A stretch of DNA of 64,000 nucleotides from the IMG/VR virus record IMGVR_UViG_3300045988_130745; one strand, given 5' to 3'. A program made the position numbers and the translations under genes. Origin of the DNA: a virus. The notes under the pieces were generated by a model. The model was not told where the DNA came from, searched no databases, and worked only from the letters and a program-made list of their open reading frames with translations. Of this stretch, positions 1-64,000 are shown in pieces; positions within the stretch are counted from its first letter, which is position 1, and every line of letters starts with the position of its first letter.

Positions 1-1
1 A

Positions 2-268
2 CGTTCTCATATAGCCCACCTTGTGCAAAGGCTAAGAGATGAAACTCAATGTGAAAATTATTGGGTTTGGTCTGGACAGAAATTTGAAGATTTAATTCAA
101 AAGCCAGAGGGTAAACTACTTTTGATGTTTGATGTGTTGGTGGATGGTCCTTTTGAACTCGATAAAAAAGATCTCAGTCTGGCTCACAGAGGTTCTTCAA
201 ATCAGCGAATAATTGATTTAAAGCATTTCTTTAAAACGGGTGAGGTCGAATTATGGAGTGAATCTTAA
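2..268 (+). CDS. nrdG: anaerobic ribonucleotide reductase activating protein, C-terminal fragment (5' end outside window)
   Basis: Frame is open from the window edge to TAA 266-268. The tail VDGPF...AHRGSSNQRIIDL resembles the conserved NrdG C-terminus. Confidence 0.6.
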   Translation, partial: RSHIAHLVQRLRDETQCENYWVWSGQKFEDLIQKPEGKLLLMFDVLVDGPFELDKKDLSLAHRGSSNQRIIDLKHFFKTGEVELWSES

Positions 269-591
269 TGACTTACACTTGTACAATATATTATTTGCAT
301 GATAGTTTTGTTAATTTAGCGCTGAATCGTTTTGGCAAAGAGATTGGGAAAAATCTTGATATGCCATTAAGTGCGACAATAGATAATGCCACATTTGCAC
401 TTGATGATAACAAAAGAATTGTTGTTTAGACAATTAAAGGTTTATCTCGTGGCTCAATAGCGAGTTGCAGGTCAACCTATGCTATTGTTGAAGGCGCACT
501 TATAACACCAGAAACAGTGGATATTTACAATCAGTTGACCCAAACAACGGGTGAAATATTCCTTTGGGAAGAAAGAGAGTTGCAGGAGTAA
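268..591 (+). CDS. hypothetical protein
   Basis: ATG 268 overlaps the preceding stop (TAATG). 107 codons run to TAA 589-591 with one in-frame TAG at 427-429. Absent from the standard-code track because of that TAG. Confidence 0.55.
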
Positions 592-599
592 TGACGTAA

Positions 600-1670
600 A
601 TGGGAATTTTGTTCTCTGTAATAGGAGCACTCGTTGGCGCAATTATAGTTTATATTATAATGCGCAGGCGCCAAGAAGAAATTAAACAAATCAATAGGGC
701 GCAATTAGAAGCGTTTGATAAAGAAGTTCAAGAGAAAAAGGTAGTTACTTAGCGTTTAATAGATTCTTATAATGAATCACTTGAGCGTGCAAAACAAGAA
801 AATAATAAGGCGTTAGAACACGCGAGACGATACAATCAAGAACAATTAAAGCAAGTTCAATCAGATTATTATAATAAAGTTCAAGATTATACTAATCAAG
901 CGGAAGAACAAAAGACCTTTCTAAACAGGGATATTGCCGAGCTTCAGGCTAAGATTGTTGCTCTTGAAAAAGACTATGATCATAAGATTGCTGATTTTGA
1001 TAGGCAATGGTAGTCTTTGATGAAAGAACGCCGTGAAGCGATGGATAAATTAGAAGAAGAGAATTTGGATGATTACCTTGATTAGCAAATGTCTCTTGAA
1101 TCTCAATATCAAAAGGACAAAGCAAAACTTTAGTCTGAGATCAATAATTTATCTGCTTTGCGCGCGAGCCTTATTGAAGCGCAAATTCGTGAACAAAAGC
1201 TAAAAGATGAACAAGACTTTTATCGTATTCATCTTTCTATTGATGCTCAAGAGGATATTGATAAATTACTTCGTTTTGCTAAAGAGTGCCACAGTCAACA
1301 ACCTTTGCGCAAATTGATTTGGAGTGAATACTTCTTAAAGCCTTTCGGTGAAATGGCAGGACGTATCCTTGGTAAGGACAAAATTTCTGGCATTTACAAG
1401 ATTACTAATATTAAAGACGGTAAAATATATATTGGGCAGAGTACGGATATAAAAACTCGTTGGTCCAATCATATCAAAGCCGCGCTCAAAATAGATTCAA
1501 TAGCTCATTCAAGAGTCCACGATGCGATGGGTGACGAAGGTATTTGGAACTTTACTTTTGAGTTATTGGAGCAATGCCCAAAGGAGAAGCTAAATGAGCG
1601 AGAGAAATATTACATAGAATTTTATCAATCAAATATCTATGGATATAATAAGACTATTGGTGGAGCTTAA
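600..1670 (+). CDS. membrane-anchored coiled-coil protein with C-terminal GIY-YIG (T5orf172-like) nuclease domain
   Basis: ATG 600 is in frame with track ORF 1158..1670 across TAGs at 750, 1011, 1083 and 1131. N-terminal hydrophobic helix MGILFSVIGALVGAIIVYII, Q/E/K-rich middle, C-terminal GIYKITN..GKIYIGQS..RWSNH. Confidence 0.7.
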
Positions 1671-1996
1671 TGGATATTCTTAATAAAATGTACTTTCAAA
1701 GTGGGACTGCGAGATTAAGAAATGACGGACTTATTGATTTGTCTCTTAATTATATATACAATAATGGAAAAGAAGATAAGTCTTTTAGTTTAAAAGGAGT
1801 TGTCGATAATCCGGTTGTTACAATCGAGAATGCCTATCGCGGCCCGAAAGAAAGAACCGCAGAAATGTTGACTGATAACCGTAATTATAAACTAAACGGA
1901 ATTGTTTCCTTTGAATTTATAACAGATAAAGGCACAGGTAATCTTTATACGCTTGAAATAGCAGATATTCAAAAAATAGAGGGAATTGATAAATGA
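1670..1996 (+). CDS. hypothetical protein
   Basis: Track ORF. Its start overlaps the upstream stop (TAATG coupling). Confidence 0.65.
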   Translation: MDILNKMYFQSGTARLRNDGLIDLSLNYIYNNGKEDKSFSLKGVVDNPVVTIENAYRGPKERTAEMLTDNRNYKLNGIVSFEFITDKGTGNLYTLEIADIQKIEGIDK

Positions 1997-2322
1997 CTTA
2001 TTCTGATATATTAAAAGAAATGAAACACCACGGAATGGATGATTTTTGTATTGAGCGTTATGAAGTTGAAGCAGTTGCGCGAAATAAATATCTTATTCAT
2101 ATCATTTTTGATAGCGAAAAGAAAAAAATGTATTTGACTGCACGGGCGACCGATATAATTGGATCTCATACATTTGAATCTTTTTCTGCTTTTGGTGGGT
2201 ATAATTCAGAGAAGATAATGGAATGCCAAGGTCCAATTATTAAATTTGGACTGGAAACTTCTATTGATTTTACTAAAGACAACCCCGTCACGATTTATTT
2301 CGTTGACAAGGAGAAAAACTAA
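1993..2322 (+). CDS. hypothetical protein
   Basis: Track ORF with a 4-nt ATGA overlap on the upstream gene. Confidence 0.65.
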   Translation: MTYSDILKEMKHHGMDDFCIERYEVEAVARNKYLIHIIFDSEKKKMYLTARATDIIGSHTFESFSAFGGYNSEKIMECQGPIIKFGLETSIDFTKDNPVTIYFVDKEKN

Positions 2323-3152
2323 TGCAATTTGATAATACAAGAACTTTTAATTGGGAAGGTGCTTTTCATGGTATGAGAGCGCCACTTGAATCTTGGGCAA
2401 AATCGGATAGTATGTTTGGTCTTGCGCCAATGGAAAGTACATATGATTTAGAGATGCTAAATACTTGGCGTGATAAAGAATACCCTGACGGATTTAACAC
2501 AGAACAAGAAAGGACCGCTTATAATGCAGAAAAAATTTCATGGATTGACAATAATGGCATTTTGTGTTGCGATAATAATTGCATGGAGTTTGCTTTTCTT
2601 GGACCGGCGGACTTGGATCTCGCTCAGCGATTAATTAAAGCTGGCCCAGAGCATAGAAAATTTTTGCGTCAGATTTTTGTTTCGGCTTATATTAGTCTAC
2701 CTTTGTCTATATGGAAATAGCTTGATACATATAAAATTGGTACTGTAACCAATTCTACTTCTACTATGCATAAAATTCAGTCTAAGCCGCTTACAAGAGA
2801 AAGCTTCGAGATTGAACAAATTCCTTATGAAGAACAGGAAGAAATGGAACAACGTGATGGTATTTACTGTGCGGGTGAACTAAGTGATTTGCTTGATGAA
2901 ACAATTCAAACTTGTGAAGATTTGCGCAGAGCATTTAATCAAACAAAAGATAAACGCTATTGGCGTAAGCTAATTGAATTGCTCCCTGAATCTTATCTCC
3001 AAGCGCGTGAATATACCTTAAACTATGAGGTTCTTCGTTCTATTGTTCATCAGCGCAAAGGGCATAAGCTAGGCGAATGGCAGAAATTTATTCATTGGGT
3101 TCATACTTTACCTTATGCAGAGGAGTTAATTTTCTATGATGGAGACAAGTAA
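2322..3152 (+). CDS. hypothetical protein, possible ThyX-like fold (tentative)
   Basis: ORFs 2322..2720 and 2766..3152 share a frame across TAG 2718-2720. WKQLDTYKIGTVTNSTSTMH weakly resembles the ThyX RHR..S..S.RY region. Confidence 0.55.
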
Positions 3153-3153
3153 T

Positions 3154-3495
3154 ATGAATTATGAGGAACGTTCTTTGAATACTTCTAAAGCTGTTGGGCA
3201 ATGTGTTGACTAGATTTCATTGCTCGATCCTATTCAAGAGGACCCTGGCAATGAGCTTCATGAAGTTCCTAATGACATGGTAGACCATCCTAATCATTAT
3301 CAAGCCGGTGGTCTTGAATGTATTGATGTTATGGAACAACTTTATGGACGTGAAGCAGTAGAGTCTTGGATTAAACTAACTATCTTTAAGTATGTCTGGC
3401 GCGCGGATAAAAAAGATGGCGCACAAGATATTGATAAAATTCGATGGTACTCTGAGAAATTGGTTGAAATGTTGAAAGAGGATGGAGAATATTGA
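3154..3495 (+). CDS. DUF3310-like phage protein
   Basis: ATG 3154 is in frame with ORF 3220..3495 across TAG 3211-3213. HPNHYQAGGLECIDVME...FKYVWRADKKDG..DIDKIRWY is the pattern of DUF3310-type proteins. Confidence 0.6.
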
Positions 3496-3698
3496 CTCGG
3501 AAGAGATTTATAAAGTCTATGATGGCAGTTGGCTGGCAGCGAAACGAAGCTAATGATTACGCTCGTTTAAAGCCGAGTTATCTTTCTTATTCTCGCTATT
3601 GGAGTATCTATTGTCAATGGATTAAAAAGATGAGATATGCGCTCGAGAACGATTCGACTGAGGAATTTATAAAGGAGTATTATCTTGTCACAGATTAA
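3492..3698 (+). CDS. hypothetical protein, MT(R/K)KRF family
   Basis: Track ORF. The N-terminus MTRKRFIKSMM is shared with four other small ORFs in the window. Confidence 0.6.
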   Translation: MTRKRFIKSMMAVGWQRNEANDYARLKPSYLSYSRYWSIYCQWIKKMRYALENDSTEEFIKEYYLVTD

Positions 3699-3723
3699 CT
3701 CTCTATTTTTGAAAGGACGAATC

Positions 3724-3957
3724 ATGACTAAGAAAAGATTTATTAAACTCCTAATGGGCATTGGGATTCCGCGGAATCAAGCGGAAGTATTTGCCTATTG
3801 GAAACATAAATGGCTTAAACCCTATGCTCAAAGCTGGAATGATTATGCTGCAACTCTTTCGCATAATCTTCGGTTTAGTTATTCACCAGGAGAGCCTGGT
3901 GAAGAGATTATTCTTCGAGATTTAAAATATTTGGAGTTACATAGAAATGAAAGATAA
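3724..3957 (+). CDS. hypothetical protein, MT(R/K)KRF family
   Basis: Internal ATG 3724 of ORF 3685..3957 gives MTKKRFIKLLMGIG, paralogous to 3492..3698. Confidence 0.6.
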   Translation: MTKKRFIKLLMGIGIPRNQAEVFAYWKHKWLKPYAQSWNDYAATLSHNLRFSYSPGEPGEEIILRDLKYLELHRNER

Positions 3958-3964
3958 TAATCCC

Positions 3965-4108
3965 ATGGGCAATTTGATTGATTTATTTTTTGATCCAGAT
4001 TACGTCAAAGCTATGTCTCAACTTAACACTGTTGATGTAGGCAAGCTGAGCGATTCTGAAATAGCTAAAATGATTGATCTACTTTGCAACGGAGCAAAAA
4101 CAGAATAA
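3965..4108 (+). CDS. small hypothetical protein (47 aa)
   Basis: ATG 3965 to TAA 4106-4108. Too short for the track. A terminator follows. Confidence 0.4.
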   Translation: MGNLIDLFFDPDYVKAMSQLNTVDVGKLSDSEIAKMIDLLCNGAKTE

Positions 4109-4119
4109 ATTATTTAATT

Positions 4120-4152
4120 GCGTCGGATTTTATATCCGGCGCATTTTTATTT
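4120..4152 (+). terminator. Rho-independent terminator
   Basis: GCGTCGGA/TCCGGCGC stem followed by ATTTTTATTT. Confidence 0.7.
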
Positions 4153-4218
4153 AATACTTATAATTAATGCCCAAAAATCTTACTTTACCATTAGATAACT
4201 TCAATAGGAGGGAGAGGT

Positions 4219-4566
4219 ATGCTTTCTACACAAGGAACAAACATCACAATCACTCGTGGAGATAGTGCTTATATCACAGTTTCCATTACTGATTCTAAAG
4301 GCAACCCCTATACTCCAGGTCCCGACGATAAGATTCGCGCGCAAGTTAGACAGGATGCTTCTGCCACAAAAATATTGTTTGAAAGTCAAATTCCTTACGA
4401 TACTCTTGTTTGGCATATAAAACCAGAAGACACCGCTCAAGCGCAAATGGGCAAATCTTATGTTTATGACATGGAGATTGAGACTGCCGAAGGCGATGTT
4501 TTTACTTTTATTCCTTTGTCTAGTTTCACCGTAAGCAAGGAAGTGACTAGAATTGGAACAGAATGA
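4219..4566 (+). CDS. virion structural protein (hypothetical)
   Basis: Track ORF preceded by GGAGGGAGAGG RBS. First gene after the terminator and heads the fibre gene block. Confidence 0.7.
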   Translation: MLSTQGTNITITRGDSAYITVSITDSKGNPYTPGPDDKIRAQVRQDASATKILFESQIPYDTLVWHIKPEDTAQAQMGKSYVYDMEIETAEGDVFTFIPLSSFTVSKEVTRIGTE

Positions 4567-5140
4567 AATTTTATATGGTGCGATAAAAAATTAGTCTTCT
4601 CTTGAAGGTGTGCTTGATGCAACTTCACTAAGCGGTGACATTGCGTGCTATTCTACTTTATCTGGCGCTCTTGCGGCTGATGGTAGTATTTCTGGCGCGC
4701 TATCTAATCCTGTTTTACGTGGTTACTCTGCTTATGCTATTGCAGTCATGCATGGCTTTAAAGGCACAGAGAAAGAATGGCTAGATAGCTTAAAGCCTGT
4801 AAATGGAGTTGATTACTTCATTGATGAAGACAAAATCGTTGAAACGGTTAAAGCTGATTTAAAAGATACTTTTGTTGTAAGACGAGATGGCTATTCTTTA
4901 ATCTCTTTAACCGATATTGCTAAATTAACTAATATTGCTGATAGAGCGACTCGCGTAGAACCATCTACTATCAATGGTAATATCATTATCAATGGCAAAG
5001 AAACAAAGGTTTATCGCGGGCTTCCTCTTGATGATTCCGAATATATAAAGAACCAAGATGAGGTTCGATTGTGCTCTGGTGGCGCCGCAGATGATTATGG
5101 CTTCGGTAAAGAGGACGATACATTCATCTTTGAGGGGTGA
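4553..5140 (+). CDS. tail fibre-like protein
   Basis: TTG 4553 (RBS AAGGAAG) is in frame with ORF 4610..5140 across TAG 4592-4594. ILYGAIKNQSSLEG...SGALSNPVLRGYSAYAIAV..GTEKEWLDSL is paralogous to the N-termini of 17562..17909 and 18228..20651. Confidence 0.65.
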
Positions 5141-5145
5141 GATAA

Positions 5146-6987
5146 ATGCCGGGTAAAACACTAAAAACTAGAATACAAAACAAAGTTGACTCATTAGCTA
5201 ACTTACAAGCTAATAACCCCTATATTCTTGCGGGCGAGCTTGTAACTGCTTACACTACCGTTGGAGTTAAGCAAGAGGATGGTAATGTAGTTCAAAAGAG
5301 AGTCGCTTATATCTATGTAGGTCCGGGCAACTTTAACGACTTGTATCCTATTGTAGGACCTTCTGCCGATGTTAAGGCTTGGGCCAAGGTCGATAATTTT
5401 GTCGATGTCGTTATTGAAAAATTAACTAAGACTGACGAGAAAGGCGACATTGCTGAGAATGATACAGTTAATACAATGATTAACCGTATCAATAATAACT
5501 TCGCGCAAATTAAAACTGATATGCCATCTAAGACTTCTGATTTAACCAATGATGGCGAAGGTGCTGAAGTTCCTATTAAGGATTTCATTACTGGTTATGA
5601 GTCTTATTAGTTTGTAAGTCGAGATTCAGTTAAAAATTATATTAACACTTTTGGTTTGCAAGACCTAGAAGAAATCAAAAAGAAACTTGCCGAACTCGAA
5701 AAGAAAGTTGATGATAATTTAAAGGCGATTGATGAACGCTTTAAGTTATATTATACTAAGACTGAAATTAACGATTTACTTGCTGGTTATCTTAAAGGTG
5801 TTTAGATTGGCGATAAAGATGGCGGAGTTGTACTCAGTCCTGCTTCTACTGTGGTCACTTCTGGACAGCTTTGGACTCAGATTAAAGATGCTTCTCAAAA
5901 GGATATTGAGAAGATTGCTGACGCAGCTGCTTCTACTGCTCTCAGTCAAGCTAAGACTTATACTGATACTAAGTTAAGTGAATTTATCACTATTTCTTAT
6001 AAAGGCCCTTATGATTCTTATGCGGCTTTACTTGCAGACAATGTTGATGGCGGTAAAGCTGGTGTCATTTATCTTGTAAGTCATAACCATAATGATAATG
6101 ATAGTTATGATTCAACAGATAGTGATATATTTGATGAGTACATTTGGGTTACACGTCAAGATGGTGGGCAACCTGGCTTTGAGAAAGTTGGTAATACAGA
6201 TGTTAAGTTAAGCAGCTATCTCCAGGCCGCACTCAAAGAAGATAAAACTGGGGTTCTTGAAGGCGACGAAGGTTCTGTCTCTAAAATTGAGGTTGTTGAA
6301 GATCCTGTTGGTAGTGGCAACAAGTTCTTTAAAGTAACTTATAAGACTTTAATCAAGAGTGAGACATTTGATGCTGGTAAGGTTGCTGTTGGTTTTGGTA
6401 ATGGTGCATTAAAATCATCTGCTTTAGTCAATATTCCTTTAGCTGGTATCGTAGCAGGTAGCGCAGAATCTGATATTAACGAAACCACTACATTGGGTGG
6501 GGCAATTAGAAACTTAGAAACCAAGATTGCTGATGCAAAAGCCGACGGTGTTAAAGAGGTTGATATTGCTACCGATGGCGGCGTTGATGTTAGTGGTGGC
6601 CCGATTACAAATAAGGGCACATTAAAGGTTAGCCACTCTTTAAGAGCAACTGCAACTTCTGCTGTCAGTGATACTGTTGGTTCCGCAGATGAACGCACTT
6701 ACGTTAAAGAAATTGCTCTCGATAAATATGGTCATATTGTTAATGTTACTACTGGTAAGGAAACAAATGTTGATAGTTATGCTACCGGTGGTTCATTTGC
6801 TGCGGATAATACAAAAATTGAATTAACCGTTACTGGCACTGGTCCTAATTTCAAAACATTTAAAGCAGGACTTAATAAATTGCCTGCTATGTTATTATCT
6901 CAAACTGATGCCGAAGATGATTTTTTAGTACTTTATTGTGGCACCAGTAGCATTTTAGCTTCAACAGAACAAATCAATTATACCTGA
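5146..6987 (+). CDS. tail fibre protein
   Basis: ORFs 5146..5610 and 5851..6987 share a frame across TAGs 5608 and 5803. Long Thr/Ser/Gly/Asp-rich fibre-like sequence. Confidence 0.7.
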
Positions 6988-6999
6988 TAAGGTGGTGAG

Positions 7000-7404
7000 T
7001 TGATGCTCAAGGCTAGAATACAACTTAAAAAAGACACCAGCGAGGCTTGGCGCATCAATAATCCTGTTCTATTGGATGGCGAAGCTGGTTATGAATCAGA
7101 TACAAATTTAATGAAAGTTGGCGATGGGATTCATCGCTGGCTTGAATTAGACTATACAAACTCTGGTGCAACTGCGATAGCAAGTACAGCTAACTATGCT
7201 ATTAATGCTGGTGCGCTAGGCGGAACTTCTGCGGCTGATTGGGCTAAGAAGTTTGACAATTATGTTTTAAATACTCGAATTGAAGCCGTTATGTCAACTG
7301 CTTCAGCCGCGGACAAAATACCAACCTCAATAGCAGTTACTAATTGGGTTAAGTCGCAAAATTTCGCGGGTGCCGGTGATATTACTACTTGGGAGGACTT
7401 TTAA
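7000..7404 (+). CDS. tail fibre-associated protein
   Basis: Track ORF. The N-terminal IQLKKDTSEAW..NPVLLDGEAGYESDT..MKVGDG motif is common at phage fibre/hyaluronidase N-termini. Confidence 0.65.
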   Translation: MMLKARIQLKKDTSEAWRINNPVLLDGEAGYESDTNLMKVGDGIHRWLELDYTNSGATAIASTANYAINAGALGGTSAADWAKKFDNYVLNTRIEAVMSTASAADKIPTSIAVTNWVKSQNFAGAGDITTWEDF

Positions 7405-9650
7405 TGGCTAATAAATTATTAAAACCAAAGAGAGGTAGGGTAGAGAACCTGCCTAAATTGGCTGTTGAAGATGGCTCTCTTATTTTTGCTTATGATACCA
7501 AATCTCCCACTAGTACTGTTTTAGTTGATGTTGGAGAAACTAGATATGAATTATCTGCGGCGACGGCAAAGAAAGCAGATGATTCTAATGCTCTTGGCGG
7601 CAGTAGTCTTCAAAATATTGTTGACAAGATTGACAATGCGACGGGTGATGGAACTGCCTTTACTGGTTTAGATACTACTACTAATAATAAAGTAAAACTG
7701 ACAAGAGCCAATGGAACTACAGTTGAAAAAACAATTAATAATGTTTCTAATGCTTCGACTGCTGATTACGCAAAAGTAAGCAATAAAATTGGAACTGGGA
7801 CTATTGGTTCGTCAACTAAACCAGTTTATATTAATGCTGGTACCCCTACTGCGGTTAGCTCTATCCCATCTACTTTTGTTGCAGCATCGCAAATAAATGG
7901 TATTAATCTTGATACTTTGCGCACGCCAGGTATGTATTGGGCTGGTGGTGGCAATACTAATACTAATAAGCCCACGGGTATTGATGCTTTTGGTTTAGAA
8001 GTTCTTTAGAGTGCGGCCGGATGGTATACTCAAATTTGCTATGCTTCTGATGATTAGGAGAAACAATTCGTTCGTTATTATGATGCAGGAACAAAAGTTT
8101 GGAAAGATTGGGTTGAATAGAACCGTTTAAACACTAAAACTCAAAGTGGTTACGCCCCTGCACCGAATGCGGCAAATAAAGTTTATCGTACTGACGCGAG
8201 TGGCAATCCTGGTTGGGGCACATTAAACGACAGTTCTATTGGTAGACTTGCGTCTACTGTTACTTTTGGTGACGGTGGTCCTGCGGTAATTGATTAGAAT
8301 AATGAAACTTATCGCCAGCGTATCAATATTTTCGATAATGCAACAGCTAATGACGCGGTATTTAGTTTCTAGCAATCAACAGATGCCGGTAAGACCTATA
8401 AAGATTTATTTGCTATTAATGATAATGGTACTGTTATTGCTGGTACATTTCAAGGCGCACTTAAAGGAACAGCAGATTATTCAAAGAACTCTGGCGCTCT
8501 TGGTGGCAGTAGTTTAAAAAATATTATTGATAAAATTAATAGTTCTACTGGTGATGGTACCGCTTTTACTGGTTTAGATATAACTATAAACAATAAGGTT
8601 AAATTAACCAGAGCCAATGGTAGCACAGTTGAAAAGACAATCAATAATGTGTCTAATGCTTCAACTGCAAACTATGCTAATAGCGCGGCAAATGCTTCGA
8701 CAGCAGAGTATGCTAAAAGCGCACCACCAACCGTGAATTCTGTCAATTATGTCCGAGTTTATAATAGTTCCAATGTCGGTGGAAGCAATACTGTAACTGT
8801 CAATGATTTATCAAAGAAGCATTTTGCTCAAGGCATGATTAATTCTGCGACTGATAATCCATTAGGTAAAGCTGGCTGGGTTCATGTGCAAAGTATGGCT
8901 TGGGCAGATGGTAGTGATTAGTGGGCTTCTCAAATTGCTTTTGATGTTCAAAATGGTACTGGCGCTTACTATCGTTCTTCTAACGGCAGTGGACATTTAG
9001 CTGGACGTGACTGGAATAAATTCCTTGATAGTTCAAATTATACAGAATATGCTGCTGATAGAACTGCTCTTGTAAGCGCTTTGGCATCCAGCTCAAAAGT
9101 CACTTTTACAAGGGCAAATGCGGGAACATTTGCTATCAATATTAACTATGTAGAAAATGCTTCGACAGCAAATAATGCAAACAAGCTAGGCGGACTTCCA
9201 TCAAGTGAGTACGCCCTTAAAAGCCAATTAAGTGGTGATATTAATGCTTTGTCTGCTAAACGCTTGCCATCTTATCAATCAATCTCTGTAGCTAACTCTT
9301 TCTTCTATCGTTACGGTACAGCTGGTAATACTTCTGATGGCGGAGCTTGGACTGGATTTCCTTCAGCGATTCTCTACAATGCCGATTCAACTGTTAATGG
9401 CTTCGGCAATGCGCTTTTTCAAAAGAAAGTTGGTGTTCTTCACTTAGCAGCTGGTTCTTCTGCTCATGACCTTGTATTTCAAGCTGGAGGTACCAATGGC
9501 GGTATTGCTTATGTTGCAACTGGACGTAATCCCGCATACATTCTCGACACTCTTAACTACAAAGATAAAGCATATACATTTAACAAATTAACTGCAACCA
9601 GTACATTTACGGCAACTGGTGGCGTAGTTATTGACGGGGGAAGTTATTAA
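7404..9650 (+). CDS. large tail fibre protein with internal repeat modules
   Basis: ATG 7404 (RBS GGGAGGA). ORFs 7389..8009, 8649..8921 and 9081..9650 join in one frame across TAGs 8007, 8055, 8118, 8295, 8370 and 8919, checked codon by codon. Confidence 0.75.
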
Positions 9651-10453
9651 TGGCCTTACAATTAATGGGCGCAGCGCCTACGGCAAAAGAAATCGGAAGT
9701 TACTTGGACTTCCACGTGGACGCGAATAAAGGTGCGAAAGATTATGATGTAAGACTTCAAGCTAAAGATAGTGAACTTGATGTTATTGGTTCAAAAGGCG
9801 ATTCAAGTACTATCCTCAAAGTTGGTAGCAATTTTATGGCTTGGACAGATTCCGAAGGTGGTAATATTCGTATCTATTCTCCATCTCAAGCCTATTTTTA
9901 TGAGATGGATGCATATAATCATAGTTTAAGGATTGGTGGTAGAAAAGTAAGCAATGGTGCTTTTAAAAGTATTACACTTCTTGACACTGATGGCTATTCA
10001 ACTTTCAATCGCGCCTATAATGCTGTCTATAATGATTATGCTGAATTTTTCCCTCGTGGAGAAGACACAGAGCCTGGTGACATCATCGCTCTTGATGATT
10101 CTGTTGACCAAGAGCAATACGTTAAAGCCACTATTGATTCTTGTCGAGTCGTTGGAATTCATTCTAACGAATATGCTTTTTTAATTGGTGGTGAAAATCC
10201 ACCGGAAGGACAAGATTTTTACTCTTACAATATTTCTAAATATATCCCAGTTGGTTTAGCAGGACGTTGTAGAGTTAAAGTTCTCGGTCCCATTCGCAAA
10301 GGTTAGGATATAATTCCTACTTCTATCCCTGGTGTTGGACGTGCGTTTAATAAAGAAAAAGATAATCCGTCACTTCTTTATTTGTCTGTTGGTTTTGCTG
10401 TTGAAAACTCAACAGACGAGTCAATCAAATTAGTCCGCGTGAAATTAAAGTAA
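9650..10453 (+). CDS. tail fibre/appendage protein with possible C-terminal intramolecular-chaperone domain
   Basis: ORF 9650..10306 continues past TAG 10304 to TAA 10451-10453. DYAEFFPRGE...GIHS...PVGLAGRCRVKV resembles autoproteolytic chaperone domains of fibre/appendage proteins. Confidence 0.6.
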
Positions 10454-10464
10454 GGTGAAAATCA

Positions 10465-11403
10465 ATGGCTATTCAAATGAAACGCCAAGGTGGAGGGGTA
10501 TCGAATAATGCAACTGCGATTATTCCTACTGCTCTTGCTTATGGCGAAATTGGCATTGATAGTGCGGGTAATATTTATTGCGGCAATGGTAAAACTCAAG
10601 TTACCTCACAAGTTAAAAATGCCGCTAATGTTCTTTTTTTATATAAAGGGACCTATAAGAAAAACGGGTGGATTGAGAATAGCGTAAATAGTACTTGGTC
10701 TTAGACAGTTACAATTACCGCTCAAGATGGTGGTCCTGCAATTAAAGCAGATTTTACATTGTCTGCGCCCATGGCTGCGTAGACGGACAACCGTGAAACT
10801 AATGAGCAACGTCAAGATGCTCTTAGCGTAATTGCTGCAGGCAAATGTACTCCAAATGATAGCGGTCAAATCACTTGTTTGGTTTTTGAAAAACCATCAA
10901 TAGACCTTGATGTTTATTGGTATGCGCGATTGTCTGGCGGTTACGATTCAATGGTAGATGCACAAGGGGTCGGTTCTATTGTTGATTCTGCTGTAAATAA
11001 AGCAATAGATGATTTAAAATCAAATATTTCTTCTATTGTTGATAATGCAATTAATAGTAGTAATGTATATACTAAAATCAATGGTGTTTGTGCAGTTTAT
11101 CGCGCGAAGTATTTAGCTTCAGGTTGGATGGCAGTATCTTCCGATGGTTATAATTACTATCAAGAGGTAACTACTTCTAAGGTATCTGATGGTAGCGCCA
11201 ATTTGAATGCGTCAAGTATATTCTTGACTCCTGGCTTCTTCTTACCGAGTGGCACAGCATCAACTGATGCAGCTTATGCACAAGCAATGGGTATTATCAA
11301 TGATGGTTATTCAACAAGTGGTACAAATAGAATTATGACCTATACTACAGCTAAACCAATTAGCGATATATGGGTTTATTGGGTGGTTAGAGAAGCGGTA
11401 TGA
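10465..11403 (+). CDS. tail fibre-like protein
   Basis: ORFs 10465..10704 and 10879..11403 share a frame across TAGs 10702 and 10780. Confidence 0.65.
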
Positions 11404-11972
11404 TTTATGATGAATTAACTGGTGAAGTAATTGAGAATCCAGACCTTACAAAAGGCAAAGTTTATACTGAAGAAAAAGTTATTGGACGCAAAGAAGCTCA
11501 ACGGGTTCTTCTTGAAGGTAGTATAACTGACTTTGACCCAGAGGGCTGTTGGATGGAGATACCAGCCGAAGATATAACTGAGACTGTTGAAAAGTATCAC
11601 AAATATACCATCGACGAATTGATTGCATAGCAGCAAGCCGCGATTAAGCCAAATGATACTTCAATTTCTCAAGAAAAAAAACTTGAGCTGTTGCTTAATG
11701 CTATACCCACTGCCGCTTATCCAACCGAATCACCTAAGGTAGGCTATAAATGGTCTCCAATGTATAATAATGAAGCGGGATTTGGTTGGGAAATGGTAGC
11801 TGATCCAGACGCTTTTGGCACTCAAGAAAGACCTTTATATTGGAAAGAAGGTATGGAGGTTAAAGCTGGATACTATTATACAGATAAAAGTGAACGGCTG
11901 ATGCTTGCTGTTGAGAATGGAGTGCCTGATTATTTTGGTTAGTACACTTTTATGGAAGAAATGACTAGTTAA
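11400..11972 (+). CDS. hypothetical structural protein
   Basis: ORFs 11400..11630 and 11691..11942 share a frame across TAGs 11628 and 11940. Ends at TAA 11970-11972. Confidence 0.6.
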
Positions 11973-12001
11973 GAGGTATAAGTTTATGGGTACTTTATCT
12001 A

Positions 12002-12010
12002 GGGGGGGGG
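12002..12010 (+). repeat. G9 homopolymer tract
   Basis: Read directly: a + ggggggggg + ctac. Confidence 0.9.
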
Positions 12011-12066
12011 CTACAATGCCCTTACCTCGTTGTGTACATTTGGAAACGAACGGCTTAATCATTAGT

Positions 12067-12095
12067 TTGACTTTTCTTTCTATTGATGGTATAAT
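12067..12095 (+). promoter_or_regulatory. sigma70-like promoter upstream of cassette B
   Basis: TTGACT 12067-72, 17-nt spacer, TGG-extended TATAAT 12090-95. Confidence 0.55.
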
Positions 12096-12127
12096 AAAAT
12101 AGTAATTAAATATTGAGGGAGATAGTT

Positions 12128-12527
12128 ATGGGTAATATTCCAAGAACTACCCCCCCCCCCCGATACATCATTAAGTCTATCGGGAGTGGCGGCAGATTCT
12201 AAAATAGTTGGCGATTAGATTTCAAATTTAACATCATCTTTAGATACTAAATTTTTTTCATCTGAAATTCCTGCTAATTCGACTTTAACCTAGTCGTTTG
12301 ACAAATTACGTTATGGACATGGGCAATGCGGTTCTGTTTATCTGTCTGCATCAAATGGCGTGCCGGCTTCATGGTATTGGTATATTTACATACCTCATCG
12401 AGATGGTGGCAATGTTAGTGGCAGCGATAATATGCAATATGGTGTTTTAATCTTAATTGATTTTTGGTCAAATGCTTTTTATATCGCACGTTATACAAAT
12501 GGCACAATTAATGTCCGTTCAATTTAA
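12128..12527 (+). CDS. fibre-tip cassette B, interrupted at a C12 tract
   Basis: ATG 12128 (RBS GAGGGAG) gives MGNIPRTT(P)n. With 12 C the ATG frame stops at 12200. The long ORF (DTSLSLSGVAADSKIVGDQ... to TAA 12525-27, TAGs 12216 and 12291) is in frame only with 11 or 14 C. Confidence 0.55.
12150..12161 (+). repeat. C12 homopolymer tract
   Basis: Counted c12150-c12161. Confidence 0.85.
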
Positions 12528-12546
12528 ATATTAAGGAGAAATTTTT

Positions 12547-13097
12547 ATGGGGAGTATTCCTAGAGCTAATACCCCCCCCCCGTAATAGATAAAACTCTAT
12601 CGGTGGAGGGTGCAGTAGCAGAAAGTAAAGCGGTTGGTGACAAATTTAATTCAACAATTTTATCTTCGCCGTTATATAAATCAAAATTTGTTACCGGCTT
12701 AGGAATTTACAATTACAATTTTGGCCAACTTGCGACTAATGTAATTACAAAATATCAAGATGGTTCTTTTCTTGTTGAAATTACATTTGTAGGACATTAG
12801 CATAGCATTAGCTCAAATTCAGCTTTTGATTGGCTAAGCGGCAATGGCTTAACAGAAGACGCAAAAAGTCTAACTGGTAAAAGCAATTATAAACCAACAG
12901 CTAATTGTTTCCCCCTATTGGGCAAAGGAGTAATTCCTGCCGAAGAAGGATATAGTCCTTATGTTAGATTAACTGGAATTAATGGACATCTAAGAGTTGG
13001 ACGTATTTATGAAGCAACTGCCAATCTAGGTGATTACCAGAACTCTGTATAGCACACTGGTAATTATAGTTTTAGAATTACTTTAATTCTTTATTAA
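12547..13097 (+). CDS. fibre-tip cassette C, interrupted at a C10 tract
   Basis: ATG 12547 (RBS AAGGAG) gives MGSIPRANT(P)n. With 10 C the ATG frame hits TAA 12583. The ORF VIDKTLSVEGAVAESKAVGDK... (contains track ORF 12603..12800, TAGs 12798 and 13050, TAA 13095-97) needs 11 or 8 C. Confidence 0.55.
12572..12581 (+). repeat. C10 homopolymer tract
   Basis: Counted c12572-c12581. Confidence 0.85.
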
Positions 13098-13119
13098 TTA
13101 TATAAAATTCTTAATGTTA

Positions 13120-13150
13120 GTGCTCTCCATATTGGAGGGCACTTTTATTT
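13120..13150 (+). terminator. Rho-independent terminator
   Basis: GTGCTCTCCA/TGGAGGGCAC stem followed by TTTTATTTT. Confidence 0.7.
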
Positions 13151-13182
13151 TAGAACAAAATTTTTTATAGGAGGAAATCGCA

Positions 13183-15540
13183 ATGGATATACTCCTTTTC
13201 GGAACTCTCCGAAAATATATCGACGATACTCTTCAAGGCATGGGTGCGCTCAAAGGCGAAAAAGGCGATCGTGGAGAAAAAGGTGCCCAAGGTCCAAAAG
13301 GCGATAAAGGCGACAAGGGAGACAAAGGCGCACAAGGACTTCGCGGTATTCAAGGCTTAACTGGTGCCACTGGCGCGAAAGGCGAACGTGGCGCTCAAGG
13401 TATCCAAGGTTTAACCGGCCCCCAAGGTATCCCTGGCGTGCAAGGCATCCAAGGTCCAAAAGGCGAGAAAGGTGACAAAGGTGAAACCGGTCCCGTTGGT
13501 AAACGCGGTGTCCCTGGAGTTAATTACAACATTAAATACTTCTTGTCTACTCTTAATGAATTAAATGCCATCACTCCTGTTACCGGTTATGACGAAGCTA
13601 TTTTCGCTTATGTTGCTGAGAATAAATCAATCTATTATTCTTATGAAAGTTCTCCTTGGGCTTTCTTTGCAGATGCGTCTAATCTTTAGTTTGCGCGCGG
13701 AGAGCAAGGTGAGCAAGGTCCTCAAGGTGAGAAAGGTGATAAAGGTGACCAAGGCATTCAAGGCATCCAAGGACCGCAAGGTATCCAAGGGCCTCAAGGT
13801 CTTCAGGGCATCCAAGGAGGTAAAGGAGATAAAGGCGACAAAGGCGACAAAGGCGACCCTCTCACTTGGAATGAAGTTCCAGCAGCTGCGCGCAAAGAAC
13901 TTAAAGGTGAGAAAGGCGACAAAGGCGACACTGGTGATTCTGGTGTTTATTATGGTCCAACTGAGCCAGAAATTGACCAAGAAAAACTCGTTTGGATTGA
14001 TTCATCAGTAGAAGAATCGGCTACCACAATTGATATTGCCAACATTCCTGGACTTCAAAAAGAACTTGATTCTAAAGTTCAACTCCCAGCCAAAATTGAA
14101 AATGATACTCAATTATTTCCCGTTGTAACTTCAAAAGGTACGTCATGGGTCACTCTTGAAGAAACTGTCAACGGAATTGTTAGTGAATGTGTAAATATCA
14201 TCGTGCGTGGCACAGACAATGCGACTCTTAAAGGCACTGAAATTTATCTTCACGATGTAACAACTGACACTATATCTACTTTTGAATGGAATGGAACCAG
14301 TTTGACTATTTATGTTTTAAATGGACACAAATATTTTATCAGTGGCGCTGAAGTTGAAGGATATGAGCCTGCCGCGGATAGTTTACAATATATTGCGCGA
14401 GCTGCATAGACTCGTACAATCACTTTATCTTATCCGCGCTCAGAAGAAGCAGAATATGGCATCCGATTTTTAATTGAATCATCAGATCCATCATGTGAGC
14501 GTGTAGTAGTCAAAAATAATATTACAACTTATGGCGAAGATACGGGTTTGGTGGCTGCTATTGGTACCAAACTCACTATGCCTAAAAACAGTTTTGACGA
14601 CATCTATCCTTGGTCAGATATTCGCATTGTAACTGATTCTGATAATGCTGCCGAGGCTGCGCAAACGATGGTTAAAATTCCAAAATATTATGTCAAGGTC
14701 ACTGTTGATGATACCTATGAAACTTGGATGATTAGTCGTTATAAAAAAGCAGGATACCGTGTCGCAAAAATGTTTGCTCGTCCTGATGGAACCGAAGCAG
14801 ACTATTATGAATATGCCCGTTACGAGACCAGTGACACTAATCGTTCTCAAACTGGCGTCACTCCTCAAAGTTCAACCACTATTGAAGCATTTAGAACTGC
14901 CGCTCTTGGATTAGGTGATAATTGGCATCCAGCTGGACTTGCAGATCGAACTGATGGACTTCAGATGCTAATGACTATTGAATTTGCTACTCGCAACATT
15001 CAGTCAATAGCAGAAGGTTTGGTTAATTCTAAAACCGTTTCTGATTGCGGTTTGACCGATGGTTTAACTATTACCGAAGATTCAAAGGGCATTAAGCCTT
15101 ATTCTGGTATTGTTAAAAATGCTTTTTCTTATCGTGGAATTGAAAACCCTTACGGTAATTTACTTGAATATGCTGATGGTATTATTTTAAACAATTCTCG
15201 TGTGTACTATTGCGACGATTGGACTCGTTGGAGTAATTCAATCAATTCAAGTTACGTTCAAGCCGTTGGTACTATTCCAACTTTAAGCGGATTTATTACT
15301 AAATTGAATTATAATGAAGCTAATCCTTGGATGCGTTTGCCTAGCGAAGTAGTCACTACTGGCGATAGCGATAGTAATTATGGCGACTATTATAATGCTC
15401 CAACCGCAGATTATACCTTGCCAGTTTATGGCGGTGGTTATTCTACCAATTTGCGTGCGGGCTTATTCCACTGGAATTGTACTCGTACTTTTAATGAAAC
15501 AAATAGAGACATTGGTTCTCGTTTGGCTCGTAGTTTTTAA
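13183..15540 (+). CDS. collagen-like tail fibre protein
   Basis: ORFs 13183..13689, 14203..14409 and 14548..15540 share a frame across TAGs 13687 and 14407. Two blocks of Gly-X-Y repeats ([19 protein letters not shown]...). Confidence 0.8.
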
Positions 15541-15543
15541 GAG

Positions 15544-15876
15544 GTGATTGAAATGAGAATATCAAAAGCAACAAGCGAAATTCGCCCTCAAGATATTATT
15601 GAGCAATTATCAGCTAATCGTTTTTCTTGTCGCATTTGCGCGGACATTATTGAAACTGATAATGGTTTTGATTTCACTAGCTATCGTGATTCATTTAGCG
15701 CATCTTCTTATCCAGAATTACTTGTGAATATTATTCACACTCGTTATACCTATGACGATGAAAACAATTTTATCAATGATTATATCGCAGAAGGCATGAC
15801 TAAAAAATATCAAGACTACCGCGATTTTGTTGCTTGGGCTAAATCCCAAGCAAAATCTTATTTTAAGGAGGACTAA
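15544..15876 (+). CDS. hypothetical protein
   Basis: Track ORF immediately after the fibre gene. Start is GTG 15544 or ATG 15553. Confidence 0.6.
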   Translation: MIEMRISKATSEIRPQDIIEQLSANRFSCRICADIIETDNGFDFTSYRDSFSASSYPELLVNIIHTRYTYDDENNFINDYIAEGMTKKYQDYRDFVAWAKSQAKSYFKED

Positions 15877-15879
15877 CCT

Positions 15880-16539
15880 ATGCCTATAATGCAGCTATAT
15901 GATAAAAATACAAGCACTTGGCAAGAAGTTCCTGCCTTAAAAGGTAGTGCCGCGAAAGTAGAAGTTGGCACAGTAAAAACAGTGCCAGCCGCGGGACAAG
16001 CAAAAGTAACTAATGTTGGTACAAATACTAATGCAATTTTTGATTTTTAGCTTCCTCGTGGTATGGATGGTATTACTCCTATTCGCGGTACTGATTACTG
16101 GACGGCTGCAGACCAATAGCAAATCGTTAAGGATGTTTCTGATAAAATGAATTATCAGTTTACAGATTTAATGAATGCTATTCAAAATAAACCAGTCACT
16201 TACATTTTTGATGATAAGGCTTCTCTTGATGGCGCGCTCAATCTAACTAATAACACAGTTACCTATAATGAAAAAGTATGTAAGCTAAATCCTGGTGATG
16301 TATTTCTTTTGGTTTCAATTAACGAACCAGATTATTGGTTTGGCGAGGATTCCAATGGTGAGAAACTCCATGAACTTGATGCACGAAAAATGGAATTAAC
16401 TGAATATGTTAAATCAAGTCAATTTCAAGTGATGAATATTGATGCTTATAATGCTATTGCTACAAAAGATCCAAATACATTTTATTTCATCATTGAAAAA
16501 TCAGACCCGACTTCAAGCGATGGGGAGGCAACAATCTAA
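15880..16539 (+). CDS. tail fibre-like protein
   Basis: ATG 15880 (RBS AAGGAGG) is in frame with ORF 16147..16539 across TAGs 16048 and 16117. Contains LPRGMDGITPIRGTDYWTAAD. Confidence 0.65.
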
Positions 16540-17372
16540 TGCCTATCTTCATTAATAACAAGCGAGTTTAGCTCATTTACAAAGGCGAAACTCCTATTGA
16601 AGAAATCCACGCTCAAAACGCAACTATTTGGACTCCAAAAGCAGATTTCGCCACGGCTTCATGGGCTGAAATTAAAAAGTGGATTGAAAAGGGCACTTGG
16701 AAAGAATAGAATTGGAGCGAAGGAGACGCTCATACTATTCATATGAAGGATGGCCATATTCTCACTGCTCGAATTCTTGCAATATATGATGGCCGTGAGG
16801 AAAAAGCAACTTACAAAGGTCAAATTGATAGAGATGAAAATAATGTAAAACCGCACATGGTTCTTGAACTAACTACTTGTTTACCAGATTTTTATTCTAT
16901 CAATCTAGAGCCAGAAGTAGAAAATACTCCTCAATCTTGGGGCACTTCAAATCTTTACAAGCTAATGTCTCCTGGTGGCGAAATATATGACAATCTGCCA
17001 AATGAACTTCAATCAATGATTATCCCGGTAATGAAAAAATCTGGTATTAGTGGCAAGGTTCAAAATTCAACTCCTGAAACCACTAAGTCCTATCTTTTCC
17101 CGCTCTCAATTCGAGAGTATGTCGCAAAAGACAATATTACAAGTGAAATTAATAACAGCGAGGGTTCTCAATATCAATATTATATTGATCATCCTGGCTA
17201 TGTTACTAAAAAAGAATATGCTGGCGATAAAAATATCGTCTATTACACTCGTTCCGCAATGCAAGCTGAAAATGAACTTTATGAATATTTTTGGGCTATT
17301 GGCGGTGCGAATAACTATGCAACTTATCCATCCTATATTAGTTTAGGGACAAGTTTTGCATTTTGTATTTAA
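16539..17372 (+). CDS. hypothetical structural protein
   Basis: ATG 16539 overlaps the upstream stop. In frame with ORF 16743..17372 across TAGs 16569 and 16707. Confidence 0.65.
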
Positions 17373-17383
17373 GGAGGTCTATT

Positions 17384-17557
17384 ATGGGTTTTAGCACTTT
17401 TAAGCAAGGCGCAGATAGTTATTATGAGTTTGTTTGCGATTCTGTTGATGATATTGCTAGTCTTCCTACTGATTGCGCACCCGGCTCTGTTGCTTTTGTT
17501 ATTGAAGGTTCAGTTTGCTATATGCTAAACAATCAAGAGACATGGAAGCCTATTTGA
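17384..17557 (+). CDS. small hypothetical protein
   Basis: ATG 17384 with AAGGAGG RBS, inside track ORF 17363..17557. Ends with TGA. Confidence 0.6.
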   Translation: MGFSTFKQGADSYYEFVCDSVDDIASLPTDCAPGSVAFVIEGSVCYMLNNQETWKPI

Positions 17558-17561
17558 TTTT

Positions 17562-17909
17562 ATGAAACTTTACGGAAGTATTGCGAATTATAACTCTATA
17601 TCTGGCACAATTAATCCAGCGGGTGATATTTCCGGTGCGCTATCTAATCCGCTGGCGCGTGGTGCTTCAGCCTATGAAATTGCTGTTGCTAATGGCTATG
17701 TAGGAACTGAGGAGAAGTGGCTTGAATCACTCTAGGGGCGAACTCCTTAGCGTGGAGTTGATTATTGGACGGCCGCAGATATAGAGCAAATGAAACAAGA
17801 GTTTAGAGAATAGATGGCTAATGAAATTCAATAGGCAGTCAAAAATTTAAACTTAGATGTTTCTTTTGATATTGAAGATGGACATTTATTTGTGGATATA
17901 AAGGGGTGA
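17562..17909 (+). CDS. tail fibre N-terminal-type protein
   Basis: ATG 17562 to TGA 17907-09 with 4 in-frame TAGs. [49 protein letters not shown] is paralogous to 4553..5140. Confidence 0.6.
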
Positions 17910-17913
17910 GTTA

Positions 17914-18231
17914 ATGGACATAATTACACTTGCGTTGACTCGTAAGGCAGTTAGAGATGCTCACGTTGACCATATAGGACCACAAGGACCGGTTGGACCG
18001 AAAGGTGAGAAAGGCGATAAAGGTGACCCATTTACTTGGAACGATCTCACTGCGGAGCAAAAGAAAGAATTAACTGGTCCAAAAGGTGATAAAGGCGATA
18101 CAGGTGGAGTTGGCTATGTCTCTTTTGAGAGTGGCAACGATGGACACTTGTACGCCGTTATTGCCGAAGGGACTGATGAAATCAGTTTCAGAATTTCCGA
18201 TGATGGTAAGCTGGAGGTAATCTACGCATGA
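17914..18231 (+). CDS. short collagen-like protein
   Basis: Track ORF containing [17 protein letters not shown] and [11 protein letters not shown] triplets. Confidence 0.7.
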
Positions 18232-20651
18232 GTAAAAGAATAGATTTAGGCGCAGTAACCGCTTACGCCATTGCAGTTAAAAATGGATTTGAAGGCACAG
18301 AAGTAGCCTGGCTTGCAAGTCTTAAAGGTGCAAAGGGCGACAGGGGTGAAAAAGGCGAGCAAGGCGCGCCAGGTATTTAGGGAGAAAGAGGAGCAACTGG
18401 TGAAACTGGCCCTATTGGCCCTCAAGGTATCCAAGGACCAAGAGGTGCTCAAGGTGAGAAAGGAGATACTGGCAATGTCGGCCCAGCTGGTCCTCAAGGA
18501 CTAAAAGGCGAAACTGGTGCAGTTGGACCAGCTGGGCCGCAAGGTAAGCAAGGCATCCAAGGTGAAAAAGGTGAAACTGGTGCTGCAGGCGCCCGAGGTG
18601 AACAAGGTCCGCAAGGTATTCAAGGCATTCAAGGTCCAAAAGGCGAGAAAGGCGATCCTTTCAGTATAAAGAAAATTTATGTTTCTGTTGCTGCAATGAA
18701 TGCTGATTTTGACGGTACTGATACTTCTACTGGTGATTTTGTTCTTATTAACACTGGCAATGTTGCAGATGAAGATAATGCAAAGCTCTATGTAAAAGGC
18801 GAGAGTGCTTTTACTTTTGTCACTGATTTGTCCGGCGCGGCTGGTATACAAGGTCCGCAAGGTCCTCAAGGAGTGCAGGGTGTTCAAGGAGAACAAGGTA
18901 TTCCGGGTGTAAAGGGTGACAAAGGTGATCCAGGCTCTGATGCAACTGTCACTACTGATAATATCACCTCTGCTCTTGGCTATACTCCCGCAGATTCAAC
19001 CAAAGTTTACACTAAAACTGAAGTTGACGGAATGATTGATGGTGTTTATGCTCAAGCCGTTCGCAATGCGACTTCTGTTGCTCAAGTCAACGGCTTGTTC
19101 CAAGAGTGGTGGAAGAAAAATTGGGTTGAAGATACCTCCACCCACACTCAAATGCTTGAGCGTTGGTTTGGAAATGTTCTTACCAGTAGCAAGGTTTATG
19201 GTACCAAGCTACCTTTGTTTGCTACTTCAAATAGTGCAAATGGCGAGTATATTGACGATTCTGTTGGCATGACTTGCACTCCTTCAACTAACGCAGTTCT
19301 TGGTCAAGATGACTTCGCATTCAAGCCAGAGTTCTGGTGCATCGAAGCATCTGGTGAGCATAATTCTGACGGTTCAATTACTATCTATGCTGTTGAATTA
19401 ATTGATGACATTGCTACCGTTCGTTCTGGCGAGCATTTGACTTGGGTTCTTCAAAAGAATACTTATTGGCATGAATATACCAGTGAAGGTTATCATTTCG
19501 TCGAACTCAAATCAACTCCTGATGAAACTTGGCATCGTTGGCCGCAAGGTACATCAAAAGATGGTACAGTTCATGAGTTTATTGCTAACCCGAAGTATTA
19601 TGCCGGAATGAAAGATGGAACTATTACTGTTGGCACTAATCTTCCTGCAATTAATTTTACTTCTCATCAATCTGGCGTTGCTCTATGGCGCAAGCGTGGC
19701 AGTCAATACTCTGGCGCGAGTGGCAACCTTATCAAGTTCCTTGATATTATGATGAAGTTAAAGTATGCTAAGAAAGGTAACTCTGGGACTATTGAAGGTT
19801 GTTCAAACTATAACTGGCAATATACTACTCCTGTTGGCGAGACAGGCGTAGAACGTATTATTGTTACTACCGCGCAGGGTGCAAATATTAAAGTTGGCTC
19901 AACTGTTATTATTGGTAAGAAAGGCGGCTCTACCGATCGTGGCGATAGTGCTATGAGAAGCCTTGTTTCAATGAAGAAAGTCAAAAGTTTGGAGCCAGTC
20001 ACTATTGATGATACTTCTTATACAGCCGTTAATATTGATAATGGCGGAACAACTTTTGATACAGTTGCGAGTGAGACAATGATTTCTTCTATGCCTTATC
20101 ACTCTGGATACAATGACAACGTATTAGGTTATGATGGCAGTGCAACTAATTACACCAATGGTTCTGAACCTGGTTTGCTCCAGAAGATTGAGTTCCAGAA
20201 TGGTGCTTATCTGATTATTTCAGATGAATTGTGGCAATGGAGCAAAGATGATACAAACTATATGTTTGATTGCTATACTTGCCATGATTAGTCAAAAGTT
20301 ACTACTAATGGAACAATTTCTTCTGACTATACAAAGCAAGCTGATTTGACTTTGAAGTGGGCAGTTGAGGGTGCTAATACAAGTTGGCACTGGGAATATA
20401 TTGAAGATACTGCAATCGCTAATGATCCAGCAGTTTGCTGGCCAGCTAAAGTATCCACGACAGCTGGTAGCGGAACTGGTTGTAAAGCTGGCTTCGGCGT
20501 CGCTTTGGCGTCGTCTGGTGTGCGTGCTGGTTGGTGTTTCTGCGGTTTGTGGGGTGGCGGTCTTTGTGGTGTTTCAGCTCGTAACTCGGACGTTTCTCCT
20601 TCGTATTCTGGCTGGTACGGGGCGCTCGGCGGTCCAGGTCTTGCGGGGTGA
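18228..20651 (+). CDS. DGR target: collagen-like tail fibre with C-terminal variable domain
   Basis: ATG 18228 is in frame with ORFs 18696..20291 and 20346..20651 across TAGs 18378 and 20289. Gly-X-Y repeats near the N-terminus. The last ~50 codons are the VR ([33 protein letters not shown]...). Confidence 0.85.
20489..20635 (+). repeat. DGR variable repeat (VR)
   Basis: 147 bp alignable without gaps to 20992-21138 (offset 503). 19 mismatches, every one at a TR adenine. Confidence 0.9.
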
Positions 20652-20690
20652 ATCGAAGCCTAGGAGCACGAAGTGCGGATAGGCAAGAGA

Positions 20691-20706
20691 GGGGACGCAA
20701 GTCCCC
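20691..20706 (+). promoter_or_regulatory. GC hairpin downstream of VR (candidate DGR target-recognition element)
   Basis: GGGGAC-GCAA-GTCCCC: 6-bp GC stem with a GNRA-type loop, 40 nt after the target stop. Confidence 0.5.
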
Positions 20707-20991
20707 GTTATAATGGAAACGACCCATCCGTGCGATACGCCCGACTGTTGACTCGATCTCAATTGAATGCAGCAATAGCATGATTTAATTGAACCATTAA
20801 CTTTCAAGTCTTGTTTCATACGAAACCGAGATAGATTCAATGACTTTACCGCCATTCAAGAATCTATATAACCTAGAATAAAATTCCAAGGATACGATTC
20901 AAAGTTTAGGGAAGGATTTCTCTACTACAAAATCCTCCATTCAGTTCTTTCGGCGCTTAACGAAAGTAGGGACGTATTCCGTTGGCAGATT

Positions 20992-21138
20992 TGGCTTCAA
21001 CGTCAATTTGGCGTCGTCTGGTGTGCGTGCTGGTTGGTGTTTCTACAATTTGTAGAATGGCGGTAATTGTGGTGTTTCAGCTCGTAACTCGAACAATTCT
21101 CCTTCGAATTCTAACTGGAACGGGGCGCTCGGCGGTCC
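20992..21138 (+). repeat. DGR template repeat (TR)
   Basis: Invariant copy with 25 adenines, 19 of them substituted in VR. AAC/AAT codons are phased with VR codons. Confidence 0.9.
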
Positions 21139-21141
21139 TAG

Positions 21142-21245
21142 CCGGTCTTGCTTGCGGAGCAGTTTTACAACAATAATGCGGATTACGTTCCTAGACTTAT
21201 TTAGTTGAAATTGCTCCTGCGTAGTCAAGACCGGCTTATTTTTTT
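21142..21245 (+). promoter_or_regulatory. extended stem immediately 3' of TR, followed by a T-run
   Basis: CCGGTCTTG (21142-50) pairs with CAAGACCGG (21226-34). GGAGCA (21156-61) pairs with TGCTCC (21212-17). CTTATTTTTTT follows. Confidence 0.5.
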
Positions 21246-21336
21246 ATTCAGAAAAGAATAAGCTTAACCGCGTCTAGTAGCTTCGGCGAAAGTCGCACGG
21301 GGAGACCGGCCAAAGGACTAATAAGGAGGGCTACTT

Positions 21337-22644
21337 ATAAAGACTTTTTGTAAGCCCGCAAATACTAATATATGCGATCCAGAGTTTATTTACTGGGCGG
21401 TTTATGATTGTGTTAAGCATAAACTTTATCGTAATGATTTTCTTGATTTATTATGTACTCAAACAGGTATATCTCGCCGCGTAGTGATAAAGGAGCGTTC
21501 ACAATTAAATGAATCAACTCCTATGATTGACGGCGCAATCAAGAAATTATCTGAAAAATGCGCTCAAATGATTGCTGATAACAAACTTAAATTTAGAGAA
21601 CTTCGTCAATTCAATCGAGTTGATGGTATTTCTGGAAAGAAAAGAGATATTTGTCAAGAATCTCCTCTCCAGCAAGTATTTGAATACATCGCGGTTTACG
21701 CACTTCAACCACTTTTTGATGCTAAAATTTTATATTGCCAATTTGGCAGTATCCCAGGTAAGGGACAAGTCAAGGGCGCGCAAAGAATTTCATATATTCT
21801 CAATAGTCCAAAGTTCAAAGACAAACGAGTGGACTGTATTAAATGTGACGTCCGCAAGGCTTATCCATCAACAAAAGTAAGCACTGTTCATAATCTTATC
21901 ACTAAATATTGCGGTAAGAATAAATAGTTAATTGGTTTAGTTGATGCTATCATGGCAAACTACCCTAATCACCATTTAATTATTGGTGGCTACTTTTCCA
22001 CTTGGACATTTAATTTAGTAATGAGTGAAGTTTTGCGTGAGTTTAATAAACTTTATAAAGAGCGCCGTGGACAGCGAATTAAACTGGTCGAAAAAATTGT
22101 TTGCTATGCAGATGATTTTCTCTTGTTTGGATACAAGTCCAATTTGGAGCGTGCGATTAAGACAGTTGCTAAACGTATTAAAGCACAATTTGGTTTAGAA
22201 ATCAAAAATGTCTGGACGATAATTCAATTCCCATCTAAAGAGGTTGAAAACCATCCTCGCTATAAAAATACTTTTATTGATATGATGGGTTTCAGAATTT
22301 ATCGCCATTACCGTGGCATCCGCAAGAAAATTTTTCGCAGAGCGCGTAGACAATTTATCCGTGCAAATCAACTCTCTTATGTACCTGTTTGGAGAGCGCG
22401 AAAAGTTGCGGCATATAATAGCTGGCTTACATATTCTAAAAGTCGTGGAGTAATCCTCAATTATCATATAAATACCCTAATGAATCGTTCGAAGCAATCC
22501 ATATCTAATCATTCTAGGGAGGAATTGACAAGTTATGAAAGAGACTTATTGCTCTATCCCGAAAGCTGTTTTGACTTTCCCCGTTGGCGGAAAAACCGAC
22601 GTTATTTTGAGGAAAAATATCGAAAAAGTCACCAAACAGGGTAA
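21337..22644 (+). CDS. DGR reverse transcriptase
   Basis: ORFs 21484..21927 and 21952..22644 share a frame across TAG 21925. The frame stays open upstream to TAA 21322, and TAAGGAGGG RBS lies at 21321-30, so the start is uncertain (no ATG; ATA 21337 or GTG 21484). Motifs IPGKGQ and VCYADDFLLFG (YxDD). Confidence 0.8.
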
Positions 22645-22888
22645 TTCGGAAGAAGAAACCTATGATGCTTACGAGTGCGACGAAGTTCAATTCCGTTATG
22701 ATGGCGCGCTGACAGTAGAAGAAGTTGAAAATGATTTTGACTCTTGGTGGAATTATCCAGCCAAGGCTTCTATGACTCTTGACGAGCGTGTCTCCGCACT
22801 TGAAAATTCAAAAGCAGATAAATCAGATGTAGAACAAATTTACGATGCTATTGCTGCAGCCTATCAAGAAGGAGTGCAATCAGTATGA
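22535..22888 (+). CDS. hypothetical acidic protein
   Basis: Track ORF with AGGGAGGA RBS. Overlaps the 3' end of the RT frame by ~110 nt. Confidence 0.6.
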   Translation: MKETYCSIPKAVLTFPVGGKTDVILRKNIEKVTKQGNSEEETYDAYECDEVQFRYDGALTVEEVENDFDSWWNYPAKASMTLDERVSALENSKADKSDVEQIYDAIAAAYQEGVQSV

Positions 22889-23322
22889 CAAGTAAAGATT
22901 TTATTTTGAATACTTTCCGCGCGAAAGGCAAAGCAGATGCTCAAGCACTTCAAAAGCAAGCAAAAAATTTAACTGGTACTGAAATTATTGCCAATGAAGG
23001 ATGTATTCCCGAATGGGAACCTAATAAGGATTATTCTTCTTGGTTAGTTGGCGCGCCAGTTAAGTATGACGAACAAGTATGGATTTTATTGGTTCCTCAT
23101 ACTGTTTCAGCAATTTCACCAAAAGAAGATCGTGAAAATTGGTCATTGTGCCATACAACAGATGCCTTCGCTGCAAAGAAATGGGTAGCTCCTGTTGGCA
23201 GCTATGGACACTACATGAAAGATGAAGTTTACGTTGATGATAATGGCTTCATCTGGAAATGCTTACAAGATGACACAATTCTTTCTGCGGCCGACTATGC
23301 TGATGCTTGGATTGAAGTTTGA
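22885..23322 (+). CDS. hypothetical protein, possible carbohydrate-binding repeats
   Basis: Track ORF with ATGA overlap. Two W/Y-rich segments (WEPNKDYSSWLVGAPVKYDEQVW; FIWKCLQDD..ADYADAW) resemble CBM5/12-type motifs. Confidence 0.55.
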   Translation: MTSKDFILNTFRAKGKADAQALQKQAKNLTGTEIIANEGCIPEWEPNKDYSSWLVGAPVKYDEQVWILLVPHTVSAISPKEDRENWSLCHTTDAFAAKKWVAPVGSYGHYMKDEVYVDDNGFIWKCLQDDTILSAADYADAWIEV

Positions 23323-23330
23323 CATATATT

Positions 23331-23359
23331 GGGTTGGAAGAAATTCCAGCCCATTTTTT
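23331..23359 (+). terminator. Rho-independent terminator ending the structural block
   Basis: GGGTTGGA/TCCAGCCC stem followed by ATTTTTT. Confidence 0.7.
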
Positions 23360-23362
23360 GTA

Positions 23363-23391
23363 TTGACTCCCGCACAAAGATATGATATAAT
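23363..23391 (+). promoter_or_regulatory. conserved promoter module P1
   Basis: TTGACT 23363-68, 17-nt spacer, TGA-extended TATAAT 23386-91, then ATTTATAGAAAGT. Confidence 0.75.
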
Positions 23392-23418
23392 ATTTATAGA
23401 AAGTTAAGGAGAATGATT

Positions 23419-23718
23419 ATGACAAAGTTTAAAATTTATGCTGGTTTGAAGCGCCCTTATGCGCCATTGCATTTAGTTGATGAAAAAGAATTTTTGACTA
23501 ATCGAGAAGCAAAATGGTATGCTCGTGAGTGCGCGAGAAAGATTTATCGCGATCATGAACCTTATGATTCTGCTCTTGTGACTAAAGAAGAAATTCGTGA
23601 GCATCCAACTGATTTTGGCATTTATCCTTTGGAAGAGGAAGATTTCTTTGAGTCCGATGTTGAGCTTGAGTATCTTCACGCAATGGATAATTGGTTGCTT
23701 TTTGATGTGGAATTTTAA
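23419..23718 (+). CDS. hypothetical protein
   Basis: ATG 23419 lies 7 nt after AAGGAG, inside track ORF 23413..23718. Confidence 0.65.
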   Translation: MTKFKIYAGLKRPYAPLHLVDEKEFLTNREAKWYARECARKIYRDHEPYDSALVTKEEIREHPTDFGIYPLEEEDFFESDVELEYLHAMDNWLLFDVEF

Positions 23719-23727
23719 TTATTCCTA

Positions 23728-23756
23728 TTGACTTTTTAAGATATATATGATATAAT
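23728..23756 (+). promoter_or_regulatory. conserved promoter module P2
   Basis: TTGACT 23728-33, 17 nt, TGA TATAAT 23751-56, then ATATATAGAAAAT. Confidence 0.75.
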
Positions 23757-23789
23757 ATATATAGAAAATCAAGAGAGGAAGAATGAGTA

Positions 23790-24098
23790 TTGGGTTTTGA
23801 TTTTGTTATCTACGATTATGAGAATCAAAAAACTATTTGTCATGTTGAAGGGTACGATATATCCGATATTAAAGAAATTTTTATTTGGATTGTAGCTGGT
23901 GATGAAACTGGCAGTCTAACAATGCAAGATGGCACTGTTTATGATTTTGATGCCTCGGATAATCGTTTTGCAGATTTTAATGATGGCTCCTATACTGTTG
24001 AAGGGAAGGAAAACATCGAGAAGTGGCTTAATTTTCAACCGACTGAAAAGGAGTCTCATCTCACTTTTTCTTATGTGCGCCAAGGGAAATGGGGTTAA
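23790..24098 (+). CDS. hypothetical protein
   Basis: Track ORF with TTG start after AGAGGAAG. Confidence 0.55.
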   Translation: MGFDFVIYDYENQKTICHVEGYDISDIKEIFIWIVAGDETGSLTMQDGTVYDFDASDNRFADFNDGSYTVEGKENIEKWLNFQPTEKESHLTFSYVRQGKWG

Positions 24099-24307
24099 TA
24101 TCAATGTGGCTTGTTCGTTATAAAGCAAAAGCAGATACTAGCTGGGCGACTTTCATTTCCAATGCCGCTTTGATGAATTTTGCTGCACAGGATTTTATTG
24201 ATTACTGGTTTAAACGGCATGATAAAATTCCGCCGCAGATTAAAGATTTTCACGAAGCTCGAAAAATTATGTGGAATGAAGGTATAGATTTTTATATTAC
24301 CTTGTAA
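24089..24307 (+). CDS. hypothetical protein
   Basis: Track ORF. Alternative start is ATG 24104. Confidence 0.55.
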   Translation: MGLISMWLVRYKAKADTSWATFISNAALMNFAAQDFIDYWFKRHDKIPPQIKDFHEARKIMWNEGIDFYITL

Positions 24308-24322
24308 GAAAGGAAGATTATT

Positions 24323-24772
24323 TTGATTGTTTCTGAGATTGAAATGAATATGAAAGCCGCGCTGAAACAGGATAGAATGGAAGATAAGAATGATTATTCT
24401 TATCTTTTATCTCGCTTTCGCGCGAAAGAAGTTGAGCTTCGCCGTGAATTGACTAATGACGAAGCTATCGACGTTATCCGCAAGGAAGTCAAACAGATGC
24501 AGAAAGATTATGACGCAATGTCTGGCGATTTGCTCAACACTCATTATGCTAAGGGCTTGAAGCGTCAGATTGACCTTTATTCCATCTACTTGCCTAAAAT
24601 GATGTCTTATGATGAGGTTTTGGATTATCTGCGTGGAATGGATGCTGAGTGTATGCTCCCAACTGCTTTTGGCGCAGCGATGAAAGCTGTTCGCGCGGAG
24701 ATTGGCGCAAAAGCAGATGGTAAGACCATCTCTCAGGCGTTGAAAAATTATATGGCTCAGGAGAAAAAGTAA
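24323..24772 (+). CDS. GatB/YqeY-domain protein
   Basis: Track ORF. The pattern KAALKQD...LSRFRAKEVEL..LTNDEAIDVIRKEVKQMQKDYD...IYLPKMMSYDEV matches the YqeY/GatB C-terminal domain layout. Confidence 0.6.
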   Translation: MIVSEIEMNMKAALKQDRMEDKNDYSYLLSRFRAKEVELRRELTNDEAIDVIRKEVKQMQKDYDAMSGDLLNTHYAKGLKRQIDLYSIYLPKMMSYDEVLDYLRGMDAECMLPTAFGAAMKAVRAEIGAKADGKTISQALKNYMAQEKK

Positions 24773-25075
24773 ATGAAGATTTTTAGAATGAAACGTGGAG
24801 AAGGCAAAACCTCTCGTCTGATCGAGGAGAGCGCAAATTCTGGCGTTCCTATTTTTGCTATTGATGACCATCGGCGACGTATTCTGATGGAAAAGGCAAA
24901 TGTGATGGGTTATAAGATTCCTTCGCCTGTTACTTTTGATGACCTTGCTGCGGATAAGACAATTGAAAAAATCATTGTAGACGATGCAGAATATACTTTG
25001 CCTGCTATCATTGAGTATTTCCTTGGTATCCACATTACAGCCGAAGCTTTTTCTACTAACACTCTTGAAGATTAA
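24773..25075 (+). CDS. hypothetical protein
   Basis: Track ORF starting directly after the upstream stop. Confidence 0.6.
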   Translation: MKIFRMKRGEGKTSRLIEESANSGVPIFAIDDHRRRILMEKANVMGYKIPSPVTFDDLAADKTIEKIIVDDAEYTLPAIIEYFLGIHITAEAFSTNTLED

Positions 25076-25104
25076 TTGACTTTAGAACGATTTTATGCTA
25101 TAAT
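25076..25104 (+). promoter_or_regulatory. conserved promoter module P3
   Basis: TTGACT 25076-81, 17 nt, TGC TATAAT 25099-25104, then ATTTATAGAAAGT. Confidence 0.75.
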
Positions 25105-25137
25105 ATTTATAGAAAGTTAAGAAAGGATATTTAAATT

Positions 25138-25668
25138 ATGACTAAGTTTATTCCTGCTGTTCCTCGTTTGACCGCTAAGCGTGACGGCGACATCGCTTAT
25201 CACAAGCCGAGTTTTTCGTATTACATTGACCGAGATAAAACTGGATGTATCAATGGTCAGCTGTATCATGGCGTCGTAGTCGCTAAGCTGAGTGGCGGTG
25301 TTCGCGATCTGGTAAATATTTGGACTAAGCGTGACGCTTTTAGGATTTGTGAGCTAGGGGAGATTGCCTCTCTACTCCATGTTAATTCCGACCTTGGTCC
25401 TGCTTATTGCGTGTTTGAGGGCAAGGCTTACTGTTCGGTTGATGATAAGTGGGACGAGAACGAGGGTATGAAGATTGCTCGTCGCAAGGCTTGGACTCAG
25501 TATTACCATGCTCTGGCAAATTATACCTATGATTATCAGAAGCGTGTCGCTGCGCTGTATGAGCAGATTACCAAGTATGCTGATTTTGCGGTAAAGCGCA
25601 GTTGCGAGCTAGATATGGAGAATACTGAAGTCCAGAAGATGCTTGAAGGAATGTCGGAAACTGTTTAA
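25138..25668 (+). CDS. hypothetical protein
   Basis: Track ORF downstream of P3 with a GAAAGGA RBS region. Confidence 0.65.
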   Translation: MTKFIPAVPRLTAKRDGDIAYHKPSFSYYIDRDKTGCINGQLYHGVVVAKLSGGVRDLVNIWTKRDAFRICELGEIASLLHVNSDLGPAYCVFEGKAYCSVDDKWDENEGMKIARRKAWTQYYHALANYTYDYQKRVAALYEQITKYADFAVKRSCELDMENTEVQKMLEGMSETV

Positions 25669-25697
25669 TTGACTTTTTCTAAAAATTGTGATATAAT
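25669..25697 (+). promoter_or_regulatory. conserved promoter module P4 (drives tRNA island 1)
   Basis: TTGACT 25669-74, 17 nt, TGA TATAAT 25692-97, then ATTTATAGAGT. Confidence 0.7.
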
Positions 25698-25778
25698 ATT
25701 TATAGAGTTTGGGAATTGATTCCTACTCTTTTTATACATACCTCTTTCTTTTAGGGAGAAGCAATTCTCCCTTTATAT

Positions 25779-25862
25779 GCGACTGTGGCCCAGTGGACAA
25801 AGGCGGGTGCCTGCAAAGCACTTAATTTTTTATCGTTGGTTCAAATCCAACCAGTCGCTCCA
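25779..25862 (+). tRNA. tRNA, anticodon read as GCA (Cys), unusually long variable region
   Basis: Acceptor GCGACTG/CAGTCGC, anticodon arm GGTGC-CTGCAAA-GCACT, T arm GTTGG-TTCAAAT-CCAAC, encoded CCA. 12-13 nt lie between the anticodon and T arms. Confidence 0.6.
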
Positions 25863-25874
25863 AGGAGTTTTGCT

Positions 25875-26651
25875 ATGAAAGATGTAATAGGAATTTATAA
25901 AATCACAAATTAGATTTCTGGGAAAGTCTATATCGGGTAGTCTAGGCATATCCATAAAAGATGGCAGGAACATTGTTAGCCTTCTTCAGATTCAGTTATT
26001 TCAAGAGCTATTAAAAAGTACGGTCAAGAAAATTTTACTTTCGAAATAATTGAAGAATGCCCGTTAGAATCGTTAAATGAGAGAGAAGAATTTTATATTA
26101 AAAAATATAATTCTTGTGTACCTAATGGCTATAATGTTATGTCTTCTTCAAATGGAATCTAGTCTAAATTCTTTCTTTTAGAAGAAAAGCAACTAGATAA
26201 AGTAATTTAGTTTTTACAAGCTGATGATAAAACCTATTCTCAGATTGCTGATTTAACTGGTTTAGATATTTCTACTATTTCAAGAATTAATAATGGCGAA
26301 ATTCATTATAATGAGAATCTTTCTTATCCTATTTCAAAGAGAGATGCTGGTAAATGGTTAAAAGTAAATCATTATTGCATTGATTGCGGTACACCCATTT
26401 GTCGATAGGCGATCCGTTGTAAAAAATGTAATGTTATATTTTTAACTAAAAATAAAATTTCTAGTCCAAGACTTGAATGTCCAGCAAGAGAAATTTTAAA
26501 ACAGGAAGTATTTTCTTTACCTTTAGAAGCGGTTGGAAGAAAATATGGAGTAACTGGTAGTGCAGTTAAAAAATGGTTGGGAAAATATAATTTGCCAACT
26601 CGGAAAAGTGATATTTCATCTTATTCAAAAGAAGAATGGGATAAATTATAA
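25875..26651 (+). CDS. GIY-YIG homing endonuclease (free-standing, in tRNA island)
   Basis: ATG 25875 to TAA 26649-51 with 6 in-frame TAGs, checked codon by codon. GIYKITN(TAG)ISGKVYIG(TAG)S..KRWQEH, C-terminal Cys4 and HTH-like region. Confidence 0.8.
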
Positions 26652-26810
26652 TATGCAGTTAGTGAGTTTGACTCTCACCCGCTGCTCCAGAACGGAGTTC
26701 CCTATTAGATTTCCAATGGGAATTGAGCTTCACGGTTTGATTGAGTTAGTCCGTCGTCCTCAGTATTGAATAGGCAATCAAGAGGAGAAGATACGAAAAT
26801 TCTTCATTAT

Positions 26811-26886
26811 GCGCGAGTAGTCGAACGGCATAGACACTACGCTAAGGACGTAGGATTTGTGGGTTCAAATCCCACCTTGCGCACCA
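26811..26886 (+). tRNA. tRNA, anticodon read as AAG, class I structure
   Basis: 73-nt cloverleaf plus CCA. Perfect anticodon stem CTACG/CGTAG with loop CTAAGGA (A34 A35 G36, G37). T arm GTGGG-TTCAAAT-CCCAC. 5-nt variable loop. Confidence 0.6.
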
Positions 26887-26904
26887 ATAGGAAGGAGAGT
26901 TATT

Positions 26905-27135
26905 ATGGGCAAATTGAAGACGACCAAGATGGTTTATGGTCGAGCAATGGTTGGAACTGATGCTTACAAAAAGAATTTGTCTAGTAAGCGCTCAAGGCGT
27001 AGTGATCAGAAGAGAAAACAAAACTATTGTTCAGCCGCGATTAAAACCAATCTGACTTGGGAACAGAAACTAATTCGATGGTTTGAAAAAATTGAGCGCT
27101 GGTTTTTAGATTATTTTGAAAGGTTTTTTAATTGA
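26905..27135 (+). CDS. small basic hypothetical protein
   Basis: ATG 26905 after AGGAAGGAG, inside track ORF 26857..27135 whose 5' part overlaps the tRNA. Confidence 0.6.
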   Translation: MGKLKTTKMVYGRAMVGTDAYKKNLSSKRSRRSDQKRKQNYCSAAIKTNLTWEQKLIRWFEKIERWFLDYFERFFN

Positions 27136-27425
27136 TGAAAATTTTGACTGCGCCAGTTGTTAGTTATGAAGTTCTTCAAGATGATTTGATTCATGCCAAC
27201 ATTATTAAAAGAGAAGATGTTGATAATGATTATTCATACGTCCTTGGTTTGCTTTTTGCTGATAATTGGAGTTACGATTGCTATTTGAAACTTTATCTAA
27301 ATGGCAAACCCATTCCAGAGAATCTTGATATAAGCGCAACTGCTTATCTGAAGAAGTGCAATGAGATTTATACTTATTTACGCGAGAAGGCTCCGGGTTA
27401 TGATTTTATTTTGATTGAGACTTAA
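27132..27425 (+). CDS. hypothetical protein
   Basis: Track ORF with 4-nt overlap. Confidence 0.6.
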   Translation: MMKILTAPVVSYEVLQDDLIHANIIKREDVDNDYSYVLGLLFADNWSYDCYLKLYLNGKPIPENLDISATAYLKKCNEIYTYLREKAPGYDFILIET

Positions 27426-27451
27426 AATCTATAAAAAAGTGGGATGAAGTA

Positions 27452-27685
27452 ATGGAACAGACTATATTCTATGAGACAGGTTGGTATGAACCTGAGATTT
27501 TGGGGTCTGGCGGTTCCTATACCGGAGTTGCAAAAACGACTTCTGAGGAGGAAGCGTTACAACGGTTGTTGAAATATTCTGCCAATTATGCATATCGTAT
27601 TACTGTATATAAAAAAGATGGCAAAATCATAAAGCGGGAAATTGCCGAGTATGATCAATGGGAAAAGAGATGGAGAGCAACCTGA
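27452..27685 (+). CDS. hypothetical protein
   Basis: Track ORF. Confidence 0.6.
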   Translation: MEQTIFYETGWYEPEILGSGGSYTGVAKTTSEEEALQRLLKYSANYAYRITVYKKDGKIIKREIAEYDQWEKRWRAT

Positions 27686-27785
27686 TGAAGTAGAAATTTA
27701 TACTGAGTAACGGAGCAATCCATAGAAATTAAAAGTCTTGAAATTTATAATCACTTGTGCGAGAAGGCTTAAAGAAAGGATTAAA

Positions 27786-28196
27786 ATGAGTAAGAGGAAA
27801 AAGAATACTCCTGTAAGTGATTGGGTTTATGATGATTTGATGAATTATTTTGAGTTCTGTTTTGGTGGCGCTCATGTATTTCGTTCAAATAAAGCGAAGA
27901 AGTATCTTTTTGAAATTCTTACTCACGATTCTAACTGGACTGTTGAAAATGTGCATAATGAATATTATGTTCTTTATCATAATCCAGTTTATCAACCTCG
28001 CGCGAAGATTCATGTTCAAGCAAAAGATACCAATTTGATTTGGCTTTTGTGGATTGCATATACGCATGATTTCTACAAGTATAACAAACTTCCTTTTGAA
28101 AAAGGAAAAGGCAAAGATTATTGGCGTTTCGTTGAAGATTTTAAACACTATCTTACTTATAAAGGTCTTCATTGGACAGAAGATGATTTTCAATGA
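27786..28196 (+). CDS. hypothetical protein
   Basis: ATG 27786 (MSKRKKNTP) after AAAGGA, inside track ORF 27738..28196. Confidence 0.6.
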   Translation: MSKRKKNTPVSDWVYDDLMNYFEFCFGGAHVFRSNKAKKYLFEILTHDSNWTVENVHNEYYVLYHNPVYQPRAKIHVQAKDTNLIWLLWIAYTHDFYKYNKLPFEKGKGKDYWRFVEDFKHYLTYKGLHWTEDDFQ

Positions 28197-28197
28197 T

Positions 28198-28226
28198 TTG
28201 ACTTTTGATAGATAATATGCTATAAT
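28198..28226 (+). promoter_or_regulatory. conserved promoter module P5
   Basis: TTGACT 28198-203, 17 nt, TGC TATAAT 28221-26, then ATTTATAGAAAAT. No ORF follows before P6. Confidence 0.7.
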
Positions 28227-28384
28227 ATTTATAGAAAATGAGATTCATTCGTAGATAAGAATTAAAAATCGCTAAAGACAATAATGTTGCTCTAATGTGG
28301 GAACGTGAAGGCTACGACATATCCGATACTGTTAAACGAAATCCCTATGAGCTTGCGTGAGATTGAAACTGCTCACCGAATGAA

Positions 28385-28413
28385 TTGACTTTTTATGATT
28401 TCTATGATATAAT
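28385..28413 (+). promoter_or_regulatory. conserved promoter module P6
   Basis: TTGACT 28385-90, 17 nt, TGA TATAAT 28408-13, then ATATATAGAAAAT. Leads to tRNA-Asn. Confidence 0.7.
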
Positions 28414-28598
28414 ATATATAGAAAATGAAAGACAGAAGCAGCAAAATACTTACAATCAGAACTTAAAATTCTAATATTGGTAAGAAGCTGTCTTGATATG
28501 GGATGAAATGAGATTCTAAGACGATTTCTGCAAAACTTTTGATGTTTTAACAATATGGATGATAAAACAAAATGAAAAATCGTCTTGATTTTTATTAT

Positions 28599-28673
28599 GG
28601 ATGGTTCGTACAACGGCTAGTACAAGAGACTGTTAATCTCCTAATGGGGTTTCGACTACCTCACCGTCCGCCA
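28599..28673 (+). tRNA. tRNA-Asn (GUU)
   Basis: Acceptor GGATGGT/ACCGTCC, D arm GTAC-AACGGCTA-GTAC, anticodon loop CTGTTAA, T arm GGGGT-TTCGACT-ACCTC, encoded CCA. Confidence 0.8.
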
Positions 28674-28796
28674 AGAGCGTTGATGGGACGCTTCTTAATA
28701 TCCCATTGCCAATAGGGGAGCATTAACGACGGTTAATGAGATTAAGGTGCCTCCACACCGGCCTTATATTTTATTTATTCTGGAGGAGAATAAATT

Positions 28797-29543
28797 ATGC
28801 ATAATCCTATTTGTGGTATTTATAAAATTACTAATTTGATTAATGGAAAATGTTACATCGGTTAGAGTGTGAATATCAAACAAAGATGGAGAGATCATCG
28901 TTCAAGGGCCATATCCAAAGGTTCAGAAGGGTTTGAGAGTTATTTTTATCGTTCTATTAGAAAATATGGACTAGAGAATTTTTCTTTTGAAATCTTGGAA
29001 GAATGTCCTAAAGAATAGTTAAATGAAAAAGAGCAATTTTATATTGCAAAGTATCATTCAAATCAAGAAAGTTTTGGTTACAATTTAACTGAAGGCGGCG
29101 ATTCTGTAGGAGGAAAAGCAAAGAAACTTTCTGATAAAGAGTTGCAAAGCATAATTTATGATTTGAAGAATACGTTGTTATCATAGGCTGAAATTGGGTA
29201 GAAATACCATATTGCTTAGACTACAGTTAGTGGTATTAATCGAGGAGAATTTCGTTATTAGGACAATGAAATTTATCCATTAAGGACAAGAAATGTTTTA
29301 AAAGAACGTGGTTTTGTTGATGGCTATAAGACTTGCCCAATTTGCGGAAAGAAATTTCAAGGCAAAGCTAAAACTTGTTCGATTGAATGTGGTAAAATTC
29401 GTGTAAGAAAAATAAAAGTAATTCCTAAACGAAGTGCTTTAAAATATCTAATTCGTAATTATTCATTTGAATGGATTGGTCATCAATTCGGAGTAAGTAG
29501 TAACACAATAAAGAAATATTGTGATAAAGCTAATTTACCTTGA
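28797..29543 (+). CDS. GIY-YIG homing endonuclease, paralog of 25875..26651, ends at an in-frame TGA
   Basis: ATG 28797 (RBS GGAGGAG). GIYKITNLINGKCYIG(TAG)S..QRWRDH. 6 in-frame TAGs. TGA at 29541-43, but the same frame continues with conserved ...SYSDGEWEKV to TAA 29592-94. Confidence 0.75.
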
Positions 29544-29622
29544 ACAAAGACTTTAATCAATTCTTATTCAGATGGAGAATGGGAAAAGGTTTAAAATTCT
29601 GCCAGGTAACTGGCATTTATAT

Positions 29623-29698
29623 GCGCGTGTAGTTTAATGGTAAAATCGCGGACTTTTAATCCGTCAGACTGGAAGTTCAAGTCTTCTCACGCGCACCA
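29623..29698 (+). tRNA. tRNA-Lys (UUU)
   Basis: Acceptor GCGCGTG/CACGCGC, anticodon arm GCGGA-CTTTTAA-TCCGT, T arm GGAAG-TTCAAGT-CTTCT, encoded CCA. Confidence 0.85.
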
Positions 29699-29759
29699 TT
29701 AGCTCGTCTACCATGCGTAGAAAGAGTTTTTGAAACCGTTTGCGCGGTTTCTGTTTTAT

Positions 29760-29843
29760 CCCTCATTAGACCATAAGGATTGGGGTGGGTCTGTAAAACC
29801 CATGCGTTTCGCCGGGATGGTTCGATACCATCATGAGGGACCA
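29760..29843 (+). tRNA. tRNA-Tyr (GUA), class II
   Basis: Acceptor CCCTCAT/ATGAGGG, anticodon arm TGGGT-CTGTAAA-ACCCA, long variable arm, T arm GATGG-TTCGATA-CCATC, encoded CCA. Confidence 0.75.
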
Positions 29844-29866
29844 CTTATTTTAAGAAAGGATATATT

Positions 29867-30151
29867 ATGGACTTTTTTGTTGGGAATTTTACTGACTGGT
29901 TCAATAGTTATGCTAAGGATAAGTTGTTTCGTCTTTGGTATAAAGAGGACGAAAAACTTGGTCTGGATGATGGCTATGATGGAGTTTGTCAGTATGTTTA
30001 TCTGAGACAGGCAATCAATCTTGGTAACGATTGGTTGATTGGTTATGCTGTATTTGATGAACGCGAAAAGGATAATATGTATCCTAGTTTGAACTGGGTT
30101 AAGTTGAGTGAAATTGATTTAGCTTGGTACAAAGGTGACGAGGAAAAGTAA
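29867..30151 (+). CDS. hypothetical protein
   Basis: Track ORF between two tRNAs with a GAAAGGA RBS. Confidence 0.6.
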   Translation: MDFFVGNFTDWFNSYAKDKLFRLWYKEDEKLGLDDGYDGVCQYVYLRQAINLGNDWLIGYAVFDEREKDNMYPSLNWVKLSEIDLAWYKGDEEK

Positions 30152-30165
30152 TTTCCTCATTTTAT

Positions 30166-30241
30166 GGCTCTGTAGTTCAGTGGCTAGAACAGCGGACTGT
30201 CTCTCCGAAGGTCGGGAGTTCGAATCTCCCCAGAGTCGCCA
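30166..30241 (+). tRNA. tRNA-Asp (GUC)-like
   Basis: Acceptor GGCTCTG/CAGAGTC, D arm GTTC-AGTGGCTA-GAAC, anticodon loop CTGTCTC (pyrimidine at position 37), T arm GGGAG-TTCGAAT-CTCCC, CCA. Confidence 0.7.
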
Positions 30242-30511
30242 ATGTAGTTCGGAAGGACTACGAGCCTTGCGCCTAGGAGATAAGGCGTCAAACTCGCGAG
30301 GTTTGGACCTAGATAAGTCGTTAAAAACTGTCCAGTCAACACCGCTAAGACTAGTAAATTTGCGGAGACCGAGATAGGATGGATTCGAGGTAAACTACCA
30401 CCGGCGCTTAGCGATATGTGGCTTAGTCATTTGGAATCGGTCTATAAAACAAAGAAAACGAAAGTAACCTCCAATGGACGTGAGGGATAGTCTGAAAACT
30501 CCCTCTTATAT

Positions 30512-30586
30512 GTGCGAGTGGTATAACGGCAATTATTCCTGCCCTCCAAGCAGGTGACGAGGGTTCGACTCCCTTTTCGCACACCA
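30512..30586 (+). tRNA. tRNA-Gly (UCC)-like
   Basis: Acceptor GTGCGAG/TTCGCAC, perfect anticodon stem CCTGC/GCAGG with loop CCTCCAA (C at position 33), T arm GAGGG-TTCGACT-CCCTT, CCA. Confidence 0.7.
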
Positions 30587-31131
30587 TTAATCAAAGTTTT
30601 TAATTAGGTTTAACCCTTTCGAAGGATTATAGCTGAAGTGGAGCAATGCCTGAGCTAGACACGCATTGTATGGTACACTGAAACACCAAATAAACCGCGG
30701 TATAATAGGTGTTATAATGCCGAACACTTAATTAAAGTAAAAGAACGCCAATCTTTGATTAAATTGGGCTGGAGTTTATCTCCTTGGTCCACTAATCCAG
30801 TGGAATTTCTACTGGCGGCTTTACGACAGACCCGTAAGAAATCTGTCCCTCTGAATAGATACTCGCATAGCAGCAAACTCTTTCTAGTTGGAAGAATAAA
30901 AGTAAGTATTACTTGATAATGCTTTGATCGCTCGCCCATTCAAACTGGGAGTATCTAGTAATAAAAGAGGTCTGGGATGAATGTGCGAGTAAAATTTTTA
31001 ATAGCTGGGTTTAGAATGACCGCTATTGAAAATAGGTTTTCATTACCTAAGTGTGAACCTTTGCAGGGCAGGTATCCTTTGCAAGTATGAATCCTTGTGG
31101 GGTGGGTATCCCCTGCTTTATGTCTCCTGAG

Positions 31132-31204
31132 CTGGGAACTCACGGATGTTTCATAAGCAACCTATGCACAGTTCGATTCTGTGAGGAGACACCATTGGCA
31201 AAGT
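31132..31204 (+). tRNA. tRNA-like gene, anticodon CAU (Met/Ile2-type), weak D arm
   Basis: Acceptor GTCTCCT/AGGAGAC, anticodon arm GATGT-TTCATAA-GCAAC (one A-A mismatch), T arm CACAG-TTCGATT-CTGTG, CCA. The D arm is hard to fold. Confidence 0.4.
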
Positions 31205-31241
31205 TTGATGTAAAGATAGACACATTACGTTTATGGAGAAA

Positions 31242-31273
31242 AGACCTTAGAGTAAAATCTGAGGTCTTTTTTT
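31242..31273 (+). terminator. Rho-independent terminator
   Basis: AGACCTTAG/CTGAGGTCT stem, loop AGTAAAAT, T-run. Confidence 0.7.
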
Positions 31274-31274
31274 A

Positions 31275-31303
31275 TTGACTTTAGAACAAATTTATGATAT
31301 AAT
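31275..31303 (+). promoter_or_regulatory. conserved promoter module P7
   Basis: TTGACT 31275-80, 17 nt, TGA TATAAT 31298-303, then ATTTATAGAAAAT. Confidence 0.75.
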
Positions 31304-31334
31304 ATTTATAGAAAATCAAGAGAGGAAGACGAAA

Positions 31335-31559
31335 ATGACAGTTAAAGATTTGCTCGATGTGCTGTGTAAGTATCAGTGGATTGAGATTGCTGGCGATCGT
31401 TATAGTGAAAGTCCTCATTTTGTAGGAACTGTGAAAGATTTGATGAACAATAATGAATATGAGTTCCTTTGTGCGCAGAAAGTAAATGGAATATTATCTC
31501 AAAGTGAGGATAAAAATCATTATATCCTTATTTATTACAATGATTTTGAGTTAGGGTAG
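31335..31559 (+). CDS. hypothetical protein
   Basis: ATG 31335 after AGAGGAAG, inside track ORF 31275..31559 whose 5' part is the promoter. Confidence 0.6.
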   Translation: MTVKDLLDVLCKYQWIEIAGDRYSESPHFVGTVKDLMNNNEYEFLCAQKVNGILSQSEDKNHYILIYYNDFELG

Positions 31560-31571
31560 GTGTAGTAATTT

Positions 31572-31820
31572 ATGTTGGTTAAAGAGTTTATTGCAGCGGC
31601 ATATCCAGAAGATTTGGAAATTAGTATTCGAGCAAACGCCACGATTGATCGGTATGGAAATAATCCTATGTATTTTGGAAAAATTAAAGACTTTGGCAAA
31701 GAAAAATTCCATGGATACATTGGTGATTTAGAAGTCGCAGGATTCTTTTTGCCTACTGAATTTACGAACAATAAAGGATTTATTGATTTATACTATAAGT
31801 TAAATTCTTATAACGAATAA
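31572..31820 (+). CDS. hypothetical protein
   Basis: Track ORF. Confidence 0.6.
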   Translation: MLVKEFIAAAYPEDLEISIRANATIDRYGNNPMYFGKIKDFGKEKFHGYIGDLEVAGFFLPTEFTNNKGFIDLYYKLNSYNE

Positions 31821-31832
31821 AAGAGAAAACTG

Positions 31833-32042
31833 ATGAAAATTAAAAAGCTATTTAAAATCTTCCCAAGTGTCGAAAGAATTAGAATTATTGATAATATTAC
31901 TTTTAAAGAACTTTATTCTGGCGATATGGGCCACTTGCCTGGTGGACTTCTTGAGTTTTCTATAGATTGCGCGAGAAGTGCAATTGATTTGAAAGAGAAT
32001 AAACCAATGCTGTACGTCTATATAAGAAAGGCAGAAGAATGA
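31833..32042 (+). CDS. hypothetical protein
   Basis: Track ORF. Confidence 0.55.
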   Translation: MKIKKLFKIFPSVERIRIIDNITFKELYSGDMGHLPGGLLEFSIDCARSAIDLKENKPMLYVYIRKAEE

Positions 32043-32257
32043 TTTTTAATGGGAAAAAAGTTGGAGAACTTCATCATTTAACTTTTCGCCACAATAAATT
32101 CCCTAATAAGCAAAATTTTGATCCAACTGATTTATTTGGCGTAAAGAAATTTTTATATGAACATCCCGAAGTTAATGTACTTGACTTTTCACAATTTTGC
32201 TCAGACGGTGTGGTTTATACTACTATTTGGTATACTGTCCCGCGCGATCAAAATTAA
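32039..32257 (+). CDS. hypothetical protein
   Basis: Track ORF with ATGA overlap. Confidence 0.55.
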   Translation: MIFNGKKVGELHHLTFRHNKFPNKQNFDPTDLFGVKKFLYEHPEVNVLDFSQFCSDGVVYTTIWYTVPRDQN

Positions 32258-32276
32258 ACTCAAAAGGAGGAGCATT

Positions 32277-32468
32277 ATGGAAATGTTTGTTTGGACTTTG
32301 TATTACACGTATACTAAGGACGGTAAATCCACTCGACGAGTTTCTACCATTAATGCTCCTACTCTTGGACGAGCATTTCAAATTTTGCGTCATCGAATGA
32401 TTAAGAATCCTGATGAACATATTACTAATTTATGCGCCAAGCGCAAGAAAATTGAGAAAGAGGATTAA
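32277..32468 (+). CDS. hypothetical protein
   Basis: ATG 32277 after AAAGGAGGAG, inside track ORF 32157..32468. Confidence 0.6.
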   Translation: MEMFVWTLYYTYTKDGKSTRRVSTINAPTLGRAFQILRHRMIKNPDEHITNLCAKRKKIEKED

Positions 32469-32469
32469 A

Positions 32470-32979
32470 GTGAAAGAATTTTTAAAAACGGCAATATCAG
32501 TTATTCTGTCAGCTATAATTATTTTTGGGTGTTGTTTTTACACTTATGCCGATAGGGAATTGCCTGGTAGGACAAAACAAATTACTGTCACGTCAGAATA
32601 TAATGACAATGTGACTATTAAAAAGTTGGCTAAGCAATATCGAGAAGCGTGGAAAGAGGGAACGGATTTTTCTCCCGCCGCGAAAAGAATGGATTTGAAG
32701 TTTGAAGGTAAAATTAAAGCTGACCAAATTTCTGTCTCTGAAGATGGACGATTGATTGTTTCTACCGAAGATTTTTATTGGGACTATGGCGGAATTCCTG
32801 GTTTCTTTGTCGTTGCTAATACTGAAAGTGATCCTTCTCCCTATGGCGCAAAGATTGTAATTTATCTCAATAGCACTAATCAAAAAAAGTTCAGTACAGG
32901 GCAGACTATTAAATTTAAAGCTGACTTTTGGGGCATGGATGGACGTACAATGGTTTTAACGAATGGAGTACTTGAATAA
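32470..32979 (+). CDS. hypothetical protein with N-terminal membrane anchor/signal
   Basis: GTG 32470 in the frame of track ORF 32413..32979. Hydrophobic ISVILSAIIIFGCCFYTYA. Confidence 0.55.
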   Translation: MKEFLKTAISVILSAIIIFGCCFYTYADRELPGRTKQITVTSEYNDNVTIKKLAKQYREAWKEGTDFSPAAKRMDLKFEGKIKADQISVSEDGRLIVSTEDFYWDYGGIPGFFVVANTESDPSPYGAKIVIYLNSTNQKKFSTGQTIKFKADFWGMDGRTMVLTNGVLE

Positions 32980-33608
32980 TGCTTTTGCTTTTGATTGTCC
33001 ATGTTATAATTTTTGTTATAATGGGAATTATTTCTGCTTTATGCGGCGTGACATATGACGAAGATGAATTTATGTCTATGGTATGTCCTTTTATTGGAAT
33101 TGCCACAACTATTTATGCTATTCCAACAGCAATAGAAAAGAAATTAGATAAATATGATTTGATTGATGTTGATTTTGAGGATTCAAATGATAATATTATC
33201 CGAGAAAATGCCAGGTCGATTCATATAGACCATAAAGTATGCTTGTCTTACAAACAGTTTGTCGATTTTTATTCTGTTAATCCAGCACGCTGGGACGTTA
33301 CTAAGCAAAGGTGTCCTGAAAGACGTTATTTGAGATTTAAAAATGGCGAGACTTGGTACTGGATTTATTTTAAAACTGCTAAGGAATATAAGGCCGCAGT
33401 AAAATATTATTATATGCGAGAAGAAGTAAAAAATGGTTCTCACGCAGTTGATTATGACTCGCAAGAAAAAGAAAAACTCGATAAAGATACAGTTGCTTTG
33501 CTTCGTTGCGTCCAAACTGATATTAATAAAATTAAATTTCAGGCTGAATCTGAAATCAATGAAGCTACTGGCGGCATCCAGAAAATTTCAGAACGTCTAA
33601 ATAATTAA
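32979..33608 (+). CDS. membrane protein (hypothetical)
   Basis: Track ORF with two N-terminal hydrophobic segments. Confidence 0.6.
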   Translation: MLLLLIVHVIIFVIMGIISALCGVTYDEDEFMSMVCPFIGIATTIYAIPTAIEKKLDKYDLIDVDFEDSNDNIIRENARSIHIDHKVCLSYKQFVDFYSVNPARWDVTKQRCPERRYLRFKNGETWYWIYFKTAKEYKAAVKYYYMREEVKNGSHAVDYDSQEKEKLDKDTVALLRCVQTDINKIKFQAESEINEATGGIQKISERLNN

Positions 33609-33614
33609 TTTTAA

Positions 33615-33645
33615 GTCAATAGGTATCTAGCCTATTGACTTTTTT
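33615..33645 (+). terminator. terminator whose 3' arm forms the -35 of P8
   Basis: GTCAATAGG/CCTATTGAC 9-bp stem followed by TTTTTT. TTGAC of the 3' arm is the -35 hexamer. Confidence 0.65.
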
Positions 33646-33663
33646 GTTTATATATGATATAAT
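33635..33663 (+). promoter_or_regulatory. conserved promoter module P8
   Basis: TTGACT 33635-40, 17 nt, TGA TATAAT 33658-63, then ATTTATAGAAAAT. Confidence 0.75.
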
Positions 33664-33696
33664 ATTTATAGAAAATGAGAAAGGAAGAATGATGGA

Positions 33697-34518
33697 ATGG
33701 TAATGAAAGAACTTGCTACTTTTGATGAAAATGTTTTTAATCAGATGATGCGTCATGTCAAGTTCGCGCAGTTAAAAGGTTATGACGTAATTGTAGCGTC
33801 TATTTACGGCTCTCAGAATTACGCGCTTGAGACTGAAGAATCTGATGTCGATTCTTATCTGATTGTCATGCCTTCTCTTGAAGATTTGGCTTTGAATCGT
33901 AAGCCTGTTTCAAAAGAATTGATGTACGTTGACGAAAATGGCACTCCCAATGGCGAGCATATCGTAGTTAAAGATTTTCGTATTTTTGTTGAAGCACTGA
34001 TGAATGCGGATTTCCATGCCCTTGAAGTCGCAAGTTCTAAATATACTACTATTATGCGTTGGACTGATGCTGGCGAAGGAGTAAATCCTTTTGAGGATAT
34101 GGATTGTTTTACTGCGGTTTTATTTAAGTTTTACTGGCGCGTGGTGAATTGCCTTGAGGGCGCGCTCAAGAGTAAGAAGTTTGAACGGTTGGATTGGGAT
34201 AAGAAAGGCGACCGCAAAACTCTCGTTGATATTGTTTTGCATTATTTTGTTTTTCTCCATGCTTTTGAGCGAGACGAGTATCCTTATTCTACTTATTCTA
34301 AAAATTTGCGTGATGCTCTTCTTGAAATTAAAAATGGTTCAATGTCTAAAGAAGATGCTCTTGCAATGTTTGATTTAAATACCATGCTCTATAACGTGCG
34401 CGACCGTTGGGAGCATGACCAGCCCGCAGACAAAGGTAAAACTGAAAATCAGCTTCGTAAAGAGTTAAATCAAATGCTGATTAATCAGTTTGAAGCAAAA
34501 TTTGAGGAGTTGAAATAA
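33697..34518 (+). CDS. nucleotidyltransferase-fold protein
   Basis: Track ORF. IYGSQNYALETEESDVDSYLIV matches the GS...DxD minimal nucleotidyltransferase signature. Confidence 0.6.
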   Translation: MVMKELATFDENVFNQMMRHVKFAQLKGYDVIVASIYGSQNYALETEESDVDSYLIVMPSLEDLALNRKPVSKELMYVDENGTPNGEHIVVKDFRIFVEALMNADFHALEVASSKYTTIMRWTDAGEGVNPFEDMDCFTAVLFKFYWRVVNCLEGALKSKKFERLDWDKKGDRKTLVDIVLHYFVFLHAFERDEYPYSTYSKNLRDALLEIKNGSMSKEDALAMFDLNTMLYNVRDRWEHDQPADKGKTENQLRKELNQMLINQFEAKFEELK

Positions 34519-34898
34519 TGAGTCATCCTCGAACTCGTGCAGAACGTCGAGTTGCAAAAAGAAAAGAATTTAATAGGAAATACTTTTTAAGCCAGAATAC
34601 TGGCTACCCGGCACCTTATTTTTTAACTTATGCTCGGAACAAAGGTCGGCGTCGGACTTTACACACTAAACCTCCTGTTGATTATGATTTTAAAGTACCT
34701 GGAGAGTATAGAGATTATTATTCTTGGCGCGGAAAGTACAGAGCTGAAAAAATTTATTTTCGTCAGCTTGGTCATGCCAGTCGTTATCATTATTTCAAGA
34801 GAAAAGCGAATCAAGCTGTGCGTAGGAGCAAGAATTTTTCGACTCGAAAGAGTAATGATTATCGTAAAGTTTATGAATATGCTTGGATGGTGGATTAA
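34518..34898 (+). CDS. highly basic hypothetical protein
   Basis: Track ORF, Arg/Lys/Tyr-rich. Confidence 0.6.
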   Translation: MSHPRTRAERRVAKRKEFNRKYFLSQNTGYPAPYFLTYARNKGRRRTLHTKPPVDYDFKVPGEYRDYYSWRGKYRAEKIYFRQLGHASRYHYFKRKANQAVRRSKNFSTRKSNDYRKVYEYAWMVD

Positions 34899-35194
34899 TG
34901 GATAATTATATTGTAAGTGTTTCGCTTCCCGCCGCACCGGTAATGACTCCTCAAGGGGTAACTTTGCCGACTGATAGTTTAGTAACTTTCTTTTGTTCTT
35001 GCGGCGGGCGCATTGATTTTGCTAATGCGAATATTGCTAGTGAAGCAGTTAATGAGGATAAAATTGTTTGTCCCCAATGTTTTCAAAAGCATAAAAGAAA
35101 AGATTACATGTGGCTGTTTAGTGGGAAAGGACAATTTATCACCCTGCCGCAATCAATGTACAAAGAGGTAGAAAATGAAAACGAAGAAGAATGA
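34898..35194 (+). CDS. hypothetical Cys4 zinc-ribbon-like protein
   Basis: ATG 34898 overlaps the upstream stop. CSCGG...CPQC. Confidence 0.55.
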   Translation: MDNYIVSVSLPAAPVMTPQGVTLPTDSLVTFFCSCGGRIDFANANIASEAVNEDKIVCPQCFQKHKRKDYMWLFSGKGQFITLPQSMYKEVENENEEE

Positions 35195-35372
35195 TAATTT
35201 TCAGTTGACTCCCGATGGGAAGAGATTTAAAAATTACCTGACAGATATGTTGAACGGTGAGCAGTATAGAGTGGCCCTTTTTGAAGAGAATATTAAAGAA
35301 TTGGGTGATAAAATGGGGCTTGAGCGTATGGATATGATTAAGGCTTTTCTGGAAGTAATGGAGGAACTTTAA
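35175..35372 (+). CDS. hypothetical protein
   Basis: Track ORF. Confidence 0.55.
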   Translation: MKTKKNDNFQLTPDGKRFKNYLTDMLNGEQYRVALFEENIKELGDKMGLERMDMIKAFLEVMEEL

Positions 35373-35758
35373 TGGCTTATTTGATTTTGTTTTCGATGCT
35401 GTTTCTTCATTTGATTGCTGATTATAACCTTCAAGGTGTACTCGCGCAATTTAAACAGAAAAAGTGGTGGAAAGAGAATTACCCGCAGGCTCAGTATAAG
35501 AACGACTGGATGATTGCTCTTGTTGAACATTCTTTTATGTGGAGCTTTTTGGTTTGTTTGCCGTTGTTGGGCTATATGGGAATGACTAGTGGATGGAATG
35601 AGGCTGGTTGGCTGTTTAGCGCGCTGGTTGGATTCAACACGGTGGTTCACGCGATGGTGGATAATGAGAAGGCCAATAAAGGAACTTTTAATTTGATTGA
35701 GGATCAGCTGGTACATTTTGTTCAGATTTGGACGAGTTGGATGTTACTTTTTCATTGA
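35372..35758 (+). CDS. membrane protein, DUF3307-like
   Basis: Track ORF. LHLIADYNLQG near the N-terminus and several hydrophobic segments. Confidence 0.55.
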   Translation: MAYLILFSMLFLHLIADYNLQGVLAQFKQKKWWKENYPQAQYKNDWMIALVEHSFMWSFLVCLPLLGYMGMTSGWNEAGWLFSALVGFNTVVHAMVDNEKANKGTFNLIEDQLVHFVQIWTSWMLLFH

Positions 35759-35769
35759 GGTGAATATCA

Positions 35770-36015
35770 ATGGAAAAAGATTATTTTAAAATATCTCGTA
35801 ATGAATTAAGGCGACTTCTTATCTTAGAAATGTATTTTGATGCAATTATAAAATTATCTCCTGTTGGAGATTTTTATGGAGAATTGTATAAAAATACAAC
35901 TGGAGAAGAATTAGAAGAAGAGCTTTCTCAAGATGAATGTCGAGAAAAAGCAAATATGGCGGTTGAAGAGAAATCTTCAGAAATTATAAGAACTAAATTT
36001 GAGAGCTTAGAGTAA
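35770..36015 (+). CDS. hypothetical protein, left-flank paralog of 41464..41763
   Basis: Track ORF. Shares ...DFYGELYKNTTGEEL... with DFYGEIYRGLTGEEL in 41464..41763. Confidence 0.6.
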   Translation: MEKDYFKISRNELRRLLILEMYFDAIIKLSPVGDFYGELYKNTTGEELEEELSQDECREKANMAVEEKSSEIIRTKFESLE

Positions 36016-36032
36016 AATCTAAGCTCTTTTTT
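36002..36032 (+). terminator. Rho-independent terminator
   Basis: AGAGCTTAG/CTAAGCTCT stem, loop AGTAAAAT, T-run merging into the -35 of P9. Confidence 0.7.
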
Positions 36033-36059
36033 GACATAAACATAATTTTATGTTATAAT
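36031..36059 (+). promoter_or_regulatory. promoter P9 heading the radical-SAM/YcaO island
   Basis: TTGACA 36031-36, 17 nt, TGT TATAAT 36054-59, then GATTATAAAAG. Confidence 0.7.
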
Positions 36060-36081
36060 GATTATAAAAGGGGTGAAACAA

Positions 36082-36618
36082 ATGGCTTGGACTTAGGGTG
36101 GGGCAATAGGAGCTTCTGAAGTTAATAATTGGTATACTAGTCTTAATAAAACTATTGGAAGTTATGGCGGTGGAATTGCATAGCTATCTAATCCTATAAG
36201 AGCGGGAAGAGACGTATATGCTTCTGATTTAAATAATTTAATAACTAAATTAAACGAATTAAAAAGAGACGAATATTTAAGCTAGGCAAGTTATGGTAGT
36301 TATAGCTCAGTTTCTGTTGGATAGATTATTCGCGCATCAGATTGGACTGGAATAAATTCAAGTATTTCTAGTTTGACTGGTGTAAAATGTCGGAATAGAG
36401 CTACTTATACAAATGGCGCATCTACAACTACTAATGGTAATGGAGTATGTCGGCAAGGCTATGATAGTAATGGAACAGATTAGAATGGCGGAATGTGGGC
36501 GAATACTTGCACGAACGGTTGGTATGATAATTCTTCAAATTCTCATGGCACAAATAGCGCTAGTCCAAATCGTAATGGCAGTAGGGTAGATATATGGTGT
36601 CAAAATAGCACGGGGTAA
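36082..36618 (+). CDS. 178-aa protein with Cys/Asn/Gly/Ser/Thr-rich C-terminal half (candidate modification substrate)
   Basis: ATG 36082 to TAA 36616-18 with 5 in-frame TAGs. Not in the track. The C-terminal half is CRNRATYTNGASTTTNGNGVCRQGYDSNGTD.NGGMWANTCTNGWYDNSSNSHGTNSASPNRNGSRVDIWCQNSTG. Confidence 0.6.
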
Positions 36619-36620
36619 AA

Positions 36621-37967
36621 ATGAATAAAAAAGATACTGCAATTTTTTATAGCTGCGGAATTTGTAATTTAAATTGCAATTATTGCTGTATAGATAAAAA
36701 TCCAATTTTGAAAGAGATAGATAAAGAATTAGGAGAAAGTTTTTAGGGAGACTATTATTTTAATCAAGTAAAAAAATATTTCCCATTACCAGGTTCTCTT
36801 CGCCAAATTGAAACTTGGGGAGGCGAACCATTTTTAAAAATGGAACGAATGCATAATTTAATTCGTCAATTATGCGATTATTATTTTTATTTTAATAGTT
36901 TTTATAGTTCTACAAATTTCTCATTTCCTCAATGGGCAGATAAAGTTTTAGATCTATTGAAGGTTTTTGGGGAATTTTCTCCGCGTCGCTTTACGATACA
37001 TTTACAGCTTTCTATTGACGGACCAGAATATATTAATGACAGAAATAGAGGCATTGGGACTACTCAAAAATGTTTAAATAATTTTAATATTTTGATTTCT
37101 CGTTTGCCAAATGAGTTGCCTAAAAATATAAATTTGATAATTACAACTAAAGAAACTTTAGATAATTCTTCTATTATGGCTTTAGATTCTAAAAATAAAG
37201 TCATAGAATATTATCAATTTATTGAAAATAATTTTATTAGAAAAATAGATTTACTTAATTTGGACAATGTTAAAATAGAATTTTGTATTCCTAATACAGC
37301 AGATCCTTCTCCAGTTACAAAAGAAATAGGAAAGCATTTTGCAAATATCTGTAAATGGTGCAGAGAAATAGAACAAGAAAATGAAAAATATGGCTATTTT
37401 AGATATTATAAATCAATTACTCCTTTTTCTTAGAATGTTGACAATTTAAAATTGTCTTATAATTATCCAAATTACACTTGCGGGACTGGTTATAATATGA
37501 TTGGATTTTTACCGAATAATATGATTGCTAGTTGTCATGAAAGTTTTGTTTACTTAATTGAAAAATATAAAGATTTTGCAAAAGAATAGATGTCAACTGA
37601 AGTAGATAAAACCATTAATTTTAATAATTTTATTTCTAATTGTAATGCTTGTAAAATGTGTATGTCCGAGAAAAATTTCCCTGAGCATGAAAGATGTATG
37701 TCGTATTATAATCAATCTAATACGATGTTTAGATTAGCAAATATTACAAATGAAATTATGTGTTTAGCATTGGCAAAACAAATAGATCCTAAATATGCTG
37801 AAGAAGAAAAAGCTCTTTCTGCGGCGATTTATCTTCAATCCGCTACCGCTTACTGTATAAAAAATAATTATGAAATGACAGGAAGCTATAGTTTAGTTTC
37901 AGATGGGATATTAAAATTATTATTTAACGGAGCAGCAGATATTATTGAGGGAATAAATGATGTATAA
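36621..37967 (+). CDS. radical SAM enzyme with C-terminal Cys-rich (SPASM-like) domain
   Basis: ATG 36621 is in frame with ORFs 36840..37433 and 37590..37967 across TAGs 36744, 37431 and 37587. CNLNCNYC (Cx3Cx2C), WGGEPF, then CGTGYNMIGFLPNNMIASC and CNACKMC. Confidence 0.75.
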
Positions 37968-45860: not shown

Positions 45861-46174
45861 GTGAAGAAAAGATTAAGCAGATTCAAGAGGAATATGCTAA
45901 AGATCCTGTATATAGTCACGTCGCAAAGAAGTGTGGAACAACCGCGGCGACTGTAAAGAAATATGTATCTGGTGAAGTACCAGTTCCTGCGAAGAAAAAG
46001 AAAGATGCCGATCTCATTTATTTTGAGGACATTTCTAAACGACTTCTTGAAGATGGCCCTATTGAGCCGCTCCCCGTCGACCAGATTAAACTCCCCGATA
46101 ATTTTAAATCGTGGACTATCCTCACCGATGCTGAACGCGCGGCGATGAATCTTAACTATATTTCAAAATACTAA
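45848..46174 (+). CDS. hypothetical protein with possible HTH
   Basis: Track ORF (TTG start). VYSHVAKKCGTTAATVKKYV looks like a helix-turn-helix. Confidence 0.5.
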   Translation: MARLSEEKIKQIQEEYAKDPVYSHVAKKCGTTAATVKKYVSGEVPVPAKKKKDADLIYFEDISKRLLEDGPIEPLPVDQIKLPDNFKSWTILTDAERAAMNLNYISKY

Positions 46175-46189
46175 GAAAGTGAGTAAACA

Positions 46190-46489
46190 ATGAAATATTT
46201 TCAGTGTATTGAGCATCCTTGTGACCTCTCTAAATACACTTATGCCGTAACTGAGGACTTATGCAAAGAGCTTGGTCCTCTTTGCGGAACTTATCGGATT
46301 CTTCCCGCGCGATTGCTTGGTTTGAGCTATGAGAACTATGTCGCTTATTTGTTTAAGCGATTTGGTAAAGAAATTTGTTTTCCTCATTATCTCGGTGGTC
46401 CGATGTTTAATAAGCGCGAGGATGCGATGAAGATGGCAGAGATGCTTGAAAATAGACTTGTTTATCTCTTGGAGAATAAAAATGATTGA
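46190..46489 (+). CDS. hypothetical protein
   Basis: Track ORF. Confidence 0.6.
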   Translation: MKYFQCIEHPCDLSKYTYAVTEDLCKELGPLCGTYRILPARLLGLSYENYVAYLFKRFGKEICFPHYLGGPMFNKREDAMKMAEMLENRLVYLLENKND

Positions 46490-46808
46490 CCCAAAGTATT
46501 ATGGTGATAAACCTTTCTATGTGTGTAAAGACGAATTTGCATCTGGCAAGTTCCGTATTAAAGAAAGTGTTATTGCTGAGAAGAAACTAGATCCAAATGG
46601 AGACCTCGGTTTTATGGATGTCGCTCAAGCGCGAGTCCTTGGTTTGGATTATCCTGTATATATAAAGTTTTGCGAAAAAAATTATGGTGGGCATGCGAAT
46701 AAATCAAAACATGGATGGACTTCACCTGTTATCCGTTTTGAAAATGAAACACTTGCTAATTCGTTATGTTTGCTCTTGAATAAGAGGTGGGGTGAATTGT
46801 TTGGTTAA
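46482..46808 (+). CDS. hypothetical protein
   Basis: ATG 46482 lies 7 nt after GGAG, inside track ORF 46446..46808. Confidence 0.6.
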   Translation: MIDPKYYGDKPFYVCKDEFASGKFRIKESVIAEKKLDPNGDLGFMDVAQARVLGLDYPVYIKFCEKNYGGHANKSKHGWTSPVIRFENETLANSLCLLLNKRWGELFG

Positions 46809-47025
46809 AGAATTTTTTATTACGGTTCAGTTCAAGAGAAATAAAGGTGGTTTTGGTGGAAAGGATTATGTCTACAAGCTAATTTCACCAATGTATCTTG
46901 GTAAGCATGATAAACTGTTGATTCTTAAAGATCCAGTAAATGAAAAGGCTATAGCTACAATACCGAAATGCTTGTTACTGGCGTCTTTGATGATTATGAA
47001 GCGTACCAGAAGTATTGTAAGTTAA
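46792..47025 (+). CDS. hypothetical protein
   Basis: Track ORF (GTG start after AAGAGGTGGGG). Overlaps the next ORF by 58 nt, so the boundary is uncertain. Confidence 0.45.
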   Translation: MNCLVKEFFITVQFKRNKGGFGGKDYVYKLISPMYLGKHDKLLILKDPVNEKAIATIPKCLLLASLMIMKRTRSIVS

Positions 47026-48428
47026 AGAATGTTTTTGCCTGTGCTTATGAAGATATTCTTTTCTTGCAATATTTTAAAATTAAATATTCTGGCGATATTG
47101 ATTTAGTATATGAGCATCAAGATAAAACTGGAACGATATATTATCCTAAAATTTGCATAGTCCAAAAGGATGGTAAAAAATTAACTATTATGGCTTGGCG
47201 GCCAGAAGACCAGGATATTTTAATTACACATGATCAAATTGATAAACTGATAACTGATAAGATGGCTAAGTGCAGTCCTTGTGTCCACCCTGATTGTTGT
47301 GCGGAAGATTGCGACAATTGCCCTGAATCTCATCCAGTCGCATCTTTTACTTACTCGCCAAAGGGAGGATATGGAGAACTTGGTCCTATTGATGTCAATC
47401 AGCCATCATTGAAAGTTAAGACAGATGGAATTGTGACAACTTCTGCTATTGGTCTGCGCGATACAACCAGTCTTACTAATTTAACTGGCAATGACTTACT
47501 TAACGCTCAGCTCCGATCCTACGATGCTGATAAGCATAATATGTCAAACATTCTTAAAAAGCCACTTACTTCAACCCCTGTTATGGATTCAGAAACTTTT
47601 AATGGCTTACTTAGCAAAATAACGAATATGGTAGATAAAGAAGTTACTGATATGTTTAACTCAAAAGAGAAAGAAAAGGAGTCTAAAATGGATTTTTCTA
47701 AGATTCTAAATATTGATTTTGGTAAGGTTCCTCATACTGCTGAACTGAAACCGTCTATTTATGGTGTTGCAGTTCTTGGTTTTGATAATCGTTACCGTGC
47801 ATATGATAAGATTAATGATAAGGTCATGGATGTTACTGGTATGACCTTTGATACCGATATGCTGTTCAAGATTCCCGTGGCGGTATCTCAGGTGCGTGTT
47901 GGTGATGTTATTATTAATGCCAGTAACTATGTAACTGTTACCAATGTTCATCCCGATGGTACTTTTACCGTTGTTGACCCCAAAGCAAGTGAGCAGAAGA
48001 TTGCCATTCCTGCAAAGAATATGTTTGGTTTTGATTTCGTAACCAAAATCATGTATCCTTTTGAGAATATGGTTCAGCCGAGTGACGATAATCCGTTTGG
48101 TCTGAATCCGATGACTATGATGATGCTTTCTGATGGCGCAGATATGGATATGTCTACTATTCTGGCTCTGTCTATGATGAATGGTAACAACGGCATGATG
48201 AATCAGAATATGCTTATTCCGCTTATGCTGATGGGCAATGGCAAGAGCAGCAATAAAGATGGTTTGATTCTTGCTATGGCAATGATGAATCAGCCTCATC
48301 CAACTAAGAAAATCAAGCGAGAAATTCAGTCTAATGCTTTTGCAGCTCTTGATTCTTGCCCCATCCCTCTTGTAACTGACGAAAAAGAAGCACCCACGGG
48401 AGTAAATGCTTGCGAAGATGATGACTAA
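46968..48428 (+). CDS. hypothetical protein with Met-rich C-terminal region
   Basis: Track ORF, 486 aa. The C-terminal ~90 aa are very Met/Asn/Leu-rich (PMTMMMLSDGADMDMS..MMNGNNGMMNQNMLIPLMLMGNG). Confidence 0.65.
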   Translation: MLVTGVFDDYEAYQKYCKLKNVFACAYEDILFLQYFKIKYSGDIDLVYEHQDKTGTIYYPKICIVQKDGKKLTIMAWRPEDQDILITHDQIDKLITDKMAKCSPCVHPDCCAEDCDNCPESHPVASFTYSPKGGYGELGPIDVNQPSLKVKTDGIVTTSAIGLRDTTSLTNLTGNDLLNAQLRSYDADKHNMSNILKKPLTSTPVMDSETFNGLLSKITNMVDKEVTDMFNSKEKEKESKMDFSKILNIDFGKVPHTAELKPSIYGVAVLGFDNRYRAYDKINDKVMDVTGMTFDTDMLFKIPVAVSQVRVGDVIINASNYVTVTNVHPDGTFTVVDPKASEQKIAIPAKNMFGFDFVTKIMYPFENMVQPSDDNPFGLNPMTMMMLSDGADMDMSTILALSMMNGNNGMMNQNMLIPLMLMGNGKSSNKDGLILAMAMMNQPHPTKKIKREIQSNAFAALDSCPIPLVTDEKEAPTGVNACEDDD

Positions 48429-48437
48429 TTAAAACCT

Positions 48438-48467
48438 AGCCAGTAGATATAAAGTCTACTGGCTTTT
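48438..48467 (+). terminator. Rho-independent terminator
   Basis: AGCCAGTAGA/TCTACTGGCT stem followed by TTTT. Confidence 0.75.
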
Positions 48468-48470
48468 CTA

Positions 48471-48499
48471 TTGACTTTTTAGCATAAGTATGCTATAAT
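48471..48499 (+). promoter_or_regulatory. conserved promoter module P14
   Basis: TTGACT 48471-76, 17 nt, TGC TATAAT 48494-99, then TATTATAGAAAAT. Confidence 0.75.
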
Positions 48500-48529
48500 T
48501 ATTATAGAAAATGAGAGAGGAGATAAGGA

Positions 48530-48820
48530 ATGGAGAACTTTGATAGTGTAATTGAGGTTATTCACGAAGCAATTAGTGGTTATCTTGAAGTTTTTACTAC
48601 AAAAGAAGATGTCGAGCGCGCAATCAAAGAAGATATGAGTGTTATGGAAATTCCTTACACTCTCTTTTGGAAACAGGATTATATTTCTAATTACGATGAT
48701 TTGGTTGATCATGAAGTTGATGTTGTCCATATTCCGAAGTTGATTGTGCGCGGGAAGTATCTTGGCACTCATTTCTTTATGGAATTTTATTTTAAAAATG
48801 CAAAGGAGTTTGACTTTTAA
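48530..48820 (+). CDS. hypothetical protein
   Basis: Track ORF after AGAGAGGAG. Confidence 0.65.
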   Translation: MENFDSVIEVIHEAISGYLEVFTTKEDVERAIKEDMSVMEIPYTLFWKQDYISNYDDLVDHEVDVVHIPKLIVRGKYLGTHFFMEFYFKNAKEFDF

Positions 48821-49081
48821 ATGATTCTTGGTACTGCTGTTTCTCTTCAGGGTGCGCACTGGGTTCTTATCACTTTGACGACAAAGAAAGCAAAAGGCGT
48901 AGTTACGTCCAAGGTTTTTCGTCGTTTGAATCCACGCCCGAACATGAATATTGAGGAGAAGCCTTATACTCATGCCCGCGAGGCGCTATGCGAAGTGATT
49001 AATCTGAGCGAACTGAATAAACAGGAGACTGCTGATTACCAGCAGTTGAAGAATTGGCGTTTTAATGTAAGGGAGAACTAA
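48821..49081 (+). CDS. hypothetical protein
   Basis: Track ORF starting directly after the upstream stop. Confidence 0.55.
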   Translation: MILGTAVSLQGAHWVLITLTTKKAKGVVTSKVFRRLNPRPNMNIEEKPYTHAREALCEVINLSELNKQETADYQQLKNWRFNVREN

Positions 49082-49687
49082 ATGGACAAGATAAAAGAAG
49101 GCACTTCACTGAGTATTGTTTTCGCGGACTGGTGTGAAATAACCGGAGTAAGTCAATCTCTCTTTTGTGCGGTTTGGGAATTATTCAAAGACAAGACGGA
49201 TAAAGGTGGAAATCCCTATATTAGTCATTTGATTCAAGTTGCGCAAAATGTTAAGCCGCAGTTTGCACGAATTGCTTTCTGCCACGATGTGATTGAAGAT
49301 TGCGGAGTGGACGAAAAATGGCTTATGAATCCCGATTTTGGTTTGACGGAATACGAGATTAAAGCCATCCGCACACTTAGTCGTCCAAAAGGCATGACTT
49401 ATTCTGATTATATCTTGAGCATTATGAATACTGAAGACCTTGGTATCATGTATGTTAAGATGGCTGATCTTTTGGATAACATGAATCTCAATCGTTTGCG
49501 TGATATGTCAAAAAAAGACATTGATCGTGTAACTGAACTTTATATTCCCGCTTACGAACATCTGTCTACTAAGATTTGGCAGATTATCCGAACTGCTAAA
49601 ATTAACGAGGATATGGCAGATATTTATATGGATTTGCTTTCTGACGAAAGATTTGATGAAGAGAAAGGAAAAGAGTATGGATTTTAA
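49082..49687 (+). CDS. HD-domain hydrolase (SpoT/Mesh1-type alarmone hydrolase-like)
   Basis: Track ORF. GGNPYISHLIQVAQ....ARIAFCHDVIEDC matches the H...HD..ED signature of RelA/SpoT-type HD domains. Confidence 0.6.
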   Translation: MDKIKEGTSLSIVFADWCEITGVSQSLFCAVWELFKDKTDKGGNPYISHLIQVAQNVKPQFARIAFCHDVIEDCGVDEKWLMNPDFGLTEYEIKAIRTLSRPKGMTYSDYILSIMNTEDLGIMYVKMADLLDNMNLNRLRDMSKKDIDRVTELYIPAYEHLSTKIWQIIRTAKINEDMADIYMDLLSDERFDEEKGKEYGF

Positions 49688-50342
49688 TAAGTATCCGAAA
49701 ATCGAGACTTGTTTTCAGCGTTCGCTTGAGACTAAGAAGCTGCTTGATGGTGTCTGGCGCTCGGACGAGCTTCAGTACCTCAAGGATTGTGAGTGGATTT
49801 GGACTGAGAAGGTTGATGGTACCAACATCCAGATTCGTTGGGACGGGCATCGAGTTGAGTTCGGCGGGCGTACCGAGCGTGCGAACATTCCTCAACCGCT
49901 GATGGATTACCTTGAGACCACTTTTGGTGGAGAGGTTAATGAGGAGATTTTCGAGCAGCTCTTTGGCGAGACTGAGGTTGTTCTCTTTGGTGAGGGTTAT
50001 GGTCCGAAGATTCAGAGTGGTGGCGGTTATCGCAAGGATGTTAGCTTTATTCTGTTCGATGTGAAGATTGGCAACTTCTGGCTTCTGCGTGACAAGGTTG
50101 AGGAGATTGCTAAGCAGCTTAACATTGATGTGGTTCCGCTGATCGGTTATGGGCCTATCCAGTTTGCTATTGATTTTGTTAAGGAGCATCCGATGTCGCG
50201 GGTTGCGCAGAATAACGGCGGTAGCGGTTGTTACATGGAGGGCTTGGTTGGTACTCCAACCGTTGGATTGCTCCGTCGTAATGGCGAGCGCATCCAGGTA
50301 AAGATTAAGTGGAATGATTTTAAAGAGTTTGTAGAGGAGTAA
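49677..50342 (+). CDS. RNA ligase (KxDG nucleotidyltransferase)
   Basis: ATG 49677 after GAGAAAGGAAAAGAG, inside track ORF 49653..50342. MDFNKYPKIE..., adenylylation motif EKVDGTN, and FGEGYG. Confidence 0.7.
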   Translation: MDFNKYPKIETCFQRSLETKKLLDGVWRSDELQYLKDCEWIWTEKVDGTNIQIRWDGHRVEFGGRTERANIPQPLMDYLETTFGGEVNEEIFEQLFGETEVVLFGEGYGPKIQSGGGYRKDVSFILFDVKIGNFWLLRDKVEEIAKQLNIDVVPLIGYGPIQFAIDFVKEHPMSRVAQNNGGSGCYMEGLVGTPTVGLLRRNGERIQVKIKWNDFKEFVEE

Positions 50343-50345
50343 AAA

Positions 50346-51293
50346 TTGATTAATTTTATTTTGGTTATTATTGGATTGGCAGTACTGGTTATTGGTGCGA
50401 TTGTCGCATTCAATAAAGAGTCGGTGATTGGAGCTATTACCTCGGTCATCCTTGGTGCAGCAATTGCCTTGTTTGGTATGTCGTTTGTTATCATTCCTTC
50501 TGGCTACACTGGTGTAAAAACCACTTTTGGTCAGATTGCGGAAGAGACTTTGCCGAATGGTTTCAATTGGAAGACTCCTTTCATTGAATCTATCGAGATT
50601 GTAAATAACAAGCAGCAGGATGCTGGTTTCGCGCTGAAAGATTCTAAGATTTGGGGCGAGACCTCTGAAAAGGTTCCTGTTTATATGGCAGATGTAACTG
50701 TTACTTATCAGATTGATAATGAAAAGTCCGCGTGGATTTATGCTAACGTCAGCGACTACAAGAGTCAGCTGATTAGTGACGCAATGGTCGCGAGCGCTCT
50801 AAAAGATGCTGCTGTTCAGTTTACTGCTGAACAGGTAACTGTTCGCTCTAATATTGAGCCTGCTGCGCAGAAAGAACTCCAGGAATCTCTTGATAATAAG
50901 TATGGCCAGAATGTCGTTCATATTCTCAAAGTTGTGATTAACAATATGGATTTTGAAGATAGTTACAACGAAGCTATCAATCAGAAGAATCTTGCCTCGA
51001 AGCAGGCAGAAGCTCAGGCTATTCAGAATCAGATTGAAATTGATAAAGCAACTAAAGATGCTGAAACTCAGCGTATTGCCGCTGAAGCTCAGGCAACTGC
51101 TGAAACTGCAAAAGCACAGGGTGAAGCTGACGCAATTCGTATTAAGGCAGAAGCCGAAGCTGAAGCAAACCGTAAGCTGTCTGAAAGTCTAACTGATAAT
51201 GTTTTGCGTAATAAGCTGTATGATAAGTGGAACGGTGAACTCCCCAAGGTTAGTAATGATTCCGCGCCGCTTGTAAGTATTCCTCTTGAATAA
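50346..51293 (+). CDS. SPFH/band-7 (prohibitin-like) membrane protein
   Basis: Track ORF (TTG start after GGAGGAG). N-terminal TM, YTGVKTTFGQI...FNWKTPFIESIE, and a C-terminal A/E/Q-rich coiled coil. Confidence 0.7.
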   Translation: MINFILVIIGLAVLVIGAIVAFNKESVIGAITSVILGAAIALFGMSFVIIPSGYTGVKTTFGQIAEETLPNGFNWKTPFIESIEIVNNKQQDAGFALKDSKIWGETSEKVPVYMADVTVTYQIDNEKSAWIYANVSDYKSQLISDAMVASALKDAAVQFTAEQVTVRSNIEPAAQKELQESLDNKYGQNVVHILKVVINNMDFEDSYNEAINQKNLASKQAEAQAIQNQIEIDKATKDAETQRIAAEAQATAETAKAQGEADAIRIKAEAEAEANRKLSESLTDNVLRNKLYDKWNGELPKVSNDSAPLVSIPLE

Positions 51294-51300
51294 AATGAAA

Positions 51301-51327
51301 GGGTTGGAGTAAAATCCAACCCTTTTT
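51301..51327 (+). terminator. Rho-independent terminator
   Basis: GGGTTGGA/TCCAACCC stem, loop GTAAAA, TTTTT. Confidence 0.75.
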
Positions 51328-51330
51328 CTA

Positions 51331-51359
51331 TTGACTTTTAAGGATAGGTATGATATAAT
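51331..51359 (+). promoter_or_regulatory. conserved promoter module P15
   Basis: TTGACT 51331-36, 17 nt, TGA TATAAT 51354-59, then TATTATAGAAAAT. Confidence 0.75.
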
Positions 51360-51389
51360 TATTATAGAAAATGAAGGAGGATGTTAAGA

Positions 51390-51614
51390 ATGATTAACTG
51401 GATTGTGGCGCTATTGACTACTTTCATGGCGTTGGATTTTTTCTTTATTACAGTTAGAATGACGCTATCTGAGATTCATCGTGCGCAAGCGTCGAAAAAT
51501 CCATGGTGGCTTAATTTTGTTATTGTGGTATTGATGCTTATGCTTTGGGGCATAGCTATTTTTGCTCTTGGGGCGACTGCAAGTGTTCTTTTTCATTTAA
51601 TGATTGGAGTTTAA
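51390..51614 (+). CDS. small membrane protein
   Basis: ATG 51390 lies 9 nt after GAAGGAGG, inside track ORF 51381..51614. Two hydrophobic helices. Confidence 0.6.
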   Translation: MINWIVALLTTFMALDFFFITVRMTLSEIHRAQASKNPWWLNFVIVVLMLMLWGIAIFALGATASVLFHLMIGV

Positions 51615-51615
51615 A

Positions 51616-52251
51616 ATGGATTGGTTTTTCTTGGGATTAGTTATTCTTGGTAGTGTTTGGGGTTGGACAAAAGAGTCTAAGGAAGTTTTTGGACAACATA
51701 CAATTCAAGAGGTAACAAAAGAAAGATTTGGACGTTTGGTTATTGTTTGCGGTTGGGGTGGATTACTTTGGTGTGCCGCTGAAGTATCTAAAGAACCAGG
51801 AGCTTTTTCGGCTATCCTTCTTTCGTTTCTTATTTATGATTTCTTTTATTTTGGATTTATGTGTGCGAAGTCTAGTGGTGAAAATACAGTAATTCGCAAT
51901 TATAAAGACCAACGTCGATTTTCCAATGGTTATGATTGTATTTCTTACAAAGTTGTGAAAAATATGTATTCAATGCATCCCGAACTGTTTAAATGGGATT
52001 ACAATAGTATCTATCCTGCATTTAAAGGATTAGAATTTAAAATGACTTATTTTGACTTGCTCCGTTTTTCGCTTTTGTATAATAGTCCAAAAATGAAGAA
52101 GAACGGTGTTGTCTCTCGGTTGATGCTTGAACAGCTTGAGAAAGACATGACGCGCATTCAAAAGGAAAAAGAAAAATCTATTCAAGAAGTAAATCATGCT
52201 TCTACTGAATTAGCTAATATTATGGCTTCAATGAAAGGAGAAATGAAGTAA
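51616..52251 (+). CDS. membrane protein, paralog of 52251..52904
   Basis: ATG 51616 in track ORF 51604..52251. N-terminal TM segments. Shares a C-terminal ...MY..HP..F...Y......F..L.F....+ coiled-coil layout with the next gene. Confidence 0.6.
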   Translation: MDWFFLGLVILGSVWGWTKESKEVFGQHTIQEVTKERFGRLVIVCGWGGLLWCAAEVSKEPGAFSAILLSFLIYDFFYFGFMCAKSSGENTVIRNYKDQRRFSNGYDCISYKVVKNMYSMHPELFKWDYNSIYPAFKGLEFKMTYFDLLRFSLLYNSPKMKKNGVVSRLMLEQLEKDMTRIQKEKEKSIQEVNHASTELANIMASMKGEMK

Positions 52252-52904
52252 TGATTGGCTGGACGATTTTTAACTGTCTTTGCTTGGGAGTCTGCTTGAT
52301 TTTTATGTTTGGCTGTGACAAAGATTATTTGTCTAATCTGCTGAAATACAATGCAGCAACAGCAATTTATATTTTTTCTTTCGTTAATGCTTGTCGAACT
52401 TTACCATGGGAACTTCCCGATGATGTGATGACTGGTTCTCAATTCCTTTGTATGCTTGCAGTTTGTGGTTCCGCTATCGCTTATGTTTCTTCATTCTTTG
52501 CAATGTCAATGGGTGATGGTTTACCGAATTTTAAGTTTATTGAAAGATACCTTAGTATTGATGAAAACAATCCACGAGTCAATTACAAACTGTTTAAACA
52601 AATGTATGCCCTTCATCCCGATAAGTTTCATTTTTGTAATTACAGTTGGGATTACAATTTTATTGATTTTAGTTTAAACTTTTTCGATTATTTGCGCGCT
52701 TCGTTTTTAATTGAAAACGAAGAAAAAGGTCCTAAGAGTCGAGACCGCCGCAAAGATTATCAGCGATTGGTTTCTGAAATGCAGGCTGACCTTGAAAAAG
52801 ATCTCGTGGCCGCGCGGAAAGAAAAAGAACAGGCTTTTCAAGAGATAGAAGATGCAACAAAAGATGCACACGAACTTTTTAAAGCTCTTTCAAAATATAA
52901 CTAA
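52251..52904 (+). CDS. membrane protein, paralog of 51616..52251
   Basis: Track ORF with start/stop overlap. Confidence 0.6.
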   Translation: MIGWTIFNCLCLGVCLIFMFGCDKDYLSNLLKYNAATAIYIFSFVNACRTLPWELPDDVMTGSQFLCMLAVCGSAIAYVSSFFAMSMGDGLPNFKFIERYLSIDENNPRVNYKLFKQMYALHPDKFHFCNYSWDYNFIDFSLNFFDYLRASFLIENEEKGPKSRDRRKDYQRLVSEMQADLEKDLVAARKEKEQAFQEIEDATKDAHELFKALSKYN

Positions 52905-52915
52905 TTAATTTTTCC

Positions 52916-52948
52916 CCGCTCAGATTAAAAATCTGGGCGGTTTCTTTT
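52916..52948 (+). terminator. Rho-independent terminator
   Basis: CCGCTCAGAT/ATCTGGGCGG stem followed by TTTCTTTT. Confidence 0.7.
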
Positions 52949-52949
52949 A

Positions 52950-52978
52950 TTGACTTTTGAACAAAGTTATGCTATAAT
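52950..52978 (+). promoter_or_regulatory. conserved promoter module P16
   Basis: TTGACT 52950-55, 17 nt, TGC TATAAT 52973-78, then ATTTATAGAAAAT. Confidence 0.75.
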
Positions 52979-53010
52979 ATTTATAGAAAATGAAGAAAGG
53001 AGATTAGAAA

Positions 53011-53502
53011 ATGAAGATTAAAGTTCTTCCGCGTGCTGAGTGTTTTGCTGCGGCACATGGTTGGGGAATTGAGTATGGTATTGCAGATTTTGATGTTCCT
53101 ACTTTGATTATTTCAATTTCTAGTTATGATACTCCTATTCCCAACGCTCTTGCTATTGATGCTAAGACAAAGCCTGACATCATTAAGCACGTTGAGTATT
53201 GTCAGTTTGACGATATTGATTGCAAGGAGCCTGTTAAAGGCTTGATTCCTATGCGCGATGTAGATGCGCAGAAAATCGTTCGTGCGGTTGAACAATGGAA
53301 AGATAAAGTTGAACAGATTGTAGTCCATTGTGATGCTGGTTATTCTCGTAGCCCTGCCGTTGCAGCTGCTTTGGCTCTTGCTTTAAATGGTAGGGGCGCA
53401 GATGATGAGTTCTTTGTTAAAGGCAACTATTGCCCGAATATGCACGTTTATAATACTATGCTGAAAGAACTGGATGCGCGAGGTTATTTCAATGACCTAT
53501 GA
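53011..53502 (+). CDS. Cys-based phosphatase-like protein (CX5R motif)
   Basis: Track ORF. VVHCDAGYSRSPAV fits the HCxxGxxRS active-site loop of PTP/dual-specificity phosphatases. Confidence 0.6.
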   Translation: MKIKVLPRAECFAAAHGWGIEYGIADFDVPTLIISISSYDTPIPNALAIDAKTKPDIIKHVEYCQFDDIDCKEPVKGLIPMRDVDAQKIVRAVEQWKDKVEQIVVHCDAGYSRSPAVAAALALALNGRGADDEFFVKGNYCPNMHVYNTMLKELDARGYFNDL

Positions 53503-53863
53503 AGATCTTTGGTTATATGTAAATAATCAATATACAAACGCAATGCAAGCTGGAATGTTGGGTACTGACGTTGTGATTTCAAAAAAAGATTACTTTTCTC
53601 TTTTAGAAATTTGTAACGGATGGGATATACGATGTACGCCAGTCATTCTTGGCTTTAATTCTGTCACATATATTGAGAAAGATGGAAAATTAGACCCAAA
53701 ACCTCATTGCACATTGCTTGAAGGTATTCAAAGTGCTTGTGATGAATATTTAAGAGTAATCCTTGAATGGGACGAAGATAATGCTAGTGAAGATGAAGTT
53801 TTTGAAATCATCTGGTATCCCGAAGATGAAAGTGAGGACGAAAATGACGAGAAAAAGATTTAA
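53492..53863 (+). CDS. hypothetical acidic-tailed protein
   Basis: ATG 53492 lies 9 nt after GAGG, inside track ORF 53474..53863. Confidence 0.55.
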   Translation: MTYEDLWLYVNNQYTNAMQAGMLGTDVVISKKDYFSLLEICNGWDIRCTPVILGFNSVTYIEKDGKLDPKPHCTLLEGIQSACDEYLRVILEWDEDNASEDEVFEIIWYPEDESEDENDEKKI

Positions 53864-54092
53864 GAAGCTAATTCGTGGAACCTTCACTGAATTTTCTCCT
53901 TTAGTTAAAACTCTTGAACAGCAGAATATGATGAACCACTTGTCTGAAACGGCAATGAAAGTAAAGATTTCACCTCTTGCTGCAAGCAAATGTACTTATC
54001 ATTCTTATAAACAACTTTATCATCTGTATATTTTTGCTATTGGTTCAACTTTATTTTCTGAGGAGGATTATTATGACACGAAAGAGATTTGA
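53844..54092 (+). CDS. hypothetical protein, MT(R/K)KRF family
   Basis: ATG 53844 inside track ORF 53763..54092 gives MTRKRFKKLIRG. Confidence 0.55.
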   Translation: MTRKRFKKLIRGTFTEFSPLVKTLEQQNMMNHLSETAMKVKISPLAASKCTYHSYKQLYHLYIFAIGSTLFSEEDYYDTKEI

Positions 54093-54258
54093 AAAATTGC
54101 TCCGTGCCGAATATACTTGTCTTTGGGTACGCGCTCCGCTTAGTTTTAGTGATTCGATGCCCATTTCGCGGATGTATCATAACATCCCTAAGATGAGCGC
54201 GTTTGCTCGAAAAATGGGTGGATATGATACTCTTTATGACTATCTGACTAACCCCTAA
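54073..54258 (+). CDS. hypothetical protein, MT(R/K)KRF family
   Basis: ATG 54073 after AGGAGGA, inside track ORF 53977..54258. MTRKRFEKLLRAEY. Confidence 0.6.
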   Translation: MTRKRFEKLLRAEYTCLWVRAPLSFSDSMPISRMYHNIPKMSAFARKMGGYDTLYDYLTNP

Positions 54259-54271
54259 AGGTTATAATATT

Positions 54272-54478
54272 ATGACAAGAAAACGCTTTGAAAAGTTACT
54301 TCGCGCATATTATACCGAATTATGGATTGAAGCCCGTGCAAATTGCCGTCCATTTATGCGAATGGATCAGGTATATAGATTACTTCCAGACATGAGCGAT
54401 GAAGCGCGTAAAGTTGGTAGTTATAAAAGCATGTATGAAATGATGACTTTTACGAGTAAAGAAAGGAAGAACTATTAA
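54272..54478 (+). CDS. hypothetical protein, MT(R/K)KRF family
   Basis: Track ORF, MTRKRFEKLLRAYY. Confidence 0.6.
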   Translation: MTRKRFEKLLRAYYTELWIEARANCRPFMRMDQVYRLLPDMSDEARKVGSYKSMYEMMTFTSKERKNY

Positions 54479-54834
54479 TGTATATGAAGTCTATGCGCGT
54501 TAAAGACGTGAATGGTAATGAAGTTGTGGTTGGTGGTGAAGAGATTTTCCGCGCCTATAAAGATTTGGTTCAGTGGTTTATGGAGACTCGTTTTGTTTGG
54601 ATTTTCAACAATTTCGGTGAGCGATTTAACAGAACTGCAATCAAGCATTGCGCGCGGAAATGTGCCGAAGTCGTAACTATCAACCCTGAAACGACTTCTA
54701 CTTCTGAGCCAGATGATTTTGAAATGGCTGTATTTAATAAATACAGAAATGGCGATTTCGATTGGCTTAAAGATTGGGAACCGGAAACTAAAGTGATTAT
54801 TATTAAAGAAGATAATAAGTCTCAGGAGGACTAA
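54478..54834 (+). CDS. hypothetical protein
   Basis: Track ORF. Confidence 0.6.
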   Translation: MYMKSMRVKDVNGNEVVVGGEEIFRAYKDLVQWFMETRFVWIFNNFGERFNRTAIKHCARKCAEVVTINPETTSTSEPDDFEMAVFNKYRNGDFDWLKDWEPETKVIIIKEDNKSQED

Positions 54835-54839
54835 AACAT

Positions 54840-55070
54840 ATGACTCAGATTAAGACTAAAATTCGTGAAGCTCTTGACCCCAATGGTAAGAAAGTTTATA
54901 TTGAGCAGACTTATGTGCTGCCACGCAAGATCCAGCGTGAGAAGGCTCGTCAGAAGCTAAAGGCAATGGGCGTTCAGCATCCTAACAAGAAGCGCTGGAA
55001 TGTTTATACTGGTGAGTTTGACCCGTCTCCGCTTGCAGAACATTGGCGTGAGTATGGTGGGGAAGTTTAA
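54840..55070 (+). CDS. hypothetical protein
   Basis: Track ORF. Confidence 0.6.
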   Translation: MTQIKTKIREALDPNGKKVYIEQTYVLPRKIQREKARQKLKAMGVQHPNKKRWNVYTGEFDPSPLAEHWREYGGEV

Positions 55071-55078
55071 TTGATTTG

Positions 55079-55103
55079 GCTGGGTAGCAATACCCAGCTT
55101 TTT
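55079..55103 (+). terminator. Rho-independent terminator
   Basis: GCTGGGTA/TACCCAGC stem, loop GCAA, TTTTT. Confidence 0.75.
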
Positions 55104-55111
55104 CTATTATA

Positions 55112-55140
55112 TTGACAAATGAATAAAGGTATGGTATAAT
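55112..55140 (+). promoter_or_regulatory. conserved promoter module P17
   Basis: TTGACA 55112-17, 17 nt, TGG TATAAT 55135-40, then ATATATAGAAAAT. Confidence 0.75.
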
Positions 55141-55174
55141 ATATATAGAAAATCAAAAGAAAGAAAGGAATAAA

Positions 55175-55360
55175 ATGTTTCTTGAAGTTATGGCAGTGGT
55201 TGTATCTTTTGGAATGGGCATATTAGCATTTCGATATGGTACTCGTCGATTTTATGAAACTAAAGGTGACGAAGGTTGGAATGATGTAACTTTTAGCGCG
55301 CTTTGGTTTATCACAGGTATTTTATTTCTTCTTGAAATCGTAGAAAAGGTGATGTATTAA
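55175..55360 (+). CDS. small membrane protein
   Basis: Track ORF. Confidence 0.6.
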   Translation: MFLEVMAVVVSFGMGILAFRYGTRRFYETKGDEGWNDVTFSALWFITGILFLLEIVEKVMY

Positions 55361-55525
55361 ATGAATTGGATGGTTTTTGCAAGTGTTCTTTTGATTGCGG
55401 CGTTAATTATGAATGTACTTGCGCTTGCAGTTTATGGTTTTTTGTGGTTTAATTTTATTGTTTGTATTGCAGATGCAATTTTGCTAATTGCAAATTTTGT
55501 ATTCTTTTTCTTTAGGAAAAAGTAA
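55361..55525 (+). CDS. small membrane protein (54 aa)
   Basis: ATG 55361 directly after the upstream stop, to TAA 55523-25. Almost entirely hydrophobic. Below the track size cutoff. Confidence 0.5.
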   Translation: MNWMVFASVLLIAALIMNVLALAVYGFLWFNFIVCIADAILLIANFVFFFFRKK

Positions 55526-55962
55526 TGGCGCAAAGGAATTTCTACCCGAAAAAAATTTTATATAGCTAGAAGCCACGAAAACGTATTGTTTTCAACGAAA
55601 AAGATGGTTCTCTTGGAGAACAACGGATTCGGAAAATCCTTACGCAAAATCTATGTAATTTTGTCGAATAGAAGACTTTCGATGGATTAAAAGATTAGAA
55701 GCCGCTTAGATTTGATTTTTCATTAGAGTTTAATGGTAAGGTTGTATGTTTAATTGAGTATCAAGGAGAACAGCATTTTAAAGCTGTTGAGCATTTTGGT
55801 GGGATGGAAGGATTTTAGTTACGCCAAAAGCATGATGCAATGAAATTTCAATATTGTCAATAGCATAAGATTCCGTTGTTTTATATAAGATATGATGAAG
55901 ATTTAGATTAGCGGCTCGCGCAAATAATTCAATGGTATACAGTTTTTAAATGGATGGTGTGA
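55525..55962 (+). CDS. PD-(D/E)xK / Vsr-like putative homing endonuclease, TAG-dense
   Basis: ATG 55525 to TGA 55960-62 with 6 in-frame TAGs. RFDFSLEFNGKVVCLIEYQGEQHF...KHDAMKFQYC..HKIPLFYIRY resembles the D..(E)xQG.QH core of Vsr-like nucleases. Invisible in the standard-code track. Confidence 0.55.
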
Positions 55963-56226
55963 ATGATGATTAAGTATATTGAAGATTTGTTTTATTCAAT
56001 CGAATATCATTTTTTGAGCGCCTTTTGGCCTTATAAAAAGTTTGAAGTGGGTGAGATAGTTGATAAAGCTGTAGAGTATTGCCTACAACATCATGTGAAA
56101 TATAATGTTGGGAAAATTCAGAATACAGATATGAAAACTTGTTATGTAATTTTTAGTTATGCTAAACCTGAAGATGGAGAGATCCAAACTCATGTAGTGT
56201 GGTGTGAAGATGAAAACAATCATTAA
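55963..56226 (+). CDS. hypothetical protein
   Basis: Track ORF. Confidence 0.6.
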   Translation: MMIKYIEDLFYSIEYHFLSAFWPYKKFEVGEIVDKAVEYCLQHHVKYNVGKIQNTDMKTCYVIFSYAKPEDGEIQTHVVWCEDENNH

Positions 56227-56497
56227 CCCTTTTGTACGAAAAATTCTTGGCTTAGATAGTTTTGATAAGATTCAGCAGAACATCAAGGACTATTATAAGA
56301 AATGGATAGCCTTAGTTAAGGTTTATGATCCTGATGCTGGTAATTATTACGATGACATTTGTGAATATCTTGAAAAACAACGAGTGCCTTATATGGATTT
56401 CTCTTGTGATGATGGAGATTACATTGAGCGTACTTGGTTTACTTGGACTGACGGAAAGAGAATTTATGATGCTTACTTTGCGCGGGAGATTTGCTAA
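56210..56497 (+). CDS. hypothetical protein
   Basis: ATG 56210 inside track ORF 56204..56497. Confidence 0.55.
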   Translation: MKTIINPFVRKILGLDSFDKIQQNIKDYYKKWIALVKVYDPDAGNYYDDICEYLEKQRVPYMDFSCDDGDYIERTWFTWTDGKRIYDAYFAREIC

Positions 56498-56673
56498 TGA
56501 ATTGGCTAATTTTGATTGTAGGATATGCAGTTATTCTTGGAGTATTTCTTGATGCAAATGCAAAAGCCTATAAAGGTGAAGATGATGATACTCCTTGGGT
56601 CGGGAATATGTTATTGATGATGATTTTTGAATTGTTGTGGGTTATCATCTGGGCGAATCTTTTTATGGTGTAA
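56497..56673 (+). CDS. small membrane protein
   Basis: ATG 56497 overlaps the upstream stop, inside track ORF 56491..56673. Confidence 0.55.
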   Translation: MNWLILIVGYAVILGVFLDANAKAYKGEDDDTPWVGNMLLMMIFELLWVIIWANLFMV

Positions 56674-56674
56674 A

Positions 56675-56977
56675 ATGAAGAATGGATTAATTTTTGTTGA
56701 AGATTTACGCGAGATGGATAAAATCGCGGCAAGCATGGATGAAGATTATACTCTCGAAGATTTGATTCAAGCGGTTGAATGCAAAGAAGAGTTTACTCGT
56801 CCGCACTCATTTATTGTTAGAGCAAAAGCAGAAAAAATACGTTCCGCGCGCGGAAATGAACGGTATCTTGAGTGTGACCATTGCAAGCATAAAGTTAATT
56901 GGGATAAATGGAACTCTGAATGGAATTATTGTCCGTTCTGTGGGTTTCCAATTATTCGATGGACGGAGGAAGATTAA
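56675..56977 (+). CDS. hypothetical Cys4 zinc-ribbon protein
   Basis: ATG 56675 in track ORF 56627..56977. CDHC...CPFC. Confidence 0.6.
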   Translation: MKNGLIFVEDLREMDKIAASMDEDYTLEDLIQAVECKEEFTRPHSFIVRAKAEKIRSARGNERYLECDHCKHKVNWDKWNSEWNYCPFCGFPIIRWTEED

Positions 56978-57294
56978 TGACTGCTTTAGAAGCTAAAAGA
57001 GCTGCGGACAATTTTAATCAAGACTTATTCAAAAGGACGATGGAAAAAGTAACAGAGTACTTGAATAAGAAAATTGAGGAAGCTGCTTACCAAGGCAATT
57101 ATGAGTTTTATTTGAAATCGGATGATAAGCTTTTGATTACGACTATTGGTGAGAGAGAAGTTTTTGAGCTTTTTAAGAATATTGATTTACAGAAAGAATT
57201 AAAGAAGCAATTTAGAGTGGATGGTTTTTTGGTTGGTTTTGATGAAGGTTATGAAAGAGCCTATGTGACAGTTAGCTGGAGGGAGCCTTATTGA
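56977..57294 (+). CDS. tandem paralog array member 1
   Basis: ATG 56977 in track ORF 56920..57294. Ends ...DGFLVGF...YVTVSWREPY. Confidence 0.6.
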   Translation: MTALEAKRAADNFNQDLFKRTMEKVTEYLNKKIEEAAYQGNYEFYLKSDDKLLITTIGEREVFELFKNIDLQKELKKQFRVDGFLVGFDEGYERAYVTVSWREPY

Positions 57295-57650
57295 GAGCAG
57301 AAGAAAGTTATAACGCTGCGCTAACGGTTTTAAAAGATTATTAGACTCAAGAGGTAGACGACGTAGTTGCGGAAATTTATTACCGAATTGATAGTTATGT
57401 TAAAAAAGGATTATTCCGCTGTCAGATAAATATGACATCAAATGATTTTTTAAATTCGTTTAGCAATCATGATATTCAAGATTTAATTTTGATGAATAAT
57501 GATTTTGTAGAAATAATTGTTCAAAAGATAAGAGATGATGGATATAATGTGTGTTTAATGAATTTTGGTAAGCCTAAGCTTCTTGCAATTAATTGGAATG
57601 TTGTAAAAGAAGAGCAACCAAAAGAAAAGAAAAAGAAATGGTTTTGGTAG
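57291..57650 (+). CDS. tandem paralog array member 2
   Basis: TTG 57291 (RBS GGAGGGA) is in frame with ORF 57432..57650 across one TAG (~57342). ...DDGYNVCLMNF...LLAINW. Confidence 0.5.
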
Positions 57651-57664
57651 AAAGGTTGATTTGA

Positions 57665-58033
57665 ATGATTAGTGCAAAAGAAGCTAGAAGTTTTGCTGAC
57701 GAAGTAACCATTGCTGCACGTCAGCGAAAAGAATATCCGATTTTGATTGGTGACATTGAACGAAAGATTACTCGTGTATCGAAGATGGGTAGATATTCTA
57801 TTCATTATTGGTTTACCGATGTTTCTTTTCGTATGATGGAGAGTTCTTTGAATTTGAATGATCCAGTACTGAGCGCGCAGTTTAATAATAGGTCGGATTC
57901 TTCTTTGTATGCAAAGATTAAAAATGATTTAATTGAAGCTGGCTACGAAGTTGATGAAGATTTTGGTCCTGCTTCAATGTATTACTGGACTATTAAGTGG
58001 GATAGAGAGGATGACGGTTATGATTTTATTTGA
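57665..58033 (+). CDS. tandem paralog array member 3
   Basis: Track ORF. ...EAGYEVDEDF...WTIKWDRE. Confidence 0.6.
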   Translation: MISAKEARSFADEVTIAARQRKEYPILIGDIERKITRVSKMGRYSIHYWFTDVSFRMMESSLNLNDPVLSAQFNNRSDSSLYAKIKNDLIEAGYEVDEDFGPASMYYWTIKWDREDDGYDFI

Positions 58034-58322
58034 TGTTGAAGATGCAGTTGGAGTTGCTCGGCTCAATAAAGAGATTATGGATTTTCTTGCTATTGCAGAA
58101 CCTGCAGTGACGATGGAGATTAAAGAAGCAGCTAATCGTGGAGAGTTTGGCTTTTGGTGGTCGAGTGGAAAGAATAAAAAGGTTGCCGAGATTCTTTTCC
58201 CTAACAGTGAGGAGAAATGTTGTGTTGACCCTAATAAGTTTACAGATGCATTAATTCATTCGTTAAAAGATGCTGGCTATAAAGTTAGGTTTGGGTCTAA
58301 GGGATGGTATATTGAATGGTAA
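58020..58322 (+). CDS. tandem paralog array member 4
   Basis: ATG 58020 inside track ORF 57933..58322. ...DAGYKVRFGSKGWYIEW. Confidence 0.6.
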   Translation: MILFDVEDAVGVARLNKEIMDFLAIAEPAVTMEIKEAANRGEFGFWWSSGKNKKVAEILFPNSEEKCCVDPNKFTDALIHSLKDAGYKVRFGSKGWYIEW

Positions 58323-58639
58323 ATTTAAATGATAGAGTACCAACTGCTGCGCAAGTAAGAAAAAGATTTTACGATGCTGACACTTATACTCAGGCTTATA
58401 TGAAAATACAAGATTCTTTTTTGGAAGAGCTGCGCAAAGCTATAAGTAATAAAGATTATTCGTTAGTATTTGGTGGAGAAGTTCATAATATAGACGTTTT
58501 ATTAGATTTTAAAAAATGGCTTCAAGATAACGGGTATGAGATTGTTGATGAAAACACAGTACAGTATAGCAATGTTAGTATATTAAGTAATTGCACGCGC
58601 TATACGACTAAATGGAAAATGGAGGTTAGTTGGAGTTAA
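58316..58639 (+). CDS. tandem paralog array member 5
   Basis: Track ORF. ...DNGYEIVDE...KMEVSWS. Confidence 0.6.
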   Translation: MVNLNDRVPTAAQVRKRFYDADTYTQAYMKIQDSFLEELRKAISNKDYSLVFGGEVHNIDVLLDFKKWLQDNGYEIVDENTVQYSNVSILSNCTRYTTKWKMEVSWS

Positions 58640-58640
58640 A

Positions 58641-58937
58641 ATGAATATTAATGCAACTGCTGCAAGTAGAGTTGTTTGGATAATGGATAACAATAGAGCC
58701 GAACAATTTTCAGAGAATGAATCTGGAGCTTTACGATTAATTATTGATTCCATTATGGAGAATATTGGTAAAGCTGCACTTTGTGGGCACAATCATTTGG
58801 AAATTACTTGGACTCGCAGTGATAATAATGAACAACTAACTCAAGAAGTTGAGGATTACTTAATTTACAAAATGGGTTATAACATTGAAGAACGGTTTCC
58901 AGATGGGCCTAATGGTAGTATTGTGATTAAGTGGTAA
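58641..58937 (+). CDS. tandem paralog array member 6
   Basis: Track ORF. ...KMGYNIEE...SIVIKW. Confidence 0.6.
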   Translation: MNINATAASRVVWIMDNNRAEQFSENESGALRLIIDSIMENIGKAALCGHNHLEITWTRSDNNEQLTQEVEDYLIYKMGYNIEERFPDGPNGSIVIKW

Positions 58938-58956
58938 ATAAGATAGGTGAATTAAA

Positions 58957-59274
58957 ATGGTGTTTCATAGATATATAAATGCATTGCAAGCAGAAAAAAT
59001 TTCTGAAGCAATGAAAGATACTCCTCTGGTTGATAGTAAATTAGATTATGATATACATGATTCATATCTTGGATACCTTGAATGCGAAATTACAGAAGCC
59101 GCATTAAAAGGGAATGATCAGTTTAAAGCAATTTTATCAGATGATCTTGTTAAGAAAATGGATAAAATGGTTGAGTTTTTAAAAAACGAAGGCTATAAAG
59201 TAACATATGAGAAGTTTGATGATTTTAGAAGTGATCCACCTTATGCTGTTGGCGAACTTAAAATAAGTTGGTAA
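58957..59274 (+). CDS. tandem paralog array member 7
   Basis: Track ORF. ...NEGYKVTYE...ELKISW. Confidence 0.6.
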   Translation: MVFHRYINALQAEKISEAMKDTPLVDSKLDYDIHDSYLGYLECEITEAALKGNDQFKAILSDDLVKKMDKMVEFLKNEGYKVTYEKFDDFRSDPPYAVGELKISW

Positions 59275-59291
59275 TTAAGAAAGGAAATTAA

Positions 59292-59540
59292 ATGTTTTTT
59301 CGAGCAGAATTAACTGATTGGTTAAAAGAGAATGGTGATTGTAAAAGGGTAAGGCATTTTCAAAAGTACCAAAAAACTTTTGACCAAGCGATGGATGATG
59401 TTTTTGACGCAGCCATCCATGGGAAATCTAAGGTTTCATTTTCTTGCTCAAAAGAGTATGCTAGTGAACTTGAAGATAGATTTATTTATTTAGGTTATGA
59501 AGCTAAGTGGATAAATGGTCAGTTATTAATTGAGTGGTGA
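59292..59540 (+). CDS. tandem paralog array member 8
   Basis: Track ORF. ...YLGYEAKWINGQLLIEW. Confidence 0.6.
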   Translation: MFFRAELTDWLKENGDCKRVRHFQKYQKTFDQAMDDVFDAAIHGKSKVSFSCSKEYASELEDRFIYLGYEAKWINGQLLIEW

Positions 59541-59545
59541 GTTAA

Positions 59546-59833
59546 ATGTTATTTAATGCTGATTTTGCACGGGCTTGTATCGAACCAACAGAAGTTTTCT
59601 CTATTGAAGATATTTTTGAAACTTACGCGCGGCAGAATATCATTGATGGTTTAATGCGAGAAATTTATGGAGAAGCACGAAATAAAGGTCGTCAGATAAA
59701 TTTTGACATTGGTGTTGGCGAGACTACTGATTGGGTTTTGGCAGAATTAAGTGACTATGGATATGGAGTTACATCAAAAGAAATTTGTATTGATGGAGTG
59801 GGACCGTTTAAGAGAGTAACGGTTCAATGGTGA
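59546..59833 (+). CDS. tandem paralog array member 9
   Basis: Track ORF. ...DYGYGVTSK...RVTVQW. Confidence 0.6.
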   Translation: MLFNADFARACIEPTEVFSIEDIFETYARQNIIDGLMREIYGEARNKGRQINFDIGVGETTDWVLAELSDYGYGVTSKEICIDGVGPFKRVTVQW

Positions 59834-59838
59834 TTTAA

Positions 59839-60132
59839 ATGAGATTTTCAGCTGATTACGCGAGAGCGTGCATGGACAAGTCAGATAAAATTGGCTTTAA
59901 AGAGCTTCAAAAAAATGCGACAAGATAGAGACTTCTTGATGCTGTAATGGAGCATATTTATTTTGAAGCTTTATATGAAGAGTAGTCATGCTTGACTTTT
60001 TTAGTAAATAAGAAAGATAAAGAAGACCTTTGTGACAGCTTAAAGTTATATGGTTTTAAAGTTAAAGAAATTCCACTAGATGACAGAAGTCATCTTTTTG
60101 AAAATACAGTAAATTTGTTAATTTCATGGTAA
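59839..60132 (+). CDS. tandem paralog array member 10
   Basis: ATG 59839 to TAA 60130-32 with 2 in-frame TAGs. ...LYGFKVKEI...VNLLISW. Not in the track. Confidence 0.5.
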
Positions 60133-60154
60133 TCGCGCATTCAATAGAAAGAAG

Positions 60155-60180
60155 GAGAGGAAGAAATTCCTCTCTTTTTT
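60155..60180 (+). terminator. Rho-independent terminator ending the plus-strand block
   Basis: GAGAGGAA/TTCCTCTC stem, loop GAAA, TTTTTT. Confidence 0.75.
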
Positions 60181-60229
60181 ATTGCGCGGGAGGATGAAAA
60201 TTTTTAGAATTTTCTTTTATGCTTACTAC

Positions 60230-60840
60230 TCTTCAAATGATTCTGAGGGAAATTCCTATCTAAATTATAATTAAGAGAGAAAATTGAGAAAAAGAAAGAA
60301 AGAATGAAGCCTTAACCACAAAAGAATAATGCAGTGCTAGTGAGCGAGATTGGGCTTACCGCAAGCGTAGCGAGAGGTAAGGCGAATAACGAAGCGAACG
60401 GTGCGAGCGACAGCGAGCGCTCAAATGGAATAATAAATTAGAAAAGAAAAAGAAAACCCTATCGTCGCATTCAAAAGCGATAGGGTTCAACTTATATAAT
60501 TAAGAAATTAAATAGAAAGAGAAAAAGAGGGAGAGGGAGAGGAAAATGGGATAAGAGGGAGAGGGATGAAAATATCGAAAATGAAAAATGAAAATAAAAT
60601 AAGAGGGAGAGGGGTACAATTCGGGCTAAAGAGAGAAAATCAAAACAATCCAAAATCCAAAAATCAGAAAAAAATGACGCTTAGAGGGAGAAGGATTAAA
60701 GTTAAGAAATTAAATAGAGAGAAAAAGAGAGAGGAAAGGAAAGGATGAAAAAGAGGGAGAGGAGAAGAGAAAGAGAAGAGAGAGAGAAAAGGAAGAATGA
60801 GAAAACTTTCCACCCGACCACCGACAAAGAAACTCAACGC
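60230..60840. repeat. purine-rich, repeat-dense non-coding region
   Basis: About 600 bp on the plus strand are almost only A/G. Three copies of TTAAGA(A/G)A..AAATAGA(A/G)AGA(A/G)AAAAAGAG(A/G)GAG. A GCGAG-rich patch at 60340-60420. A 10-bp hairpin AACCCTATCG/CGATAGGGTT at 60457-60489. Confidence 0.7.
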
Positions 60841-61015
60841 CACCATCCATCCCGTGGCTCCGGCTAATTATATAATGATTTTTAATGGGCCGAAAAGTAA
60901 AACTTGGCCACCTAAAATTTTTGGTAGTGGGATTGATTTGGATAGGTTGGAATCCTCTGAAATGTCCTAGTCCACAACTCTTCACAAAAGTCAATCATTC
61001 AACCAAAAAAAATAT

Positions 61016-61045
61016 AAAAAAAAAAGAGCCACGAATCCCGTGGCT
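61016..61045 (-). terminator. Rho-independent terminator (minus strand)
   Basis: GAGCCACG/CGTGGCTC stem with a plus-strand A-run (minus-strand T-run), just downstream of minus gene 61057..61296. Confidence 0.7.
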
Positions 61046-61056
61046 CCGGATCATAA

Positions 61057-61296
61057 TTATTGCGTGGAACGCATTTTCAGCTTATCATTCCAATCCTCAA
61101 CTGCATCATCAATGTCGAAGTTCTTCTTTGCGGTGAGTGAAAAGACAACCCAAATTTCTTCTCTGTTGACTTCTTCAAGAGAAGCCCACTTATAGTCGTC
61201 AATCTGAATGCAATCGCTGACAAAATCTTTGAATCGTTCCTTTGTCAAATCCTTAGCAGCTTTGAGTTTTTGCTGCTGGTTCATCTTATTTTCCAT
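61057..61296 (-). CDS. hypothetical protein
   Basis: ATG at 61296 (MENKMNQQQK) after GAAAGGAAAAACC, inside track ORF 61057..61341. Confidence 0.6.
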   Translation of the reverse strand: MENKMNQQQKLKAAKDLTKERFKDFVSDCIQIDDYKWASLEEVNREEIWVVFSLTAKKNFDIDDAVEDWNDKLKMRSTQ

Positions 61297-61480
61297 TGGT
61301 TTTTCCTTTCTTCGCGCGCGGAGTATAATCATTTCTACCACAAATCGCGCATGGAAAAACAGAAATGTAGCCTTCGCTATTGGTAAAAGTGTTCAAAACT
61401 GTATTGAATTTGAGACATTTTTTTGCCCCGAACTGGAGACTAGTACAGCCGTTGCAAATTTCGTCGCGTGAAATCTTCAT
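61286..61480 (-). CDS. small Cys-rich zinc-ribbon-like protein
   Basis: ATG at 61480 (MKISRDEICNGC...CAIC) after AAAGGAGAA, inside track ORF 61286..61606. Confidence 0.6.
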   Translation of the reverse strand: MKISRDEICNGCTSLQFGAKKCLKFNTVLNTFTNSEGYISVFPCAICGRNDYTPRAKKGKTNGK

Positions 61481-61513
61481 TTTCGATTCTCCTTTTATCT
61501 TCTTTATAATTAT

Positions 61514-61542
61514 ATTATACCACAAAATTGCGCTTTTGTCAA
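61514..61542 (-). promoter_or_regulatory. minus-strand promoter M1
   Basis: Reverse complement reads TTGACA (61537-42), 17 nt, TGG TATAAT (61514-19). Confidence 0.65.
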
Positions 61543-61577
61543 TATTTGGTGCGGGGTTAAAAAAGTTTTTTTTGCTT

Positions 61578-61606
61578 ATTATATCATACTTTTGATTAAA
61601 AGTCAA
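61578..61606 (-). promoter_or_regulatory. minus-strand promoter M2
   Basis: Reverse complement reads TTGACT (61601-06), 17 nt, TGA TATAAT (61578-83). Confidence 0.6.
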
Positions 61607-61627
61607 GTTTTTGAGTTCAGCGTGAAT

Positions 61628-61655
61628 AAAAAAAGATGCGCAGAATCATCCGCAT
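61628..61655 (-). terminator. possible minus-strand terminator
   Basis: ATGCG/CGCAT 5-bp stem with a plus-strand A7 (minus-strand T-run). The stem is weak. Confidence 0.35.
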
Positions 61656-61992
61656 ATCCTTTTGAGGTACCACTCGATCTTTTGCAGATCATTTATGTAA
61701 ACTCAATCAGCCGAGATTCTAATTGAGTTACACTATTTTGAATTTGATTTGGACTTTTGAGTTGATCATTTTGATTGAAAACTCTTGACTTTGACTGGCT
61801 TTTGGAGCTTAAAACTCCCGAATTTTGAGCGCTTCCGCTCTCAAAACCCTACCAGTCAAATAGAAAATGAGTACCAAACCGATTTGACGATGCTACGCAC
61901 TTTTTATTTGGCGTAGCTACGCCGATTTTTTCAACGCTGGAACGCAGTTTATTTTTTGTCGTCCCTATGTCCTTTTCTCATTTTCTATAAAT

Positions 61993-62021
61993 ATTATACC
62001 ATACATTTGCTCTTGAATCAA
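61993..62021 (-). promoter_or_regulatory. minus-strand copy of the conserved promoter module (M3)
   Basis: Reverse complement reads TTGATT (62016-21), 17 nt, TGG TATAAT (61993-98), then ATTTATAGAAAATGAGAAAAGG. No ORF follows. Confidence 0.6.
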
Positions 62022-62228
62022 TAATTCGACGTAGTAGCGTTATTTTTGGCTTGAAAAGTTACAATTTAGGTACAAATTTTGTGTATTTTTATTCATTTTG
62101 CGCGCACGATTGTTAAATTTTTAACAAAGTTTGCGCTAAAAAATAACAATAAGACGCGAAAAATTGCTGGAAATAACTGGAAAATTAAATTTTTGCATAA
62201 ATATTCAAGAAAAAAATCTGAAAAATGC

Positions 62229-64000: not shown

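Follow-up and report, generated by a model that had tools for sequence, protein, structure and literature searches.

The window analysed here is a 64,000-nt stretch of a gut phage genome of ~179 kb that carries at least 36 tRNAs. It holds the following features.

268..22644, + strand: tail-fibre/structural (late) block with 28 non-endonuclease genes, 18 of them containing TAG (37 TAGs)
600..1670, + strand: GIY-YIG homing endonuclease with 4 in-frame TAGs and a catalytic YIG-Q-S motif whose Q is CAG (1437-1439)
7389..9650 (start 7389 or 7404), + strand: tail-fibre-like gene of 753 codons with six TAGs
13183..15540, + strand: collagen-repeat fibre gene with TAGs at 13687 and 14407
18228..20651, + strand: collagen-repeat fibre gene, target of a diversity-generating retroelement (DGR)
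23363..23399, + strand: repeated promoter TTGACT-N14-TGnTATAAT-ATTTATAG, one of nine copies
25779..30586, + strand: first tRNA cluster (Cys, Leu(AAG), Asn, Lys(UUU), Tyr, Asp, Gly(UCC))
25881..26651, + strand: GIY-YIG homing endonuclease with 6 in-frame TAGs, including YIG-TAG-S at 25938
28797..29543, + strand: GIY-YIG homing endonuclease with 6 in-frame TAGs, including YIG-TAG-S at 28863
36058..41406, + strand: peptide-maturation (RiPP-like) cluster with 14 in-frame TAGs
42279..43467, + strand: second tRNA cluster (Glu(UUC), Ile, Glu(CUC), Thr, Lys(CUU), Arg(ACG), Arg(UCU) and an odd tRNA reading CCU)
44144..54834, + strand: TAG-free block encoding RtcB, an HD-domain protein, an RNA ligase, a Band_7 protein, a phosphatase and others
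55527..55962, + strand: HNH-type homing endonuclease (phrog_559), 145 aa by the gene start of the public collection

Consensus host-type promoters are unevenly placed, with 18 of the 19 on the + strand lying between 23 and 62 kb. The tail-fibre/structural block has only one, at 12067; others are scattered along the TAG-free block, and one at 36031 precedes the peptide-maturation cluster, which consists of a Cys/Gly/Ser/Asn-rich ORF, two radical-SAM enzymes and a YcaO protein. The nine copies of the repeated promoter (TATAAT starting at 23386, 25099, 25692, 28221, 31298, 33658, 41787, 43564 and 52973) each precede TAG-free genes or tRNA clusters. Promoters of the TTGACT/TGnTATAAT type are unlike those of Bacteroidetes.

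We found that TAA and TGA still terminate genes and that TAG is a sense codon, far beyond chance. When only TAA and TGA are taken as stops, genes cover 96% of the + strand between 0 and 22 kb (30 genes), compared with 79% under code 11 (45 fragments), and reading TGA as sense in the same test gives no better coverage. We also applied a codon-usage test to the + strand, counting a codon only if both of its 120-nt flanks scored as coding in that codon's frame. Own-frame coding on both sides was found for 51 of 678 TAGs, 19 of 1721 TAAs and 7 of 1629 TGAs, the TAA and TGA cases being mostly gene junctions. In total, ~86 in-frame TAGs are spread over ~34 of ~95 credible genes, with six to 13 TAGs in some single genes, while the stops of 94 credible genes are TAA in 64 and TGA in 30. 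No credible gene demonstrably ends in TAG, and the final TAG lies within 25 codons of the stop in eight genes only, two such sites being CAA or CAG in relatives.

These measurements bear out several claims of an earlier, sequence-only reading of the window: that TAGs join adjacent same-frame ORFs into long genes (7404..9650 across six TAGs and 13183..15540 across two are both confirmed), that TGA terminates, and that the change is specific to TAG. Its count of about 70 in-frame TAGs was too low. Its statement that every stitched gene ends in TAA or TGA, never TAG, is true by construction as worded; independent support comes from DNA alignments, where a TAG within credible genes is never opposite a TAA or TGA of the relatives.

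The same data bear on whether the TAGs could be true stops, the genes being fragmented, decayed to pseudogenes or misassembled. The standard-code annotation of a related contig does cut a radical-SAM gene to 259 aa, as this explanation would have it. However, the frames are interrupted by TAG only and never by TAA or TGA, and identical TAG sites recur in up to 16 aligned sequences per site from independent assemblies. Coding signal and Pfam domains (GIY-YIG, and YcaO over residues 61-399) run across TAGs, and between strains TAG alternates with glutamine codons. True stops are effectively refuted by these observations, and we give them next to no probability.

Exchanges with glutamine codons identify the amino acid. 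Where a TAG of the window differs in relatives, CAA or CAG makes up 15 of 21 site-codon types, and 19 of 28 in a second comparison; in the other direction, a TAG of the relatives faces CAA or CAG in the window in 24 of 35 cases. Exchange between TAG and CAA is common although it takes a two-nucleotide change, and the one-step neighbours AAG, GAG, TTG, TCG, TGG and TAT appear at most once each in the strain comparison. In the tail-fibre-like gene, whose TAGs lie at 8007, 8055, 8118, 8295, 8370 and 8919, relatives carry CAA at 8118 and 8370 and CAG at 8295. In the DGR-target fibre gene, the TAG at 20289 is CAG in a relative, and the recurrent collagen triplet G-I-CAA-G is written G-I-TAG-G at 18378, exactly where the sequence-only reading had placed it.

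Two positions that are invariant as glutamine within their protein families give the same answer. The Q of the GIY-YIG motif YIG-Q is present in 119 of 119 homologues and is occupied by TAG here; across 41 distinct gene copies in the fetched phage loci, its codon is CAA in 16, TAG in 10 and CAG in 5. In the radical-SAM maturase of a relative, TAG falls on a glutamine invariant in 120 of 120 homologues. The three catalytic motifs had already been noticed, with CAG near 1438 and TAG at 28863 both correctly located, and with the TAG of the third motif given as 25935, one codon away from its true position. At poorly conserved positions, distant homologues have no preferred residue opposite TAG, so that the homologue alignments that had been suggested as a check favour glutamine at invariant sites and show no preference at weakly conserved ones. 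Protein-level counts of Q from metagenomic homologues are partly circular, because the public collection already writes Q at TAG; the DNA-level codon counts are free of this circularity. Independent and non-circular evidence supports the earlier best fit, a TAG-specific reassignment to glutamine.

We next consider how TAG might be decoded. The window contains 15 tRNAs (14 called by ARAGORN and one by Rfam) rather than the 16 first reported, plus some tRNA-like fragments, and both scans agree with the sequence-only reading that neither the two tRNA clusters nor any other part of the window carries the anticodon CUA. The same reading had called for a search of the whole genome; related contigs do yield a candidate. 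All 21 of those examined (3 from IMG/VR and 18 from ENA/Logan, at 93-96% identity to the window's strain) carry an identical 76-nt tRNA(CUA) ~16 kb before the start of the window, these being sister strains with gene order conserved into the window's upstream flank rather than a contig identical to the window. Its position is the same across the ENA/Logan loci. The gene forms a unit of its own, with a promoter of host type (TTGACT-17-TATACT plus a TG extension) ahead of it and an intrinsic terminator behind, and one of the two peptide-maturation clusters of the lineage lies directly downstream of it. The gap left by the missing suppressor tRNA is largely closed by these relatives.

The tRNA(CUA) matches the Rfam tRNA model at 31.5 bits, and all its stems are paired. 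Its cloverleaf is an ordinary one: the anticodon stem has 5 bp, the variable region has 4 nt, and the D-loop is normal. The E. coli amber suppressor supE is a tRNA-Gln with anticodon CUA that inserts glutamine at UAG. The phage tRNA has the same anticodon and shares U1-A72, G2-C71, G73 and U35 with E. coli tRNA-Gln, while lacking G10 and G3-C70; unlike supE, it cannot be traced to a recognisable tRNA-Gln by a point mutation, with only 62% identity to the phage's own tRNA-Gln(UUG) and 60% to other tRNAs.

Its own sequence therefore does not prove a glutamine identity, which is one of the points in favour of TAG being decoded as pyrrolysine, Trp, Tyr, Leu, Ser, Lys or Glu. ARAGORN labels the gene 'tRNA-Pyl', and a few TAG sites exchange with TGG, TAT, AAA or CGG. 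Against this, most exchanges in either direction are with CAA or CAG, and both invariant glutamine positions are occupied by TAG, making any of these residues a very improbable choice. Pyrrolysine in particular is rejected: the standard cloverleaf is unlike the architecture of a pyrrolysine tRNA, the Pfam annotation of the fetched flanks shows no pyrrolysine synthetase or biosynthesis gene, and the exchanges favour glutamine.

The conserved tRNA(CUA) also speaks against a mechanism whereby TAG remains a stop that near-cognate host tRNAs read through inefficiently, the TAGs acting as attenuators. Such read-through would fit the lack of a suppressor tRNA in the window itself, and suppressor tRNAs were detected in only 40% of TAG-recoded phage genomes according to a published survey (Borges et al., 10.1101/2021.08.26.457843). 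However, the dedicated tRNA(CUA) is strictly conserved in all 21 related contigs, genes with 6-13 TAGs would leave negligible full-length protein under leaky read-through, and TAG nowhere serves as a terminator; we consider this mechanism very unlikely.

The distribution of TAG is modular, being concentrated in particular gene classes. The homing endonucleases carry 22.4 TAGs per 1000 codons, the peptide-maturation cluster 8.1, the late block 5.5 and the remaining genes 1.55, a value that falls further after start-site correction. TAG use differs between the late block and the rest (Fisher P = 7e-5), and glutamine-codon usage differs as well (chi-square P = 5e-21). If genes are called 'early' or 'late' by their promoters and content, the share of CAG among glutamine-type codons is 54% for early genes, compared with 12% for late ones and 8% for endonucleases. 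In the late block the counts are CAA 181, CAG 31 and TAG 37; in the TAG-free block glutamine is mostly CAG, with CAA 0 and CAG 18 in the gene at 50346-51293. The sense status of TAG stands, but the earlier claim that it is used as such throughout the phage holds only with this modularity in mind. The concentration by gene class was absent from that reading.

The four homing endonucleases top the window in TAG density. Upstream of the gene at 25881..26651 are a consensus early promoter (25669-25705) and tRNA-Cys, and the gene at 28797..29543 is placed within a tRNA cluster. The HNH gene stands out as the most TAG-dense one in a region with no other TAGs: its greedy ORF (55462-55962) contains 7, of which the one at 55513 is upstream of the start of the 145-aa gene.

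Because TAG is avoided in genes behind host-type promoters, the host probably uses the standard code. If instead the host itself read TAG as glutamine, the phage would simply match it and no code switch would occur on infection. Avoidance down to 1.55 TAGs per 1000 codons behind host-type promoters would then be pointless, and the phage lineage has its own suppressor tRNA. We know of no bacterium that uses code 15. A recoded host is extremely unlikely. For phages of this kind, Borges et al. predict hosts among the Firmicutes or Bacteroidetes that use the standard code (10.1101/2021.08.26.457843).

We propose a code-15-type code for the phage, with TAG as a glutamine codon and TAA and TGA as stops, and we put the probability of this explanation as a whole, including the following decoding and timing steps, at roughly 0.93. 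A phage-encoded suppressor tRNA with anticodon CUA would read TAG after being charged with glutamine by a host enzyme. At the start of infection, unmodified host machinery would translate the genes behind consensus host-type promoters, since these are nearly free of TAG. The tail/fibre, homing endonuclease and peptide-maturation genes would yield full-length protein only after the suppressor tRNA has accumulated. Recoding may thus act as a translational gate, even for endonuclease and peptide-cluster genes that lie behind early-type promoters.

A narrower proposal, which we regard as possible but doubtful, is that recoding serves mainly to lock, at the level of translation, cargo genes that are selfish or may do harm and that early host-type promoters transcribe. 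These would be the endonucleases embedded in tRNA arrays and the two peptide-maturation clusters; their expression would depend on the build-up of the suppressor tRNA and not on transcription, and the resulting shift from CAG to TAG would mark the genes brought under this control.

The phage clearly exemplifies a form of recoding known from other gut phages, as the sequence-only reading had suspected, and it matches the published code-15 phages. Two window stretches compared with the GenBank phage collection gave no close relative: the DNA of 5146-15540 had no match, and the 486-aa protein of 46968-48428 had weak partial matches only. For crAss-like phages, metaproteomics has verified code 15 (Peters et al. 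2022, PMC9523058). Those human gut phages also use TAG as glutamine in late genes and provide direct evidence from protein for the proposed mechanism, whereas the present phage belongs to a different lineage (~179 kb, at least 36 tRNAs, consensus TTGACT/TGnTATAAT promoters). Phassvirus phAss-1 is likewise an uncultivated human gut phage with TAG in its ORFs (41 of them) and with suppressor tRNA genes, here found in relatives; it differs in its genome of 136 kb and in having three such genes (Babkin et al. 2023, PMC10607447).

The same pattern is known from the TAG-recoded Lak, crAss-like, Jade, Sapphire, Agate and related clades of Borges et al. (10.1101/2021.08.26.457843). In these phages 26-71% of genes use the recoded codon, compared with ~36% in the window. 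As in them, TAG encodes glutamine, a suppressor tRNA(CUA) is present (here in relatives), structural genes sit in several recoded modules along a large genome, and early genes are compatible with the standard code. The 'code-change module' of release factor and aminoacyl-tRNA synthetase (RF2, GlnRS), which only some clades have, was not found in the parts of the genome covered: tblastn with release-factor GGQ-region and GlnRS motifs gave no match in the fetched loci, which cover all but about 100 kb of the genome. Borges et al. report a bias toward lysis genes; no lysis cassette was identified within the window, and the large terminase gene, whose phylogeny would place the phage among the named clades, is in neither the window nor the fetched flanks. 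Peptide-maturation clusters as heavily recoded cargo, present here, are not mentioned in the available text of that study. It does place a homing endonuclease among the most strongly recoded genes of the TGA-recoded Agate phages, a parallel to the TAG-dense endonucleases of the window.

The data show that TAG is a sense codon in this phage, that it stands for glutamine and that it does not serve as a terminator. The window has a G+C content of 37% and carries nearly every gene on the + strand, where ORFs abut or overlap slightly once only TAA and TGA are treated as stops. The in-frame TAGs named by the sequence-only reading were found in place, with six in the gene ending at 9650 (start at 7389 or 7404), two in the gene at 13183–15540 and one in the G-I-TAG-G triplet at 18378. 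The YIG-CAG-S catalytic motif was confirmed at 1437–1439; of the two YIG-TAG-S copies that had been reported, the one at 28863 was borne out, while the other lies at 25938 and not at 25935.

The choice of code was then compared by coding density, which upheld the recoded reading. By a greedy gene call on the first 22 kb (0–22 kb), reading TAG as sense covered 96% of the sequence with 30 genes, compared to 79% with 45 genes under code 11 (the standard bacterial code) and 84% when TGA was taken as sense. Raw stop-to-stop ORF lengths are not diagnostic between codes, because dropping any stop codon lengthens ORFs (minus-strand ORFs were inflated most by dropping TAA), and we therefore replaced these statistics with the greedy gene call and a frame-aware codon-usage test. 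With a codon-usage model trained on TAG-free ORFs, we scored every + strand stop triplet, which passed when both of its 120-nt flanks scored best in the triplet's own frame. The test was passed by 51 of 678 TAG, 19 of 1721 TAA and 7 of 1629 TGA triplets, and the passing TAA and TGA triplets are mostly junctions of neighbouring same-frame genes.

Once tRNA-overlapping ORFs and everything in the minus-strand region past 60.3 kb were set aside, ~95 genes were left, with ~86 in-frame TAGs spread over ~34 of them and with TAA (64) or TGA (30) as stops. The last TAG lies at most 25 codons before the stop in eight genes; the two of these TAGs with variable sites, at 11940 and 57648, are CAA or CAG in relatives. 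Among credible genes, no TAG was found opposite a TAA or TGA of a relative.

The amino acid at TAG was read from related DNA. The same phage is present on 178–182 kb contigs from many gut metagenomes, and its IMG/VR relatives encode the 613-aa protein at 5146–6987 with 95–98% identity at the protein level. Comparing DNA codon by codon, independently of any translation-table assumption, the relatives have TAG opposite the window's TAGs; where they differ, the codon is mostly CAA (8 sites) or CAG (7 sites), the remaining exchanges involving six other codon types (including AAA, TTT, CGG, TGG and TAT). Conversely, the window codon opposite the relatives' TAGs is CAA at 15 and CAG at 9 of 35 sites. 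When the comparison was repeated with protein guidance over all fetched loci at ≥60% identity (86 sites), TAG was retained at 82, with CAG at 10, CAA at 9 and any other codon at no more than 2. At the window's CAA codons, only CAG is a commoner alternative than TAG, even though TAG requires two nucleotide changes.

Invariant positions lead to the same residue. The residue after Y-I-G in the GIY-YIG family is Q in 119 of 119 homologues (34–50% identity), and a relative's radical-SAM maturase carries TAG at a site that is Q in 120 of 120 homologues, counts that are partly circular for metagenomic homologues because the public collection already translates TAG as Q. DNA-level codon counts are free of this circularity; at the same YIG-[Q] position, the fetched phage DNA offers 41 distinct copies of GIY-YIG genes, with CAA in 16, TAG in 10, CAG in 5 and other codons in 10. 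Where conservation is weak, neither distant homologues nor solved structures favour any residue opposite TAG, with T, S, K and others at the unconserved positions of the I-TevI and YcaO structure alignments. The exchange of TAG with CAA and CAG in DNA, together with Q at invariant positions, supports the earlier assignment of TAG to Gln. The observation itself is confirmed.

The window's own tRNA inventory is without a CUA anticodon, as previously noted, and comprises 15 tRNAs where 16 had been counted; a 5-bp stem with a YUCUARN loop was found nowhere in the window. Several elements were considered as suppressors and rejected. In the Rfam alignment, the tRNA at 43391–43467, called '???' by ARAGORN, shows a bulge in its anticodon stem and its loop reads UUCCUAA, so that its anticodon is CCU (Arg) and not CUA. 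The bulged base is a U, and the same odd call recurs in the six other contigs checked, two of them from diverged strains. An extra Rfam tRNA at 42279–42351 has the anticodon UUC, and a tRNA-like element at 3498–3566 of L007, a fetched locus that joins the window, has no normal anticodon arm and no CUA.

Related contigs were reached by scanning IMG/VR for a repeated 19-nt promoter motif, which is found in many other phage contigs there, and several of the loci returned carry a CUA tRNA (three, by ARAGORN). Looking up the neighbouring radical-SAM protein through variants P0122 and P0123, which belong to sister strains with 93–96% identity to the window's strain, yielded an identical 76-nt tRNA(CUA) in 18 ENA/Logan contigs. 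It is free of substitutions in every contig, though the shared flank is only 93–96% identical to the window's strain. The tRNA(CUA) belongs to a cluster in the order His, Leu(CAA), Gln(UUG), Gly, Ser, a GIY-YIG gene, Trp and Sup(CUA), and lies ~7.3 kb upstream of the L007 start; since L007 joins the window at 99.97% identity, this places it ~15.7 kb before window position 1. Against the Rfam tRNA model the tRNA reaches 31.5 bits, above the threshold of 29; every stem pairs and the loop reads CUCUAAC. Ahead of it stands TTGACT-17-TATACT, extended by a TG element, and behind it come a GC-rich hairpin and a T-run. Its similarity to the phage's own tRNA-Gln is 62%, compared to 60% for other tRNAs. 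The tRNA(CUA) is a conserved, free-standing unit with a host-type promoter in the lineage, as carried by the sister strains. The lineage also encodes a tRNA-Gln(UUG), which fits the CAA preference of its late genes.

TAG use is strongly modular and confined largely to particular gene classes (late block versus rest, Fisher p = 7e-5), and Gln-codon usage differs between them (chi-square p = 5e-21).

TAG use and Gln-type codons by gene class
268–22644, + strand, tail/fibre block: 28 genes, 18 with TAG; 5.5 TAG per 1000 codons; TAG 15%, CAA 73%, CAG 12%
Homing endonucleases (3 GIY-YIG, 1 HNH-type): 4 genes, 4 with TAG; 22.4 TAG per 1000 codons; TAG 32%, CAA 59%, CAG 8%
36–41.4 kb, peptide-maturation cluster: 5 genes, 4 with TAG; 8.1 TAG per 1000 codons; TAG 24%, CAA 71%, CAG 5%
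All remaining genes: 58 genes, 8 with TAG; 1.55 TAG per 1000 codons (the true rate is lower, because several of these TAGs sit in doubtful ORFs or before the true start); TAG 5%, CAA 41%, CAG 54%

Among the products of the tail/fibre block are collagen-repeat fibres, members of tail-fibre-related families and an Mtd_N-like protein. The flip in Gln codons between classes is consistent with replacement of CAG by TAG together with the phage's own tRNA-Gln(UUG). Early-type genes (44144–54834) mostly use CAG for Gln (the gene at 50346–51293 has 18 CAG and 0 CAA), and in the late genes (268–22644) CAA is dominant and CAG nearly absent.

Near-perfect TTGACT-N14-TGnTATAAT promoters occur 19 times on the + strand (23363–55150; 18 of 19 between 23 and 62 kb), and nine of these copies share 8 further bases (TTGACT-N14-TGnTATAAT-ATTTATAG). 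They stand before TAG-free genes and tRNA clusters, with two informative exceptions: the promoter at 25669 precedes tRNA-Cys and a six-TAG endonuclease gene, and the one at 36031 precedes the TAG-rich peptide cluster. Six more lie on the - strand (61542–63490) and drive a divergent small-gene block at 61–63.5 kb.

We propose a mechanism whereby the tRNA(CUA) would be charged with Gln by a host enzyme, and genes behind host-type promoters would be the first to be translated, with the standard code of the host in use. Full-length products of TAG-containing genes would arise only once the suppressor accumulates, and recoding could then act as a translational gate on tail, endonuclease and peptide-cluster expression.

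This phage follows the pattern of the alternatively coded gut phages of Borges et al. (10.1101/2021.08.26.457843). By that account, these phages read TAG as Gln, recode 26–71% of genes, have structural genes in several recoded modules in the large-genome clades, keep early genes in standard code, carry detected suppressor tRNAs in 40% of the genomes in which TAG is recoded and have an intron homing endonuclease among their most strongly recoded genes. Code 15, in which TAG is read as Gln and TAA and TGA are stops, has been confirmed at the protein level in crAss-like phages (PMC9523058), and another TAG-recoded gut phage group is on record (PMC10607447). Host code and accessory release-factor or synthetase genes aside, the phage shows the defining features of a code-15 phage; release-factor and GlnRS motifs had no match in the window and fetched loci, which cover all but about 100 kb of the genome. 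Current understanding is unchanged.

Megablast of 5146–15540 found no close relative among GenBank phages, tblastn of a 486-aa window protein against them gave only weak partial matches to Bacillus jumbo phages, an exact 40-mer was absent from IMG/VR, and the look-up of one minus-strand ORF returned no record. The phage is common, with identical proteins in dozens of blocks of a public assembly collection, and its value is mainly practical, in that it allows a widespread gut phage to be annotated correctly. Code 11 cuts about a third of its genes into fragments, including tail fibres, the target of a diversity-generating retroelement (DGR), homing endonucleases and the radical-SAM and YcaO peptide-maturation enzymes, and one public annotation of a relative shows such truncation. 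Functional prediction, host-range inference and gene-cluster mining here depend on code 15. Because early promoters, the free-standing suppressor unit of the relatives and the Gln-codon split are legible together, the phage is an unusually legible natural example, and a convenient natural system, for testing translational gating, in which, as published work has proposed, a switch of code sets when late genes are expressed.

The DGR is complete. Its 147-nt variable repeat (20489–20635) lies at the C-terminus of the collagen-like fibre gene at 18228–20651, and the template repeat (20992–21138) lies 503 nt downstream, with all 19 mismatches falling at an A in the template. Next comes the reverse transcriptase (RVT_1, 21484–22644), which has one in-frame TAG, at 21925, where relatives have CAG. 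The Mtd_N-like gene is at 7000–7404.

The RiPP-like cluster at 36058–41406, which follows the consensus host-type promoter at 36031, carries 14 TAGs. It comprises a Gly/Ser/Asn/Cys-rich ORF of 186 aa, two radical-SAM enzymes, a small ORF rich in Cys and a homologue of YcaO cyclodehydratase. Directly after the suppressor tRNA, ~15 kb upstream of the window (4516–9573 in fetched locus L045, 9147–14204 in L148), comes another peptide cluster, which is heavily recoded and has two radical-SAM maturases of the CXXX-repeat target family and a Cys-rich peptide of 215 aa with CXXX repeats.

Two short 'tRNA-Leu' genes, at 26811–26886 (AAG) and at 3196–3272 of L007 (UAG), are of type-I length, without the long variable arm that a bacterial tRNA-Leu would be expected to have. 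Beside the tRNA arrays are partial Y-RNA-like (YrlA) matches (43021–43097; L007 1528–1628 and 3341–3459) at 24.7–32.8 bits, well below the Rfam threshold of 69, which look like tRNA halves whose order is permuted. Taken with RtcB and an RNA ligase (44144–45406, 49653–50342) and with a DUF2828/DUF7788 protein encoded upstream, they are reminiscent of an RNA-repair module of the Ro/Y-RNA/RtcB kind. Upstream of the window, a GIY-YIG gene splits nrdD (anaerobic ribonucleotide reductase; ~19.2–21.4 kb in L149, L151 and L152) in some strains and nrdD is intact in others, which suggests a mobile intron or the insertion of a free-standing homing endonuclease.

Follow-up and report, generated by a model that had tools for sequence, protein, structure and literature searches.

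Why should a phage place, beside its tail genes, small genes that begin with a good ribosome-binding site (RBS) and start codon and then, within nine codons, run into a long G or C homopolymer that puts the rest of the gene out of frame? This arrangement occurs in a 64,000-base stretch of viral DNA (the window) from a human gut phage of ~180 kb that decodes TAG as glutamine. The initial annotation described three tandem fibre-tip cassettes, A, B and C, and proposed that slippage at the homopolymers selects which receptor-binding tip is made. Our analysis indicates that this is very probably a simple-sequence-repeat contingency locus, in which slipped-strand phase variation switches accessory tail-protein genes.

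Reading the locus depends on the genetic code. The use of TAG as glutamine, silently assumed at first, is sound: stop-to-stop ORFs of the structural region close only when TAG codes for an amino acid, and public proteins have glutamine at the TAG positions. No suppressor tRNA was found in the 64 kb window, for which ARAGORN and Rfam each list 14 tRNAs, 13 of them common to both. The tRNA at 43391 is odd, with an Arg-CCU-like fold and a bulged anticodon stem, and the one at 42279 was detected by Rfam only and is Glu-UUC-like.

All features of the locus lie on the plus strand. On the 5ʹ side is a conserved 190-aa gene (11400..11972) with four in-frame TAG codons, whose ORF closes only when TAG is read as glutamine. 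We used it as the anchor for retrieving relatives; its identity is 88–95% in 21 of 22 fetched loci and 57% in the remaining one. It had been called a fibre gene, a label that is not established because the product has no detectable family (no Pfam family, and a single, weak PHROG match). On the 3ʹ side is a gene for a collagen-like tail fibre of 785 aa (13183..15540; Pfam Collagen, 6e-24), which matches PHROG tail and tail-fibre families with values down to 5e-56. Between the two are what is left of cassette A (11986..12058; ATG at 11986, leader MGTLSR, G9 tract at 12002..12010), a σ70-type promoter (12067..12095; TTGACT, a 17 nt spacer and TG-TATAAT), cassettes B and C, and an intrinsic terminator (13119..13152; an 11-bp stem with a downstream T-run). 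For cassette B, the RBS GAGGGAG, ATG 12128 and a 22-nt leader (MGNIPRT.) occupy 12115..12149, the C12 tract 12150..12161, and a body of 121 codons with two in-frame TAG 12162..12527. For cassette C, the RBS AAGGAG, ATG 12547 and a 25-nt leader (MGSIPRAN.) occupy 12533..12571, the C10 tract 12572..12581, and a body of 171 codons, also with two in-frame TAG, 12582..13097. The ATG of A likewise has a good RBS (AAGAGG). The positions first given for the three tracts are correct to the base.

The promoter noted between A and B is well supported: it matches the consensus at 11 of 12 positions, has the TG of an extended −10 element, and carries at most three substitutions in all 36 non-duplicate loci that span the site, as well as in the window. 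Promoters of the same type form a repeated family in the early region of the genome. The terminator is kept in 38 loci, with compensatory changes in its stem (GCTCTCC/GGAGAGC versus GCCTTCC/GGAAGGC). In one relative (L003), promoter and terminator enclose an empty slot with no B or C cassette. The locus is a slot between promoter and terminator that holds 0–5 interchangeable cassettes, all of which, in every locus, are on one strand.

The tracts stand out from the rest of the genome. The 64,000-base window has no G or C runs of at least 6 other than G9, C12 and C10, for which a model of independent bases predicts 0.045, 0.00001 and 0.0005 occurrences, respectively. The three tracts start 16, 22 and 25 nt past their ATGs, and each is therefore the kind of mononucleotide tract, of about seven or more in the 5ʹ part of a coding region, that marks a contingency locus. 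Relatives show the same restriction: their 486 kb of non-duplicate sequence contain 74 G or C runs of at least 7, every one of them in a cassette leader. With the tract lengths of the window, B and C are out of frame, as had been noticed: the ATG frame of B encodes MGNIPRTTPPPRYIIKSIGSGGRF and then stops (24 aa), and that of C encodes MGSIPRANTPPP and then stops (12 aa). The body of B, from GAT at 12162 to TAA at 12525–12527, is in the +1 frame, and that of C, from GTA at 12582 to TAA at 13095–13097, is in the +2 frame. Either gene is in frame with 8, 11 or 14 C. Hence, tract length toggles between a full-length frame and one that is truncated after 12–24 codons.

Are leader and body one gene, or do the bodies have starts of their own? 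The body frames contain no ATG, GTG or TTG with an RBS upstream of the tract, and the in-frame alleles that occur in nature start at the leader ATG; we therefore reject independent starts. The lengths predicted to restore the frame (11 or 14 at B; 11 or 8 at C) have natural counterparts, C8 and C11 at C and an interrupted tract of 11 nt at B. Public protein collections hold the exact in-frame product of B (P0196, 132 aa) and those of C (P0037, from C11, and P0040, from C8; 183 and 182 aa). Peptides that span the junction of leader, poly-Pro and motif include ANTPPPVIDK and TTPPPDTSLSLSGVAADSK. There are also interrupted tracts that are locked on (CCCGTCCCCC, C7TC3 and GGGTGGGG). Because in-frame alleles exist at the predicted lengths, because their exact products are on record and because some tracts are locked on, leader and body are one gene.

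Direct evidence comes from near-identical genomes, a comparison of related contigs that the initial annotation had proposed as a check. The window and three other human-gut assemblies (L024, L031 and L049) differ by 0–1 substitutions over 8.5–9.4 kb, and every difference is within the B and C tracts. Both B and C are off in the window, from which the A array is deleted; C is on in L024 (C11) and in L031 (C8); in L049, B is on through an interrupted tract of 11 nt and C is off (C10). Thus, on almost the same background, cassette C carries C8, C10 or C11, and cassette B carries C12 or C7TC3. Two runs from one project, ERR636409 and ERR636410, are in reciprocal states (B off and C on versus B on and C off), and are separated by one substitution over 8.5 kb, located inside the B tract. 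Among the six window-type loci that we compared, all small indels are within the three tracts. The C allele of the window, identical over 513 nt in 11 loci, is found with C8 and C11, which are in frame, and with C10, which is not; C12, also out of frame, occurs only on a cassette that has the C leader and a different C-terminal domain. The B allele of the window is found with C9, C12 and C13, all out of frame, and with the interrupted tract of 11 nt, its natural in-frame form being CCCCCCCTCCC. The G tract of remnant A still varies (G8, G9 and G10 in window-type genomes). The proposal of slipped-strand phase variation at the level of DNA is thus borne out by the in-frame C8 and C11 and the out-of-frame C10 of one and the same C allele, and our data support the conclusion that the number of bases in the DNA tract determines which cassette is translated.

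Could the length differences be errors of sequencing or assembly, the true tracts having a single, in-frame length? All sequencing platforms make errors at long G/C homopolymers, short-read assemblies may miscount a tract of 12–14 nt by one base in the consensus, and three public contigs (L017, L029 and L034) end exactly at a tract. However, five independent assemblies have C8 at the C-leader tract and seven have C11, and this explanation is improbable because a gap of 3 nt exceeds consensus error. Other tracts are similarly spread (C9, C12 and C13 at B; G8, G9 and G11 at A2, a further A-type cassette of relatives), the tracts are present in all assemblies despite the use of different assemblers (SPAdes “NODE”, MEGAHIT “k127” and “k141”, and Logan name styles), and the interrupted variants represent real sequence evolution at the tract. 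Taken together, these observations leave an artefact with almost no credibility.

An alternative view is that the cassettes are decaying pseudogenes and the homopolymers neutral, slippage-prone junk with no role in switching. One third of the tracts are in frame, as expected at random; the B0 cassettes of some relatives (L006–L010) are clearly decayed, through loss of tract length, frameshifts inside the gene or a leader stop codon; and A of the window is a remnant, while L003 lacks B and C cassettes altogether. Against this, dN/dS is 0.10–0.19 for cassette B (at dS of 0.4–0.6) and 0.05–0.13 for cassette C (at dS of about 0.3), with lineages whose consensus is off included. B and C are under purifying selection. 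Moreover, out-of-frame alleles retain ORFs of 121–177 codons free of TAA and TGA, the tracts are confined to the 5ʹ ends of these genes across 486 kb, and the RBSs, promoter and terminator are conserved. We consider wholesale decay very improbable.

Phase variation also accounts for the proportion of cassettes that are on. When loci were retrieved without selection for state, 8 of 24 tracts proved to be in frame. This is the fraction, one-in-three, that a fast and unbiased switch should give, and on/off states look unselected in the consensus. B of the window type departs from this: it is out of frame in all nine assemblies that were not chosen for its state (P = 0.026 under one-in-three), which could reflect a tendency toward the off state or expression by some other route. 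One such route is programmed slippage, either of RNA polymerase stuttering on the C/G run or of the ribosome changing frame on CCC or GGG codons with the help of stalling at poly-Pro. As the main means of expression, it would have “off” alleles yield a fixed minority of full-length protein in each infected cell, with tract length tuning the ratio and not acting as a binary switch. B is under purifying selection despite being off in these nine assemblies, +1 shifting at CCC-N is established, and a run of 10–14 identical C or G might let tRNA-Pro or tRNA-Gly re-pair in any frame. However, a programmed site requires a conserved tract length and a constant offset across homologues, and we observed neither. 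C10 needs +1 nt and C12 −1 nt, and B itself needs −1 nt with C12 and +1 nt with C13; in-frame and interrupted alleles are also common. We therefore think it unlikely that programmed slippage is the main route. Slightly less unlikely, in our estimation, is that programmed slippage, whether of RNA polymerase or of a stalled ribosome, supplements the DNA switch, such that a tract-length-dependent minority of “off” tips would be made in every infected cell and virions would be mosaic. Such slippage would explain how purifying selection can act on B when nearly all consensus genomes have it out of frame.

Cassette A is a different matter. B and C are indeed of one type, but A is not a third copy of it: the sequence at 11986..12058 is a deletion remnant of a gp10_C-type family. 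As remarked earlier, no frame of A contains a long ORF. Comparison with three relatives that have the full array of A, A2 and A3 (L004, L016 and L018) defines the remnant as the leader, G tract and first codons fused to the last ~10 codons of the array's last gp10_C cassette, which end in PYLVVYIWKRTA and a stop. Full-length A-type relatives match Pfam PF21939 (Gp10_C) at E values of 1e-13 to 1e-21, and also match T4 gp10 structures; A, A2 and A3 of relatives score 52–78 bits against a PF21939 cut-off of 27. The A of the window does not reach the gathering score, the domain having been lost; ~24 codons are left, and PYLVVYIWKRTA is in another frame. The domain shared with T4 gp10 (PDB 2fkk) forms the C terminus of a wedge protein of 602 aa in T4, whereas type A cassettes encode free-standing proteins of 150–170 aa. 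In relatives, type A genes have poly-G switches and lie upstream of the internal promoter. The complementarity that had been noted between the G9 and C tracts is real (18 nt at 83% for G9 and C12), but its geometry is not conserved: the A and B/C tracts are 134 nt to several kb apart in relatives, and we reject a role for it. Given this varying distance and the promoter between them, the A and B/C tracts are unlikely to be on one transcript.

The B/C type genes are modular. Each consists of a leader (MGxIP..), poly-C encoding poly-Pro, a conserved motif of 20 aa (DTSLSLSGVAADSKIVGDQ in B and VIDKTLSVEGAVAESKAVGDK in C) and one of many unrelated C-terminal domains; that of B is β-rich, and that of C is unrelated to it. 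Identical C-terminal domains occur behind different leaders (P0020/P0031, P0023/P0033 and P0001/P0003/P0032), and in L005 the C body is fused to a B-type leader through an interrupted, in-frame tract (CCCGTCCCCC). These fusions, together with the birth of remnant A by recombination between short homologous stretches, could mean that the chief role of leader, tract and motif is to act as a homology joint at which cassette bodies are exchanged, with switching as a by-product. However, recombination has no need of a homopolymer, and tract length varies between genomes that are otherwise identical and have not exchanged flanks. As the main function, a homology joint is improbable; as an additional one, it is compatible with phase variation, and the two do not exclude each other.

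What do B and C encode? The array genes between the structural gene and the collagen-like fibre gene are small (130–240 aa). B and C belong to no family in Pfam or PHROGs, a sequence search of the PDB with a B0 cassette gave no match even at an E value of 10, and no names are on record for the motif-bearing proteins. The motif itself is present in up to 11 copies per protein in large proteins that have CBM_5_12, GDSL esterase, BspA-type leucine-rich-repeat or tail-fibre PHROG domains. An AlphaFold2 model of B has a pLDDT of 69, with block means of ~64–91 in the C-terminal domain (from residue ~50); the model of C, built from an alignment of nine sequences, was discarded (pLDDT 38). The best Foldseek matches of the B model are phage baseplate and fibre proteins. 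They are weak (E of at least 0.006, nothing in the PDB or BFVD being below 0.001), and this assignment of fold is only suggestive. The tail-module context, the gp10_C match of the type A cassettes, a motif in common with tail-fibre-like proteins and the weak fold matches are consistent with B and C being receptor-binding tips. Since family and structure searches gave no matches and those of Foldseek are weak, we put this role forward as a proposal, not as a demonstrated function.

Other devices that diversify tail proteins do not account for the cassettes. The diversity-generating retroelement (DGR) reported beside the locus is genuine and separate from it. It lies 7 kb downstream on the plus strand (20489..22644) and comprises a variable repeat (20489–20635) within a fibre gene (18210–20651), a template repeat (20992–21138) and a reverse transcriptase gene (21325–22644). 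The repeats, of 147 nt, are 87% identical, and all 19 mismatches are at template adenines. The DGR, of the Bordetella phage BPP-1 type, presumably has the same purpose as the cassettes, diversification of host recognition, but works in an unrelated way: no template repeat accompanies the cassettes, and they are not a target of the retroelement, its sole variable/template pair belonging to another gene. Phages Mu (G segment, Gin) and P1 (C segment, Cin) have invertible tail-fibre segments. As in those phages, alternative C-terminal host-recognition modules would sit side by side here and be chosen by a heritable change in DNA. However, only short, imperfect inverted repeats were found, and no recombinase-like ORF is present between 9.6 and 16.5 kb; we therefore reject switching of the invertase type. 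Unlike the segments of Mu and P1, the cassettes have no significant flanking inverted repeats, the choice is by reading frame and not by orientation, and several cassettes may be on together, or none.

We propose the following mechanism. Translation begins at a strong RBS and ATG and meets the homopolymer after 5–8 codons. If leader and tract add up to a multiple of three, as in the in-frame alleles, the full protein is made with a Pro or Gly linker; at other lengths, the ribosome stops within 1–13 codons, and the window yields peptides of 24 aa (B) and 12 aa (C). At the population level, slippage of the polymerase on a tract of 8–14 nt during replication is seen to outpace point substitution by far; differences between assemblies suggest that switching is reversible. 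The reciprocal states of the two sister runs and the contigs that break off at tracts are indirect hints that switching may be frequent and reversible within one clonal population. As a consequence of slippage, phage progeny would be a mix of on/off combinations. Proteins from cassettes that are on may be built into the baseplate or fibres and serve as host-binding modules, either in place of others or in addition to them, which would allow the phage population to hedge on variants of the host surface. The switch would act alongside the DGR, which mutagenizes another fibre, and alongside recombinational swaps of bodies behind conserved leaders.

The closest known parallel is in Campylobacter phages of the genus Fletchervirus, whose receptor-binding proteins are described as phase-variable through polyG tracts in PMC8713573 and PMC10579305, both of which cite Sorensen et al. 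2021 (Cell Rep 35:109214). As far as these accounts go, the likenesses are several tail receptor-binding genes in a lytic phage, some with hypermutable G/C homopolymers whose length is a translation switch, and a phenotypically mixed phage population. Compared with what is described there, the cassettes are small (130–240 aa) and separately initiated in a promoter-to-terminator slot, poly-G and poly-C are both used, always within the first 9 codons, and the phage is from the human gut, reads TAG as glutamine and also has a DGR; switching was established by experiment in Campylobacter phages and is read from sequences here. In searches of GenBank phages, neither megablast with 7000–17000 nor tblastn with the N-terminal module of B and C gave a match, and on this scope no sequence relationship to the Fletchervirus proteins was detected.

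Similar tracts are well known in bacteria, where polyG and polyC contingency loci affect surface genes of Campylobacter, Neisseria and Haemophilus (PMC4965091, PMC11868660). Those loci also have a tract at the 5ʹ coding end, in a range of 7–14, with one frame in three on and a truncated product when off. They concern cell-surface modification enzymes, whereas here the genes are those of a virus and probably encode virion components. Contingency loci of phages T2 and T4 (agt and rIIA) have been linked to evasion of host defence in a preprint that counted repeats of at least 6 bases and found fewer of them than expected in the tail-fibre genes of coliphages (Gomez, Barrick and Waters 2025, PMC12633550). 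Polymerase slippage at short repeats as bet-hedging is common to both systems, but in our phage the repeats are only in tail accessory genes.

What is the significance of these cassettes? The type of switch is known from Campylobacter phages but not from this phage group; a mechanism shown by experiment only in the former is thus extended to an abundant, uncultured lineage of the human gut in which TAG means glutamine. The locus provides a clean example, in natural populations, of a gut phage with hypermutable homopolymers that switch accessory tail proteins. It is also a warning for annotation: because of the frameshift and the TAG codons, cassette genes of this kind will be missed or truncated. 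Homopolymer switches coexist here with a DGR and with modular exchange of cassettes. Were slippage to be added to the DNA switch, the phage would diversify its host range at four levels: through slippage dosage, phase variation of DNA, shuffling of cassettes and the DGR.

The cassette locus contains the only three G or C runs of at least 6 nt in the 64 kb window. Rescanning placed the G9 (12002-12010), C12 (12150-12161) and C10 (12572-12581) tracts, all on the + strand, exactly where the initial annotation had put them; if bases were drawn independently, 0.045, 0.00001 and 0.0005 runs of these kinds, in that order, would be expected. Each tract starts 16-25 nt from an ATG that has a good RBS: AAGAGG and ATG 11986 for cassette A, GAGGGAG and ATG 12128 for B, and AAGGAG and ATG 12547 for C, again on the + strand. 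With the tract lengths of the window, the ATG frame stops after 24 codons in B and after 12 in C, and the cassette bodies lie 3ʹ of the tracts in the +1 frame for B (12162-12527, + strand) and the +2 frame for C (12582-13097, + strand). Our recalculation that either body is in frame with its leader (“on”) at 8, 11 or 14 C agrees with the lengths proposed earlier.

Comparison of the tracts in related contigs, as had been proposed beforehand, showed that their lengths differ on near-identical backgrounds. Three public loci, L024 (ERZ28568041), L031 (ERR636409) and L049 (ERR636410), have 0 or 1 substitution relative to the window over 8.5-9.4 kb, and all differences among the four sequences are confined to the poly-C of B or C. 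Cassette B is off at C12 in the window, L024 and L031, and on in L049 (CCCCCCCTCCC, 11 nt); cassette C is off at C10 in the window and L049, and on at C11 in L024 and C8 in L031. The B and C states are thus reciprocal in L031 and L049, which are adjacent runs of the same project. Across all loci, the C leader is in frame at C8 (5 loci) and C11 (7 loci) and out of frame at C10 (3 loci) and C12 (2 loci, where the leader is as in C and the C-terminal domain is different). Window-type B is in frame with the interrupted 11-nt tract of L049 and out at C9, C12 and C13. For two other B/C-type cassettes of relatives, B' is in frame at C14 and out at C9 and C13, and B0 is in frame at C4 and C10 and out at C5, C6, C9 and C11. 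The type A cassette A2 is in frame with G8 or the interrupted GGGTGGGG, and out with G9, G11 or GGGTGGGGG. Interrupted tracts that lock a cassette on are frequent (e.g. MGNIPKNYPSPVIDK..).

Could the out-of-frame tracts be assembly errors? The initial annotation reasoned that a single in-frame length for both tracts would indicate as much; public assemblies show several lengths, and differences of 3 nt recur in independent assemblies from different assemblers, so assembly error cannot explain these calls. Three public contigs start right at a poly-C tract (L017 and L029 at position 1, L034 at position 5); such a break in the assembly is what a mixture of tract lengths in one sample would produce. 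The small indels in six window-type loci all fall inside the three tracts, and all 74 G/C runs of at least 7 nt in 486 kb of related sequence are in cassette leaders. The functionless A remnant of window-type loci also varies (G8, G9 or G10), which argues that the tract is intrinsically mutable.

The tracts are probably on/off switches that operate at the DNA level: slipped-strand phase variation would toggle accessory tail modules. The initial annotation had offered DNA, transcriptional and ribosomal slippage as options. The first is supported by length variation on near-identical genomes; the others are not the main route, because alleles differ in how large a shift they need and in which direction, the length of a tract is not conserved, and many alleles are already in frame. 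Programmed slippage would account for the persistent off state of B, and could contribute an added leak at most. Switching driven by an invertase was excluded, and the complementarity of G9 and C12, also raised previously, we judge to be incidental.

Leader and body form one gene, and exact in-frame products of the window cassettes are found among public proteins (P0037 for C at C11, P0040 for C at C8, and P0196 for B). Pairwise dN/dS is 0.05-0.13 in the C family (dS near 0.3) and 0.10-0.19 in the B family (dS 0.4-0.6), the latter despite window-type B being off in every one of the nine assemblies not selected for state (P = 0.026 under one-in-three). Neutral decay of the cassettes is contradicted by these low ratios and by the strict limitation of tracts to gene starts, even though some cassettes, such as B0 in L006-L010, are plainly decaying. 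Of the 24 tracts in loci whose retrieval did not depend on state, 8 are in frame, which equals the random expectation. Taken together, these results fit rapid switching, with drift of the consensus state, in genes that are used enough to be kept.

We compared 41 non-duplicate related loci, some retrieved via the upstream gene, a route blind to cassette state, and others via cassette proteins. The locus is a variable cassette array, consisting of an upstream type A part, a promoter, a downstream type B/C part and a terminator. In relatives, the type A part has 0-4 genes (A, A1b, A2, A3) of 150-170 aa each, and all but A3 have a poly-G tract after an MGTLSR, MASLAR or MSATSRM start. The B/C part has 0-5 genes in relatives and occupies a slot between the promoter (12067-12095, + strand; TTGACT, 17-nt spacer, TG-TATAAT; 11 of 12 consensus positions) and the terminator (13119-13143, + strand; 11-bp stem with compensatory changes among relatives). 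Both elements are found in every locus covering that region. In L003 (11057-11163) the terminator directly follows the promoter, indicating that B/C cassettes are dispensable. A promoter followed by a leader (ATTGACTTTT .. TATG(A/C)TATAAT .. TTATAGAAAATGAG) recurs, nearly unchanged, in 12 or more copies in front of early genes between 23341 and 53018 (e.g. at 23721, 28378, 31268, 33628, 41396, 45396, 48464, 51324 and 52943); the slot promoter is of the same type, yet lies within the late, TAG-containing region. Cassette A had been counted as a third cassette like B and C. It is instead a deletion remnant of a type A array, in which the leader, G tract and first codons of A (..LQCPYLV) are fused at a short homology stretch to the last codons of A3 (..PYLVVYIWKRTA*).

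By sequence, type A cassettes are predicted gp10_C-like proteins, a domain type of baseplate and short fibre; those of relatives match Pfam Gp10_C and T4 gp10 structures. B and C have no match in Pfam, PHROG families or PDB sequences. B/C proteins start with an MG(Q/N/S/Y)IP.. leader, a Pro run encoded by poly-C, and a 20-aa motif, D-x-x-L-x-x-x-G-x-A-A-D-x-K-x-V-G-D (12162-12218 and 12588-12644 in the window), followed by one of at least eight unrelated C-terminal domains. A given domain can stand behind more than one leader, indicating that cassette bodies are shuffled by recombination. A motif profile search found 3357 cluster representatives. The motif, also written D-x-T-L-x-x-x-G-x-A-A-D-A-K-x-x-G-D, is a very widespread repeat in large modular proteins (among P0048-P0195), with up to 11 copies in one protein; some also carry CBM_5_12, GDSL esterase, BspA-type leucine-rich-repeat or tail-fibre PHROG domains. 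The motif is unnamed within these libraries and seems to lack a Pfam or PHROG model of its own. A proline often just precedes it, so the poly-C tract looks like an expanded native Pro codon. The predicted structure of B is confident in the C-terminal domain only; the structures most similar to the model come from the phi812 baseplate, the R2 pyocin fibre, and other proteins of tail fibres or baseplates (best E 0.006); modelling of C gave no usable structure. Genomic context and modular design make receptor-binding tips a reasonable reading of B and C, and on balance we favour, with modest confidence, cassette products being host-binding parts of the virion.

The locus is flanked by a conserved 190-aa gene (11400-11972, + strand) and a collagen-like tail fibre gene (13183-15540, + strand; PHROG tail families, down to 5e-56). 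A 757-aa fibre gene (7380-9650) has an internal 212-nt direct repeat (7563-7774 and 8469-8680, 76% identity) and, near its start, a 54-nt in-frame indel among relatives. The previously named DGR (diversity-generating retroelement) is real and complete: all 19 mismatches between its variable repeat (20489-20635, at the 3ʹ end of a second collagen-like fibre gene, 18210-20651) and its template repeat (20992-21138) are at template adenines, and the reverse transcriptase gene is at 21325-22644. Relatives are 175-183 kb contigs from human-gut metagenomes. The initial annotation had silently translated TAG as glutamine, and correctly: with TAG read as sense, structural genes at 262-22644 and 36046-41763 close up into long, tightly packed ORFs, and public protein predictions for the same genes have Q where the window has TAG. 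In-frame TAG is nearly lacking in early genes (22800-36000 and 44000-60000). The window has no suppressor tRNA, none of its 15 tRNA genes having a CUA anticodon. ARAGORN left the anticodon of the tRNA at 43391-43467 unassigned, and its predicted fold points to an Arg-CCU-like tRNA whose anticodon stem carries a bulge; a Glu-UUC-like tRNA (42279-42351) was detected by Rfam only. GIY-YIG-like motifs (GIYKITN..) in paralogous segments (25890-26113 and 28815-29059) and at the C-terminus of ORF 600-1670 suggest several homing-endonuclease genes scattered among tRNA genes. Outside the structural module, two adjoining ORFs with radical-SAM-like CxxxCxxC motifs (CNLNCNYCC, CNQSCSYCY) and a following 599-aa ORF (36576-41406), all three with in-frame TAG, are a possible peptide-modification cluster.

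Receptor-binding proteins of Campylobacter Fletchervirus are under polyG control (Sorensen et al. 2021, as cited in PMC8713573 and PMC10579305), and the switch design, as outlined there, is the same as at the cassette locus. Bacterial contingency loci likewise match in design. A 2025 preprint (PMC12633550) describes contingency loci in T2 and T4 and reports that tail-fibre genes of coliphages are depleted in repeats of this sort, the opposite of the pattern at the cassette locus. The cassette locus adds to known phase-variation systems, and comes from a gut phage lineage, as yet uncultured, in which TAG encodes glutamine. It is set apart from them by its array of short cassettes, each with its own translation start, in a slot that runs from promoter to terminator, by the use of poly-G in one protein family and poly-C in another, and by the presence of a DGR and cassette shuffling in the same phage.

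Follow-up and report, generated by a model that had tools for sequence, protein, structure and literature searches.

What happens when the template of a diversity-generating retroelement (DGR) carries, at one of its mutable positions, a codon that the standard genetic code reads as a stop? The question is raised by a locus in a 64,000-nt stretch of viral DNA (IMG/VR record IMGVR_UViG_3300045988_130745, hereafter the window), for which an initial annotation had proposed that the template holds TAG and TAC as mutable codons tolerated only by a recoded genetic code, and that the DGR and the alternative code had co-adapted. Taken together, the anatomy of the cassette, its variation among related genomes and its wider phylogenetic context make it very probable that we are dealing with an active DGR, without an Avd gene nearby, in a human-gut phage of about 176-180 kb whose late genes read TAG as glutamine.

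A repeat search found a single 147-nt direct repeat, at 20489-20635 and 20992-21138 (offset 503, 87% identity). The two copies differ at 19 positions, and since all of these mismatches (19/19) are A in the downstream copy, 20992-21138 is the template repeat (TR); it is non-coding and identical or nearly so across the contigs of the clade. The upstream copy, placed by the repeat pair and the reading frame, is the variable repeat (VR), which spans 49 codons, stops five codons short of the end of the target gene and has its last base 16 nt from the stop codon (VR, TR, target gene, reverse transcriptase gene, both hairpins described below and all codons discussed lie on the + strand). The TR is located 356 nt 3' of the VR with no gene in between, and in relatives the VR-TR gap (offsets 254-424) is too short for an Avd gene; Pfam and PHROGs searches of the ORFs between 16.7 and 25.1 kb, that is within about 5 kb of the cassette, found no Avd-like gene either. 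A short GC hairpin (GGGGAC-GCAA-GTCCCC) predicted by DNA folding at 20691-20706, 55 nt 3' of the VR, is an only suggestive candidate for a target-site hairpin, the whole region folding no better than its shuffles (z = -1.1). In the spacer between the TR and the reverse transcriptase gene, directly 3' of the TR, RNA folding predicts a long hairpin at 21139-21237; the fold of 21122-21340 reaches -80.4 kcal/mol (z = -4.2), which 0 of 200 shuffles equal, and Rfam searches of the VR-TR-RT intergenic regions assigned the hairpin to no family and returned chance-level matches only. The hairpin is near-perfect, and its 5' arm is similar to the sequence directly 3' of the VR (GGTCTTGC...GCGG).

With TAG read as sense, the target gene is a collagen-like tail fibre of 807 codons at 18228-20651, closed by TGA at 20649-51. 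Collagen is its only Pfam domain (E = 1.6e-21), PHROGs places it in a tail-fibre module, and the 760 codons of its frame that precede the VR are open in 17 related loci when TAG is sense. Many other DGR VRs show homology to the VR motif GVRAxW...ARNS...W.G. PDB sequences gave no profile match to the fibre tip, and an AlphaFold2 model of the homologue P0102, whose contig is too short to include its TR, had a pLDDT of 51 overall and below 40 over the VR, too low to read a C-type lectin fold from it. Two more collagen-like fibre genes lie 5' of the target, at 13087-15540 and 17914-18231. Just 3' of the DGR a 56-nt element occurs in two copies (23353-23408 and 23718-23773) and resembles a sigma-70-type promoter (TTGAC-N17-TATAAT).

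The reverse transcriptase (RT) gene at 21337-22644 scores 36.6 bits against Pfam RVT_1 (cut-off 29.6), has a YADD motif and contains one in-frame TAG, at 21925-27, across which the RVT_1 match runs. We found 101 homologues, and where their loci were retrieved TR/VR pairs adjoin. The canonical DGR RT signature GxxxSQ is absent: the stretch encoded at 21950-21990 reads L-I-I-G-G-Y-F-S-T-W, the family consensus is IGGYLSxW, and the residue following the Ser is variable in the family alignment. The GxxxSP variant of Epsilon crAss-like phages, mentioned in PMC12386605, is a precedent for deviation from SQ. The RT frame has no ATG, GTG or TTG ahead of 21484, and a strong AAGGAGG at 21323-29 is followed after 7 nt by ATA at 21337-39, from where the window reads ATA-AAG-ACT-TTT-TGT-AAG-CCC, aligned with the M-K-T-Y-C-K-P (MKTYCKP) that begins RT homologues. 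This ATA is kept in 27 clade loci, and the corresponding codon is TTG in one diverged relative (L105) and ATG in another (L106). To judge from this alignment, the RT probably initiates at ATA 21337.

The reading frame of the TR is fixed by the target ORF, by 11 AAY codons and by the homology of its peptide to 32 other templates. In that frame 21041-21061 reads TTC TAC AAT TTG TAG AAT GGC and the facing stretch of the VR, 20538-20558, reads TTC TGC GGT TTG TGG GGT GGC, so that both the register and the VR codons are those that the initial annotation had derived. The TAG occupies 21053-21055 and faces the VR codon at 20550-20552, which is TGG (Trp) in the window; the TAC occupies 21044-21046. 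The template counts 11 AAY codons, a single TAC and a single TAG. Of its 25 adenines 24 stand at codon position 1 or 2, the exception being the third position of a TCA, where change is synonymous, and among 16 VR variants every AAY, TAC and TAG site varies at position 1 or 2. Under code 15 the template keeps to the stop-avoidance rule of DGRs, as none of its codons can turn into TAA or TGA; under code 11 the rule is broken by the TAG at 21053-55. The TAC was wrongly included among the codons that need recoding, as it gives Tyr, Phe, Ser or Cys, can never become a stop, and occurs together with TAT in the TRs of standard-code relatives. The proposal that the TAG widens the accessible repertoire holds in part. 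Trp and Gln, which are among the five residues beyond the reach of AAY codons, become accessible, and Trp is the commonest residue at the site; the site itself has been narrowed, from the 15 amino acids that AAC can yield to four.

That TAG is a sense codon, and most probably glutamine, was likewise upheld. In the window, ORF coverage rises from 53.6 to 78.0 kb when TAG is read as sense. A codon-level comparison set the window against 20 related loci of 87-98% identity. It gave 25 sites with TAG in a relative and another codon in the window, that codon being CAA or CAG at 20 of them; conversely, loci that differ at a TAG of the window have CAG or CAA almost always, the exceptions being AAA at 17832 and AAT at 29016 (one locus each). 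The same exchange is seen within the cassette, at two in-frame TAGs of the fibre gene and one of the RT gene. The TAG at 18378-18380 lies in the collagen repeat as G-I-TAG-G near several G-I-Q-G, and its orthologues are TAG in 7 loci and CAA in 1; that at 20289-20291, 120 codons before the stop of the target gene, has CAG as its counterpart in 12 loci and CAA and TAG in one each; and that at 21925 in the RT gene is CAG in 13 and TAG in 4 of 17 loci. Additional support comes from the RT of a relative that is 60% identical (L104), which has 8 in-frame TAGs, three of them at invariant or nearly invariant Gln residues, including those of QQVFEY and QYGS. The fibre gene at 13087-15540 has three in-frame TAGs, with orthologous codons that are TAG, CAA or CAG depending on the strain, and an ORF at 600-1670 has four together with a C-terminal GIY-YIG homing-endonuclease domain (PHROGs E = 5e-21). 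In-frame TAGs are spread unevenly, at 0.2-0.3 per kb in 32-36 kb and 44-55 kb versus 2.2-4.6 per kb elsewhere, and the dense blocks comprise the fibre and tRNA regions and others, including the region of a radical-SAM-like gene at 36-41.5 kb. Judged from codon content, this patchiness appears to be the pattern described for late-gene-recoding phages.

A suppressor tRNA did not turn up. The window has 15 tRNAs, none of them with a CUA anticodon by ARAGORN, Rfam, ARAGORN at a low threshold or an intron-aware run, and 22 related loci gave no tRNA(CUA) either; the case for TAG decoding is therefore a comparative one. The 64 kb searched here leave about 112 kb of the genome outside the window. Two predictions of "tRNA-Pyl(cta)", at 6242-6331 and c20774-20867, were rejected for their poor cloverleaves, and a "tRNA-???" reported by ARAGORN at 43391-43467 is not a suppressor but a tRNA-Arg(CCU) whose anticodon stem is bulged by one base. 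A tRNA-Glu(UUC) at 42279-42351, detected by Rfam only, is not a suppressor either. Between the DGR and the first tRNA cluster, the ORF at 24323-24772 has a YqeY/GatB-like domain (Pfam PF09424, E = 1e-13) and, given that TAG stands for Gln in this phage, may have a bearing on Gln-tRNA metabolism.

We next asked how the template TAG behaves where the DGR is at work. Pattern scans with N at the TR-adenine positions, run over IMG/VR and public metagenome assemblies, recovered related contigs that all come from the human gut, are 87-98% identical to the window and in several cases measure 130-180 kb. Their TRs are alike except for rare non-A changes, and the TAG is always present. Against this essentially invariant template the related genomes hold 16 distinct VRs, whose variation is concentrated at the 25 TR adenines; non-A changes amount to 11 scattered singletons across the 16. 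Varied VRs amid near-identical genomes show that DGR activity is ongoing and adenine-specific. In one record (IMGVR_UViG_3300045988_135559) a VR stands at both contig ends (L110:102-247 and L111:13224-13369), with TAG at the site in one and TGG in the other; two variants thus coexist within one sample, at whose VR heterogeneity the assembly broke. In a small contig of 2459 nt and coverage 1.9 (L013, ORCM01014203) the 5' half of a mutated VR is followed directly by the TR's 3' half and flank, equivalent to a 503-nt VR/TR deletion; the contig is recombinant or else was misassembled across the repeat.

At the TAG site (21054) the 16 VRs have A in 4, C in 4, G in 8 and T in none, which gives TAG 4, TGG 8, TCG 4 and TTG 0 at the codon level; at the TAC site three codons upstream (21045) they have A in 4, C in 3, G in 8 and T in 1. 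Mean retention of A over the other 24 adenine sites is 38.5%, from which the 4/16 at the TAG site does not differ (binomial p = 0.31). Since its retention equals that at the TAC site and is not below the mean, TAG is kept at the frequency expected without counter-selection, in what is a small sample (n = 16) of assembled consensus sequences, one or two per sample. The initial annotation had allowed that TAG might never appear at the VR position; in fact it does so in 4/16 distinct VRs, as often as A is retained at the TAC site, and of the predicted products Ser, Trp and Gln are found and Leu is absent from the 16 variants. The TAG-bearing VRs are the least mutated, with 8-15 A changes vs 14-22, and this low mutation load is the neutral expectation, yet it makes mild selection against TAG harder to detect. 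In the genomes that bear them the target ORF is otherwise intact and contains 2-7 additional in-frame TAGs.

How old is the template TAG? Two diverged relatives, reached by way of RT homologues, keep TTG TAG AAT in their TRs. In L105 (RT 56% and TR 84% identical) the facing VR codon is TGG, and the fibre gene has TAG where the window has Gln, so that here too the target gene is recoded. In L106 (RT 55% and TR 66% identical) the target gene is off the contig, and its five genes are without any TAG, so the code cannot be read from them. A degenerate pattern scan of IMG/VR for further members of these TAG-bearing sublineages returned the same six contigs only. In the GenBank phage collection we found no megablast match to 18200-22700, and tblastn with the RT found relatives of at most 31% identity.

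Standard-code relatives show what stood at the site before. We retrieved 48 such loci, with RTs 41-47% identical, 32 distinct TRs and fibre genes free of in-frame TAG, and a further one, L113, which is the nearest standard-code relative by fibre sequence (tip 63% identical). The TR peptide ...SGVRAxWCFxNL-x-NGGN... is homologous in these relatives, and codons can therefore be aligned one to one; theirs reads ...W-C-F-G-N-L-N-N-G-G-N..., and unlike the window all 49 (L030-L103 and L113) have AAC opposite the TAG. In L113 the stretch is TAC AAC TTG AAC AAC GGC GGT AAT TGT, against TAC AAT TTG TAG AAT GGC GGT AAT TGT in the window. TAG thus replaced AAC inside the recoded clade. None of the 49 standard-code templates contains a stop codon, including those of L062, L033 and L057 by alternative phasing, and stop-capable codons are confined to one lineage, which has a never-varying AAG at its repeat edge. 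A second comparison served to gauge generality. An independent lineage of TAG-recoded DGRs, 80 loci reached through an RT sequence in Lou et al. 2023, yielded 75 templates, and 75/75 are without TAG or any stop-capable codon even though their fibre ORFs hold 2-4 in-frame TAGs. A difference in template codons between recoded and standard-code DGRs is seen for this clade set against its 49 relatives, and not in the independent recoded lineage. Recoding permits a template TAG and does not generally produce one, and to speak of co-adaptation on the strength of one clade was an overstatement.

The mechanism that best accommodates these observations is as follows. The RT (21337-22644) would copy TR RNA into cDNA, misincorporating opposite template adenines, and the cDNA would replace the VR at the C-terminal tip of the collagen-like tail fibre. 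The middle A of the TAG would be mutagenised as any adenine, each retrohoming event then writing TAG, TCG, TGG or TTG. As TAG is sense in late genes, the unmutated outcome would be a full-length fibre with Gln, not one truncated by 33 residues. Even under the standard code the template would not be "lethal", as had been supposed, since the result would be a large share of variants with a fibre shorter by those 33 residues and not the death of the phage. We infer that recoding came first and opened the way for a TAG in the template, that fibres from genes with this TAG are functional, and that the site stays TAG because the set of Trp, Ser, Gln and perhaps Leu is useful there.

Could the TAG simply be without consequence, the TR being mis-phased or the repeat pair decayed and inactive? 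We found nothing in favour of this and give it practically no credence, for the frame is set by the ORF, by the AAY codons and by peptide homology to other templates, and the 16 VRs vary at adenines around a constant TR, two of them in one sample. It is also very improbable that TAG is still a stop, such that TAG-bearing VRs encode truncated fibres, non-functional or acting as decoys, the TAG of the template then being either defective or an on/off switch. The window does lack a suppressor tRNA, and standard gene callers do cut at TAG, the called target of L105 ending at one; however, orthologous codons interchange TAG with CAA and CAG, TAG occupies invariant Gln residues of an RT, and in-frame homology persists across TAGs in both the RT domain and the fibre gene. 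Moreover, TAG is retained at the VR site as often as A is at the harmless TAC site, and every fibre gene of the clade has other in-frame TAGs far upstream.

A more substantial alternative to a TAG that is tolerated and useful is that the template TAG was selected in adaptive co-evolution and, by being written time and again into an essential host-recognition gene, ties fibre production to the suppression-competent late state and the lineage to code 15. The set of Trp, Gln, Ser and Leu is one that no single-adenine codon offers stop-free under the standard code. Three sublineages, with TRs now only 64-84% identical, have kept TAG; Trp, out of AAY reach, is the commonest residue at the site (8/16); and with AAC in all standard-code relatives, two substitutions must have been fixed in the recoded clade. 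Nevertheless, we hold this account to be possible rather than likely. All of its cases belong to one clade and hence possibly to one event, and the independent recoded lineage managed without TAG in every one of its 75 templates. A stop-free route to Trp exists via AGG and is used by other DGRs (our reading of the Arg-to-Gly and Arg-to-Trp sites of L108 and L109, taken from the residue changes and not from printed TR codons). With G as the most frequent replacement at many sites, RT bias rather than selection may lie behind the excess of TGG, and since the TR overwrites coding sequence, the codon is in any case constrained in its T and G. Somewhat more doubtful still is the full version of this idea, in which the reassigned stop is an evolved part of the diversification programme, the TR TAG being under selection and the retroelement acting as a code-15 ratchet. 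If it were true, the set of Trp, Gln, Ser and Leu would stand at a receptor-contact position, the repeated writing of TAG would make the lineage dependent on code 15, the cassette would not be transferable to standard-code phages, and this would be the first targeted mutagenesis system with a codon design tuned to an alternative genetic code.

The reading we prefer, of a DGR that works normally with a TAG that is sense, has consequences of its own. It means that the stop-avoidance rule of DGRs is relative to the code: it holds for the code of the phage, where TAA and TGA are avoided, and not for the standard code. TAG variants of a host-recognition protein at a frequency that betrays no selection argue for efficient decoding of TAG in late genes, and a retroelement that keeps re-introducing in-frame TAGs may help to lock a lineage into the recoded state. 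In practical terms, code-11 gene callers and DGR finders will cut such targets short, even differently from strain to strain, and engineered DGRs in recoded hosts could use reassigned codons to reach amino-acid sets beyond those of AAY.

How does this DGR compare with known systems? In the prototype BPP-1 (mtd VR, TR, avd, brt), as here, an RT copies a non-coding TR with adenine-specific errors, and the copy replaces the VR at the 3' end of a receptor-binding tail-fibre gene; both systems have a GC-rich 3' end common to the two repeats, followed by divergence, and a template made up mostly of AAY. The preference of DGR templates for AAC/AAU has been put down to the avoidance of stops, and a single event in BPP-1 leaves about 69% of the template adenines unchanged (PMC12875486). 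Unlike BPP-1, the window DGR has no Avd gene within about 5 kb, its TR lies 356 nt 3' of the VR with no gene in between, its RT has IGGYFST instead of GxxxSQ and a probable ATA start, and its phage reads TAG as Gln and places an in-frame TAG at a variable TR site, which BPP-1-type templates avoid.

DGRs in TAG-recoded gut phages are known from the persisting code-15 phages of Lou et al. 2023 (bioRxiv 10.1101/2023.08.07.552389), and Avd-less DGRs with recoded RT genes from Zeta crAss-like gut phages (PMC12386605). As far as the accessible parts of these two sources go, their DGRs resemble that of the window in combining a recoded RT with a recoded tail-fibre target, in being mostly Avd-less and in belonging to large, tRNA-rich gut phage genomes, and unlike the window they are not reported to have a reassigned stop inside the template. 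A search of the wider literature, partial in its sources and not exhaustive, likewise turned up no mention of a reassigned stop codon within a DGR template. In layout (VR, short spacer, TR, RT) the cassette is that of its standard-code relatives.

On the side of the genetic code, Ivanova et al. 2014 and Borges et al. 2022 are said to have described stop-codon recoding of phage late genes, with code 15 assigning TAG to Gln. Like other code-15 phages, ours has its in-frame TAGs mostly in structural and late genes, with TAG-free blocks elsewhere, and uses TAG interchangeably with CAG and CAA. It is unlike them in that the suppressor tRNA usually cited is absent from the 64-kb window, and unlike code-15 phages generally in that a mutagenic retroelement, rather than point mutation, repeatedly writes the reassigned codon into a gene. 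The same code, with TAG as Gln, is used in PMC8241571. The template TAG is therefore best seen as an apparently undescribed twist on two known phenomena, DGRs and TAG recoding, and as it follows logically once TAG is a sense codon, specialists in either would find it neat rather than startling.
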